The notes below the pieces were generated by a model. That model saw only the letters and a program-made list of their open reading frames with translations. It did not search any database and had not been told where the DNA came from. This document shows, in pieces, positions 1 through 64,000 of a stretch of DNA of 64,000 bases. Positions within the stretch are counted from its first letter, which is position 1. Each line of letters begins with the position of its first letter. The position numbers and the translations under genes were made by a program. The stretch lies in NCBI GenBank assembly GCA_036172245.1, contig JAYWIR010000004.1, positions 1,054,001 to 1,118,000 on the forward strand. The letters run 5' to 3'. This stretch comes from Raillietiella orientalis. Its lineage: Eukaryota.

Positions 1-1437
1 ACCAAGCGGAACTTTTCGCCACAACAACATAGGACGCACCACGAGTCGAATATCAGCATTTCACTGAGACGAATAAGGTGAGGACACCAGAGGCGAGAAG
101 AGAAGATGCGGAGGACGAGGAGCCATGCCTTGCAAATTGCATTGTCTCGTAGCATCAGCATGCAGACCTCTTGGCGAGAATATGACTGATTCCCAGTTAT
201 TTGGATCGAACACGCTTGTTTGCCTGGAAGGACGTAATATCAACGCACAGGAAACTTCATCCCAACTGTAAGTTGGATTCAGCAGCACTTTTCATCGGAA
301 ATGCTGCTGATGGAGGACGCAGTTCTCTGAGAAGAATGTAATCCATGAGTTATAAGTGTCGAGGATGTCTCAAGAAGATGAGCCAGAAGAGAGGTCATAG
401 AAGGTACACGATGGATGCAAAGCCTCAACAACTCACCGAATAATGTGAACGCATTATACACTAAGAATGCACGTTGGCATTCATGATAATGAGCATATCA
501 CGTGTTTGTGTGTTCTTTAAAAGAAAAGACGTCATCGGAGTTCTTGAGATCCAATTGTTTTCTCGAGGAAGAAGTGTCAAAGAGATGTTACACTCTTGCC
601 AAAGAGCACTTGATACAGGAGGATCAGAACTAAACCTTTCCCGAAGTGCTGGAGAGAACTAGGTTCGGGGATAAGAGGGACACTGTATGCGAAGAAGTAA
701 GGGACATGTAACCTGGTCACACTTTACCCAAGCTCGAAATTTTAAAGACCTCGCCACCTCTAGTCGAATGGCCTAAGAAGCCTCTAGCTTAAGACGTACT
801 TCTCGAAACAAAGACCTGTACGCACGGAAAGAGTTAGCACGTGCGAATTGTCAAACTGTTGATTTCCCAAGGGTTTGCAGAGATTTTTTTTTTTTTTTTG
901 CAACATGTGCAGCGTACCTTGCCAAAACATAGTTCTACTTTTCATCCAAGCCTCCGCTTCCGTGGAAGATTAATTAATGGATAAAGCTTTTTTCTACTTT
1001 ATCCATTAGATATTCGTGCTTTAGTTGTCTCTAATGAAAAGCGATCAAATGGCATTAAAGGATGTGTGCGAGAGCCTCTCTTGCGAGCAATACATGTCCA
1101 GAGAATTCTTATCTTCAAACTAATATTCCACTTGAAAGCAGAGCGAAGGCAGAACCTGAAGCTCTTGAACAGATTCAAGGATCGCCGGACGCTTAACACG
1201 ATATGAAAAAGTCTCCATTCTCCGAGAACCCTCTCCGACTCTAAGCTGAAATCAAGCCCTATGCACGTACTCGACGAGAATAAACCAATTTTTGTTTTAG
1301 CTGGAGGAATCTTCATGGCACCCTAACATTCATTCCGGAGGTTTTCATGGCTTCAGCAAAAATCTGGAATTCACTGGAAACTGGCAAATAATTGCAGCTG
1401 CTTTATAATTCCCTTGGTTTAGCACAGAAGCTGTAAG

Positions 1438-1490
1438 ATATACATATACATATACATACGTACATAATATATATATATATATATATATAT
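1438..1490. repeat. (TA)n / (TACA)n microsatellite
   Basis: Pure alternating AT run at 1467-1490, preceded by TACATA units. Confidence 0.9.
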
Positions 1491-3039
1491 TGGTGCATAC
1501 ATAAGGCGACTGGGAAGCAGAAATATTCTTTGGAGATGAATTTATGAGACTTTAGCAATCCACGCCAATCAATAGCTGTGGTAACGGGAAACCTTTTCTT
1601 ACAATGAAACTGACTGATCAACTGACCTTGCTGATCTTTTCCGCTGACTAGACTATCGATTGAAAACATTTCATGCTTACTGCATATTCAAATGCCGAAA
1701 CAGGTATGTATATGTTTAGTGTCTTCAACAAGAATGATTGCGATTCACAATAAGGCCGTCCCCATCATATGCGACCCACGTTTCAAGTGCTTAACGTGTA
1801 GATGGAGCCGACTGCAGCCAGCTCACGTGAAAAGGGACCATTTAGTTTGTCTGAAAAATTCGTTCCTTTAGTCCCGTCGACCGTAGTCGACGGGACTAAA
1901 AGACGAAGTGGACAAAGGCGACCATCGGATAAAAGTCAAGCGCTTACCCTCCGGTGCGAGTCCAAAAGCCAAGTGAGATTGTATCGTAGCAGATTCTTAG
2001 ATCACAAATCATCATGACCTCTATCATAATCGTTCAGTGTCTTGCATGTTCTTATGTTCCTGATCGATGCACTGAACTTGGATACGCACGAGTCACTACT
2101 TGGGAAGCGGGCATGTTAATTCTTTTTATGATCAAATCTTTCTATGTCCACTCTCATAATCCACCTTCATGTTTTATTCTTCTTATTCTACAGTTTCCAT
2201 ACTCTTAATTAATGTTTCTGAGAATGACAGTACTTTAGCTTTGTGCCCTATCGATCAACTTGCGTATACTGTGATTTTCAGTGCCACCTTCATCTTCATC
2301 TAACGTTGGCACACTGAAGATTGCTCTCGACATCCGACTTCTTCGTACGTAGGCTTTCGTCGATGTAGACGGAATGATCAATGGAAATGAGATTTATTGC
2401 ATTTTAGAGTCCAACCGACCCAATGTAATCGCTACAGCAATTGTGTTGGATCTTGCATGCAGATTTTCGCCCCAGATTCCCACTCATTCACAAAAAACGC
2501 TCTTTCAGCATGAAGAAACATAGGAGGACACGCCTTTCCCCTCTCCACTGATGAAATCATGCAGATGCACTCAGGCTTTGTCTGGTGCATTTGCACTCAG
2601 TCTTCACTCAGTTCTCGACGTAAGAGCATCCGACATCGTGCTTCAAAGCATCGGCCCTTGTGGCAAAGTAAACCCTCGAAGAATCTGCTCCATTTCAAAG
2701 GCCCTCCTGTCCTCTCCTGTGGCTCCTGCAAGGCTTCGCGAGCAATTTCTTGAGAGACTGTGATTGGCACCCATAACGATCAAAACTCCAAAGAATGACA
2801 CTGGGTTTGACATCTGATTTTTGAACGAATTTGCGCGCCATTTTGGCTTTCCTTCCAGCTGTTCGGATGTTGCACGTCCCTCAACTACCACGCTCTTACT
2901 TCCGTAATTGGTGTTTCTAAATCTAATGATTCTCGCATCAGCAGATTTCTGTGATGCCTTCCCTTATTGACAGATGTCAGCACCAAAGCTTAGAAGGTGG
3001 GCAAATAAAAATCACTCCAGAACTCGTTTTTTTTTTTTT

Positions 3040-3404
3040 TTTTTTTGCCACTACCTTGTAAAGTTTTGTATCTCCATGGAAACAATGTTTATGGATTGGA
3101 GAAACCTTTTTCAAGATCCTGACGAAGTGGAGCAAATGCGTTCACTCAATTTGTCCTTAAAGTTTTCTGTCACCGCATCGATGTGCAACTATCTGCAATT
3201 AAGGAATTTTGGGGAGCACTTTGGAAACTTCTTGCTTCAGGTTTAAAGAAGGGCTTGTGTAGATTCCTCGAACAATTTCCTCTTCCGAAAGACGAAGAAT
3301 GTCTATTCGTTCAGCTATGGCTTCTGTGTTCAAAACGAACTTATCCTAAACTATTTTGCAAAAAGTTTACAAATCTGTTTAGCTCACAAGAAGGAAGCAA
3401 ATGA
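3040..3404 (+). mobile_element. possible highly decayed LINE reverse-transcriptase N-terminal fragment
   Basis: Frameshifted peptides WRNLFQ...MCNYLQL / IKEFWGALWKLLASG resemble the region before the KAPGxDG motif of L1/Tx1 RTs. No intact motif survives. Confidence 0.25.
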
Positions 3405-3867
3405 ACTTTCACAAGGAAAAACACGATGCGATTTTATGCTTATAAAATTGCGCCAACTCATTTTTTTCTCTCTCTCTCTCTCCTTCAGTCCGTGCGTTAA
3501 TCAAACATAGAGAATTTCGTTCCCGACTGTCTGGCATGCCGTTCAAAATCAGGAACCATTCATTCGTGTTCGAGAGCACAAATCCTTGGATGAAACCTGA
3601 GAATCTCATGAAGGGTGAGCCGTTCGGTCCTACCCACGAGAACACGGAATCCCTTGCTTTGACGCTCATGATTCCCGGCCTACTGAACCTCCATCGAGGA
3701 TAGTGGGTTTCCGTAGAGATCTTGCAGTGAAAAGAATGTGGATGCGGAAATTTTAATGTTCAAAGTTTTTGTGTTCTATCTTAAGGGTAACGAGGTAGTT
3801 CTGTGGTCGAAGATTACTCGATAGGTACAGTTCAACAACAGAAGCACAATGAACAACGAATGCTTAC

Positions 3868-4240
3868 CTATCACCAGTTTGGAAGTCCGATGTCTTGAAT
3901 ATTGTAGAGGGAAAACAATGGCAAGATATCGATCAATGGACACAGCAAATAAACACAAAATAGAAGCTGTGCAAAGAGTAACCAGAAGGGAGAGCATGGA
4001 AATGCATAGAATAAAATTTTCCGGTAGAGACAAGTAACTAAGGATCGCAAAGGGAACTCCAAACACTGCTACTAATAAATCAGCTATGGCTAAGGAAACT
4101 ATGTAATAATTGGTAAGTCTTCTGAGCTTCTTATTCAGACAGAATATTACTATCACCAAAGAATTTCCTAGGATGCTCACAATGGAGACGAGTATTTCAC
4201 TTGATATATATACAAAGTCGAAAGCAAGACCGTGAGCCAT
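3868..4240 (-). CDS. class A GPCR, adenosine-receptor-like, first coding exon (TM1-TM3 and part of ICL2)
   Basis: ATG at 4240. Short N-terminus, YISSE in TM1, GNSLV, TNYYIVSLAIADLLV (LAxAD), PFAI, SILCLFAVSIDRY (DRY). Phase-1 donor G|GTAAGC after 3868. Exons for TM4-7 were not found in 1-3867 and presumably lie left of the window. Confidence 0.85.
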
Positions 4241-7200
4241 AAAAGACAAAACGTTTCCACGTCAGGAATTCTATGCATCACTTGAAACTCGAGCATGAAT
4301 GCTCATGCCACAAGAATCCTTAACAAGAGGCACTTTCGTTGCATGAATCTCCTGAAACGGATTGCGAGCATGAAGTGCTCTGGACCACGCATGCGCTCCT
4401 CGTCTTGTTCAGCAGAGTTTCCCCATTGACATTGTGGTAGGTGGAAGGAAAACACAGGCCAATGCCCCCAAGCACATTCTCGGGCGGGTTTCAGCTAATT
4501 ACCCGATGTATGTGATTTATTGCCTGCTTAATTGTTTGCGGCTGATGATTCAACCTTGCTATAAGAATAGGTATACATTAGCACTATCAACAAGGAGGAA
4601 ACGCCACTTTCATCAAGCCTTATAAGACAGCCTTACGCCGACGGTTTAGGAGCCGCGCTCTTTGGGCATCTCCACATGAGGCTCTCATGGCGATTTTCTT
4701 CTGCTTAGATGCAAAGATTGAATTTTTCCTCGATGCTAGTTGGCTGCTATTCCATTTGCAAAACCTGCGTTGTTCCCAAGTGCACCTGAAGCATTATTCC
4801 ATAAGACTCGGAAAACTCAGGAAGACATCCACTCCAGCCACCAAATGCAATGCCGTAAATGGAATCATACAGTTTAGGATTGCAAGGCTCGTCAACGGAA
4901 AATAAAAACCATCCCTCACGACTTTAGATCATTAAGCAATTATCATTGGAAATAAAAACAAATAATAAACTCAGTACCTCTGAATGAGGATGTTACACGA
5001 AAATCGTTATGCAATGATCTAGTAGTTAGGGGAAAGAACGAACGTTTTTGAAATTGAAGTTTGTACATAGAGACTACATATTGGAAAAACATTCTCACTT
5101 TCTGTAACATTTTAATTCGTTAGAAAGGTGACAAGGTGGACTATGACTCAATGACATGAAAACAAAATTCGTACTGAACATTATTTAGGGGGCATTTAGT
5201 TTTTTGTTTTTTGTTTTTTTTGTAAGCGTGAAAATTTCAACTAATTTGGAATTTACATGAAGAATTGGCAGCACTGCTTATAGGTCAGTGGCTAGAAGGA
5301 GGAACTTTGTTTACAGAAGAATTGTGGCGCAAAAGAAACTTTCTCACGTAAAAAAAAGTTCTTTTTTCAGGTTACTAAAGCCAATCATTTTGTAGAACCT
5401 AATTTCTGTCTTTGCGCAACCACTTACTCGTGACAGACTAATCTTGTCCAAGAAATCTTGAAAAGTATAGAATAAAAATTTTGTTTTGAGGGAAAAAAAA
5501 AAAAAAATCCTTGGCAGCACGTATATTTTACAGGGTATAACGCTTACATCCTGGTGCAGTGGCTTTTTTGCCAAATGTCTTGCTAGTCGGAATCGAGTTC
5601 TTTCATTCCGTTGCAGAAATTGTATTTTCCTCAATAAAATGGAATTTTCGCTATCGAAGCTGTTCTATGTACTAAGGACAAAATTCCAACTCAACCATGT
5701 AGTTCTTCACACGCTCGCTTTTAAAGTTGCAATCATTAAACTGCGTTCCTCTCATATGACGAGATGAAAAGCCCCTTGAAATTTCTATCATGAATTCATG
5801 CATTTTAGGCTTAGCCCCCTTTTTTCCGTGGGAAGACTTTTGATCACGCGATGCCATCGTGCAACGGCGATCTTTACAACCGTATTTGGGAAAAAACACC
5901 CAGATGGAATTTTCTGACTGCTCGAATGCAACTGCTTGGAAATTTTGCAAACCTAAAGTTGACTATTTTACTTTCTTTGAACTCTTGTCGGAACACCTGT
6001 TTTTTTTTTTTGTCTCCCCCCTAGGCAAAAAATCTCTAAATGAAAATTACCATTAGGATGATCGTACGAGATTACTGGTGTAGGCAGTAACCTACATGCA
6101 TTAGCCTTTGTGCACTTGCTCTTCGTGGCCGGAACAGCTGTTGTTGAAGCACTGGTGCCCGGTACTGGGATTCCAGCATCTCCATCGAACTGAATCAATA
6201 ATCCATCTTCAGGATTTTATTTAGGATCGAACAGGTTCGCTACATCTCTTCAGTCAATCACGGTTAGAGTTTGCTTCATCTGTACCAGTTGTTTGTACTT
6301 ATTAATGACACGAAATAGAAAGACGTGTGCTTTCTAGACTTGATGAATTTCCTATATTTGTCTCTGTACCAGTTGCGTTCTTCGTTGACTTTAGGATTTC
6401 AATAATGCAATAAACTGGGGATAAAATGTGATCCTGATAGTCGCGATTTTCCCTTGAGGCAAAGTAAAAGAAAATTACCTGGATCTCTGGAGATGTGTTG
6501 TCAGACAACTTTTGATTTCCGCAAGTTGGAGGTTCCTCTTGATGTGGAGCCTTGATATTATGGAGAGCCCTCGGACAGGCAAGCTGGATTTAAAGCAGAT
6601 TACTGAGCTTCGAAGCCAGCCCAGGTTTCTGAGTAAAGTACAAGAAATATGCAATGAATTCCAGGGTGGCTTTCAAGACGAAACACTTGCGTAGATGTTT
6701 TGCCATTTGGATCTCCGAATGGGAAAAAAACATCCCCACATTCCTTCCAGAAAGCCATCTGAGACAAGACTGAATTCGTTAACGAAGATTAAAAGTTGAG
6801 TCGGTATTTTTCCTTGGTTTAGGTAGAACCCCTGAGTTGAACTTGCGAATGAACTAATCAAGATCGAGATGCATGATGGTACGCAGCTCAAAAGGAACTG
6901 TGGGTAAACTGATCGCGATGAACATTCTCTGAAGCATATCTTTCTGGGTATCGTGCATCCAGAAGCCAAATACTCGTTTTGTTTGCTTTGTCGAAGAGAT
7001 CACTCCTGACGGTTTTTTGTTTACACGTTCTTATTTTCCCGCGTGCTGTTCTCCTGCCTTTTGATTGCATTCCTGGATATGATATTAATTAATTAATTAA
7101 TTAAAGTTCCCGTTTCCGACGTCTTTCGTCAGGTTTCGATACTTCTCGTTTCCTAGCTGCTTGCTGTAAAGACTCTGTCTGATTCCGCAGCCGTAACTTT

Positions 7201-7956
7201 CAGCTCCCATACTACGAAGAGTATGCGGTAGTTGATAAGGGAAACGGGAATCTGCCTACTCTGTCCAAAAGCCCTTGTAGTTGCGCTTCTGTCTTCATCC
7301 CACTCACAATCTCGCTTGTCTGGTAATCCGTGTGCTTCCTGTCGATGGAAATGATGCACAAAATTCTGGGTAACCTAAAGAACCTCGGGCGCTCGTCTGT
7401 CACCAGCTAAACTGCAGTTTCTTCTGGACACTGAGGATGGGCACGACAAGAAACAGCAGCAGAAGCAGCATGAGGTGGAGAAAGGAGTAGAACTGTCATG
7501 AGAAAATTAAAGATGGATTCCCAAAGTGAAGAGTTCTGGTGCTTGTGCAACCTCAGCCGTTTGCAGTGCACACACTTCGAGTGTCTGGCAGATTGTCAGA
7601 CAGTGAAAAAAAACGCTTGAACAGTGAAAGGATTCTATAGATGGAAGACATAAGGGATCGACCGGGAACAGTTCAAACACATCGTTGAGTTTTCGTGGTT
7701 GCTGAGAATTCGCTTTCATGACATTCACTTCCCACTTCGTGATGCCCGTGCTCACGTAAGCATACATACATCTGAGTCTGATTGTGACTGCGATATTGAT
7801 AGACTGTGTACATTTAGTTAACCATAAATGTGTACAGTTAACGTGAATTCGAAAAGGAACACTTCCTCTTGCACTCGGAGAAGTCTAACTGACTGAAGAT
7901 GTACGACGATAGCCTTTCCTGTAGAAGCTTATTTAATGACAAACGGTGGATGCAAC

Positions 7957-8000
7957 GGCAATAAGTATATATTTATTGCCAATAAGTATATATTTATTGC
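7957..8000. repeat. 21-bp tandem duplication of a quasi-palindrome
   Basis: CAATAAGTATATATTTATTGC at 7959-7979 and 7980-8000. GGCAATAA/TTATTGCC form an inverted repeat (7957-7980). Confidence 0.9.
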
Positions 8001-11000
8001 CTTCATCCGCTACTCTGCCATCTGCGAATGCTCGTTTTTCCTCAGAAAAGATGAAGTATCTCCCGTTAAAGGCTCAAGGCAGTCATAAAGCGAGCCAACT
8101 GACACCAGTTGAAAAACACTGCTTAAATAAATGGACGTTTGCAGACTGGAACACAGTCCGATTGCACAGAAGAACGAAGGTCCATAATGGGAAAAGTGCA
8201 ACTCGAAGAAGTCTAAATGTATCTACATGTTCATAGGAAAATCTGTTTTGAAATGCTGCGATTTCATTTTCCTGTAACTTTGATGTCCCTTCCTGAAAGC
8301 TCACAGTTGTAAGAGATTGCAGACACATGTAGGTATGAATGCTGCTTTCGTTTTCAAGGATTTTTCTCCAGAAGTGAGATGTGGCTGTTTCTATGTGAAA
8401 ACAGTGACATCTCATACGTCTGTACATGTTTGTTTCACTTACTGATTATATTGTACTAGTTCCTCACCCCCTTCTGCAGGTTTTGACTACAATTTCAGCC
8501 TTTTTTTCATGCCGCTCTCCGTGCAAAATAAAAGGTTTGATATATAAGTACATACATTAAAAGATGCATTTTTCTACATCTACCCATCTCACAGAAAGTC
8601 TGGCCCTTCTCGTTCCTCCTCCTTCCAAAGGATTCGCTTTTCTACAGTTTCTCTTACTCTTCACGGACGCATACTTTATACTCTCGTATGCATACATCAC
8701 AGATGGTTGCGATTATTGTCATTCGTAGATACATAGAATCTAGAGAAGATACATGGATGGAATCAACAGATACATGGAAGTGACACAGGCGCGCGCGTCG
8801 AAAACAACTCTCCAGTTGATCCGGATACTGTATTTGAAATATCCTTTCCAAACAAACTGAATGTTGCGCTCGTGTTGTGTTTATTTCACGTACAGAATAA
8901 AATCTCAGTGAAGAAATGAGGAGCAGAAACCTCAAGAAAAAAATGTAGTGCCATTTTTATGACACAGAATTCAGAATTCCATGATCAGGATTCTGAATCA
9001 GGATTGAATCAGGAATATCAGGCTTTAGCAGTAACAGAAAAAAATTTTCAAAAAAAGCTTTGCTCAACACAAGCATTTGCCTATGCTTATGTTCGCCTAA
9101 ACAATCACATACAGTAATCACATACACTACATTGAGATGGACCCTGCATGGTCAACTTAATATCAAAGGATCCGAAAGGAACTATGGGTTGATAGTTGAT
9201 GGTTGGGAAGAAAGGAAATAACTGGATTCACAACGGAGACGACTAACACTTTTCTACTACACTTCACTTCTTTCACATTTCTAATTCGTATTTAACCGTT
9301 GGGATCAGCACCTCTGCTCAAGTGGATTTCAGTTGCACTTATCTACGGTTCGAACACCCACTATCAGAACTATACCGTATGACTTTTTTGCAATTTCTGT
9401 GGCAACACTTTCTTCTGCACAGATTCTTCTGCTCCGTTCTGTTTTATTACACATAAAATACGAGTTCTGAGAAAACAAATCGAGTGCGACAATATATAAA
9501 ATTAATCACTGTTCTGTTAATTATTAGGAAATCACAGTACATAAACCGATTCCGCCATTAAGATCCTTGCACACTTCACCGCCATTGCAGTCAAAGGTAT
9601 ACCGTAAACTCTTGTTGTGGACGCTTGTAAACATATCAGAACATGTGCCACCCCCCTGACCTGCTTATTGAACTTGGATCGTACAACCAGAATTACAGAT
9701 ATCTCGCAACAAGTGCCAATTCAGGACCTTGTCTGAAATCCACACTAGGTAACCCTAACGAAGTGGATTGATGGCGTTGAATTTTGAATGAAGCCAACCC
9801 GCGTGCTGGTAGATAGGCAGGCCAAGTACCAGGGCACCTGGAAGCAGACAGCGGCGTCATTGCCGTTCGTATCAAGATTCTGCAGCTCCACATGTTCTTC
9901 CTTATGCAATTCTCGGAATGCCAGATAAATTGAGACAGCCTGCAGCTCCAAGGATAGCTCTTTTTTGAGCACGCTCTTCGTGAGGAAAAGTTCCAATGAT
10001 TCACTCTCGATCGTGGTTGACGGGAATTTGTGTGGCTACTCATCTGTGCAATGGCACCACCTCAATGGGCTTAATTTACGTGTATTGCATAATTACAGTG
10101 TAAATATTTCTCTGCTGACTTTCATGTGCCGTTCAAGAGATACAAAGCATCAATGGAAAATGCAATTCAGCACGAAGTGAATAGTGGACATTTCAAAACA
10201 CTGGTCGATAAAAAAGCAAACAGCTTCCAGGAAATAATATACCAAAATTCACTGTAGACCGAGACAGATAATAAGTAGCCTTAATTCAACTTGAATGATG
10301 AAAGATACATATTCATTTGAGAGCATTACACTTTTAGTAATTACTTCTTAAGCAGAGGATTTCAGAGCATTTGGGGGATAGTCATCAATCAAAATTAAAT
10401 CCCGTGTGTTTCCAAAGTATGTAATCGCGAAATTACATTCGAATTTGAATGTCGTTTATTGTAATGTTCCTTGAGAAAATACTCATATAAGAATTACAAA
10501 CGCTTCTGAAATTCCTGGCATGATAACTCAGAATGTTAAAGTAAACACAAAGTAACGACTTCAAGGTAACATTGGAGATCCTTGTGGCCAAATATGAAAC
10601 TCAGTAATAACCCGGATGCTTTCGAAAGAAAAATTAAGATAGCAAATCAATATAACAGAAAAAACATTAGGACACAGTTAGCAAAATACTAATTATTTCC
10701 TAGAGAGCTTGCACCTGAGGAAGGAAAACGATTTCAAAATTCGCAAACAATCATTTGCTTGATTTTCTAAAATCTACTTGTGACTAAATTTACTCAACTC
10801 TAAAACAGTCACTCTAAAACATGTCAAAGCATTTTTTTTTTTTGAGAGGGCAAGAAACTCTGTTCTTTAGTGTGCTTCTTTACTTGGAATTCTCATGCTT
10901 CAAAGGAATTTCCTTTTGCACTCTATTTCTTGATTGCAATTGTGTGCTTAGTGACAACATCCTTCTGTTGCCAGCATTTCTTCGACACTTGAGACATTCG

Positions 11001-12543
11001 GGATGTTTAAAAGATAAACAAGTTTACTTAATGTAGGAAGTAACTTATTTATTCTAAACTTGAGTGAACTTGAGTTACTTAGGTAAAATTAAGGAAACTT
11101 GTTTACAGTTTTGAATAACATAGCATGAAAGCCAAAGTTTCGATTAGAATGCACTGATTTTAAAAACAATGCCCACTTCTCGCAATATAAAAATTAAAAG
11201 TAAAAAAGAGTAAAGAAGCCATAGTTTCTTTAGGATTGCCAGTATTTGCTTCGAATCAGCAGTGGTTGGTTCGTGAGAAATGTGATACATGTATTCAAAT
11301 CTGGCTTTTAAAGCACCTGTGTCCTTCTGACGTCATCCTATCTTTTGGAGCTTCCAAAAAATGTGTCCTCTCATCACTGAATGTATGGCTTGTTTCACGT
11401 CTCCGGAAGGATAGCGAGCGTGTGGGATTTGCAGACCATCCTTTCAAGGTAGGGCTTCCATGAGGATTGCGACCTCATTCCGATAGTTCTTAGCGTGGAT
11501 GAGCTTTCTATGGGGACCAGAGAAGACCTACAGGAAAAAAGAAACACAGAAGAAATCCTTAAGACTTGAACGTTCTTCTGATGAACCTTATGAACGTTCA
11601 CGTGCTCTCGAAGGAGGAAGATTCCCGATTCCCGAAACGAACTATCCCTCTGAAGCAAGCTGATTCTTGCTTTCTTCTTTTGCCCTTCTCGGGATGCTGT
11701 CGTGGTCTTTCAGCAAGGGGAATACTCCGGTATTCCCATTCACTCTTCACCGGGTGCGTGTTAAGCTGAAAGAGCTGATTGAGGAGAAATTAAACAAGAT
11801 TTGAATGAGTTGAAATGAAGAATTTGGACATCATTACAATGAAACAGTGAAATCAACAGATTGGGCAATATTACTTTTGCACTGGATGCATTTAAATTAA
11901 TTGTCAAATTAATTAACTAGTTGGAATGTGTGAAGCCGTATACCTTAAAAAAAAAAATCATTTTGAAGAAATCTGAGCTGACAAAGTTCATCGCTATACA
12001 TTTTTGACATCAATTGCGAGGTCAGGAGATTGTCTAAATTACCTCTACCTTCAATTGCAATAGGGCAGTCAAAAGAGCTTAATTGAAATTGTAGCTTGGA
12101 TAAAATTCGCTGATTTCAGTTCCGATATTTGCTCTTTAAGAAGTTACATTTCTTCGTGAATGTTTCCATTAAATGCAGAAACAATTTTCATCTAAGGGCA
12201 GCATCACGAGTTTCTGGTGTGCTGCCCACGAAATTATTCAGGACCCTGTGATGGAATGCCATCGTATGAAGAAGTAAAATGCAAACTTGCATCAACGAAA
12301 CGGGATCATGCAGTAGTTCCATAAAATCATCTGGAGCTGTTTGCAAATGATTAAATTACGTAAACTGCAACGCAAATGACTTTGTCATTTGTAATTCAAA
12401 CACTCGCGAAATACAACACAAAACAAAAACCAGTTCTCACAGAAGTTACTGAGACATTAAATGCAGGCATTTAATAGTAATCTCGAAGTAAGCTGGGTTA
12501 AAGTATTCTGTTTCTTTTTTTTTTTTTTTTTGATTATATCAAA

Positions 12544-14268
12544 ATGTGCTTTGTCTCCTGGGTATGTAATCTTCATTTGTGGTGAACGTAATATAAAAAT
12601 CTGTAATAGGGGGCCAATTCACATGGTCAGTTGGGTCAGTTTACAACAGAAGATTGCTGCTTTCCAAAGAAAGTAATTTTGGGGCCAGAGTTTCAAAGTA
12701 CACCTATTGAAATCACAGGTGGTGGTGGACATTCACTATTAAGAACATTAGAAGGGGATGTATTCTCATGTGGCATTAATGACAAAGGACAGTTAGGCAT
12801 CAAAGATGTATTGAAATCGACTAAATTTCAAAAGATTCCATATTTAGAAAACATTGAAAAAATTGCATGTGGATGGGATTTTTGCATTGCTGTTCATAAG
12901 GATGGAACGGTTTATACCTGGGGATCGAATGTTTTTGGACAACTAGGTTCCAGAAGCTTGGTAAGCCATTAAAGGACAACCTCAACCAAAATTAATGGTT
13001 TTCATGAAAACAGTGACTATTTGTAAAGTCGTAAAATGCGTATCTCAAAGTTAATAAGAGATTATCGTTCACATATTTGTACTTATATTTCTCTTTTCTT
13101 ATTTATTCTGCATGGAATCTATGAATGCTGTTTCTTAACCTCCCTTTTTTTTAAACCTTGCTTGTTATGCATAAACTAGGAAATTGCTTATTCTGCTGAT
13201 TTGCCATCCAACAATAAATTGTCTGCTTATAGGGCAAATGGTGTGTAATTCCTACTAAGATACCATTCCCATCAGAAGTTTCCCAAATATCTGCTGGTTT
13301 AAGACATGTTGCTGTTGTTACAGTTGATGGAAATTTATATACATGGGGCTGCAATAGGCAAAACCAATGTGGACTGATTCAAGAGGTGAATGTACCAGAA
13401 CCTGTACAAGGTAAAGAGGGATGTGATATGTTATGGTGATAGTTATTCAGATATAGATCTGATATAAAGATTCTGTTTTGTAAACACTTGTAATGGAGAT
13501 GATATTTATTCTATGTAGAGATTTCTACATTTGTTTTTTGTATCTGTTTTACTACTGTATAATGAAGCATTGTTAGTGGTTTTCCTATTGCAGTTTTGGA
13601 ATATTAAATATTTGCATTTTTGACCCTGAGCCCTGCATGATCGTTTTTATTTTAGTTCTTGAGATTCAGAATGCTAAATGGGTTAGCTGTGGGCAAATGC
13701 ACACAACAGCACTCAAAGAAGGAAACGAAATATGGCACTGTGGTAGTAATAAATTTGGGCAGCTTAACCAGGATCCAGATCAAATGCAAGGAAGTTGTGG
13801 TAAATTATCATTCATCAATTGCCAGGACCAAATATGTGAAATACACTCAGGCTGGACGCATGTTCTTGGATTGACAGCTGGTATACATCTTCATTTTAGA
13901 ATTAGTTTATGCTTTTAAATTAGATGGAAAACTACTTTCCTGGGGACGTAATAATTATGGTCAACTGGGTAGAGAAACAATTGTTTCTGGATTTGACTGG
14001 AAACCTGGCATTGTTCGTGGTCTGCATTCCATCGTGCAGATATGTTCAGGAGCAGAGCATACAATTGTTCGGCAAGGTTTGTTCCAACTAATGTTTCCAG
14101 ATCCTACAATGTGTTGCAGAAAATGGAAGTGTTTGGGCATGGGGATGGAATGAGCATGGAAACTGTGGTCTTCCAGAAAAAATTGCAGTTTTTCAACCTG
14201 TAAATGTGCCTCTATCCACACCAGCAATGCTAATAGGATCTGGATATTCCCACAATTTCGCTTTGTAA
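12544..14268 (+). CDS. SERGEF: secretion-regulating guanine nucleotide exchange factor (SERGEF/DelGEF), RCC1-repeat beta-propeller
   Basis: Exons 12544-12561, 12610-12960, 13233-13410, 13656-13880, 13924-14076, 14120-14268, all GT-AG and phase-consistent. Motifs WGANSHGQLG, GGGGHS, IACGWDF, WGSNVFGQLG, AGLRH, SGWTH, WGRNNYGQLGR, WGWNEHGNCG are typical of SERGEF. Stop TAA at 14266-14268. Confidence 0.88.
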
Positions 14269-14400
14269 AAATATATTGCGGATTTTTTCTGCAGCTTCCT
14301 ATCTAGATCATTTCTTATATACTTTTGTTATCATGCAGCAGATGTCACCAGTGTGACATCACACACCTGTTGCATTACTCATACTCATGTGAATCTCCAA

Positions 14401-16861
14401 ATGCAGTCAGTAAATAAAATGGACTTAACCGCTGATTACCTTTTGTCCCTGTGTAATTTAGAAGATCGTGATTATTTGAGTGAGGAAGATGTCCAGGTTG
14501 GACCTTATCTAAAAGAAAAATAATCACAATCTCTATTTAGCATGTTTTAACCCAAAAATTCGGTGTCAATGCAGAGAAAATTCACAATCTGTTCATGAAG
14601 CTTGACAAACATGGAACAGGAAATGTTGCTGTTGATGATTTTGTGAAAGAATTTGGTAATGAAGTCAATATCTTTTATATCATTATCAGTTACTCATTGC
14701 TTGTATATGGGAAGTAGTAATTCCTTGAAATAAATTATGTGTTGAGCTTATGCTGTTTATTGAAAACAGGCAAGTCATAATCATTCTGCCTCCTAAGGAA
14801 ATGATTTGTTGCTGGACAGAGATGTGGTTCAGTTTGTTGAACAAGAAAGGCATTTCTATGATTTACTGGAACAGTTGGGGGCAAATGAGACAGAAATCTC
14901 CGAAGCTTTACATGCATTGTGGCTCAATTTGTCACAAACAGATACTCACTCATTATTCCATCTGGAACGGTTTCTGGAAAACATGGTTGAAAAATTTCAG
15001 CAGCAAGAAAAGGAACAGCAGAGGCTTCAAATGTCACTATCTTCGCAAGAAGAAATAATGCGAAGAAGAATGTCTTCCTTGAATGAAGAGCTAGAAAGTC
15101 AAATTCAACAGGAAAAACAGCGAGTAGCCTTAAAGGTTTGCCGCTGAATAATGTAACTGGATGTTATAGAATATTTGTTTAGGAGCAACAGAAGGCACTT
15201 TGCATGAAAGAAGAACTAGAATTGCAACTGCAACAAAAAGATCAGCAAATTCAACGCTTGTTAGATGAGAAGCAAAAGAATGAAAACTGTATTCAGCAGT
15301 TGATCAAAAAAGAATCTGCAAATGAAAGTAAAATCCAATTTCTTGATTCCCAGAAAGTAAGTGATTTATCAAAAAATGCAGGCCATTGGTTTCTGTAGTC
15401 ACAATTAGCAGAAGAGATGGATCATGCAAAAGACAGAATTCAGGAGCTTGAAATCTCTCTTGAAAAAACACAGAAGAATTTCGAACAACAAAAGAAAGAA
15501 CGAGCCAGGTCTGCGTTATTGGCTTGTGAGGGTGCTGCAAAGGAATGGGAAGGTATGCATTGTGCTGTCTTTCTATCTCATCAATTCTGTCAGTGCTTGT
15601 CAGGCAATTAGAGTCATTGAAAAGTATTAATCAGAAGCTTCAGGATCAACAAGATGAAATGCAAGAAAAACTATCGCCCAGGAAATGCGATTCACTCCAT
15701 CAGCATTGGCATTCATCATGGTATGTTAAATTTTGTTGCAAAATGTGTTGCATTTTATTCATTTAGTACAGCCACCACAGTAATGCCAAATATGTCTTCC
15801 AGTTTAACAGATGAAAATACTGTTGCTGTCCCAGCACTGGTATGTGCTGATGTGTTAGATGAGAAATCTGTTATTGGTGTTTATAGGTGCAATCCAGAAC
15901 TGAATCTTCGTTGGAAAGTGAACCAGCAAATAAACGTCCATTTCCTTTCATTCCCCCGTTAGCTCTGGCTAGCACTAGAGGTGATAGCAGTGACTTCTCC
16001 TCATTTGACGAAAGAGATGAGTTCTTCGAACCACAAAGTAGTTTGAATTGCAATAGTCTTGCAACCATCCAGCTGCCAGCTGTTCAAACTAGTCACCAGA
16101 AAGCAAAGAAAATTTCTAGTGTCCCTGAGAGATTATTTAAAATTTTATTTCTTGGGGACTCAGGGGTTGGCAAAAGTTGTTTGTTGTATAGGTAACATTC
16201 TGCGATGCAGAATTTTGTAATTGAATTTGCTTTCCAGATTCTGTGATCAGGAATTTCCTGATCTGGGTATCAAATCCACAGTCGGAATGGATGTGCAAGT
16301 GCATCAGGTAGAAATAGATGGCCATACCACTTGTCTGCAGTTTTGGGACACTGCAGGTCAAGAACGCTTCCGCAGCATCACACAGCAATACTTTCGAAGA
16401 GTTGACGGAGTCTTCATTGTATTTGATCTGACAGATGAATCAACTTTCCGCAGTTCAAGGCATTGGATGAACTGCATCAAAGTAATAAGTTAAACTTACA
16501 ATGATAAACAATAACTTCATTGACAGGAACAAGCTCCCAAAGCTGTTGTTATGCTTGTAGGAAATAAGCTGGATCTGGTTCGTACTGCCCGTTTTGTGCT
16601 CAAACAAGAAGTAGGAACACATCTTGCAGAGGTGATGTTTTTGAGATTATTTCCCGACTTCCGTAACTACTTTATTTCTTACAGGTGGAAGGAGCTTTGT
16701 ATGCCGAAACAAGTGCCAAAACTGGGGAAGGTGTGAAACATGCCTTGAGAGATTTTGTGTGTGCCTTATGGAGCTGGCAAGATAAAGAACTCGAAACTGG
16801 AAGTGTAATTCAGCTACAGTCTCCACCTTTCACTCCCTATTACAACTGCTGTAAATCCTGA
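14401..16861 (+). CDS. RASEF: large Rab GTPase with EF-hand and coiled coil (RASEF/Rab45; Rab44/Rab46-like family)
   Basis: Exons 14401-14496, 14541-14655, 14798-15135, 15183-15356, 15399-15552, 15594-15720, 15767-15839, 15887-16191, 16238-16481, 16527-16631, 16685-16861. EF-hand DKHGTGNVAVDDF, long E/Q-rich coiled coil, G-boxes GDSGVGKS, WDTAGQERFRSIT, NKLD, ETSAK, C-terminal CCKS prenylation motif. Start could be ATG 14401 or 14419. Exact orthology within the large Rabs is uncertain. Confidence 0.85.
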
Positions 16862-18526
16862 CAGCTATATGCATCCAGACAAAATGCTTAAGAAACATAA
16901 TGTGGTGCCCAAATATACAAGTTTTTAACGAAAAAGAGAATTACTTTGCTTTACAGTCGTAGCAGGTTGTTTGTATCAACGCTAATGTGAATAATTTATT
17001 GTGGCATACGTCCATGTAAAACCAAGCAGTTTAAAATACTGAAGACCTTCCATTCGTTCCATAAACCAGCTCATCAGTTCCTATTGTATAAATGGAAGCA
17101 TTGGATTTTTAAGCACGTAGACTAATGACAAAAGGTGGACAACGATTACAAAAGACAAGAGGGTGAGTCGACTGGAATATCGGTGAACTTTGTTAACGAC
17201 CGAAAGGGAAAACCTGTGCATAAGGGATGCTAGATACCATCATTAGGGAGGCATGGATTGCTTTTTCAGCATTCAGCCGTTTACTCCATATAAACGTGGG
17301 TTGGCCGAAAGTATTTCGCTGCTTTTCGAAAAGAAAAAAATGGTACTGCAATGAGCCTTTCTCATCGGCATGTAATTTCTCATGATCATCAGATTTGGAA
17401 TGATTGCCAGTGAAGGATGATTTTCGACAACCTTGTCGACAAGGTGGAATGCCTTACGATCCAAGGTGCACACACACAACGTGTATCCATAGGTTCCACG
17501 CAAACGGACGTGTTTAGGTCTTGGAAGTAGCGAACAACCAAACAAGATGCATACATTTTCCGGGGTGTGCAGTGAAACCATCGAGTGGTCCACTGCTCCT
17601 ACTGAAACCATCCTATATGTGGGTCGTAAGGACGAGAAAAGGTCTTGGCTGCAAAGATGGTGTTGGAAAGACCTTTCTTTCCCATCTGTTTCGACCTTGC
17701 CTGTTGAGTACCGGCTGGTGAATCGGAAACCGAAGAGTCCTGCAATTTCTATGCACTAAGCCAAAGCTTATCACGGTACTTCCGCGACTCGTAGAATACG
17801 CGAGACCAACACACGAAAACAATTCGCGGTGAGCCCCACCAGTTGAATCACACTTTGAATATAACGACAACTCGAAGACCACTCGAAAATCAGACTGCAG
17901 ATCTGAAGGGGAGAGAGCAATGGCGACCACTTTTGTACACTAATGAACCCGTATTTCTTGCGGGAACCAGTCTGGAGGGTAGTCGTAGCTGCTTTCCTCG
18001 TTTTCATTTTTCCAGTGCATGACCACAGGCAGTCGGCAGAAGTTTGCACTGCTATACAAAAAGTTTCTGACTTGTTGTGGCATCCTGACTTGCCTTCAGA
18101 TGAAGTTAACTCTCACAAGTGTTTCTTCTCTCTTTAACGGCTTCGAGCACGAAATGGACGTGTCGATGTTGTTTATCCCAACGGAACGGGCATTCCAGAA
18201 GAAAAAGACGTGTTTCAGTAGGGCACCCTTACGTAAGCGATGACCACCCTGAAAATTGCCTTGTCAGATGGCAAACGTGGACACGATATGTGCATCGGAG
18301 AGTCGGAATTCGTCGTAGAATAATGGGAACGCTGCTGAGAGAATGTTTTCCGATTCTCGATGGTAATTTAGGAAAACTCGCAAGGGGTCAGTGCGTTTCT
18401 AAAGATTCTGAAACTTCTGTTTCCCTTCCAATGCAGTTGTCTTGGAAAGAGTCCTTTGCTCTTACCTACTTCTGGGCTCGTGAGCTCCTAGGCACTAGGA
18501 GGTCTTCTAGGAGATTGAAATTAGCT
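15912..18526 (+). repeat. segmental duplication copy 1 (about 2.6 kb; direct repeat of 38635-41247)
   Basis: Colinear match at offset 22721-22723, from TGGAAAGTGAACCAGC to GAGATTGAAATTAGCT. Confidence 0.97.
17300..18526 (-). mobile_element. decayed LINE fragment (APE endonuclease-like), also present at about 40020-41247
   Basis: Minus-frame RSFQHHLCSQDLFSSL...AVDHSMVSL resembles the SRID...SDH end of the LINE endonuclease. Many stops. Confidence 0.35.
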
Positions 18527-18859
18527 TTTATATATCATCAGGTTTTATACTGAAGAATGGCCATTTCTCACTTTTTGGCTGTCTTTGTTCAAAGAGTATT
18601 TGTGATGTTGATAGTATTAGTCAGTGTATCTTTTGTGACTCTGGTTGAGCGTAAGGTTTTGGGAAGAGTTCAATGACGCGAGAGGCCAGATAAGGTAGGA
18701 GTTGGTATTTTTCAGCCTCTTGTTGACGGTTTAAAGTTATTAAACAAGGAGTATTATGGTTTGATAGATAGAAATAAAGTAGGTTATAAGCTGGGTCCAT
18801 TAATTATGGTGTCAGTGATGGTGGGAATATGAGTGATTTATCCTAGCCTTTACTGATAG
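18527..18859 (+). pseudogene. nad1: nuclear mitochondrial DNA insertion (NUMT): 5' part of nad1
   Basis: From 18557, under the invertebrate mitochondrial code (TGA=W, AGA=S, ATA=M): MAISHFLAVFVQSVFVMLMVLVSVSFVTLVERKVLGSVQWRESPDKVGVGIFQPLVDGLKLLNKE...GMWVIYP. This matches the ND1 signature ERKvLG..Q.R.GP.KVG..G..QP..D..KL..KE. Abrupt G+T-rich composition, no introns. Confidence 0.93.
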
Positions 18860-18899
18860 GTCACAGCTACACATCATTCGTTTTCATTCATATACTCTT

Positions 18900-21800
18900 C
18901 CTATTGTTCTTTCGGATCGCTTGCTACCTCTGCATCGTTCTGCATCTCAGCGTTCCTCGGTTACATCACTCTATCGTGTGATTCACCATGTTTATATCAT
19001 CTGTAATCATGCCTTTTCGGAAGGTTATAAAAAGAAGAGTACCCTAGGTGATAAGCGTGTCAGAGGGGAAAACTGTGCGAATCCTGAAATGACTTCATGG
19101 TTTCCGATGGTACTGTTTTCGAGGATAGCCCCATAGTACGAACATAACATGCCTTCATGAGAGAAGTTGGCATATGAAATAATGTTAGCATCGGTGGCTT
19201 TCCAAACATTGCAGGCATGGCAGGGATGCAAAGGAACAGAAGGAAAATACTGAAACCGCGTTCTCTCTCTCTCACTCTCCAGAACACAGGCACCAGTTCT
19301 TACGGCTAAGATCAGGTCATTGGAAATACTAGGATGTTAAGAGCGATGGTGTCCTTCAACCAGCGGTAATTTCTAGACAATATGCGAAGTCGATCTGTAA
19401 GATGGTGGTGTTTTTCAACATCCAGCACACTCGGGACATCTATCTACTGACTGGACTCATCGCCTAGGGCATCCTGTAAGCGACCAAGTGTAGCTCTATG
19501 TAAACACTTTGAGACGACACACCTCGCTCACAACACGGAAATTCAACCAAACAGACTGGGCGCAGCGCCGAAAACTTACTGCACTAAACCCAAAGCTGCA
19601 GGTGAGAGCCCCCTGTCAAGCATCGTCTTCTCCTCACACTTCACCATCTATCTCTTACCAGTCCTCCATTTACGGAAACCAAAAAGGTTGAGAGCGGTGC
19701 AAACTGGAAAATCCCTTCCTTGTACTCCTTTACGGCATTCCAAGCATTGCAACAGACACGATTGCTGTCTCCAAGGGACATTAGAACGGCATCGATTTTA
19801 TGACTCCAAACAAGAATTCTGATCGCTCGACCAGTATTGGGAGCTTTTTGCTGGGAGTGGAAGCAATCATCAGATTTCCTGAGGTGCTAAGCATCGGTGT
19901 GGCAACTGATAGCATAATATCCTAGAACAGTATTTTTCTGGATTATGTGGTCCAAGAATGCTAAAGCGGTTTTAGATGTCGACGCGAAGCTGCATACTCC
20001 ACAGACAGATTGTCAGTCCTTGTCTGTTAGCTGTTTTCTGACTGGAAGAAACTCTCAGAATTATCTACCTTTGAGACACGATATGAAACTTTACATGAAG
20101 TCAAGCGACAGTTCACAAAGAGCTGTCATATGGTCAGAGTGGGCTGCGTGTTTACACTTGCAGGTGAGCGTGGATGTCATGAATGTTGACAAAGAAGAAA
20201 ATACAAACCAAAGAGGAAAAACACTAGACAAAAACAAAATGGAACTGAAATTTAGATCATTTCTTTCCTTTGTCAGCAGAGAAAGAAGCGGTCCATTAAT
20301 CTGCAAAGTCGCTGTGATGTGCAGATTTCATCCAGAGTCAAGTTACCTGGGACGAAACGGGTGCATGAATGCCTCCTGGAGTTTTTCATCGCTGTGAAGA
20401 ACTGGATCAAAGAAAGATGAATGTATATAATCTGACCATGATTTTCCTCATTCGAGAATCAACTGTCTCTAATTTCTGCGTGTCGTTCGAAGTACGAACA
20501 TGGATACATCCATGTTCACGTTGATGATTCTGTCAGAGTTCGGGACTCTGAAAGTTCCATATGATCGGTGGAGACGGAGTGCCTTCCGTATGTTCGTACC
20601 TCCTCGTTTTGCCTTGTCGAATCCTACATTTCTGTAGGATTCGACAACGAGATGAGTCCACTCTCTACCATCAGTTCTCTCTTGCTACCTTTTCTCCCGC
20701 CTGCGATTGGGAAAACATACTGTAGAACATGGCCAACAACTGACTTGGCTTTTCGTTCTGCTCTGCTCTTCATTGAGCAGTCGCGCAGAGATCGTAGGGG
20801 AATGTTTTGAAGCAGCAGAGGATGCGCGAGCGCAGATCATTGAGGAGCTGCGGCAGTGGAACGAGGATAGCTGGAACAACGTAACCAAGTGTGCAGGGTT
20901 CTTTGGATTCCTCATTACTCTGAGGGGTCACTGACACTCTCTAGACTCACTGAGGAGGGTTCGTGGATTCCAGTTATCTCAGAAAAAAGCATCAATAGTG
21001 GCGAATAAAAAGAGAAAGAAGTCTCTTCTTTTTTTCTCTTCTTCCTAAAAAAATGAAGCATTTTTGTGTTCATGACTAATTCACGGACATTCAATTCCGT
21101 TTTCAAGGAATCCAAGACGTCCTCTCAGTTTTCTCGTTCTCTCCAAAAAGGCGACAACTTGGAGGCGTTTTCTCAAACAGGAAGGCGAATGGCAACAGAT
21201 GAACGGGATGTCCAGTACAGCCCAAATTTTCCCGTGAGGACGCTGTAGGCGGTTGCTTCAATATCTCGGAATTCAGCAGAGATCGATCCCGATGGAGGTC
21301 ACTTTTGGTAGTGGAAGGGTGGCTGCAGGCATCACCTACAGAAGAGGATTTGGGGAACGGAACAATCGAAGGAAAGGAGAATAAGGCATAGCGGTGATGC
21401 AAAGTAACTGGGTGGCAGGAAGGCAAGTGTCGGGTCAAATTCATGTAGAATAGACGTTTGAAAAACAAGTACCAAAAGCTACATCGTCACGTTCTTCGCT
21501 CATGAGAGAAAACAAACCGATCGAGCCCACGCACTGCTAAACTCAAAGCAGCATCGGTTGCTGCCACTTTCAGTAAAGAGTGCATACTTTCTCTCAGGTT
21601 AAGGGATTACAGATTTATTCATGAGTTACGAATCAGTCTCTTCACTTGTGTGGGTATCGCGCATCACCAAGTCGCTAACAGCTCGGGCAGGGGGTGCGGA
21701 GTATGGCAGGAAGAATTGCTGGGTCACGTCGACCGACGCGTTATCAAGGATCACAGTGTGTCATGCAGAATTGATGATCCAGGTCATGAGGGTTTCTTTG

Positions 21801-24690
21801 AAACACCGAGAGACGGCAGCTGACAACCCTAACCAGACTATTTTCAAGTCTCTCTCCTTTATGAGCATTCATTACAGCACCGAAAAAGAAACGACAAATG
21901 ATTTTTCACCTGTTCACGCCGAGGAGCTGATTGTACAAATAAATTTTAACGATAAAACAGTCAAATGAAGTTTCCTTTCCGTTGCAGGAGTGCAGTCTTC
22001 CTAACTGGAGAAGTCTCGGAGGATATCGAAGCAGTCACCGGAAGAGGTGCGCGCAGGGAAAGTAAGGGAAAGGGAGATTAAGATTGAACACAAAAATGTT
22101 TTAACATATTTGGGTGGTAAGGAAAGGGACCACAAAGTGCTCCCTGGTGGCCCCTGCACTCTCTCAAGGATGCCGTCAAGTTCCTCCTGGTTGTGTCTCA
22201 GATGCAGCCATACCTCCACAATCCTTAGGAATGAAGATACGAAAGAGAAGTCATTTTCTTCGCATTGAGATGGTCGCAACTGGGGAGAGTCACCATCGAG
22301 GACCGGCTCTCCGCTTCGCCTGCGAAGGAGTTCCTGAGATCGTTAGAATCATCTCCATGGAATCTCTGGAATTCAATGAGCCATGAAGCAAGGAGAGCTC
22401 TGAAGGTTGCGTGCCGGCACATCCACTATCAAGTGGCGTATATTGGGAGCAACGGATTCACTGCCCATCATGAGAGCACTGTCAATAATCGTAGCTTCGT
22501 TGTGAGGACGAGTCGAAGACAGCAGACGGAGATGATGGTGAAAGTTTCAACTTTTCTGTGATGGGCTGACTCTCTTAACGTGTACGCGGTCGACGAAAAA
22601 GTAAACACAATCCTGAGGGGAAGGTTATTTCCTTTTTGATGGTGTCCTGCTGACATCCTTGGAAGTTTGGGCATGTCGCTGAGTCTCTCGTAATTACAGT
22701 GCTGACGACTCATCCTATGTTTTCCAGAAAGCAGGGAGTCCCTCACACCGATGAAGCATGCGAAGATAGAGTAAGAGCGTCGGCTAGCTTCCGTTACGGA
22801 TGCTGCCGATTCAAGAAGGATTCTTCTACGAAAAGTTCTGAAAAGATTTACAAAACGGATTTGTCTTGTGAGAGCTCGGAGCGCCCACCACGAGAGATTG
22901 GCTCATCACCCCTTCCTCTGAAGAAGGTGCTTTCTTGGTTCAAAGGATCTGCTGCTGCTGTTCTGCAGACCTTCTTTCCTATTTCCGGGGGGGGTGCTCA
23001 TTCTGGGGCTCACCATTATGGCAAATGGCGTTGTTTTAACTCCAATTGCCTTCCACTATCAATCCCCTTGTGTTCCTCCTTCGTATTCTCCCATCTTGAG
23101 ATTTCTTGCATCCTACAATTGAAACTAATGTGGAGCAGTTTTGAAAATGTGGAGCATCCTACAATTGAAACTAATGTGGGCAGCGTTTCTTTAAAAATAC
23201 TTTCTAGCCTCGAATCCCTTCTTTCCCTCCTTTTACTCTTTCGTCAAATAATGTACAGCACGAGAAGGAAACGGCAAAATCTGTGGAGCATTCCTCCTGA
23301 GATTCTCCTTCACGTCTTTCCAAAACTTGTCGGTGGGCTTCCATGTTGCCATATATGGTGCGCAACTGCAGATGAGTCGAATCATCAGGAGCTGAATCTG
23401 TCGTTGATTTCCACTTTTGAATTATTTTATCAAAGAGTAGCCTTCTTTGGCACAAGTCCAGCTGCTCAGTACTGTAGAATGTTGGGATCCGTTCTCCAAA
23501 TTTCTTGGAAAATAGCTTTATGGATGCGAGAACCGTCCAGGTGATGATCGTACCATTGAAGAACAATGCAGACTGGAAAGACATGACAACAGGCCTTTCG
23601 TGTCTGCCCTCAGATGAAGAACGTGAGAATTCAGGACAAAGTGATGGAGTCAATAGATGACCGTGTGAACAGGTGAAGAAGCAGTTTGATAAGCTTTCCA
23701 GGGAGCTTCTTTCCCATTAATCTTTTTTCTTTCGAGTTTTGCTGTGTGAAAATCTGCAGCCTGTGATTCAGTGAATTCAGCTTCCGAGTTTAGTCTCAAT
23801 GCACTCATTCGCTGCTTTTTTGCATCTTTAGCGCGGCCTCTGATTTTATCTCAGCGGTACTTCGAAGATTTCACATCGTTTTGCGATAGGATTTGGAAAA
23901 AACTGACAAGGCTTAGCGTCACTCGCTCCCAAGTAGGAAGGATTCCCTTTCCTGACTTACAAACGTGCTCCAGACCTAGGATATACAAAAGCTTCGTGAA
24001 CGTGAAAAGAGTTGAGATCCAATGGCGCAGGAAAAATCGAACAGGAAGCATCGAACCAACCACATATAAGAGAAACCGTTTTCGGGAATCGCTTCTCGGC
24101 TCGCGTCGGAGGTCACGTGACTGCTGAGGTCTGAGCGCCTGACACCAGGCGTCGCGGGCTGGAATACTCCGAAAGGACCGACTCCGAGAAATGGGTGCAG
24201 CGTATTTTGCAGTTCCCCCTGCAAAATACGCTGGTTGGCCTCTATTCGGGTGCGGCACTGGTAGTGCTTCAAGCCGGATGCCCCTGATGAGTGGCCAGGA
24301 TTGGGAGTTGACCCTTCAGGTTCTTCCAAAAAACAGAATCAAGGAGTCCGGTTCCCTTCTGGGTTCCCATCCGGTTGTGCAAAGGAGCTGTCTCCTCCCC
24401 CTTTCCCCCTTCGGGGATGGACACTCCGTCTCGGTTCATGGATCTGGTGGATTGATGATGCCTCCCCAGAGTGGAAAGAAGCGCGCTGCTCCCTTCGAGA
24501 AGCACCCTTCAGAGAAAATTCGGAAGCGTCGCTTCCGGGTTCTCTTCAGAGGAGTAACAAGGAGCGGTTCCCTTGCGGGTTCCCTTCGGAGAGGAAAAAA
24601 TGGAACAGTCCCCTTCGGGGGTCGTTCCTGAAAAAATAAGGTAATGATTCCCTTCAGTGTTCCTTTCAGAGCCTACCAAGGTGAATTCTC
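18900..24690 (-). mobile_element. heavily decayed, near full-length L1/Tx1-like LINE (5'UTR about 24690-23900, ORF1/ORF2 remnants, CCHC finger near 19150-19230)
   Basis: Structured GAAGGG-rich leader shared with 49300-49912. ORF remnant at 23204-23653. PCLQCLESHRC*HYFIC is a CCHC-like motif near the 3' end. RT motifs are barely recognisable. Confidence 0.4.
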
Positions 24691-25290
24691 ACCCGGGTAC
24701 GCCGAAGCGTTTATTTTAATAAAAATAAACATCCACAAAAGATTGTGGTTGGACTGGTAGTCCAGCCACGTGCATTTTACCGAGATTCTGTCGGGTTACC
24801 GACTCGCAGGCCGGTCGGGTTCGCCACAGCAGCAGTGGTGAGGGGGAAAACAAAAAGAAAAGGAAACAAAAATAAATACACTTTGAGGAGATACGGGAAG
24901 GCATAATGTCCTGTTGGATGTGGTCCTTTGCACCCTTCGGAGGATGCGGGCTCTTGCTGCATAGGGTCCTTCAGATGGGACCATCCAGTTACCATCCTCA
25001 TGAATCGGACAGGGAAGTAAATGACATTCCTTTCTCTGTATCCTCCTCTTGTCTCGCTCCAGGCAGCGACGATCCCGCGTAGGCAGCAGAAAGCTGCTAG
25101 CGAGGCTGCTGGCCGAAGTGCGTCGCGAATAAGCAGGTTTGCAAAGCGTCCTATGGTTGCCGCCGTGGGTTCCTAGAGTCGTGGAAAAGCACTTTCAGAG
25201 GAAACGGTGGGTAACACAATCCACAAGCAGGTGCGGGAGGGATTAGCGCTCCCGCACCTGACACAGTTCGCGTCCACACAGCCGTGATGC
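24690..25290 (-). mobile_element. 3' end of a Tx1-like LINE (CCHC zinc finger plus 3'UTR), inverted relative to the neighbouring copy
   Basis: Minus strand reads DANCVRCG../LPHLLVDC (frameshifted), homologous to PNCLRCGVIESLPHLLLDC at about 28160-28215. It continues into a pyrimidine tract, hairpins and AATAAACG (24715-24708). Confidence 0.75.
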
Positions 25291-28200
25291 GGGCGGGCGT
25301 TGCAAGGGAGGGCCCAGTGCAGCAGCAGCAGCACCGACGCCTGCCACTTTCATGGGAGAGTGCGTCTATCCAGAAGCACTGGGGGTCACTGCAGGTTTTC
25401 CTCTGGAATACTTTTCTCAGGAACTCCGGAGCCAGAGTGGCACATCTCGTAGTAGGGGACTTCAACGTCCACCTGCTTTCTAACGAGACAAGGTCCCTGA
25501 GGTCGTGAACTGACGAGGTATGCATGTCGGTTTACGCGCATAACTTGCTCGCCTGCGAGTCTGAAATGGAAAGGTCCGTGAATCACGTCTACCTCGATGA
25601 TCACCTGCTCCCACGAGTGGGGAGGAGAGGCAAAATGCCTCCCAAGTTTTCGGACCATGACAGGCTGGAGTTCGGGGTCCTCATCCAGGCAAAGGACCTC
25701 CGAACAATGTTTGGAGGATACCGGCGGATTGGCTTAGCCATCCGGAGGCGGCGGAGCATCTTCGCCAGCATGTCCGCGGCTTCGCCATCAATGAACTTGC
25801 AGACTGGGACGATCTGAAGAGATCAGTCTGCGAGTTCTGCAACCGGTTTCCCTTGTACTTGCTACCGCGTGGTCTTGGTGAAGGAGTGAGCAACAGCAGA
25901 GTGTTTCTGCAGGCCCGTTCCTTTTCCAGATGCCAGGACGTCCGGCGACTCGCAGAGTGCTGAGCTGCAAGGCGAGGGCTGAGTGCCAGGTCTGGCAGTC
26001 TGGAGCGGCTTGCCTACTCGAAGACCAAGGCCAAAAATGCTCGGCCCCAGCTGATGTACGGAGAATTGTGAGGCGCTGCTACTCTTCGTTATATACAAGG
26101 ACCCCAACGGAGAAAGTGCTCTCAGAGTTACTTCTGCCGGAGGGCGCTCAGGCTATCGATGAGGAGGAACCCGCTCTTTTCGACGAGCCCTTTATGTTGG
26201 AGGGAATTTCTTCCGCCATCGCTGAGCTTAAAAGACGCAAAGCACCAGGTGAGGATGGGCTACCGCGGAGTTCTTTCAGAGCTTTGCGGCGGAACTCGTC
26301 CCCTGGTGCTGAGTCCCTCGACGCTGATGAAGAAGGCGGGCGATGTCCCTGCTTCCTTCAGCTCAGCGAAGGTGCGTCTCCTGCCGAAAGGCATCTTAAC
26401 AACTGATGTCCGATCACGTTAGTGAACACGGACGTCAAGTTTTAAAGTTGTGGGTCGCGCGCCTTGGGAGAGTCGCGGAGTACGTTATCCCGGAGCAGTC
26501 TTACGCTGTCCCCGGATGGTCCATGAATGCGAACCTGCTTTTAGCTCACACCTGGTTCCAGCTTCAATGGCGCGTAGAATCAGGCAGTCGTGCAGAAGCG
26601 AGAGTTCCTACCTAATGCAAGCGCCAGTGCCTACAGACGGGAGAAGGGTCGGGAGCCTTGGCGGTCGCAGTTGATCTGCACAAAGCCTTCGACTACGTCA
26701 ACCAGGAACTCCTCCTGGAGCGTCTGGAACGCTTCGATCTTCCGACCCAACTTCTGCTGTACCTGCGCTTATGATGGCAGTACGCGTTACTGAACTTTAA
26801 TTTTAGCGGTTGTCGCGTATACAGCGCCGCGGTACGCAGAGGCATCAGGTAGGGCGACAGCTTGAGCCCTCTTCAGCATCTACTTCGAGTTGGTGCTGAG
26901 AGCGTACGGGCTGACGCTGGCCGTCCTGCCAAGCATTTCTCTGTGCACGCCTTTCGTGGCAGCCTATGCCGACGACCTTCTCCTACTGTTGCCCATGTCT
27001 ACTTCGGCTGAATCGGTCGAAGACTTCTTCGAGCTGATGCATCGGGGAGCGGGCATGAGCGTCAACAGAGCGAAGTGCTCCGTCGTACCGGTGGGTGCGT
27101 CGTGGGAGGGCAGGCCGAGTGGATCCGCCTGGGGATCCCCACGGGAAGATACTTCAAGTACCTTGGCGTCCCGTTGAGCCAATTCTGCTCGTCAGAGGCG
27201 CGGTCGGCCTGTCTTCAAAAGGCAGAGTCGTCACTTGGCCCGTTCCTTGACGGCAAGTTCGTCTTGCCGGAACGGGCGTGCATTTGGAACACTTTTCTTG
27301 CCTCCCTCCTCCGCCCCCTATTTTTTTTTGTCCGCTCCCTTATTCGGTGAAGATCCGGGCGCAGCATCTTCTGCGGAAAGCCTTGTGGGGCACCGCAAGA
27401 TCCCGGATTTTCCTGAAAGATTTAACAGGGCTGAGCCAGGACGCTGACTTGGGCATCGTGACCATCGAGAAGATCGGACTGCAGGTGCAATTCCGGCTCC
27501 TCTCCCTGTGTGGGAGATTGTGACCTTCCCATTGGTGTGCCCCGGCACGTCAGATCCTCCAGCGATGTGTTGGCAGCTCAAGACTTTTTTCGCTGCTTCC
27601 GCGCAACCTACGCCGGAGGACTGGATTCGGCTACCCACTGCGCCATCTGTCCTCGTTGCTGCTAGCCCATCAGCTGGAATGCCTGGCAGCAGGAAGCTTT
27701 GGAGCACTGGATCGCCACTTTGGATGTGCATCCAGAGCAACTGAGACCGCTGCAAGATCTCCTGCGCGAACCGCTGGGAAGTATCTTGCAGTACTGATCG
27801 CAATGGTCCCGGTTAGCCGTCTCACCCCTTGCTGCAGCGCTGTCTGCCCTCAAGGCAAACAACGACAGTAACCAACTGGCAGAGTGGGAGTTTTTCTGCA
27901 ACTTTGCAGGAGTCCAGAAACTCATGAGAGGCTGCAAAACGAGCGAGTTGGTGGATGCTGGCACTCCTCGCTTCCGGGCAAAATGACTCCATCGGTGGAG
28001 CGAGCTTCTTGGTATATCCCCCAAGAACTCGTGGTCCCTTCTCTGTGTGTGGATACCTCAGTGTTTCCGCTTCGTTGGAAACAGGATGTTCTTCTATTTC
28101 TGCACTGGAGCTTCCAGTGCAATCAGCGCAGACACCTGGTTTCCGGGGGAGTTGCCTCCCCGAACTGTCTCAGGTGCGGGGTGATAGAATCGCTTCCGCA

Positions 28201-28710
28201 CCTGCTCCTGGACTGTGGTGACTTGCGGGAGTTATGGCGGAGACTTGCTTCGGTACTCCGTCGTCCCCACGACACTGCCATCAGCCTGCTGCGACGCTTT
28301 TTCAGCGAAGGCGGAATGAAGAAAGGACCACAACAATCTGTTGCATCAGCGCCATCACAAAGGTCCGTCTTAAGCTCCAAAAAAGCTCGCAGCGTAAGGA
28401 TGCCACCAGGATAGTCGACAACCTTAGGAAGGCAGCTGCAAGGTGGCCTCATTTGCCCAGAAAAGTCACCAGGGAAATCGCCACCGTCAAGTGTCGCTTC
28501 CAGAAAGAAAGGAACGTTTCAAACCAAAGATCCCTGTCCCCACTCTCCCTTGTTTTTTTTGTTCATTTTGTGTCCCCTCCCTTTTTTTGAAGCCGGCCTG
28601 CGTGCCGGTGGATTTTCTGGGTTGAACATTCTGTATGGGCGTATCTTGTGTCTTGGGGGATACATATCCCTTCAAGTTTGTGCCATGAATAAACGTCCCG
28701 GCGTGACGGA
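25290..28710 (+). mobile_element. L1/Tx1-clade non-LTR retrotransposon ORF2 (APE endonuclease, RT, CCHC finger) with 3'UTR; 5'-truncated and pseudogenised
   Basis: Ordered motifs across frameshifts: VVGDFNV and SDH (APE); KAPGEDGLP, LLPKG, DLHKAFD, RRGIR*GDSLSPL, YADDL, KYLGV (RT); CLRCGVIESLPHLLLDC (CCHC). 3'UTR ends AATAAACGTCCCGGCGTGAC near 28707. Confidence 0.93.
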
Positions 28711-29752
28711 ATTCAAACCACATCAGCGCCGAGAGTCTCAGCATCAGGGGAATGAGCTCCGCTGCAAAGCATTCGTAAAATTCCGCGGGGAGCCCATCCT
28801 CGCCTGGCGCCTTCCGTCTCTTGAGCCCAGCGATGGCGGACGAAAATTCATCCGACGTGAAGGGCTCGTTGAGACATTCGCGTTCCTCCTCGCCGACAAC
28901 AGGAGCATCCTGAGACAGAAGTATCTCCGAGAGAATGTCCTCCGTCGGGGCTTCCGCGTACAGAGAGGAGTAGTAGCGTCTTACCATGCGGCATACTTCG
29001 GCTGGAGCAGAGCTGCCTGCCTGATGGCCATGGCAGCCCACGATCGAGCGCGGGTGGGAGCAGAGACCAGTCTACTAGCCAGGGAATCAGGGGTGCGCGA
29101 TTCCGCCAAACAAGCATGCGATCGGCTGCGTCCTACAGCCACACAAGGTCGAGCAGGGTCTCCGCCTCCGGGTAAAGACGGAGCCGCTTCGCAACTACCT
29201 CCGTAGCACTACCATCGCAGCCACCTCCACGGCCGCGTCCACCGCGCCTAGCGCTGCCTGCCTCGAAGCACCGACTGGCGTCTGTTGTCCTCCTTGGCAA
29301 TCGAGGTGCGAGGAAGGGGCGCTCTCTTCTCCGAGAGCTTCCAGTCGCGCGCACTCTGAGTACAAAACACGCGGGACTGCAGTGCGTGCAACAGCGAGGC
29401 AGACTCAGCACAGGAGGTCGGCTACGGGGAAGCAGAGCAGCGATTCGCGCGCAGCACACGCCCCGGAGGCTGGGCAGCTTCTCCGGAGACAACTGTTGGT
29501 CCTTCCTTGGTTGCCCGAGGGAGCAGCCGCTCACCGCGTACGCAAGCGGCAGCCGACAAGACTTGGAGCGCACGTCTCCCTCATCGTAAGCAGCCGCCGA
29601 AGAGCGCGCTTACAGACAACATGCAAATGATCCTTCCTGCTGATGTCAAGAGACATAAAGCATAAGACTTTTGATGTCAATGCAGGCTGGTCACGGGATC
29701 AGACCGTGATGAGAACTTTCATAGGAACCCCGCATTGCTACAAAATACTTTT
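28711..29752 (-). mobile_element. inverted, internally deleted copy of the same LINE family (upstream segment fused to the RT N-terminus)
   Basis: 28720-29040 encodes YYSSLY...LNEPFTSDEFSSAIAGLKRRKAPGEDGLPAEFY, paralogous to 26040-26270. 29121-29752 is homologous to 55482-56123. Confidence 0.8.
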
Positions 29753-30108
29753 AATACAAAATACTTTAAAAAATACCTCCTTTAATACTGAGGTTTAATG
29801 CTGAGGTTCTCAACTGAGCGATGCTTTGCTGCGACCTCCTGCTAGATCGCTCCATCGAATTACGAGGAACGGGTTTCCGGCTTCCAGATCGAGTTTGCGA
29901 TTCGGTTCTTGATTGTTCCCGTCGCATCAGGCCACCTCCAGCCTCTTACGTTTGCATGGTCTTCTTGAGGCACGCCCGTTTGCTTTAGCGTTTCCGAAAT
30001 CTGCAAGAACCACTTAGACGAAACTCCTCCATCAATATGTCCACAGCCAGTTGCCATGGATCGAAACCGGTAGCGACAAGAGTTGATGCACATTTCTTCT
30101 GTCCATAG

Positions 30109-30529
30109 GGATGACTGCCAGCATTTGCGGAGGCAACGTCACACAAGAGGGAACCATAGGTACACCTCAGTTGCCGAAAAGCAGAACTTGCATCTGGGTA
30201 ATAACTGCACCCAAAAACAGAAGCGTGAAACTCGTCTTCACAACGGTCGATCTCGCAGATAGTGATTGCTTTTACGAGGCGATTGTTGTGAATCACAAAA
30301 ACATCTACAATGGACCTGCGTGAGTAGTTCCGTTCCGCCGCAGGCTTCCAGCATCTGCATTATCTTCTTGAATAGATTCTGCACCGCTGATCAGCTGCCC
30401 CCAGGAAGCGAGTTTGTTTCTCGGGATGAACAAATGGTGGTTATATGGAAAAATGCGGGATTCTCCCAATCAAAAGTCGAAGCAGTCATCAGCTTCGTCC
30501 CTCGGCAAATTCCCGTGCATGCGAAATGA
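30109..30529 (+). pseudogene. orphan CUB-domain exons: duplicated 3' end of the astacin gene
   Basis: Exons 30109-30319 and 30376-30529 encode ICGGNVT...GTIGTP...CIWVITAPKNRSVKLVF..VDL...CFYE...FC...SRDEQMVVIW (CUB), ending in TGA. The upstream intron 29799-29953 matches 63846-64000 (3 mismatches in 155 bp). The phase-1 acceptor fits the phase-1 donor of the EGF exon at 62693. Confidence 0.85.
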
Positions 30530-30749
30530 ATGGTCCCTACCTCTGGATTTTGGCCTCTTTTATGTTCATAAATTGGGAACTTTGGTTTCCAATTTATGAC
30601 AAATTTCTTTTGTTCGCTTCTTGGAGAATTGTTTTTGAGCTTTTGCCTGACATCCATCAGCCATTCCGAATGTTTTGCTTGTCATCGTTGAGAGCTGCTA
30701 GGCGCTCATCATAGGATCTCCATCTTCATTCTCCGACCCGAGTGCTTCC

Positions 30750-31850
30750 AAACCGCGGTATGCATCCAAGTGTGGTGGCGCAAAGAAGAAAAAAAACATA
30801 GTAAACGCCTGCGAAATGAAGCTTCAGCGCTACAGTATATTTGAATAAGAAAAAAGCTTGTTTTCTCAAAGATTTCTCAAAGATGCTCGGGAAGGGCGCT
30901 GTCGATCGCTGGATGGCAGGAAAATATTCGATAAATGGGTAGGCATAACTTGCAGCAAGCAGGTTCTTTTCACCCTCCATGAATAAATTGCTTGGTCAAC
31001 TCTCGGAGCCTCCGATTAAGCTGCGCTACGGCAACGGAAGGAGCTTCAGACACTCTCTTCCCCTAAAGCCGGAAACCTCCGCTCCAAAGTCCACAGTCGT
31101 AAGGTCCGCAGGCAATCTTTGAAGCAAGTGACGGAACTTTCAGCAGGCGCTATCAGACATCATTTGATGCAATCATTTGACCCACTACACCATTTTCAAC
31201 CAGGATGCTGGTCGACCTTTAGAAACCAAGAGCTCTCCTGCTTGAAAACCCACCCGAGGTCAAAGAAATCCTCCCACAGTCACTCAACTCCTCCTGCAGA
31301 CACCATTAACATCCCACTTTACTGACGAAGGGAGATTACTTTTAAGCGTAGTTTCACGTTTTCAGCAATTGCCAACGTCCACCATGCACGATCGCTAGTA
31401 TTGGTAATGGCGGTCGAAGCGGCACCAGTTGGAGGCTGGGAACTCACGTGAGCAATGCAACTGGTGATCTCGCACCATCTGACCAGCTCACTATTGTCCT
31501 TGTACCCCCATCAAAAGCGGCAGACGAAGGCAGTAATGATCCATGAATCCTCTCTCGCCTATTCATGACGCCTCGAGGTTGTTCTCGCATGTGTCGAAGT
31601 CTACCAGACGTCTTCACTTCCGTACACATGGCTGGGGCGTCTGCTGCGGGGCTGAATCTGGCATCTGCGAAAAGACAGTAAGTTTGCTATGCCTGATTTT
31701 GAGTATCCTCATTTTTCTAGAATTCTCGTCGAATAGCGTAATGTCAGAAAATGAGGCTTGTGCCCTGTGACCCACCAGCCTTAAAAGATGCGGAATTTCT
31801 TGGCAACCTAATCGGATGCCCTGATCTGTAAACACAATGGCCATCTGGAG
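30750..31850 (-). mobile_element. possible decayed LINE ORF1/endonuclease junction fragment
   Basis: IPHLLRLVGHRAQASF (ORF1-like) followed by VKWDVNGV, resembling the APE start motif SWNVNG. Many stops. Confidence 0.3.
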
Positions 31851-32696
31851 TTTGGGAGCCTTTCTTTTACATTTTTCATTCCTGATAATTAGTTAAAAGA
31901 ATATTTTCCTTGTCTCGGTGTCGATATTCACCCGTAATAACACCCGTCTTCCATTTGACACCATCTGTACAGGTTTGTCGCATGAGATTCATTGTAGCAT
32001 TTTAGCAATTCAGTATTAAATGAAGAAAACGAATAAAAGAATCAGGTCCTTTTTCTTTTTCATGCAGTGGAAGTGGAATAGTTTTTTTTTTGTTTGCTGT
32101 TTTGCGTATTCCTGACAACCATAATAACGTTATGGGGGCATTTTTATTGCCGAGACCGATGTCGATTTGGATTTACTAATTACAGTAGTTGTTTTCGATG
32201 ACACTGTTGGGTGAACATTGGAAGGAAGTAAACGGGGGATTTTTACTTCCCTTTTATCAAAATATTTTTAGCCACTAATACAGAAATACACCGAGGTGAA
32301 AACTTCTACCGCGCATGGTATCCCCAGCTCCTTGTTTTGCGTTCCATTTCCTGGATGGTCATCACACGAGATTTTGCAAGGATTTCAAGGATTTTGCAAT
32401 TGGTCATTACGTTCGAACTGGGCTATTTTGTGAAACAGTTCTTCTCAGTTTGCTGAATGCCGTTTATCAATGCTTACGTCCATTCAAAGTACGAATACGT
32501 GAATCGAGAATACCTGAATTCTTCATACACCCGTTGAATTCATATCGCGTACTTCCCTGAGAACAATCGGCATTCTTTGATTTCATGACCGATTCATGTA
32601 CGCATGTTTTCGATTCCACATGTTCTGCTCAAGGTGTCCTTGTCTTGCTTGTACACTTTCATACAACCTCGAATCTTTATTGTTTCACCTATTCCG

Positions 32697-34790
32697 TTAT
32701 TGACGGGATTCAGTTTTAAGCTGTCGAGAAGGCATCCAGGATTTCCTCCTGCTAGAAGATTTCGCATTCCGACCCAGCAGAGCGGCTCGACTGTAGATAT
32801 CATGCGTGGTGAATGGAGAGCTGCCAGCTACATAATCTGCATCTAACGGATTCAGCTTGCTTAGCGCCAGTTTGGATAGACGTTGTTGAGGAACTGGTTG
32901 ATCTTCACAAAGGATGGGATTCACAGCGTGCTTTCCACCACGGGGAGTTGGCAGAGAGAACTGAACACCATGAGCACATTGCATACGGCATACTCACTCT
33001 TGTGCCACGCAAATTCAGCTTTTTATGAAAGGGAATATGGATTTGCAGCTGACCCTGTTCATCACGTCGAACAGCCACCCGTTTCAGTGTACTGTTCCCA
33101 CAGCGTTTGCAGAATTTCCGATCCATTTGAGAAGTCATTTGGAAGCAAGCAACACAGCGCAAGAGAAATGTACGACACTCACGAATAACTTGACTTTCTG
33201 CACCTATAATTTTCACATTTAGTCTTAAAAGAACATTCTGAAATGCAAATCCCCTTCGCTCAACTACTACCCATGTGCTAGCCTACCTGCATTGCAAAGT
33301 CTGTTGTGATGCACCCTACAGTACATGTATCTAGAGTTTCTACAGGTGTATTCAGAACTTCATTGAGGTTGTCTGGGGTAATCCAACTTTCATCATCATC
33401 ATCACATTCTTCAACAGCAAGAGTCTCCAGCTTGGGTTCTATGCCATCAGTAGAAGGTTCAATCTACAATATATATTAATACAGCACATTCCCAAAGTAA
33501 AAAGCCTACATCATCATCTACTGGCTGATAGAACCCCCTCACACAATGCGGATTATCTTTCAGTTCCTTGGTGCTCAGCATGGAAACCTGTCCACGCGAT
33601 TCTTCCGGAACTTCTTCCAAAGGAGCAAACTCTTTTTTGATGTCGTAAGTGACCGCTAATACTTTCAGATCCGTAGCAGAGAGTTCTGGATAGTCTCCTG
33701 TTTTCTTCGCCAGTTCCGTTACTATCACAAAAAAAGCATTACAGTTCACCGATCACAATCCTATTCCCATCTTTGACATGCAATAAGCTATACTGTAAAC
33801 CATGGTCATCACTTTCAATTTCTCAAGAGACTGGTTTGCCACTTGTTTCCAGCTTTTCGAACTTCTCGATATGCGTAGTATCAGTGCCAACATATCTGGT
33901 CTCCAAATTTTTATGAGAAATCTTGGAATGATGGGAAACCCATCATTTGTAGATTTGGAACAAGGGAGGCATTTTCAAAAGAATACTTAGCAGCCTTTCG
34001 TCAACGCATACCGCAACCTTTCAACAAAAATGAACAGCACAAGCATCTCATGAATGCTAACATCCACAAGACCAGAACAGTGAAGTCATCAAGCATTCAA
34101 TAATTGAAAATAGACACATGAGTGCCATCCAAGGTGCACATTTGATCCTCCTAACGTAAAAATCAGAAATTCTCACTGACTGTGGACTCCTCATAAGCAA
34201 AAACTCTGGACTCCACATAAGGAAGAAAGAGGTCACATTGTGACATCCAAAACAGGGAAAATCCGAGACATAAACACATCAAAAATAGGCTACAACTAAC
34301 ACGAACTGCATAAACCCCAGTCACATTTTATACCATAATCCTTCTTGACACAATGTCTTACCACTAACCTCTCTAATAAGGGTGCTCTTGTTTGGCATCA
34401 GCAAGCTTGAATACTATCGACGACACACGCTCGACTAAAGTTATGATCATGTGATCCATTCTTACAACGAGTCCTCATAACCAATCCCTCGTGAGCGGTG
34501 AAATTATATGCTTACCAAACTTAAGGCCTTCAACGGAAGGGTCTCTGAAGTGAAGTTCAAATGGTAACATTTTCAACTTCTCACGAGCTTGTTTGTCTCG
34601 AATTTCCTTCACGACTTCTTTACATGTGTAAACGCTATGTGCAAGCTCCTACACGTAGTAAAAAACAACAAATTCCGTAACAAATTCAAACAACCTCACA
34701 AACCTGAAGAGGCAGAAGTTTGATAAAACCACTGGAGTCAACTATTAGGTGCTGCACTTTGGGTGACCGCATTTTGAATTCTTCCAGCAT
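32697..34790 (-). CDS. NOB1: RNA-binding protein NOB1 (PIN-domain 18S rRNA site D endonuclease with zinc ribbon)
   Basis: Exons 34790-34704, 34648-34516, 33721-33510, 33463-33287, 33237-32998, 32960-32697. Motifs HLIVDSSGFI, VVKEIRD, AKKTGDYPELSATD, WITPDN, TTDFAMQNVLL, LRCVACF...FCKRCGNSTL, RGTRFSLPTPRGGKH, SPF. Start is ATG 34790 or 34772. Confidence 0.95.
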
Positions 34791-35968
34791 ATCAAACCGC
34801 TCACAGCTCCAAACTTATTACCAAGAAACTGCTTGGAGCTCAATGCATTCAAAAATTCATAACCATCGATTACGACTCAAAAAAATGATTCCAATCCCTA
34901 TCCAAAACACTAATCCACAACCAAACTTCAATCCAAAGCTCTGGATCCGAGCTGGCCACAGTCACACATTTTCGAAACACAGCTTGGAGGAGAATCCTTT
35001 AAAGTTGCTACAACACGCAAAACATACGCGGAAGACCAGTTCAGGTTGCTGTAAAAATATGTGCGAAAAACTCCATTTCTCGGATCCGCACGTGCACCAT
35101 GGAAACTGCCACAGTCTGCCCCGAACGGAGTACCAGGTGCGTTTTCTTAGCGCTCCACTGCAAACGCTTCAGTGACTAGGACTGCGCAAGGGTGTAGGCT
35201 TGCTTCCAGCGTCCTCACCCTTTGATTCCGGTGCCAGTTTCGTTGACACGAAGGGATTTAACGCCGAATGTCACTTCCAGCAACATGGATTTTTGTCAGT
35301 GGGAAGAGAGTCATCGAAAGGAGTACAGCACATGACATCATGCAGAAAGTCTTGCATTCCATACTCATTTCTTCGTCCTAAAGCGTCAAACACAATATTT
35401 AAATGTGACATCAATCCCTCTCGAAGCTTTCGCAGATGTTTTCATTTCTAGTAGGCCGCGAGTACCATTCAAATGACCATGTTTTGAAATGGCCAATTCA
35501 TTCATTTCATATGTGCATTCTTCAGCCACAGCGGTGTAACAAGATAGACGGTGAGATCAAAAAAAAAAAGGAAAACACCTTCGCCAACTCTTTTTGACGC
35601 TTGAGGAGTTCATTCCACTGTGAGTCTTCCTTCGCATCCATTTGTCATCTCACTTGGTTCCCCAGAAATTTGCAACAACGTGAGATAAAAGGGACCATTT
35701 TAAGACGAATACAATATATCGAAGAGTTTCGGAAATTTGTAATCACCACAAAGAAATTTGTCCGGAAAACAAAATTGATGCTTCTCAAAAGCGCCGTCAT
35801 TTTTGAAAAACGCATTTTCTTTCGTGTCGCATGGAACACCGACGACAGTTTGTCTGCAACAAATGCTGGCGATTATTCACAGATGGTCGGTGCATAGGCG
35901 TTTACTTCTGTTTCCAAGGGTACGAAAGTGTTCCAGTGAGGATTTCTCTCCACTTATTGGTCTAACGT

Positions 35969-36022
35969 TAAGGAAAAGAAGCTGAAGTCGATGCATAAGG
36001 AAAAGAAGCTGAAGTCGATGCA
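35969..36022. repeat. perfect 27-bp tandem duplication
   Basis: TAAGGAAAAGAAGCTGAAGTCGATGCA at 35969-35995 and 35996-36022. Confidence 0.95.
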
Positions 36023-38634
36023 TGCCGCATGTTGCTTCCCAATTCATAACCAAGACTTCCAGTAGATGGCGTTCTGAATTACGTTGATCTTGAATTCCCT
36101 TCTCCCTCTTGCTTAGCAATCTGAAGGGGAGAAGTCATCGCAATACAACTGAAAGTTGAGAATCTCAGGGTCATTTCAAAAGATAAGACACACCGTGTTC
36201 GGAAACACAAATTACAACTAAATGCAGGTGGGTTTTTTTTGCTTCAAAATTCATGACTGTTCCTTGATGACTCCTGGACACTTACGGTTTTGCTCACAAA
36301 ATATCATTCGTTTACGCTGTAGTGTTTCTCTATTTGTTCCGAATTCTGAATTTAAATCAGCAGTCGTCCATTGGATCAGCTAACCCTTGTAGAGTTTTGG
36401 ATGATGTTTCCCAAGGTTGCATGAAAGCAGCAATCATTGCAAAAACAGCCGAAAGAACAGCGAGCTGCTCGATATAAGTATAGATAGATTGTGTTCCTGC
36501 AAAATGTTCGTACCAATCACAGGTGCAACGTTCCTTGATCCTTTGCCTTTTCAAAAAGAAATACATGTTTTTTTTTTTTGTTTAAGCAGGCATCGTTTTG
36601 ATAGAGCCCCACAGAGTGACTCATATTCGTCTATCTTTCAATATCGGTTCTCTCCCTTCGGTTATTCCCCTCGTGTTCTCGTTCGGATTGTAGTTTTTTT
36701 TGTTTTGTTTTTCATAGTGCCGTTAGTTAATTATCCTATCCTTCCATTTCCCTAGGAAAGGAATACTTGGGCTTTTTGGATTCGGTTCACAATTTCGATG
36801 CTTGCATTTTATTCGCATCTTTCCATCAGTTTCAACTACAATTAACTGCTACGGAGGCTCTGCAATGTCTGCAGTCACTTTTGTTACGAAATGATGGATA
36901 GCACTGCTCGAAAACTTCCTGCAGTCTTTTCCTGAGTTACGCACCAGAAGGAAACCGTTTCTTCTCGTTTACTGCAATCGCAACCAAAGACGGGAGGATA
37001 ACTTCCCTGTGGAAAGTGTGATCCAAAGTGCAGAATATGGACAAATCAGGGAAGCTCGAATTTGTAGGTTTTCCGTATACGTTTGCATTGTCTGAACAGT
37101 ATGTGCCTGCAGGCATGAAGAATGAACTTGGGCTGCCGCGGTAATTTAGTCGGGAGCCAGCATTTAAACGTTCAGAAGAATATCCAAACGAGCATTTTCA
37201 GTACACAGTTGTACAATTCGGCGTGGGCATGCCCCAGTCATATGAAGACTTTCAGCACCCTAAAACAAGGGCTTGTGATGGGTTACGATACGACACCAAA
37301 AGGTGTCTGCTAAAGACAGACTGCGTCCAAGTGGTAAGATGGAGAAACCCCAATTTTTACCAATTTTTTTTTGCATCTTAACGTAATTTGAAAAGACTTG
37401 GAAGCAGGAACTTTGTTTGAGGAGGTCGATCATTTCCCATAGTTTACATGGCTTCAATGAATAATTTTGTTACCAGGAAAAGAAAACACCAAAGCAATGC
37501 TTAAAGGAACGCCATCCTTCGGTTCCCAAAGAATGCTATGCCCTATATAATACTTTCTATCTATGCAAGCGGTCCTTGGTAGGTGAGAAGATTCTGTGAT
37601 GCTGAAACTTCTTTTTCAGCTTGATAACCGTCAGCGATTTCGAGGTCGAGTTGGGTATTAATGTTCAGAAAGCAGAAACAGGAATCGAAAAACGTACTGT
37701 TTGACTTGAGGGAGACCATCTTCATTTGTAACTGTTTGTTGTGTGATCACATTGTTCCCTGCAATAAAAGACTTCAGCAACCTGTAGAAGCACTGTTGAT
37801 TAGCCCACATATTCTCTTATGGTCCCTAAGAACAAGACTAACCAAATAGGACCAACTCTTATCTGCATGCTGTGCACCGATGTTGTTGTGTGGCAACTTA
37901 AATTATGGCAATGTAATGCCCAGTTTGAATGATGTTACTACCAGACAATTGCTGGTTTCCAATACCTTCGCTTTCAAAAATTTCGAATGACAAGAAAGCA
38001 AGAATTACAGGAACCAGCAGGAATTACAGCACCAAAAGGAACGCTTGAAGGAACAGCATCCAGCCGTTGCAACAAAATTCTGAGCTTCCTGCAACATTTT
38101 TTACAAATGCAAACAATCTTTGATGTAGGATATTTTCCACAGCTGAAACTTCATCCTCATTGCTTAGCTTCATGGCTGACAGCAACTTGGAGATACAATT
38201 GCCTATTAACACTTCAAAGGGAGTCTAATAAGTGAACAGAAATGAGTTAGCAATTCATTACGGAAATCTCTTTTACTTTTCGGTATTGACTGAAGTGGAC
38301 TGAAAGACAGAGAGGAAGCAGACATCAAGTTGGCAACGTACTGTCCAAGTATTTGATTCTCTGACTTGAGTTTCAGATTTTCTTTTCTTACATTATGTAC
38401 TTTCTGGGAGAAATCTGCAAAAGAGCAGTTTGAAAGGATAGAAATGGATACATTTGAACAAGACTATCCAAAGTTTTCTAGAACTCCAGTACTTATGAAA
38501 TGAAGCGCACCTTCTCTTCATTTTCATCAGCACTGATGTCTTGATCTGCATCTAACAAGTAAACCACAAATGTACGTGATTATTATGTGACGACGTCGAA
38601 ATTCTTCCAAATTCTGGATATGTCATGTTTGAGC

Positions 38635-39583
38635 TGGAAAGTGAACCAGCTAATGAAAGTTTTTTCCTTGCACTCCCCCATTAGCTCTGTCCAGCAGTAG
38701 AGTTGATAGCGGTGACTTCTCCTCATTGGAAGAAAGAGAGGAGTTCTTGGAACTGCAAAGTAGTCTGAGTGGCATTAGTCTTGCAACCATCCAGCTGCCA
38801 GCTGTGCAAACTAGTCACCAGAAAGCAAAGAAAATTTCTAGAGTCCCTGAGAGATTATTTAAAATTTTATTTCTTGGGGACTCAGGGGCTGGCAAAAGTT
38901 GTTTGTTGTATAGGTAACATTCTGGGATGCAGAATTTTGTAATTGAATTTGCTTTCCAGATTCTGTGATCAGGAATTTCCTGATCTGGGTATCAGATCCA
39001 CGGTTGGAATGGATGTGCAAGTGCATCAGGTAGAAATAGATGGCCATACCACTTGTCTGCAGTTTTGGGACACTGCAGGTCAAGAATCCTTTCCCAGCAT
39101 CACACAGCAGTAGTTTCAAAGAGTTGACGGAGTCTTCATTGTATTTGATCTGACAGATGAATCAACTTTCCGCAGTTCAAGGCATTGGATGAACTGCATC
39201 AAAGTAATAAGTTAAACTTACAATGATAAACAATAACTTCATTGACAGGAACAAGCTCCCAAAGCTGTTGTTATGCTTGTAGGAAATAAGCTGGATCTGG
39301 TTCGCACTGCCCGTTTTGTGCTCAAACAAGAAGTAGGAACACATCTTGCAGAGGTGATGTTTTTGAGATTATTTCCCGACTTCCGTAACTACTTTATTTC
39401 TTACAGGTGGAAGGAGCTTTGTATGCCGAAACAAGTGCCAAAACTGGGGAAGGTGTGAAACATGCCTTGAGAGATTTTGTGTGTGCCTTATGGAGCTGGC
39501 AAGATAAAGAACTCGAAACTGGAAGTGTAATTCAGCTACAGTCTCCACCTTTCACTCCCTATTACAACTGCTGTAAATCCTGA
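38635..39583 (+). pseudogene. partial duplicate pseudogene of the RASEF-like gene (Rab-domain exons only)
   Basis: Copy of exons 8 (part) to 11. P-loop changed to GDSGAGKS, switch II ERFRS changed to ESFPS, premature TAG at 39111-39113. No upstream exons. Confidence 0.92.
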
Positions 39584-41247
39584 CAGCTATATGCATCCAG
39601 ACAAAATGCTTAAGAAACATAATGTGGTGCCCAAATATACAAGTTTTTAACGAAAAAGAGAATGACTTTGCTTTACAGTCGTAGCAGGTTGTTTATATCA
39701 ACGCTAATGTGAATAATTTATTGTGGCATACGTCCATGTAAATCAAGCAGTTTAAAATACTGAAGACCTTCCATTCGTTCCATAAACCAGCTCATCAGTT
39801 CCTATTGTATAAATGGAAGCATTGGATTTTAAAGCACGTAGACTAATGACAAAAGGTGGACAACGATTACAAAAGACAAGAGGGTGAGTCGACTGGAATA
39901 TCGGTGAACTTTGTTAACGACCGAAAGGGAAAACCTGTGCATAAGGGATGCTAGATACCATCATTAGGGAGGCATGGATTGCTTTTTCAGCATTCAGCCG
40001 TTTACTCCATATTAACGTGGGTTGGCCGAAAGTATTTCGCTGCTTTTCGAAAAGAAAAAAATGGTACTGCAATGAGCCTTTCTCATCGGCATGTTATTTC
40101 TCATGATCATCAGATTTGGAATGATTGCCAGTGAAGGATGATTTTCGACAACCTTGTCGACAAGGTGGAATGCCTTACGATCCAAGGTGCACACACACAA
40201 CGTGTATCCATAGGTTCCACGCAAACGGACGTGTTTAGGTCTTGGAAGTAGCGAACAACCAAACAAGATGCATACATTTTCCGGGGTGTGCAGTGAAACC
40301 ATCGAGTGGTCCACTGCTCCTACTGAAACCATCCTATATGTGGGTCGTAAGGACGAGAAAAGGTCTTGGCTGCAAAGATGGTGTTGGAAAGACCTTTCTT
40401 TCCCATCTGTTTCGACCTTGCCTGTTGAGTACCGGCTGGTGAATCGGAAACCGAAGAGTCCTGCAATTTCTATGCACTAAGCCAAAGCTTATCACGGTAC
40501 TTCCGCGACTCGTAGAATACGCGAGACCAACACACGAAAACAATCCGCGGTGAGCCCCACCAGTTGAATCACACTTTGAATATAACGACAACTCGAAGAC
40601 CACTCGAAAATCAGACTGCAGATCTGAAGGGGAGAGAGCAATGGCGACCACTTTTGTACGCTAATGAGCCCGTATTTCTTGCGGGAACCAGTCTGGAGGG
40701 TAGTCGTAGCTGCTTTCCTCGTTTTCATTTTTCCAGTGCATGACCACAGGCAGTCGGCAGAAGTTTGCACTGCTATACAAAAAGTTTCTGACTTGTTGTG
40801 GCATCCTGACTTGCCTTCAGATGAAGTTAACTCTCACAAGTGTTTCTTCTCTCTTTAACGGCTTCGAGCACGAAATGGACGTGTCGATGTTGTTTATCCC
40901 AACGGAACGGGCATTCCAGAAGAAAAAGACGTGTTTCAGTAGGGCACCCTTACGTAAGCGATGACCACCCTGAAAATTGCCTTGTCAGATGGCAAACGTG
41001 GACACGATATGTGCATCGGAGAGTCGGAATTCGTCGTAGAATAATGGGAACGCTGCTGAGAGAATGTTTTCCGATTCTCGATGGTAATTTAGGAAAACTC
41101 GCAAGGGGTCAGTGCGTTTCTAAAGATTCTGAAACTTCTGTTTCCCTTCCAATGCAATTGTCTTGGAAAGAGTCCTTTGCTCTTACCTACTTCTGGGCTC
41201 GTGATCTCCTAGGCACTAGGAGGTCTTCTAAGAGATTGAAATTAGCT
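38635..41247 (+). repeat. segmental duplication copy 2 (direct repeat of 15912-18526)
   Basis: Near-identical to copy 1 over most of its length, diverged at the left end. Confidence 0.97.
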
Positions 41248-44200
41248 GAACTATTCTGTCCAGAAGAACAACTATCGTTGGAATCCATCTTACTGATTGC
41301 TTCGCACATTCAAGCATGACTTCGGAATAACTGTCGCTGCACGGAACAAAAAGAACTGTGGCCAATGGGTGACGGAGCGGATGCTGGTATTAGCTTCCTT
41401 TAAAAAACGGATCCATCGGAGATCCTATTCCAAACACCCAATTGGCATCCACGCGAATGCAACGGTGATATCCCCATGCAACCACAGAAGATTCTTTCCT
41501 ACATTTTTGATCCGAATCGATAACGCACCACTCTTTGTTTATTACGGATGATATGTTTTGAGGTAAGGGAAGGGAACCGTGGATAGAAAGAAGCGAACGA
41601 ACACAGAAACGAACTCCTCACCAAAAGACCAAACGGACTCTGAAAACAAAAAGGGTTCGCATCTGCACATGGGACTTGTCGAAACCGTGTCCGGAATTGG
41701 CCTTTCGAATACTTGCTGTTTCTTATTAAGGGTACGAATTCGTGCATATTGGCACCATCGAGATCATGATCGTTCATCGAACTGGAATAATACACCGTAG
41801 GTGGTAATTTCCAAGAATACTTACCAAACTTCCGCCCTGTCGGGCACATGCAAAAGGTAACCTCCACTTTGTTGATCCCTCCCGAAGCGTGAGAAGAACA
41901 GACTCTCTTCTCCGGAGCCCTTACGGATTCATAGGGTGGTTCGCTCGTGGGATGTCCCCTATCTTGAAGAATTACACGCATCTTCGGGTAGTGTGGAAGC
42001 GTGTTAAAGGCTCTGAACCGCCTGGCGCCCGGCGCTTCTTGCGGTACTCGGCGAACCAAAAAAGGAAAACCTGAAAAAAAAAACGCTGGAAGGAAAGCAG
42101 AGAAGACAGTGAAGAGCCCAAAAGGATTTCCATCATCAGAAAGCAGTTGGGTAAAATGATGCACCTTAATTATCCGATAAACTAGGAGACATCTACTGGA
42201 GTCTCCCGGACCATGCGAATGCCTCTCTTCATATGAAAGATGGAAATCAATCGAGACATCTTTTAAACGAAAAGAGCGGCATTCTGCAGGCGCAAGCAAC
42301 GAAGTATGCAGAAGAATCATCTCTTGTGGCCTATAATCCTTCACCTTCGACAGGGATGGAATGAAGACCATGGCAAGTATTGTCCGGTCATCCGGAGCAT
42401 CTCCCCCATCCCGGTTTCTTGTTCCTCTCCATTCAACCAAGTTGCTTTCGGTGATTCCCAGAGACCGACCCGATGGAAAAAGAGCACAATCATTGGATTG
42501 GGCATTTCTGGAAAATGCTCTCCTTGACTCCTGGTGTCTTCTGGTAGGTGCAGTCGATGTCACCCTGTCTTCCTGCGTGTTTCGAAGGAAATTATGCGTT
42601 CCTTTTCTCACGTTTGCGTTTGTTTTATATGTGAGGAAACCAGCGTGTCCCAAGGCGCCAAGTTATTGGAGTGCTCAGAATCTCCTCGGGAGCAAAATTT
42701 GGCACAGCTGAAATCACGCGCACAGCTGCCGAAATTGCCGACTGTCAGCTGAGAGCTGCGCGAGCCAAAGTTTCCGCATCCCTTCTATCCGGAACCACCT
42801 CTTTCTTGGTAATAACAATAATTAAATGTTATGGTCGCTCCTCAGGGTGAAGTGGCATTTTCGTTATTGCTGTTTCTTTGGCATTTCCACGAACTTGTCT
42901 TTGAGGTCATTTACACATGAGACAGGATTTTTTTTTTTTTTTTTCTTTCGAAAGCAGGTGCATCCACGATCTCAGTCCTCCAAGAGGAACACTTGGCACT
43001 CGATTTTTTGTCTTCTGAAAAGAGAAGCGATGCCATCGCTGTGGAATTCTCTTCAGCTTTCCCTTGAGATCCGACTCCCTGCTTTGGGAATCAGTGAGTG
43101 AGCACTCAATAGCTTTGCTTGAAAAAGTGAGATAACTCGGAAATCTTGAATGTTGAATAGCAAAAGCACAACAACGAATTCCTTCGGCAGTTCTTGCACG
43201 GTAGGATTCGAGGATATTGAATGCTGCCAGGAAGCTTCTTCCTTTCCTGCAAAATGGACGCAATAAAAAGGAACGCGTCCTCAGGGAGAAACTGTCATTC
43301 CTGTAAAACGTCCGACATTTGGTCATCCGCTGTTTCCGTTCATGTTTGCATCCATCTCAAATGCATCGGGAATGATGTGTTTTCACTCATCAAGTGTTAA
43401 GAATACACATCACTTTCAGAAAGGAGGATGAGTGGCGAAAAATATTCAGAACTCCTTTTTCACCAATCCCGCTGCCAATGAAAGTCGACTGCTCATTCCA
43501 GCAGCAGAGATGGAGTAGTCGAGTTTCCTCCGTCTTCGATACGCATATCGGTCCAAATCGACCCGCTGTCTGTCGGTGGCAGGTCCACTGAGACTGCGAA
43601 ACTGATTGCAAACTGTCTTTTTCTACATGCATGTAGTTTTTTGCATCGCTTGCGATGTCAGTGCTGCACTGAGGTTCCGGAAGGAGGTGGCGCCGAGAGA
43701 CGAAGCTGGAAAAGACGTCAAACCCGAGCCTACTCGAAAGGGAGGCACCCGGCGTAAAAGCCGACGGAGCGACACGCGGTTCTTCAGAAGGAAGGCAGCT
43801 GAAACACTTCCAAGTTCTGCCATAGCACGCACAAACACACGAACAAGAGTTGGCATTCCAGCCTCTTTCTAAGATGCCAGTTATGCAACAAAATCTTTGC
43901 CTCGCGGATTCCTTTCGTTTTCCTACAAATGCTGTGTGTCCGCGACTGCCTGAGGTGCGCTCTAGATTGATTCATCACTCACACGCAGAAGCACGCGCAA
44001 AGTGGATCATTTCGGGTAGATGCGTTCATTTCTGCAGGTTCGATTTCCTTCTCGGCAGCGCTCATAGTGCACCCGCGTGTGCACTTCGTGTTTCTCCTTC
44101 GCCTCTTTATGATTAGCAAAGGTTAAAATATTCCGTTCCACATTGAATAACGCTTCCCGCATTCATTCTGTCCAAAAGTTTGGTAACGGCATCTCATTTT

Positions 44201-44719
44201 CCCTATCTTGCAGTCCTTCGTCCTGTTTCTACTTAAACAAATAGCTTAGTAATGTGTGCTTCTTCGTGCTGCTGCTGAGCTCCTTGAAATTGGAATGCAG
44301 TTGCTCAATCTCTCATGCAAAACTTATCATCTTTCACATCTGTCATTATTTCAATTTTTTTTTTTTTCGAATTTCATCTTTAAGATATTCGGGTTTTTGT
44401 AGCTCAAGCAGTGACAACGCATCTATGTTCTCTCTGGGGTCGCAAATGCGGTCTTACTTTTCTGTGACTGGAGTGGAAACGTGCATCAGACTGAATCAGC
44501 CGAACCGCGCTAGAATCGGAGACTTTTTGTACAAAATGTAATGTGATCTCTTCAGGATCAGAGAATTTCTCTAGACTGAAGACTAGATTGCTGCGGAAAA
44601 TACAGTCTCAAGAAAGATTTGTGGTTGTCTTCAAAGATTTAATCTTCAGACGAATTATACAAGGGAGCCGAATTATGCATTGAATACCATCACTCATTTT
44701 CATGCCACCTCGGAGATGA

Positions 44720-47700
44720 GAGACACGGAATATGGCGGTGCGATTGTCCTCTCATGGCATGTCCTTCCGTGCAGTGATGATGGTCGCCGTTCTGCAGCAC
44801 CCCGCGTGCGGCAGAAAAAAATGTGTTGCTGCGTTTCGTAGGCACCCTCCTGCTCTCACATACCCGTCCCGTTCCTTCTTACGAGCCTCACGCGACTCGA
44901 ATGGAACTTCCTATGACTTTCTCGTCGCAGATGCAAACTGTAGAGAATTTGCGCATGCATCACCCGGAGAGTGTATTCCACATCTGCTCCGTCGACAACC
45001 AGCTGCACACGGGGGTTCTGCAACACAAGAGGAGATCACGAGAGGGATCCAGGGCTGTAGCAGCGCCTTCTGAGGGCGCCAGGTTGCGTGAGGGTGCCTT
45101 CTCCTGTCCTTCGTTGCACTTTCGGCGCTTTAGAAAGCTCTCAGCTTCCGGCTGCTGCTGCCGCTCTGCTTCCTCTGTGAGCCTCCCAATGTAGTTCTCG
45201 CGCGCCAATACATGTGCACGTGTATGCACGCGTTCCATCGCATAACGAGTCGTGCGGCCGTGTCCCTCTCACGATTGTCAGCTCCCAGTGAAAGAGTTGA
45301 ATGCTGTTGAATGCCATCGTTTCGTGCTGTGCACTTTCGTTGGGAAAAAGAAACCTGCCGCTGTCGAGATGGCCGACTTGAGGCAAAGAGGGTACGACGT
45401 CATCCCAGCTGCTGACGACTAGTCTCTGATCTACCAAAAAGCACTCTTCTGGATCCCTGCCGTTGACCAGCATCCCTTGGATGGACCGTTTCGTAAGTCG
45501 AGCGACGCCGCCCGCAGGTTCTGGAGCCTCGCTACTGCCTTCGCGGACTTCCCCACTACCTTGGTTCGAGCGCCATATGGATGAAGAGGAGCTATTCAGG
45601 GAGATATAGCAGAAGACAGGAAGGACCGCGAGAGCTCCTCGTTCCTTGATCTTCGGGAGGGCGTTCCTTCCCCCTCCTCTGCCTCCGCACCCCTTCCAGA
45701 TTCCCTCGTCGTGGTTCTCAGCTGATCTTGCCTCTCACTTTTCAAGTACTGAGGGCGTATGGCGATCTTTTGCACAAAGATGAGTTCCTCCCCTCGGTTC
45801 TCTCACGCCCAGTCTATACTCGCCCACCTTCACCCAGTAATCTTTCTTGGGATGTCTCGTCACGCAGTGGGCTGCAGTCAGGAGGCGCATCTGATATGAT
45901 GACTACCTGGCTCCCAGTGGCCTCTCTTATGGACCAGGACACTCTCCTCAAGGGTGGGGAAAACGACAGGGAGCAGATGAATAGGACGGGCTTTGCTAAG
46001 GGCGATTCTCGGGCGGAGGGATGCCCTCGCGGGCGGCAAGCCACCTGCCAAGGGTGCGAACCAGGTACGTTAAATAGCCGACGATGACCATCCTAGAGAC
46101 CTGCTAGCGTGATTGCTAGCGTTGACTCCACTGCTCTTCCATTTTGCCATGTCCCTGCGGGAGGAGGGAAGGGGAGTACGTCCTTATCCCGGCGCCCGCT
46201 GTGGGTGCTGTGCTCCTGCTTTCGCTAGCGTTGGCTGGCAACCTCTCCTTCTCTTGGAAAGGCGCGACGCCCTCTCCTCATGGCTGTTGAAGAAACCCGT
46301 GAGTAGCCTTGCGCCGGAAGGTGCTCTCACCGGTCCCACTTTTCTGGAAAGGAAGAAGAGAAAAGACCGCCGCCGTTCCCCGAGCTGAGGTTGGAGCCTC
46401 GTGATCTCGAGGGTGCGACCTCTATTGTCCTTCGAGTTGCTTCAGGAATCCTTCTCAACCTCACTCCAGACAGATTGTCTTCCGCGGTTTTCTTCCGAGC
46501 GGTCATCTTCGGAATGCCCCGCGCTTCCTCAGGCGTTAAGTAACGGCTCTTGCCGAGATGCGCCAGAACTTCCCGCGATGCTCACTGCATCTGAGCAACA
46601 CGTGCAATCGACAGACTCGAAAGGACAAAGCAGCTCAAGTTGGCCAAGGGGATCGACGTGGCGGGTGGAACTCAAACGGAAAAAGACGATGAGCATCCCG
46701 CATAAGAGAAGCAGGAGAAGTCTCTTTTCCCAGAATCTTCGTGGAGAGGGAACGCTCGCTCCTGACTCGCAGAGTCCGCGTCCGTCCATCACCGTTCCGT
46801 CGCCAGACCCGGCTCTATCCTTGGGGACGAAACCCCTCGGGGCGGCGGACGCCGAGAAGTGGAGCTTTTCTGCGACGGACAACGGCGACGCCTTCCCCGA
46901 CGGCGCTCTTTCTGAGCCGGGCGGATTCATCTAGCGTCCACCAACGTGTCTCGCGGGGTGCCCGAGAAGCGCCGCTCCAAGAAGGAACGTTTGCGCTTAC
47001 TCTCTTTGACCCAACGTTTTGGGCTCCGAGCGGGCATGCGGAGGTGGACGCAGTGGCACCGTTTGTCCCGAGCTCGTTCCCTTCCTGCAGTCGATTCCAA
47101 AGCGCCCACGAAGCCCTGAGACGGGGAAGGTCAACGGCGCTTGCAGATTGGTAGCAACAACAGCCAGAGCACCTTTTGTTGTCTTCCCCCCGCGTCTCCT
47201 TGTAGCGCTCCAAGGTAGCGTCCTGTGGGGACTTCTAACAGACCATTGCCGCACTCCAGAAGGGATGGTGCATCAGACCAGGCTTCGCCCGTCCAGCGCA
47301 GCAGTCAGCTCGCGGGGACTTTTCCCGGTCCCACCGCACACCATAAACACGCGAGCGGGATCGAGGTAACCGTTGTTTCAGTGACGCAAGCACTCTCTCA
47401 AGGCCTTAAGGAAGATCGAATTGTCGTGCACACAGTCTTTGAGATCATCGAGTCTTTGAGAGCCGGAAGTGCCGGTTGGCGTATCGCGTTCGGTACTGCT
47501 CGGCAAGAGCGTTCATCCGCTGCCAAGCACCTCGGAAAAGAAGGCCACAGGGCGTGGTCGAAGCCACAGCCTCGAAGTTTGCCAGTAGCGAAGCCGCAGG
47601 ACTCGTACCGGAGTGTCACGAAATCTGAGCCATGCAACCGGATCGTTCGGAGCAGCCAGCATTCCTGGAGAGTTCCGCGCCCTCCACTGGCGCCCTGCTC

Positions 47701-49912
47701 CGCACAAGATGGCTCTGCTACACGCTCGGCGGCGACGCACAAGGCGTAAAAAAAAATGGGACGACTTCTCTCTAAGCCAAACCTAGGCAGGGGGGTGATG
47801 GCTTGGGTAAGTGTGCCAGCCTCCATCCGTGAGAGGGCCGCAAGAGTCACACGGGTTCGGCCGCGGACTGAAGGGTATCTGCTTCCCGCTACATCAAGGA
47901 CAGAGAGGATGAGCCGCACGCGCTGGCGCTGCGCCCCTCGCGCTGGTCTGCCAGAGAAACGCCGTAGCGACACAAGAAGACACTACCTGATGCGAGGCAG
48001 GAGAGCGGCGCCACGATGATCATCACCCAGTGGAGTGGCATGTCGCCCGAGAAAGATGAGCGATTCGGCAGCTGCGCGCCACGTATGTATGCGCGCCGGT
48101 CGCTTCTCAGCCCCGCGTGCTACAACAGGGGCAGTGTTCACGGCTCGTCTCCGTCCTCTTCTACCGTATCCTCCAATACGGAGATGCAGTCGGGATTCAT
48201 CGCTCGTTTTCCGGATCTCAAGACCAAGATCCGAAGTTCCCCACTCAAGGCGGAATTCCAATCCACAGAGAACCCGAGGGCATCCGAGACAATTGGATAG
48301 CTCCCGTTTTTGGGGCACGAGCCGCGTCAGCAGCGAGGGGTCCTCACCGCTTGCGTGGATTCCATCCCGGGTTGGAGAGAGTCGAACGGCTACGCGCCGT
48401 TCCAGCGAGGCGGTGGTGGTCATGCTCCGCTGCGACAGCCGATGTCGCCTTTAGGCCGCAAAGAAAGAAGAACGCTTCCTCCATCGGAAAAGAAACTCGC
48501 GCGAGGAAATGCAACCCTCGACATCCGCAGCCTCGAAGCCTCTGCGGCTCTCCCTCCCAGTGCAAGATAGGAGGGCGCGGCGGGATGGCACTCGCCCAGT
48601 TCGCCGGTGCGCTCCTCCATCCAGGAGCGCGAGATGAAGATCTCACGCGCCTGACGATGTGCGTGGGCTCGTTTGCAGGGACCCGAAGGGTCCAACAATC
48701 CGTCTATGAGTCTCCTCCGACAGCCCCGCACGGTGGTCTCAAGCAGATGTGTGCGGCTCTAGCGTTCGCCGGGAGGAGCCCTCGCGAACAAGTGAAATGG
48801 TGCGCCGAACGTACCTCGGCCGGGTCTTCTTCTAGAAAGGGGAGGTGCATGCTCGGCCTTGGTGCGGGCGTTGTAATCCCTGCTGCACTCGATTTTGCTC
48901 ATCTGTCAATGCAGCGAACTCCACCCAGGCGTCCGACGTCGGGCCCTCCCCCTAGAGTGCGGGTTCCCGGGAAGGCCTTCCTCCTCTCTTGCCCTTCGGT
49001 AAAAACTGCCGGAGGCCACCTCTCATGGAACATACGTTCGCAACCTCCAATGCGATCCCAGTCTCTCGCTGCGTAGATGCAGCATCGAGCTAGAAAGTTC
49101 CGGATGGTCGCAGCAGCTACGTTTGCCCCTCTCCCCCGGCCGGCGCCCTTATTGGGAAATGGCGTGGAATACCAAAGAACAGTCATCGGGAAGGAAAAGG
49201 AAAAAGTCTTTTATTCGTAGTGGAAATGTAACTCTCACCTTCAGCGTCCCCGATAGAGGGATCTCTGCACACTCCCTCGCAGGGACAGGTGAGAGGAGTG
49301 TGAAGAATGAAAAGAAACAACCAAATGAAATAGCTGCTTTCCGAGCTAAAAGGGGGAAGGGAAGGAGGGAACTAGGAAAAGGGGAGAATCATAGCAGATT
49401 CCCTGGCGTTCTCTTTATCCTCGCCAGGACACTGGCGAGTTCCTCCTTGAGGGTCGTTGGGCACCGCAACCTCCGTCGCGACCCTCAAGGAAGAAATGAC
49501 TATCGAAGCGGCTTCCTTCCTATTCTGATGCCTTCCCGGAGCAGTTTCGGGCACCATCATGTCACGGAAGCAGCGGAAAGCTGGAAACCTCCCGCAGCAG
49601 GGAAATTTCTTTCCTGATGAAGTGCCCTTGGGGCTCTTCGTGGAGATATGCAGGATGGCGGCAAGGAGCGCCCACACAATTCGGAGCCCCGCAACCCACT
49701 CCACTGCATGGTTGAGGAAGGACTTCGCTCCCCATAGTGATTCCCTCCGCGGGTTCTCCATCAGGCGAGAGAATAAGGAAGAGGTTCCCTTCAGGATTTC
49801 CTTTAGAGAAAACCAGGGTGAGGGTTCCCTTCAGAGTTTACCCCAAGAGTAAGAGGAACACACTCCTTCCTCTGGCGCCTTCCTGCATTCATTGAGTGGT
49901 CTCTCCGGGGTG
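44720..49912 (-). mobile_element. decayed L1/Tx1-like LINE: 5'UTR, ORF1 remnant and APE endonuclease, 3'-truncated
   Basis: Leader with CTGAAGGGAACC repeats (49700-49840) like 24300-24660. VSWSIRE (about 45940) resembles SWNVRG. FLVDQRL...VPSLPQVGH (45370-45450) resembles the FLV...SDH end of APE. GC-rich. Confidence 0.45.
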
Positions 49913-50049
49913 ATCTCCTAGCCTGAAGAGTTGCATGCACACTCGGCAGGCGTGGCCAGAGTCAATGAGCTTCGTGGATTTCCCCTAAGGAGGCGAATGG
50001 TTCTTCGGCAGCATTTGAAAACCAAAAAAAAAAAACAGTATTTCGGCGT

Positions 50050-53000
50050 CCAGGATTTCCTCGAGGCGGTCCATGGGGAGTGCGCATGCGTGTGAGCAGA
50101 ACAAAGTTGAAGGTTATTCTTGCCGGTGATGCGTGAGCAGGACAGCCAGACTGGATCCGCTTGGGGGCCCCCGTGGGCAGCTCCACGAAACACTTCTGGG
50201 TGCCCTTGGACGCTCCTTCATAAGTGTGGTCCGGCACCTCCATCAGGCAGAGATGGTTCTTCTTCTCCCGTTCTTGGATGGCACTTCTTGCTTGTCGCGA
50301 GTGGCCTCCGTTTGAAATGCCCTCGCTGTCCCCATCCTGCACTCCATCCGTTCTGTTCCAAGTCCTCCACACGAAGAGAAACCGACGGTCTAATGCGGAA
50401 ACTTCAGAAGATCTCGCTGCTCTCCGTGGGCCCTCGGCATCCTATCGCTGAAAGAGAGGGAGATACAGCTTTTCCAAAAATTGGAGGTAACATTGGCGTT
50501 TTCCAGCGGGAGACATCTCCTGAGGCTCGCTGGTTGCGAGGGACTCGAATCCCCATTGCCTAGCAACCGAGACCAGGCGTGGACCTTCGGATGTCCCCTG
50601 GAGCGGATTACCTTGCCGTGGGAGGAACAACCATGGATCTCCTGGGAGGAGGTCACGCCAGGTACAACGCATGGCGGCAGGGGTCGGTGGGCACCCAAAT
50701 TCGCATAACGCGGACTCTCGCGACCGCTGTCCGATCCACCGTCAGCCAGCACGCCAATTCCTTGGACGAACAGTGGCAGAGCAGCAAGAAGCGAATCCTC
50801 GCAACAGCTCTGCCCTCCTTCTAGAAGAGTAGCAACGATTGCCAACTGGCAGCGTGGGTGATCTCGTGCTCTCTGGTATTTGAGACGATAGTCCGAACCT
50901 GGGGGTCCACAGGCCAGCTGGTCCACGCGGAAGATCCTGCTTCTCGTGCTGGAAGATATATCTGGGCATTCCTCCCTAGGGAGTGGTGATCCCTCCCCTT
51001 CATTCGGACTATCTCCGTGCTCCCCTTCAGATGATCAGCATGAGGTTTCGCTCCTCGTGTGCAGGGGCTTCCCGTGTAGCCGGAGACGGCATCACTGGAC
51101 GAGAGAGAGCACGTTCCTGAACCGCTCCGTTTCTGGAAACTCGGAGCGCGCTTACCCACTTGCTCTTGGACGACAGCGATTTTCGTAGCGTGTGGAAACG
51201 CCTTGCGGAGGTTTGGCTCCATTTCTAAGGAGCTGCTGCGGCTCTGCCTCCCCGATCGCAATCACGTACTGCATCAAGAGGATCATGGCATCCCAGTACA
51301 GGCATGAGACGCGCGTCAGCGAGGACCAAAGGCCATCCACCTCTCCACCACAGTAATCACGGATGCAGCAAAATGGTCCCTCCAGAAGAATGGAGCCAAA
51401 GAGGGCGTCTCCTGCATCGCAGGCCTGTTTCAGAGGTCATAGAGGACTTATCCTCTCTCCCTCCATTTATCTACTTAGTCCCTTCTCAACCCTCCCTGCC
51501 CTTTTCTGTATCCTGCGGGTCAGTTTCTGGTTGATTCCCTTTTCGTGCACTCAAAAGTCTCGCTGGATTAATGCCCTATTTTGTTTCTCTCTTTTTCTCC
51601 TTGGGAAACACAAACACCCGAGTATCAACAGATGGCACTGTGTCAGCGTGCGTTGCTAGGAATACCTCAGTGCAACAGTTGCAACGGATAGTCCTGCCAT
51701 TTCAGAGGAAGCGTGGAGCTACCGATCAAAACTGCAGGGATTTTGACGCATGCCAGGGGATCCGCCCAGCAGAGGGGTCCTTCAAGGTGGGCAGCAGGAG
51801 GAAAAGCGCCAGCAAGTTGACTCCTCTTCCAGTACGCCGGTGCTTTTTTCCTTCACAGATGGCCTCCCTCCCATCTTTGTGGTTGGTTACATTCGTTGTT
51901 CTGCTATAGGGAAGACAGCACAGGTGCAAGTGGGGTGCCTTGCTCCCACCCGTTGTTCCTGGAGCTTTCCAAGGTGTCCTTCAACGATTACCGAGCGTAA
52001 TTGGAGAGCCACAGGCACTCGGATTGCTCTGCGATAGAGCCACACCCCCTCTTAGATTTTCTCCCACATTCCAACTCTTCGTGTTTCCGGGCACTACAGG
52101 TCGCGGGAAGGCAGGAGATTTAAATGTGCTCTCTCGCCAATGCAGCCATTAGCCGAAGCTGATAGCTGCAGCGGGACAAGGTTCGTTGGCCGTGAAGTTC
52201 TCGATCCTTCGGGGTCCGTTGAATTTCAACAGGCCACGAGGCTACTCTCTATGCGTGGAGGCAACCAGAGACTCAATGGTGCGTCGTCCAGTGCTCGGCC
52301 TCTGGAGCTAGTCATCGCACTTTGAGCTGTCGCTCCATCCACTCCAGCGTCAGGAGATCCAAGTTTTCCGTCGAATCGCGAAGCCGGCATGTCATTGAGT
52401 CGAACTACCCTGTGCCCAAAGGATTTCTCTCAGGAGAACTTTGATGCCCTTTTCAATCTCTTTGGAACTAACGATAAGCAGAGGGAAGAAGAGCAGGGCA
52501 CAAATGTGCGCCCATCGTCATGCACTCCGTTGAACATTCCAACAGGCCACATTAAGACGACGAGAGGAAGAGAGCTCCTGTGTTGAAACCGGTGAAGTGA
52601 CGTTCTCTTGGATCGTTCGTCCGGCAAGTGGCGATCCGGCAAGCAGCACAAGTCATCACGCATTCCTTCTCCGGGGCTGCATTCTTCCAATTCCTCATAG
52701 GCAAGAATAATGATTCTCCCCTACTTCCGAAGAAAATCCGACGGTGTTGTCGGCAACCGATTCTATCCTGAGTGCCTTGCGATGGCGCACACCTCTTTTG
52801 GCATGGGTGTTGCGCTCCGTACCCTTTGAGTCGGACTCTTTGAGACTCTCCCATCCATGCTAGACAATCGGACTGCAATCCGGAGTCCGACTGCCTGGAG
52901 GGTGACACGCCTTTGGACTGCCACCAGAAGCTGGAATGCCATCCTGGTGGCTTTGTCTCGGAGCTAAGTAGCCATAATCCCCTGTTGCCGTCCTCGAAAA

Positions 53001-54430
53001 CTCAATTTTTGTGCTTCAACAGTGAGACACCGTTGTTGCCTGTGGAGCGACTGCACACTCTTGCAGAATAACAGGGATCTCTGCGCGCACCTTCCATCTT
53101 GGAAGATCTTTCGTGTTCTCACCCTTCTTTGGGTCAAAGGAAGCCGCCGAAAACTCTCGTTCCATTTCCCCTTCATCTCCGTCTGGTCATCGTCCGCCTC
53201 GCCGGAAGCTTGCGTCGGGATCAGCGTAACTGGAATTCCACTCGCCGCCGCCAGCGGCCTTTCAGACAAGCGGTTTCTCTGCTACAGTTTTTGAGGAGCA
53301 CGCAGACCACCAACAGGTGCGGAAGGGACTCCATCGTCACTCAATTGAAACGAGATGTCGGTGCTGGTCACGATAGAAAGTCCTAGCTCAAAATTGGCAC
53401 CCCTCGTGCATCCACTTCAAAGCTGCAAGGAAGCATCCAATCACGGGTGAGGGACCACAAGCTTCTTCGAGAGCGCCTACGCCCAAGAGTTCTTCCCAAT
53501 GAAGGAACGTGGAGAGGCAACATCCAGCGACTCGTTAGTCGAGCAAGCACTTTTGTCGCTCCCGCAGGGCGCAGCAGAACTCCTACCTCTCCGCTTGGCA
53601 ACTCTCGTTGCTTGCTCTTCGGGAACACAGCGGCAAGCGGTGTTACTCCTACTCGGGACCGCTTCGGCCATTCCTGCAACATTTTTCCCGAAAGCATGTT
53701 CCTGACGTGGCCCAGGGGCCCAAGTTCCTCCGAGAACCCTTTCAGGATGTCAACTAGGTACCACTGCCCCCTGTCCGTTACGCATTTCAGTTCATCGAGC
53801 GGAAGGAGACTCGTCGGTGATCTTTCAGAGGTGATGCCAGCTGCCTCAGCGGACAGCCAAATCTCCACATCCTGCATCGGTAGCACGGCAGCGCCTAGAC
53901 AGCTTCCTTGCAGCCGGCGCAACGCTGCAGGATGAGGCGTGGAGGCTCACGCCAGAGGGTAGTCTCCTCCACAATCTGGTGCAAAGTATGAATCCTTGGA
54001 ACTGCACTCACTTTTCGATAGTCTCCAGCGTCAGATGTCAGAAGACCGATGTGGCGCCACCACCTCTGAGGCGGATCTTGGGCCTCTCGGTTCACCGCAG
54101 GGCTTTTCTCTGCAGAAGATGAGCGTGGTTCTTCGCCGTAGGAGGGCTCAGCACCAATGGAAGACAGGAGTCGAAGAAAGGGGAAACAAGGCTGCTCCAG
54201 GTGGCACCCTTTCCATCGAGCGGAATCTGCGAGCAAGGCACCAAGAGCCATCTTCGCATTGGGAAGGAACGCGGACATCGCTCGCCCACTGGCACGCAAA
54301 GGTAGTCTTAGGCGGATCCAGTACGACTGCCCTGCCACTCTCAGGGTGCTCCGGCTGGAACGACGACGGACTTCGGCTTCTTCACGCACGTGTGCGCTTC
54401 CCAACGTATCATTCCTCCAGAGAAGCCGTT
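50050..54430 (-). mobile_element. decayed LINE with RT remnants
   Basis: MDGL...YWDAM (about 51340-51280) resembles PGxDGxxxEFYxxFW. LLF*KE...RF...W...ARVRV (about 50830-50710) resembles the D..KAFD...ARVRVNG region. Upstream part is uninterpretable. Confidence 0.4.
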
Positions 54431-56450
54431 AACGTGGACATCGGCAGCAGGAGAGCAGATCGTCCTCGTAGGCCGCCATGGCCGGTGTGTGCCGGAAGGA
54501 CGTTGGCAGGCTGGCTGGTGTTTCCCTGTACCCGCTCTGTATCAACCCGAAAGATGCTGAACAAGATGGGTCTTGCCTCACTTCCCGTCGCGCTGGCGCT
54601 TCGTGCACGCGGCGACAGCTGAGGTCAACGTTTCTTAGTGCATCGTGCCAATGGACAGCGATCGCCACAGCACCTCCTCCAGCTAACGAGTCCTGTTCCC
54701 CTAGCCGTTCCCACGCGCCTTCGCTGCAACCCTCGGCTTCAGCGTGGCCCAGGTCGGCTGAAGGAGAGCGCTGGACCGTTCGCCCCTGTTCGGCACCGAT
54801 CCAGTCCGCTCCGCGCGACCGAGGGAGTCTCCGCTCGTTCCGGGTATCAGTCTGTTCTCTGGGACGAGTGTTCCCACATTCCGATCACCGTCGATTCCGA
54901 TGACAACGTTCAGCACGTGCTGCTCCTCCCGCCACTGTCAGCCACCTGCTAGGCGAAACACCGATCACCCCGTAAGGGCGGTGGGCAATCGCTTTGACGC
55001 CGGTCGCGTGCACAGTGCCAGCCTCTGGAAGTTCGGCCACTGCGGCGCCTTTTCGCACACAAATCCCGTCACCACGATCACCATCGACCCATCCCTTGCT
55101 CCCGGACCTGTCTAGAGGCTGCAACAGAGGGGTGGTCGGCGCGTCGCGTTCCTGCAGAGACGACCGCAGCCGCCCGGACAGCGCCTATCTCGATGTGCAC
55201 GGAGACCTCCATTCCGGAAGCACTGGCTGGGTAAAAAAGAAACCACCGTGGGTTCGAGGGAAACTCGGTGCACCTGCCCGGGGTCGCGTCATCCGTTCAG
55301 TGGACCACGCTCCCGCGTCCAGCACGCGCGCCTGAGAAAGCGACTGCGCACCCAGCCACGAGATCCGTGACGCGACCGCATCCGAATCCGCCTGCTACGA
55401 GACGACCATCGGCACAGAGGCAGTGGCCGACACAACAGCAACCAGGGAGTCGCACGCGGATGGGCGGAACATTCGGGAAGTGACCGGCTGCGTCCTACGG
55501 CCAAACAAGGCCGAGCGGGGTCTCCGCCTCTGGGGAAAGACGGAGCCGCTTCGCAACTCCCTCCGTGGCACTGCCATCGCAGCTACCTCCATGGTCACGT
55601 CCACCGCGCCCAGCGCTGCTTGCCTCGAAGCAACGACGTGGCGTCTGCTGTCCCCCTTGGCAACCGAGGTGCGAGGAGGCAGTCGGAAGGCGCGCTTTCT
55701 CCTCCGGGAGCTGCCAGTCGTGCCACTCTGAGTACAAGCCACGCTGGACTGCAGTGCGTTCAGCAGCGACGCAGACTCAGCACAGGAGGTCGCCTACGGG
55801 GAAGCAAACAACGAACTCCGCTGCAGCACACGCCCAGGAGACTGGGCAGCTTCTCCCAAGACAACTGGTGGCCCCTCCGAGCACACCCTCAGAACCAGCC
55901 GACCACGGCGTACGCAAGCGCCAGCCGACGAGAACTGGCACGCCCGACGCCCAGATCGCAGCAGCCTCCGAAGAGCGCGCTTACCAACAACATGCAAATG
56001 ATCCTTCCTGCTCATGTCAAGGGCCATAAAGCACAAGACTTTTGACGTCAATGCAGGCTGGTCACGGGATCAGACCGTGATGAGAACTTCCATGGGAACC
56101 CCGCATTGCTACAAAATACTTTTCCGAGGAGCACTGAGAACGGTATCGTCGGAAGACATTCCCTGCTGACACCGCGAGATTCCGTTTCGGGGTCCCTACT
56201 TTCCGCAGTCCTTACAAAGACTCCTGTGGATCCCCGTGGCAGCATTGCGCATCCACGTTCTCGTCCGAAACGGAAAAAGCGCCGGCTGCCCTCAGCAGAC
56301 GAGTAGGGAGACGGCGCTCTCACGGACGCGCTCTTCCGGCCGCACGCAAACCTCCCCGCGCTTTGCAGAGGACTCTTGAGACGATCTGCGACGGTGCTGC
56401 GACTGCTAATTACCCATTCAATGCCGAGTGCGAGTCGCAACACACGACGC
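54430..56450 (-). mobile_element. internally deleted copy of the 25-28 kb Tx1-like family
   Basis: HWHDALRNVDLSCRRVHEAPARREVRQD...AAYEDDLL (54660-54450) is homologous to WQYALLNFNFSGCRVYSAAVRRGIR*GD...AAYADDLL. GDRNV resembles GDFNV. 55482-56123 matches 29121-29752. Right boundary uncertain. Confidence 0.7.
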
Positions 56451-57929
56451 TGCTAACGATACAGAAATTCATGAGTGCCCTCAGAGCACGTAATTGACTT
56501 TGGGATCCGCTCTGCGGGTCAGGTGTGCAGCACGCGTTAAAGGAGCGCGCGGCTTGAAACAAGACCGTGCTGCCTTCGGTGCCAACGAGAAGGAACGATG
56601 GGACTATCGCATGTTCTCTGGCTGGTGAGTGCTCCTTCCTGTCCCCCAGGGTGGCGGAGGACCCCGCTCTGCACGCAAAGATCGCAGTTCCTCACAGACA
56701 GAAGAGGGAAGGTGCGGCTGCAGGGGAATCTTTTTGTCTTGCAGATCACCGCCTTGCTGCCCGCCCAGCACATGCATGCGGCAGCTCTTGCCCGGACGGC
56801 GACGGGGGGATGGAAAAGCCGTTTCGAGGTGAGCATGCCTGCGCGACCTCCTCACCACGTTTCGCCCCCAAGCGGAATGCCGCTTCCCCTTCAATCAAAA
56901 AAAATTCTCCTCCCATGGGCAACTCCGAACTTCGTTTTCCCGCACCTCACTCGGACGAACTCCTCGCCCTCCCGTGGCCACTCGCAAGGAGGACGAGTTC
57001 CCGACGCGAACGAAGGATGTACTCCTCTTGGTCTTCCTTTCGGTTGGGAAAACGGCGGATGCGCGCCTCAGAGACCGCCCCGCAACGCCTCACCATGTCC
57101 AGTGCCAAGCAGGCCCATGGAGACCGGCACGAGAAAGTCTGGAGGGCCCCTCGTTCCGCGGATCACAAGTCCTCACGTTGCCCCCTCCGTATGGGGGCTT
57201 TGAGCAAAAATTCCTACGAGCGGCCCTCAACAGCCTTCCTATGGTGCCCTCCTCTCCCCCCGCTCACCCCACACCAGGATTCCGTTTGTTCGATCGCAAC
57301 AGCGGCAATGGAAAGCAGCAGCGAAGAGCTTCCTGCCTCCGATGCCGCGCTTCCGCTTTCCCCGTCTTCCTCAGACCGGCGACTTCCTCGCTGCAGCGCT
57401 CATCCCCGAGCATTGCAACCGGCTCACCGATCAGTCCTCCCCCTTTCCAGAAGCCATTGCGCAGCGCAAGCGTAGGTGGACTTTGCGAGTCTTTGCGCTA
57501 AAGACGCCGGGCGCTGACCACGGATCTGCACCGCGAGGAACAGCAACCTTCGAGCGCTCCCGACGCCGCAAGTGTCCAACGGACTGAGAAGTCTCCGTGA
57601 GGAATCCTCATCACGTTTTCTACAAGGCAACTCGTCTGCCAAGACCCGTACTCACGTGTGATACGGTTGCACGTGCCATGTGAGCGCACCTCCGTGAGCG
57701 CACCCCAGCGTTACTTGCTAGGGACGCAATCCAATCTGTCTCGTGGAACGCGCCTTTTCCGTAACCCTTCGATTGTCCCCGCACCCGATGCTGAGCTCCG
57801 AAACTGTGAGCGGGACGAAGCCGAAGGATGACGCGATGCACTCGACGACATCCTTCTGCGACCGTCTCCGTGTCCATGATCTTCAGCTTCCGTCGCGACG
57901 CACTCTCAGAGCGCCCGTTTCCTTTTCAG

Positions 57930-60900
57930 GGAATTGGAAAGAATCCACCGCACACTCCTTTCGGAGATGTTCTTCACGAGGGAGACATTGTGCTCACAGA
58001 AGAGCAGCAGTGGTCCTTGATGGAGAGAGCCTGCTTATCAAAAACGCATCTTTGGCCGAAGACTGGACTGTGGGTAGAGGTTCCCTTTGCACTTCATCAT
58101 TCGGGTATGTACCTTTTGTGTACCTAGTTTTGCTCTTCCCCTTCTTCCTCTCTTGCGTCGTGCTGACTCGCAGATTCAGCAGCTTGCAACCCGTCACTTG
58201 GCTTTGGTGAGAGATTCCCAGACCTGGTGCTATACGACTGTACGCTTCGACACGCTTTCCCGGTGAAAGTGTCTTCTCATCTCAGTCATTTTTTGCTTCT
58301 GCTCGCTTCCTCGGAGTCAAGGTGATGCTCATTCTGGAGCGCGAACCTTTAATCTCCGATCTGCCAGAGCAAATAGTGTTCCTTACTCTGCCACATGATT
58401 GTAATCTTAGCTTCCGGAGATCTCAGATGTTCGTTGCTGCTGGCGGTTGAAAACTTTGACCTCTGGACTTGCATCCGATTCTTCCAAGTACCTGAACACG
58501 ATCCTCGTCACAAGATACTGATTGGGAGCTGGGATGGCTGCTGGTCCCGTGTCGGAAAGCATCCGTCAAAGTCAAATTCCCAAAAATTATCCCTACAAGC
58601 TGGTTGCGAACGGGTAAGCGCATTCTATACGAAAATTTGGTCGTTTCGATATTTAGAAAATGGGCACTCACAAAATGCATCGCATTGCATCACCTACCTC
58701 TCTGACTTCTTGTCTTCAGCTCATTCTCTGATTTCGAGGTTCCCAAATTGACCGCAGTGACCCATCTAATGCTTTGAACGGAAAATTTGTGTCCTCCAGC
58801 GTGCCATTGCTTTTCTGGATTTCTGCTCCTCCTCCTTGCTTCCACTATCTTAGCACTCCACCATCTTCGGACCACAGGACCCACGAATCCGAGTACGATC
58901 ATTCTTGCGTAGCGATCACCCTATTGTCGGCAAGGAGCGAATTCCATCCCCTATACTTCTATCTCGGACATTCGTGAGGGTTACTCATGATTATTACCCC
59001 ATTTGGCCACGCAGTGCTCTGGCATCGGCTCCTCGTCTTTTCCTGAGATTGCCCGGCTGGACTCTTGTGACTTTAATGTCAATCTTAGGATTAAGCACGG
59101 TTTACAACGAGGAATCCGGTGATCCACCTCCATTCCCTTTAACTCGATTTTTGTTCTCGCTCCCCTCCTCCCATTCGCTCCGTAGTGCTTTTGGTGCTTT
59201 CACTCTTTGTTTTTCCCGGTGACTGCGGAGAGTCACCAAAGTTCCCTCGCCCATTCCTCCCATTTCGACCTTTCTTTTTTGTTTTTAGTCCCCTCCTCCC
59301 CCATTTGTTTAGGTCCTTCCGTTTTCCTGGTCTCCGTGCCAGTGGTATATCTCCGTTGCTGGTTTTTTGTAGTCATTGGCTGGAAACAACTGTTTCCAGC
59401 TAGTTTATGTTAATAAACGTTTCTTACCCGGCGTGACCTGGTAAGAAACTTTAATGTCAAGAAATGCTCCTCTTGATCTCGGCGCCGTTTGTTTCTCTCT
59501 AATCATTGTACTATTCTTGGTGCATCTGTTGAAGGTGCTAACCGAGCATTCTTTCTATCTTCTGCGAAGCGTCCTGTGCGAAGACAGTCCCCCAGTCACA
59601 TCACTCCATCTCCAATTTTCCTTTAGGAAAGCGCTCCAGTGCACGAATTAGCTCATGCCATTGGATCTCAGCACGAGCACTCGAGGCCGGACAGAGACAA
59701 ATACGTGAAAATTTTGAACGAAAACGTCAACATTTCGGTGGCTGCCAATTTTGAGATTGAAGACTGTGAAACCGAAAACGTCCCCTATGACTACTACAGC
59801 ATCATGCACTACGCAACGCAAGTAAGTTTTGGTTTCCCCATTACCATGGCTGGTGTGCGGAAGAACAGGTGAGGAATGACATCTTCTTTTTTGAATTTCC
59901 ACTTACCCTTGTCGAGTCAAACATTCCTTTGCTACTCAGCTGCGTTCTTCGTGGATGCATTCCGTTCTCTCTGTCTTCCTTTGAACTCGCGACACTCTCT
60001 CAATCCAAGTGTGAAACAGAGACTGTTTCTCCTGGAACACTTTGGAGATGACAGCATGCAGCATGTTTCCCTTATCCTCAATCCTTTCTTTTTCGTTTAC
60101 ACATCTGTCGCAGAACCTTCATCGCCATCGATTGATCAGAGCAGACGCTGAAATGCAGTTCTGTTGAAGAGAATCCTCCCTAACGACACGAAAGACCTGC
60201 GTTATAAAATACTCCTGCGACCTCTCCTTCTGCACGATTGCCTCTGCACGAAACTTCACGGCATTCTTTGCCGCACTCCTTGCAAACTGTGCCATTATCG
60301 GCCTTCATTGCAAGACGATGGAGAAAATCGTTGTCTTTCATTGATGGCTCGAAAGCACACGGAATCACCTACACAAATACGATTCACGAAAAGGAATGAC
60401 CACATCCAACCTCAAGTGCATCCCACTCCATCAACATTTACTAGCAGAATACGACTCCCATGCAGTAGAGATGATGGCCACCATGCAGCCTTCCTAAATT
60501 GAATATACAATTCGCAAGACAAAAGTCAGCTATTTCATGCATCATTTTTTTTTCACATCAGAAAATTTCCTCTCTAGCCGTTCTTTGCGATCCCCGTCCC
60601 TTCATTCTTGCAGCAGGTCTGCGATGCTTTTGTCAGGTTTGACAAGAAATTACAGACTTCAAACGAAATTCCGCCAAAACAATGCATCCTCGCAGACTCA
60701 TTCACGTTTCCACCTCATTTTATTTTTCGTTACGTATTCTAATTTACGTTTTTCAGACAGGGAGCAGCAACGGAAGACCCACCATAGCAAGTCTAAATGT
60801 GAATATGCAAACTTTCGTTGGTGCGAACACTCAAGGATTGACCTTCAACGATGCACTCGTTATAAACAAGAAATACGGATGCATCAGTGAGTTTTTCTCC

Positions 60901-62693
60901 TCTCTGCATGCAGGACGCCCTTGCGTCTTCCACGCTGTCTCGTCTCGGTTGCGACACCAAAGTCCCGCCATTTGCGCACTCTTCCCTATGATGCGGCGAT
61001 GCAGCAGACCTCGCATGCGAGTTCCGCAACGTAACGCTTGACTAAAAACGGAAACTACGACTGAAAACCAAGCATCCAGAAGTCCTCGATTTTGAAGCAC
61101 CTCTTGCATACGACTGCCTTTTAGTAACCAGGAGCAGAGTTTCTGGATCATCGCTGAAATCTTTTCGCAAGTCACGACTTCGAGGCTCTGCTGCACGGAG
61201 AGAGGAGAGGACTATTTCAGCGAACCGACCGGCTCTTCGCACTAGGAAAGATGATGAAACCGAGACAGGATTCAGCTTCCAGTGCAGGCGGGACGACATG
61301 GCACGAAACTCCGAATCTGCAAGGTTGCCTACCCAAAGACCACCTGGCACTCACGACACGGTGGTGGACTCCTGCTCCGAACTTCACCAGTGCAGTTCGA
61401 CGGATGTTTTCCAAATGGTTCAGCCTCTCGTGCAAAGCGAACCAGCCCTCCACTTCACTCCTTGCGATGGGAGCTGGAAGCAAGCACTTTCTAACCGACC
61501 TTGCTATCCTTCATCTCCTTGCTCATTTTTACTCTGTGCCAAGCAAATTTCAACCAACTCTGCTTCGAGGCGGACCTCGCACGGATCTTGGACGCGGTGG
61601 CAGGAGGGATCCACTTCACCATTGAGGAAGATTCAAAGCCGCACAGTTGCCATGAGAGGCGCTTCGATGCAACAAGGAGAGTGCTCCAAGTTCAGGGTAG
61701 AAAGTGCCTTCCTTTCCACCATATTACAAGGAGAGCTTACGGTAACACCCACGGAACAAAGTGATCTTCGCTTCCAACAACCACTTGCACGAAAAGTGGT
61801 CAACGGGAACGTCTCAGATTGAATCACACGGAAGAAAACTCGATGAACCAGAGTTTGTTTCTCACCTCTAGCCATGCGTCTTTCGCCCAGCAACTTCGAG
61901 TCAGCACGCAAGATCTTAGCTATCGACCCTTTTCCTCCGCAAACCCCCAAATTCGTAACGAGAGACTAAAAAGCTCCGAATCTGTGCAGGATCTGCTCTT
62001 TGGTTCTGCAGCAGAGAGTCGAGCTATGCTTTATCTTTGTCCGCAGCAACTTTACACGTAGGTGGAAGGTCACACCTGAGGAGCATCTTCTCTCCCTCCA
62101 CATAGCGTACTGCGCACCGAACACATCCCTGTTTGAGTTCCATGAATTTGCGAAATGTCGGAAGATGTCTCCGCTTATGCGTCACGCACAACCGATGGAC
62201 GCTGCTTCAGCAGCACCAGGAAGCGTCTCAGTGACGATAAGACATCCGCCCTCAGCAACCGTGTGTCACCTGCACTCGGATCGCCGCATCCGAAGCTTCC
62301 GTCCCCACGCATCCCTTGACTAAGAGTGCGCTCTCCGGTTGGAACGAAAGAACAGCCACGTGTCGCATTTGTCCAGAAAGACCTTTGCGGGCGTTCCGCG
62401 CTGGCGTTTTGCATCGACAAGCGCTTTCTTTCGCTCTCATGACAGTGTGTCCAGTTACTCTCTGGCCGCCTGTCACCTTGAAAAAGTCTCCAGAATTGAC
62501 AGAAAGCGCGTGATGAATAGGTTGTCGGGGCTTTCTTCCTGCAACACGGGACGTTTTTCAGGAGACTGGATGAGCGCATGCAACTTGACCTCCAACCCTT
62601 GCTTCAACGACGGTTTCATCAATCAGTACTGTCAGTGCACCTGTAAACCCACATATGGAGGAAGAGTATGCAAGGAACCCATTCAGCCCATCG
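57930..62693 (+). CDS. astacin-family zinc metalloprotease with EGF-like domain (astacin-EGF-CUB architecture inferred); partial at both ends
   Basis: Exons 57930-58104, 58411-58613, 59627-59821, 60757-60886, 62562-62693, all phase-consistent. Prodomain EGDIVL, WTCIRF, GCWSRVG, zinc motif HELAHAIGSQHEHSRPDRD, Met-turn YDYYSIMHY, INKKYGC, EGF CFNDGFINQYCQCTCKPTYGGRVC. Signal-peptide exon not identified; CUB exons expected beyond 64000. Confidence 0.92.
59083..59447 (+). mobile_element. 5'-truncated LINE 3'UTR insertion in an astacin intron, with a 13-bp target-site duplication
   Basis: ACTTTAATGTCAA at 59070-59082 and 59448-59460. The internal pyrimidine tract, hairpins and AATAAACG...CCCGGCGTGAC match the 3'UTR at 28540-28707. 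Confidence 0.8.
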
Positions 62694-63845
62694 GTAAGCA
62701 TTGGGAAGTTGTGCACCCTGGTTTTCTATTTCCTCCTCGTCATTCGGTGTTGGCACCGGAGTCCGACGCTCAGACCTCGCGCATTTTGCAATCCTCTTGG
62801 CGCTCTCACGTGGCGCGATCTACGATCACTTGTCGATGATGCGATCCGAGGATTCTCAAGCAGTTCATTCGACGAGCCAGAGAACTCGCTGCGAATACGT
62901 GGACGTCACCCAGATGACATCTGCAGGGCCTCTTGTTTTTCTTTCTCCCTGGGCACCGACGGACGCTCTCCGTCTTCGCAAAACACCTCAAGCTTGTCTT
63001 CGAAGGTTTCGAGAGCGGAAGACCCCAAGGAGGACACGGAATGTCTCGTTCCCCTTCAGTCCGCGATCTCCCACCCCTCGCAGTTGGCTCTCTGTGAGGC
63101 ACGAGACTCCTATTCCCAAAGAGCAGGAGCGATTTGCTCAGGAGGGAAGAGGGCCACACGGAGACGCAGCCCAGCACCTGGAGCAGCTCGCGCTCTCGAA
63201 CGTGTCGAAGGACGTCAGCATCAGCAGTTCGAGTGCCCCACATCGAGCGCTTCTTCCGAGGGAACACTGCCGCGGTTCGGAGCACGCGCGATTCTCACGG
63301 CCTTCTGGTGCTGTGCGCCCCCTCCCTCCAACGGAATCACTCGCGTCTTCTGAGAGCTCCAGAAGTCAGCCGGCCTCTGGCCTGCTGCGGTTCCCTCGAT
63401 CTTCTACCATGGCGAGCGCATTCGATTCTCGAGAATGGAACGGATCGCTCTGATTGCCGATTTTCGTTCTCTCTAAGGATTGGTTGCTGGGATGGCCATC
63501 GATTCCTGTTGCGGGATGCCGATCGAAACCCGCACTCCTCAGGAGCTGTGCATCAGCGACCGATGAGCTGCTTCTTCGCAGACTAGCATGGTCTCCCCAA
63601 CCTGCGAAGAACTTTGCTCCCGGATCACTTCGTGCCTTAATGGGTCGCTCCACAATTCCCAACGTGAAAAACCAAACAGGAAGGAACCTCCGAAAACAGG
63701 AGACAAGCTGCTCGTGTGCCCTTTGAGAGGACATCTTGGCACAGCCCCCCGAACAGCCGCGTACCTACGAGCACCGACAGAACGATTTCCGTCTGATGGT
63801 CTCGAGAACTCAACCGTAGGAGCAGCCAAGAAATTTACGATCAGG

Positions 63846-64000
63846 TGCTGAGGTTCTCAACTGGGCGATGCTTTGCTGCGACCTCCTGCCAGATCGCTCC
63901 ATCGAATTACGAGGAACGGGTTTCCGGCTTCCAGATCGAGTTTGCGATTCGGTTCTTGATTGTTCCCGTTGCATCAGGCCACCTCCAGCCTCTTACGTTT
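63846..64000 (+). repeat. astacin intron segment duplicated at 29799-29953
   Basis: 155-bp match with 3 substitutions; runs off the window end. Confidence 0.95.

Follow-up and report, generated by a model that had tools for sequence, protein, structure and literature searches.

How does a LINE of the L1 type place the first base of its cDNA when its copies end without poly(A)? Poly(A) recognition is a hallmark of mammalian L1, and finding the start by shape is already known from other jumping genes. The question is raised by a 64,000-nt stretch of the Raillietiella orientalis genome (GCA_036172245.1, JAYWIR010000004.1, 1,054,001-1,118,000, forward strand), which we call the window. All positions below are window positions, and genome-wide motif counts refer to the 210-Mb genome. 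The window holds three LINE 3' ends (Table 1), and no A-tail follows any of the three copies. A first-pass annotation saw in them a single L1/Tx1-type family that recognizes its 3' end by RNA structure. We argue that the ends are probably explained by structure-positioned, poly(A)-independent priming in a host-specific radiation of L1-group elements, with a protein that would bind the tail. This reading is built from sequence.

Table 1. Features of the three LINE copies and their surroundings, in window positions
Feature	Position	Strand	Basis or remark
Copy 1 (F1), broken, 5'-truncated ORF2 remnant: endonuclease, RT, C-terminal zinc knuckle	25368..28500	+	tblastn with intact ORF2 P0002: residues 146-1199, 37-60%
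Copy 1, 3' UTR pyrimidine tract	28535..28589	+	sequence; F1 copies likewise
Copy 1, hairpin 1, 5-bp stem, CUGCGU loop	28593..28608	+	sequence; covariation across families
Copy 1, hairpin 2, family-specific sequence	28653..28675	+	sequence and folding
Copy 1, hairpin 3 region: GTTTG arm opposite AATAAAC	28676..28694	+	AATAAA at 28688-28693
Copy 1, terminal hairpin (decayed 3' arm) and 6-nt end TTCAAA	28697..28717	+	terminus 28717
Sequence that copy 1 entered: fragment of another family's ORF2	28718..29013	-	85% to P0002 residues 359-455
Copy 2 (F2), complete 365-nt 5'-truncated insertion between astacin exons	59083..59447	+	astacin matches on both flanks
Copy 2, hairpins 1, 2 and 3	59327-59342, 59379-59400, 59403-59418	+	
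Copy 2, terminal hairpin and end TAAGAA	59427-59441, 59442-59447	+	AATAAA at 59412
Copy 2, target-site duplication, 5' copy, 13 nt	59070..59082	+	
Copy 2, target-site duplication, 3' copy, 13 nt	59448..59460	+	similar to F2 target in GDFN codons
Copy 3 (F3), 5'-truncated	24686..25415	-	ORF2 C-terminal remnant 25418-24942
Copy 3, hairpins 1, 2 and 3	24814-24799, 24767-24747, 24730-24709	-	
Copy 3, terminal hairpin and end TGAGAA	24706-24692, 24691-24686	-	AATAAA at 24715

These elements are L1-group LINEs. They have two ORFs, an N-terminal APE endonuclease, an RT, 5' truncation and target-site duplications, and there is an intact frame of 1,208 aa with Exo_endo_phos and RVT_1. The domain order is that of human LINE-1 ORF2p, which is the best PDB match both by sequence (E 4.6e-45, versus 7e-16 for R2) and by fold. 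An RT tree puts them within the L1 group at 96/98, in a clade of their own (100/100) on a long stem; 6 of its 60 rows were left out, its reference set was not curated and it carries a long-branch warning with Mucor. The L1-type identity first proposed is thus borne out by tree, sequence and fold. In the best tree the RT falls outside the clade of Danio BAC82609 and Ixodes, but joining that clade is not rejected (p-AU 0.30), so the RT is not clearly grouped with this set. We take BAC82609.1 to be a Tx1-clade element. P0002 has a visible C-terminal Cys/His motif with only a weak zf-RVT match, and the RVT_1 and zf-RVT matches of the copy 1 remnant are weak as well. ORF1 frames carry CCHC knuckles (zf-CCHC in L103 at E 4e-6, weaker in L169, L173 and L174). 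Such knuckles in ORF1 are not diagnostic of Tx1, and plant L1s have them.

The single family has to be given up. The three ends belong to three separate families (F1, F2 and F3) of a radiation with at least 14 multi-copy tail clusters. The ORF2 C-termini are 31-60% identical to P0002 while the tail is kept. An upstream ORF2 is linked in 12 of the 14 multi-copy clusters; the remaining 2 are known from 345-nt loci only. No tail-sharing SINE was seen among the loci examined, where short copies resembled truncations. Copies 1 and 3 were also considered as one family or as a twin-priming inversion, which is ruled out because they are of different families.

The shared tail is not a chance resemblance. 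Its terminal motif has 1,196 exact matches in the genome and none for the reversed control, and it occurs in 28, 28 and 21 of 30 loci picked by similarity search. In JGI metagenome contigs it had 1 match, which is chance level, with no LINE protein or hairpins nearby. The motifs named in the first-pass annotation all lie where it put them. Of the 3' ends it gave, 59447 is exact, but 28707 and 24690 must be moved to 28717 and 24686. The terminus of copy 1 is set by F1 duplications that begin right after TTCAAA (loci L002 and L013); for copy 3 a target-site duplication was sought and none was found.

Since copies are 5'-truncated and flanked by duplications of 11-17 nt, insertion is by target-primed reverse transcription. 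Duplications of at least 11 nt were found at 47/206 ends, compared with 12 matches at a control position, and they begin 6 nt past the terminal hairpin in 26/47 and 5-7 nt past it in 38/47. The elements end in a consensus T-N-N-N-A-A followed by the target, with T at position 1 in 97%, A at position 5 in 96% and A at position 6 in 93% (n=232). Without poly(A), the cDNA has a fixed starting point, 5-7 nt and usually 6 nt past an invariant terminal hairpin. Poly(A)-ended copies, the trait of relaxed elements in mammals, are absent here except for 2/1,167 with A7 immediately past the end; a majority of poly(A)-ended copies would have spoken against the first-pass proposal. Any A7 within 30 nt is found at 3/232 ends. 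The L2 type of tail, which closes with short tandem repeats, was looked for and not found.

One could imagine that pairing between RNA and target alone sets this start. A transcript would read into the flank of a master copy at the family target and pair with the nicked strand, and the hairpins would serve export, packaging or translation. Several families do prefer their own short site, often inside the ORF2 of a relative, and the hosts are divergent. Copy 1, for example, entered its host antisense at residue 456, a recurrent F1 site (the rest of that host was sought on the 5' side of copy 1 and not found). The target words are family-specific and mostly not A-rich. The family consensus extends into the target word by 3-8 nt, F5 copies arranged in tandem recreate a target-like duplication of 22-24 nt, and internal starts at target-like words are described for SART1Bm (PMC7265360), all of which suits pairing. 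However, families whose targets are unrelated share the 6-nt spacing, and insertions at unique sites, copy 2 among them, show it too; we consider pairing alone very unlikely. There are also many dispersed insertions besides the cross-family sites.

If pairing does not set the distance, it is worth considering the structure itself. Covariation was tested by counts on anchored alignments, and it is found in hairpin 1. Across 12 family majorities 58/60 of its cells are paired. With the CUGCGN loop, and restricted to the three pairs that do not serve as anchor, 33/36 cells are Watson-Crick versus 23.2 expected (0/20,000 permutations), and in the larger alignment 87.2% of 250 cells are paired with 29 two-sided changes (0/500 shuffles), though both counts overstate significance since the families are related. 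Slid control positions are 16-49% paired. Measures that count pairs or types are not extreme (90 and 31 of 500 shuffles). The compensatory changes first reported in the three copies hold in part. The family-majority stems are CCGGC/GCCGG, CTGGC/GCCAG and CCGGT/ACCGG, and covariation remains among them, but the wobble pairs of CTGGT/GCCAG and CCGGC/GTCGG are copy-specific decay. Decayed stems are frequent among individual copies, 49/232 ends yielded no hairpin 1 anchor, one six-copy cluster is missing the loop and a young intact family has an A.G mismatch within the stem.

This decay invites the argument that the tail is conserved by shared ancestry, recombination between families or CpG decay, with no selected structure. 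The pair 4 swap from C-G to T-A is indeed of CpG type on both arms. However, two of the three stem swaps, at pairs 1 and 2, are outside CpG, and pair 1 swaps three ways (CG 111, TA 37, GC 7; n=183). Furthermore, different families cannot be aligned in the stretches that separate the motifs. We find this account barely credible.

The other hairpins, which like the whole fold are predictions, differ in kind. Hairpin 2 is kept in most families with family-specific sequence. Hairpin 3 is a fourth stem that covers AAUAAA in most families and was overlooked in the first inventory. A stem of at least 5 bp is present there in 22/27 F1 ends versus 17% in shuffles, and the stem is missing in clusters 9, 11 and 13. 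The terminal hairpin is invariant at the family level, and hence covariation lends its pairing no support; in samples gathered by the terminal motif it is fixed by construction. A search for covariation in its stem gave 16 variant matches, all decayed-looking copies. Copies 1 and 3 have a decayed terminal stem, and a private 6-nt insert lengthens that of copy 2. Folded singly against shuffles, copy 1 is no better (z -0.08), while copies 2 and 3 reach z -4.78 and -3.12. The tail consensus reaches z <= -2.3 in 10/13 clusters, with minimum-energy folds that often pair the repeated CCGG words differently. A tRNA-like end was also considered since F1 resembles a T-loop, but the other families lack the likeness and there is no Rfam match. 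Rfam models scanned over 7 loci to E 1 gave only one chance match, outside the tail.

AATAAA is the family majority in 13/13 multi-copy clusters listed with a terminus, and it ends 24 nt before that terminus. This spacing fits the usual distance to a poly(A) site. It could be argued that the tail works chiefly in forming the 3' end or stabilizing the RNA: AAUAAA and the hairpins would set a precise cleavage site or a protected non-polyadenylated end, and a relaxed, cis-acting RT would start at or near the point where the RNA stops or poly(A) begins and not read hairpins at all. Two genuine A-tailed copies (L272 and L271, one with an 11-nt duplication) point the same way, as do extra junction As at 5/31 F2 ends (two of these are duplicates) and loops common to families with different enzymes. 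The A-tailed copies suggest that the element RNA may carry poly(A) that is skipped as a rule. However, a relaxed L1-type RT should copy poly(A), which so few copies carry. In most families part of AAUAAA lies in a stem, a poor setting for a plain signal, and hairpin 1, 75-120 nt upstream, is left unexplained. An end-forming tail is therefore unlikely to be the main explanation.

We return to priming positioned by structure. The folded tail would be bound by ORF2p, with the hairpin 1 loop and the terminal hairpin as a plausible shared handle, and the bound ORF2p would thereby be set to start at a fixed place. Where human L1 pairs poly(A) with a T-tract, these elements would use a nick specific to the family and no more than a few paired bases. 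Cleavage and polyadenylation of the RNA probably take place at the terminus, but the tail is almost never copied. Every tail family is faithful to its own target, which requires that an RNA mostly moves together with the enzyme that matches it. The loops are common to families and so cannot give this specificity alone; cis preference or the family-specific hairpin 2 might. We tentatively offer a wider reading, which is possible but below even chances: an animal L1-type RT lineage has done without poly(A)/T-tract priming. The shared tail would be a ruler, existing poly(A) would be skipped, the start would lie 6 nt past the terminal hairpin, and the endonuclease of each family would be free to acquire a target of its own, which could be a conserved coding site in a competing sister family. 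With intact copies present in the genome, a real ruler would make this lineage a naturally occurring set of L1-like enzymes in which a single RNA handle serves many sequence-specific targets. Should tail and choice of target prove modular, the system would also be relevant to RNA-templated, site-directed gene insertion.

The principle has precedents. Structured tails have been proposed in the L1 clade for monocots and Chlamydomonas, and L1 families without a 3' repeat number 9/233 in flowering plants and 5/15 in green algae (PMC3472496). The monocot LINE1-1_ZM group and L1-1_CR likewise have a conserved 3' hairpin with compensatory stem changes and a conserved loop, but it is one hairpin in about 50 nt, partner SINEs exist, and L1-1_CR has a poly(A) end (PMC3472496). 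Here the host is an animal, the tail spreads 3-4 hairpins across about 130 nt and closes with a fixed 6-nt end, the targets are family-specific and no SINE partner was seen. The literature searched, largely without subscription papers, gave no description of such a tail. Thus this instance may be undescribed, as first suggested, but not the idea behind it. The evidence that L1-clade elements once needed a structured tail consists of a few plant and algal cases so far. With its numerous natural versions of a single tail, its base-precise start and its intact ORF2 frames, this lineage lets the switch between stringent and relaxed priming be put to the test in an L1-type enzyme.

For the L2-clade elements UnaL2, ZfL2-1 and ZfL2-2, binding of the stem-loop by ORF2p has been demonstrated; their stem is interchangeable and the loop sequence matters (PMC4176376). 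Our tails resemble them in having a 3' stem-loop as the likely handle, but theirs is another clade with family-specific loops and short terminal repeats, where ours have shared loops and no terminal repeat (PMC4176376). Tx1L in Tx1D, Keno, Kibi, Koshi and the crocodilian Tx1-Mar, Tx1-8_Crp and Tx1-9_AMi also combine an L1-group ORF2, a CCHC ORF1 and family-specific targets, some of which are other transposons (PMC4494074). The targets reported there are DNA transposons, LTR elements, snRNA genes and microsatellites, whereas here they are coding sites of sister LINEs. SINEU elements, thought to be mobilised by Tx1-Mar, have poly(A) (PMC4494074). Human L1 primes on poly(A) at T-rich nicks, unlike the tail-less ends and other target words here. 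Zepp of Coccomyxa is an L1-type LINE that also piles up in nested clusters, but it nests in itself with one cluster per chromosome (PMC3446292) and ends in poly(A) (PMC3472496).

One more pairing deserves mention. A mini-pseudoknot was considered, in which the CG that follows AAUAAA would pair with the CG in the terminal loop, but we do not claim it. Both are swapped in one lineage (AG/CT in 15/232 ends), and a separate family is uncompensated (CG/CT; L263 and L265-L267, 10/232 ends). The C-to-A change also follows from the pair that closes hairpin 3, which goes from G-C to U-A in 9/9 and 2/2 ends.

The window comes from an animal assembly of 210 Mb and carries rhodopsin-type receptor and astacin exons. 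The first-pass annotation had described three LINE 3' ends here that share RNA hairpins and lack poly(A). All of the motifs it named are where it placed them, and no A-tail follows any of the three ends. Its terminus for copy 2 (59447) is exact, but those for copies 1 and 3 were not 28707 and 24690; they are 28717 and 24686. Each end retrieved its own set of relatives in a similarity search, 30 loci per end (40 were scored out of 435, 100 and 593 candidates), and the relatives of all three break off sharply at the same place. Copy 1 (family F1) has a broken ORF2, from endonuclease through zinc knuckle. Copy 3 (F3) has a C-terminal ORF2 remnant; copy 3 and its flank occur again about 180 kb away at 95% identity (L062, G000:C4:1259586-1259984), which is a segmental duplicate and not a new insertion. 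Copy 2 (F2) is a complete truncated insertion of 365 nt, flanked by 13-nt duplications at 59070 and 59448. It has a private 6-nt insert at 59421-59426, absent from other F2 copies, that is complementary to its own 3' end and lengthens the terminal stem; this is possibly a fold-back templated insertion.

Other features of the window
Feature	Position	Strand
Rhodopsin-family receptor exon, host gene	3779-4261	-
Direct duplication, 2.6 kb, 98% identity	15912-18526 and 38635-41247	
Another repeat, copies 85% and 98% alike, adjoins host of copy 1	29120-29752, 55482-56123, 29799-29953, 63846-64000	
More distant L1-like ORF2 remnants, ~30% to P0002 (an intact ORF2)	51640-52365 and 53790-54650	-
Astacin protease exons, host gene, copy 2 between them	58377-58748, about 59630-59830, 60643-61038	+

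The elements are members of the L1 group. Intact relatives in the genome have a 1,208-aa frame with an APE endonuclease and RT, downstream of an ORF1 with CCHC knuckles. The closest solved sequence to this ORF2 is human L1 ORF2p (E 4.6e-45; R2 gives 7e-16), which is also the best solved match to its predicted fold. An RT tree was built from 54 of 60 rows, the other 6 being omitted because they were long or partial. It unites the families in a single clade (100/100), which sits on a long stem within the L1 group (96/98). The clade lies outside a set of Danio BAC82609 and Ixodes sequences, and union with that set is not rejected (p-AU 0.30). The annotation's "L1/Tx1-type family" is right about the L1 group but wrong about a single family, since there are at least 14 multi-member tail clusters. 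Of 150 matches listed from 1.84 billion representatives, two metagenome fragments (P0149 and P0184) stand out at about 60% identity, and the remaining 148 are at 39% or less. P0002, the ORF2 of L166, has a lineage-specific insertion of about 15-20 residues ahead of RT motif A (about residues 545-570). It is basic in P0002 and P0001 and is found too in both fragments. The structure model predicts a long helix and a low-confidence loop, a candidate RNA contact.

Exact matches to the terminal motif number 1,196 genome-wide, against 0 for the control. We pooled 90 of the first 100 listed motif places with all loci, giving 232 ends. Single linkage divides these into 47 clusters, 14 with at least 2 members, and some contain subfamilies. 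An upstream ORF2 is linked in 12 of the 14; loci in the other two are too short for the test. Median C-terminal identity to P0002 is 31-60% outside its own family, so the tail has outlasted strong protein divergence.

Compensatory changes had been claimed for hairpin 1. The wobble pairs of copies 2 and 3 are private, but the family majorities are fully paired and differ in matched ways. With the caution that kinship among families inflates every covariation figure for this hairpin, 58 of 60 cells are paired in 12 family majorities, and the free pairs 1, 2 and 4 (the anchor being the loop with pairs 3 and 5) are Watson-Crick in 33 of 36 cells against a permutation expectation of 23.2 (0 of 20,000 permutations). 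A second test used 55 copies drawn at random per cluster, 50 of them distinct. It found 87.2% of 250 cells paired and 29 changes on both sides of a pair (0 of 500 shuffles; slid partners 16-49%). The numbers of covarying pairs and pair types are not extreme (90/500 and 31/500). Covariation in a larger alignment, the test set beforehand, therefore holds for hairpin 1. The swap at pair 4 is CpG-type; those at pairs 1 and 2 are not. It must be noted that the anchor is absent in 49 of 232 ends, many truncated or decayed, that the loop is missing from one cluster of six copies, and that hairpin 1 contains an A.G mismatch in the young intact family. These count against a universal role.

Hairpin 2 differs in sequence between families, as claimed. 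Its segment folds at z <= -1.9 in 11 of 13 consensuses and the whole tail at z <= -2.3 in 10 of 13, and minimum-energy folds often pair the CCGG words otherwise. A pseudoknot between the terminal loop and the CG behind AAUAAA may exist, on mixed evidence: in one lineage both partners change together (AG/CT, 15 of 232 ends), and in a separate family CG/CT stands uncompensated (10 of 232). Hairpin 3, missed by the annotation, pairs a GTTTR arm with TAAAC. Stems of at least 5 bp occur in 21/31, 14/30, 22/27, 13/16 and 9/16 ends of clusters 1-5 (shuffles 7-23%) and less often in cluster 0 (9/32); by this count against shuffles the hairpin is not present in clusters 9, 11 and 13. In the AG lineage, for which shuffles give a high background (55%), U-A replaces G-C as its closing pair. 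Between families the terminal stem does not vary, so sequence and not covariation supports it. Cluster 9 (L127, L204, L196, L240, L249) retains the terminal module, but both hairpin 3 and the CUGCGN loop have gone; it is a natural deletion variant.

Target-site duplications of at least 11 nt, mostly 11-17 nt, flank 47 of 206 ends (12 matches at the control position). The duplication starts 6 nt downstream of the terminal hairpin in 26 of the 47 and 5-7 nt downstream in 38. The 6-nt end is T at position 1 (97%), A at 5 (96%) and A at 6 (93%) across 232 ends. The poly(A) count, named beforehand as a way to refute the idea, finds most copies without a tail: seven As directly follow 2 of 1,167 exact ends genome-wide. 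Both of these have genuine tails, about 12-14 As long; one copy has an 11-nt duplication and the other is apparently a very short insertion with a duplication. Since such copies exist and AAUAAA ends 24 nt upstream of the terminus, the simplest reading is that element RNA would be polyadenylated and the tail skipped as a rule. The alternative would be slippage along a short run of As. A few extra As occur at 5 of 31 F2 ends.

Comparing 3' flanks with ORF2 reveals recurrent targets, numbered by ORF2 residue. F1 uses residue 456 antisense (9/27 ends; for seven of these the search query itself contained this flank, and two come from motif samples), and copy 1 is at this site. F2 uses residue 165 sense (7/31), and residue 165 recurs in the young family (6/15); this residue belongs to the endonuclease GDFN motif. 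Copy 2 interrupts a host intron, at a word resembling the F2 target. Cluster 2 uses residues 74-75 antisense (7/30), cluster 11 residue 66 antisense (5/5) and cluster 9 residues 1142-1144 (3/6). F3 has no recurrent site, with 1 of 16 flanks within ORF2. Cluster 11 tails are 97% alike versus 76% for the flanks, and several insertions at recurrent sites have their own duplications. The hosts differ, and the events are therefore independent. A LINE ORF adjoins only 27 of 105 motif-sampled ends, so ORF targeting is a preference and not an obligation. In cluster 8, the 3' flanks of 6 of the 8 ends (L109, L115, L134, L222, L241, L247) are related to one another but are not LINE ORF2; they represent a repeated target.

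These elements show TPRT hallmarks. Their start is fixed, their DNA copies lack poly(A), the tail is conserved and covaries in part, and each family tends to have targets of its own. We argue that ORF2p would hold the RNA by hairpin 1 together with the terminal hairpin, which would position it to begin 6 nt further downstream at a nick particular to the family. That tails and targets stay matched would imply either cis preference or that hairpin 2 is recognised. The tail is real and well supported as a feature; the mechanism is plausible, and taken as a whole we consider it fairly probable. One can imagine instead that the structure serves 3' end formation and the RT is relaxed; this main rival seems unlikely. 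The elements would work like stringent LINEs and are L1-group members. ORF2p binding to a stem-loop has been demonstrated for L2 elements (PMC4176376). PMC3472496 already describes an L1 lineage with a hairpin tail and compensatory changes, as well as L1 families that have no 3' repeat. In the literature searched, neither this tail nor a tail-skipping L1 with a fixed distance is described. Other papers describe Tx1 families that target other transposons (PMC4494074), nested clusters of Zepp (PMC3446292) and internal starts at target-like words (PMC7265360). The young intact family forms tandem arrays (L167 1726-7641, L168, L171). Every copy in them opens with a 22-24-nt target-like stretch, so the next copy inserts at that head.
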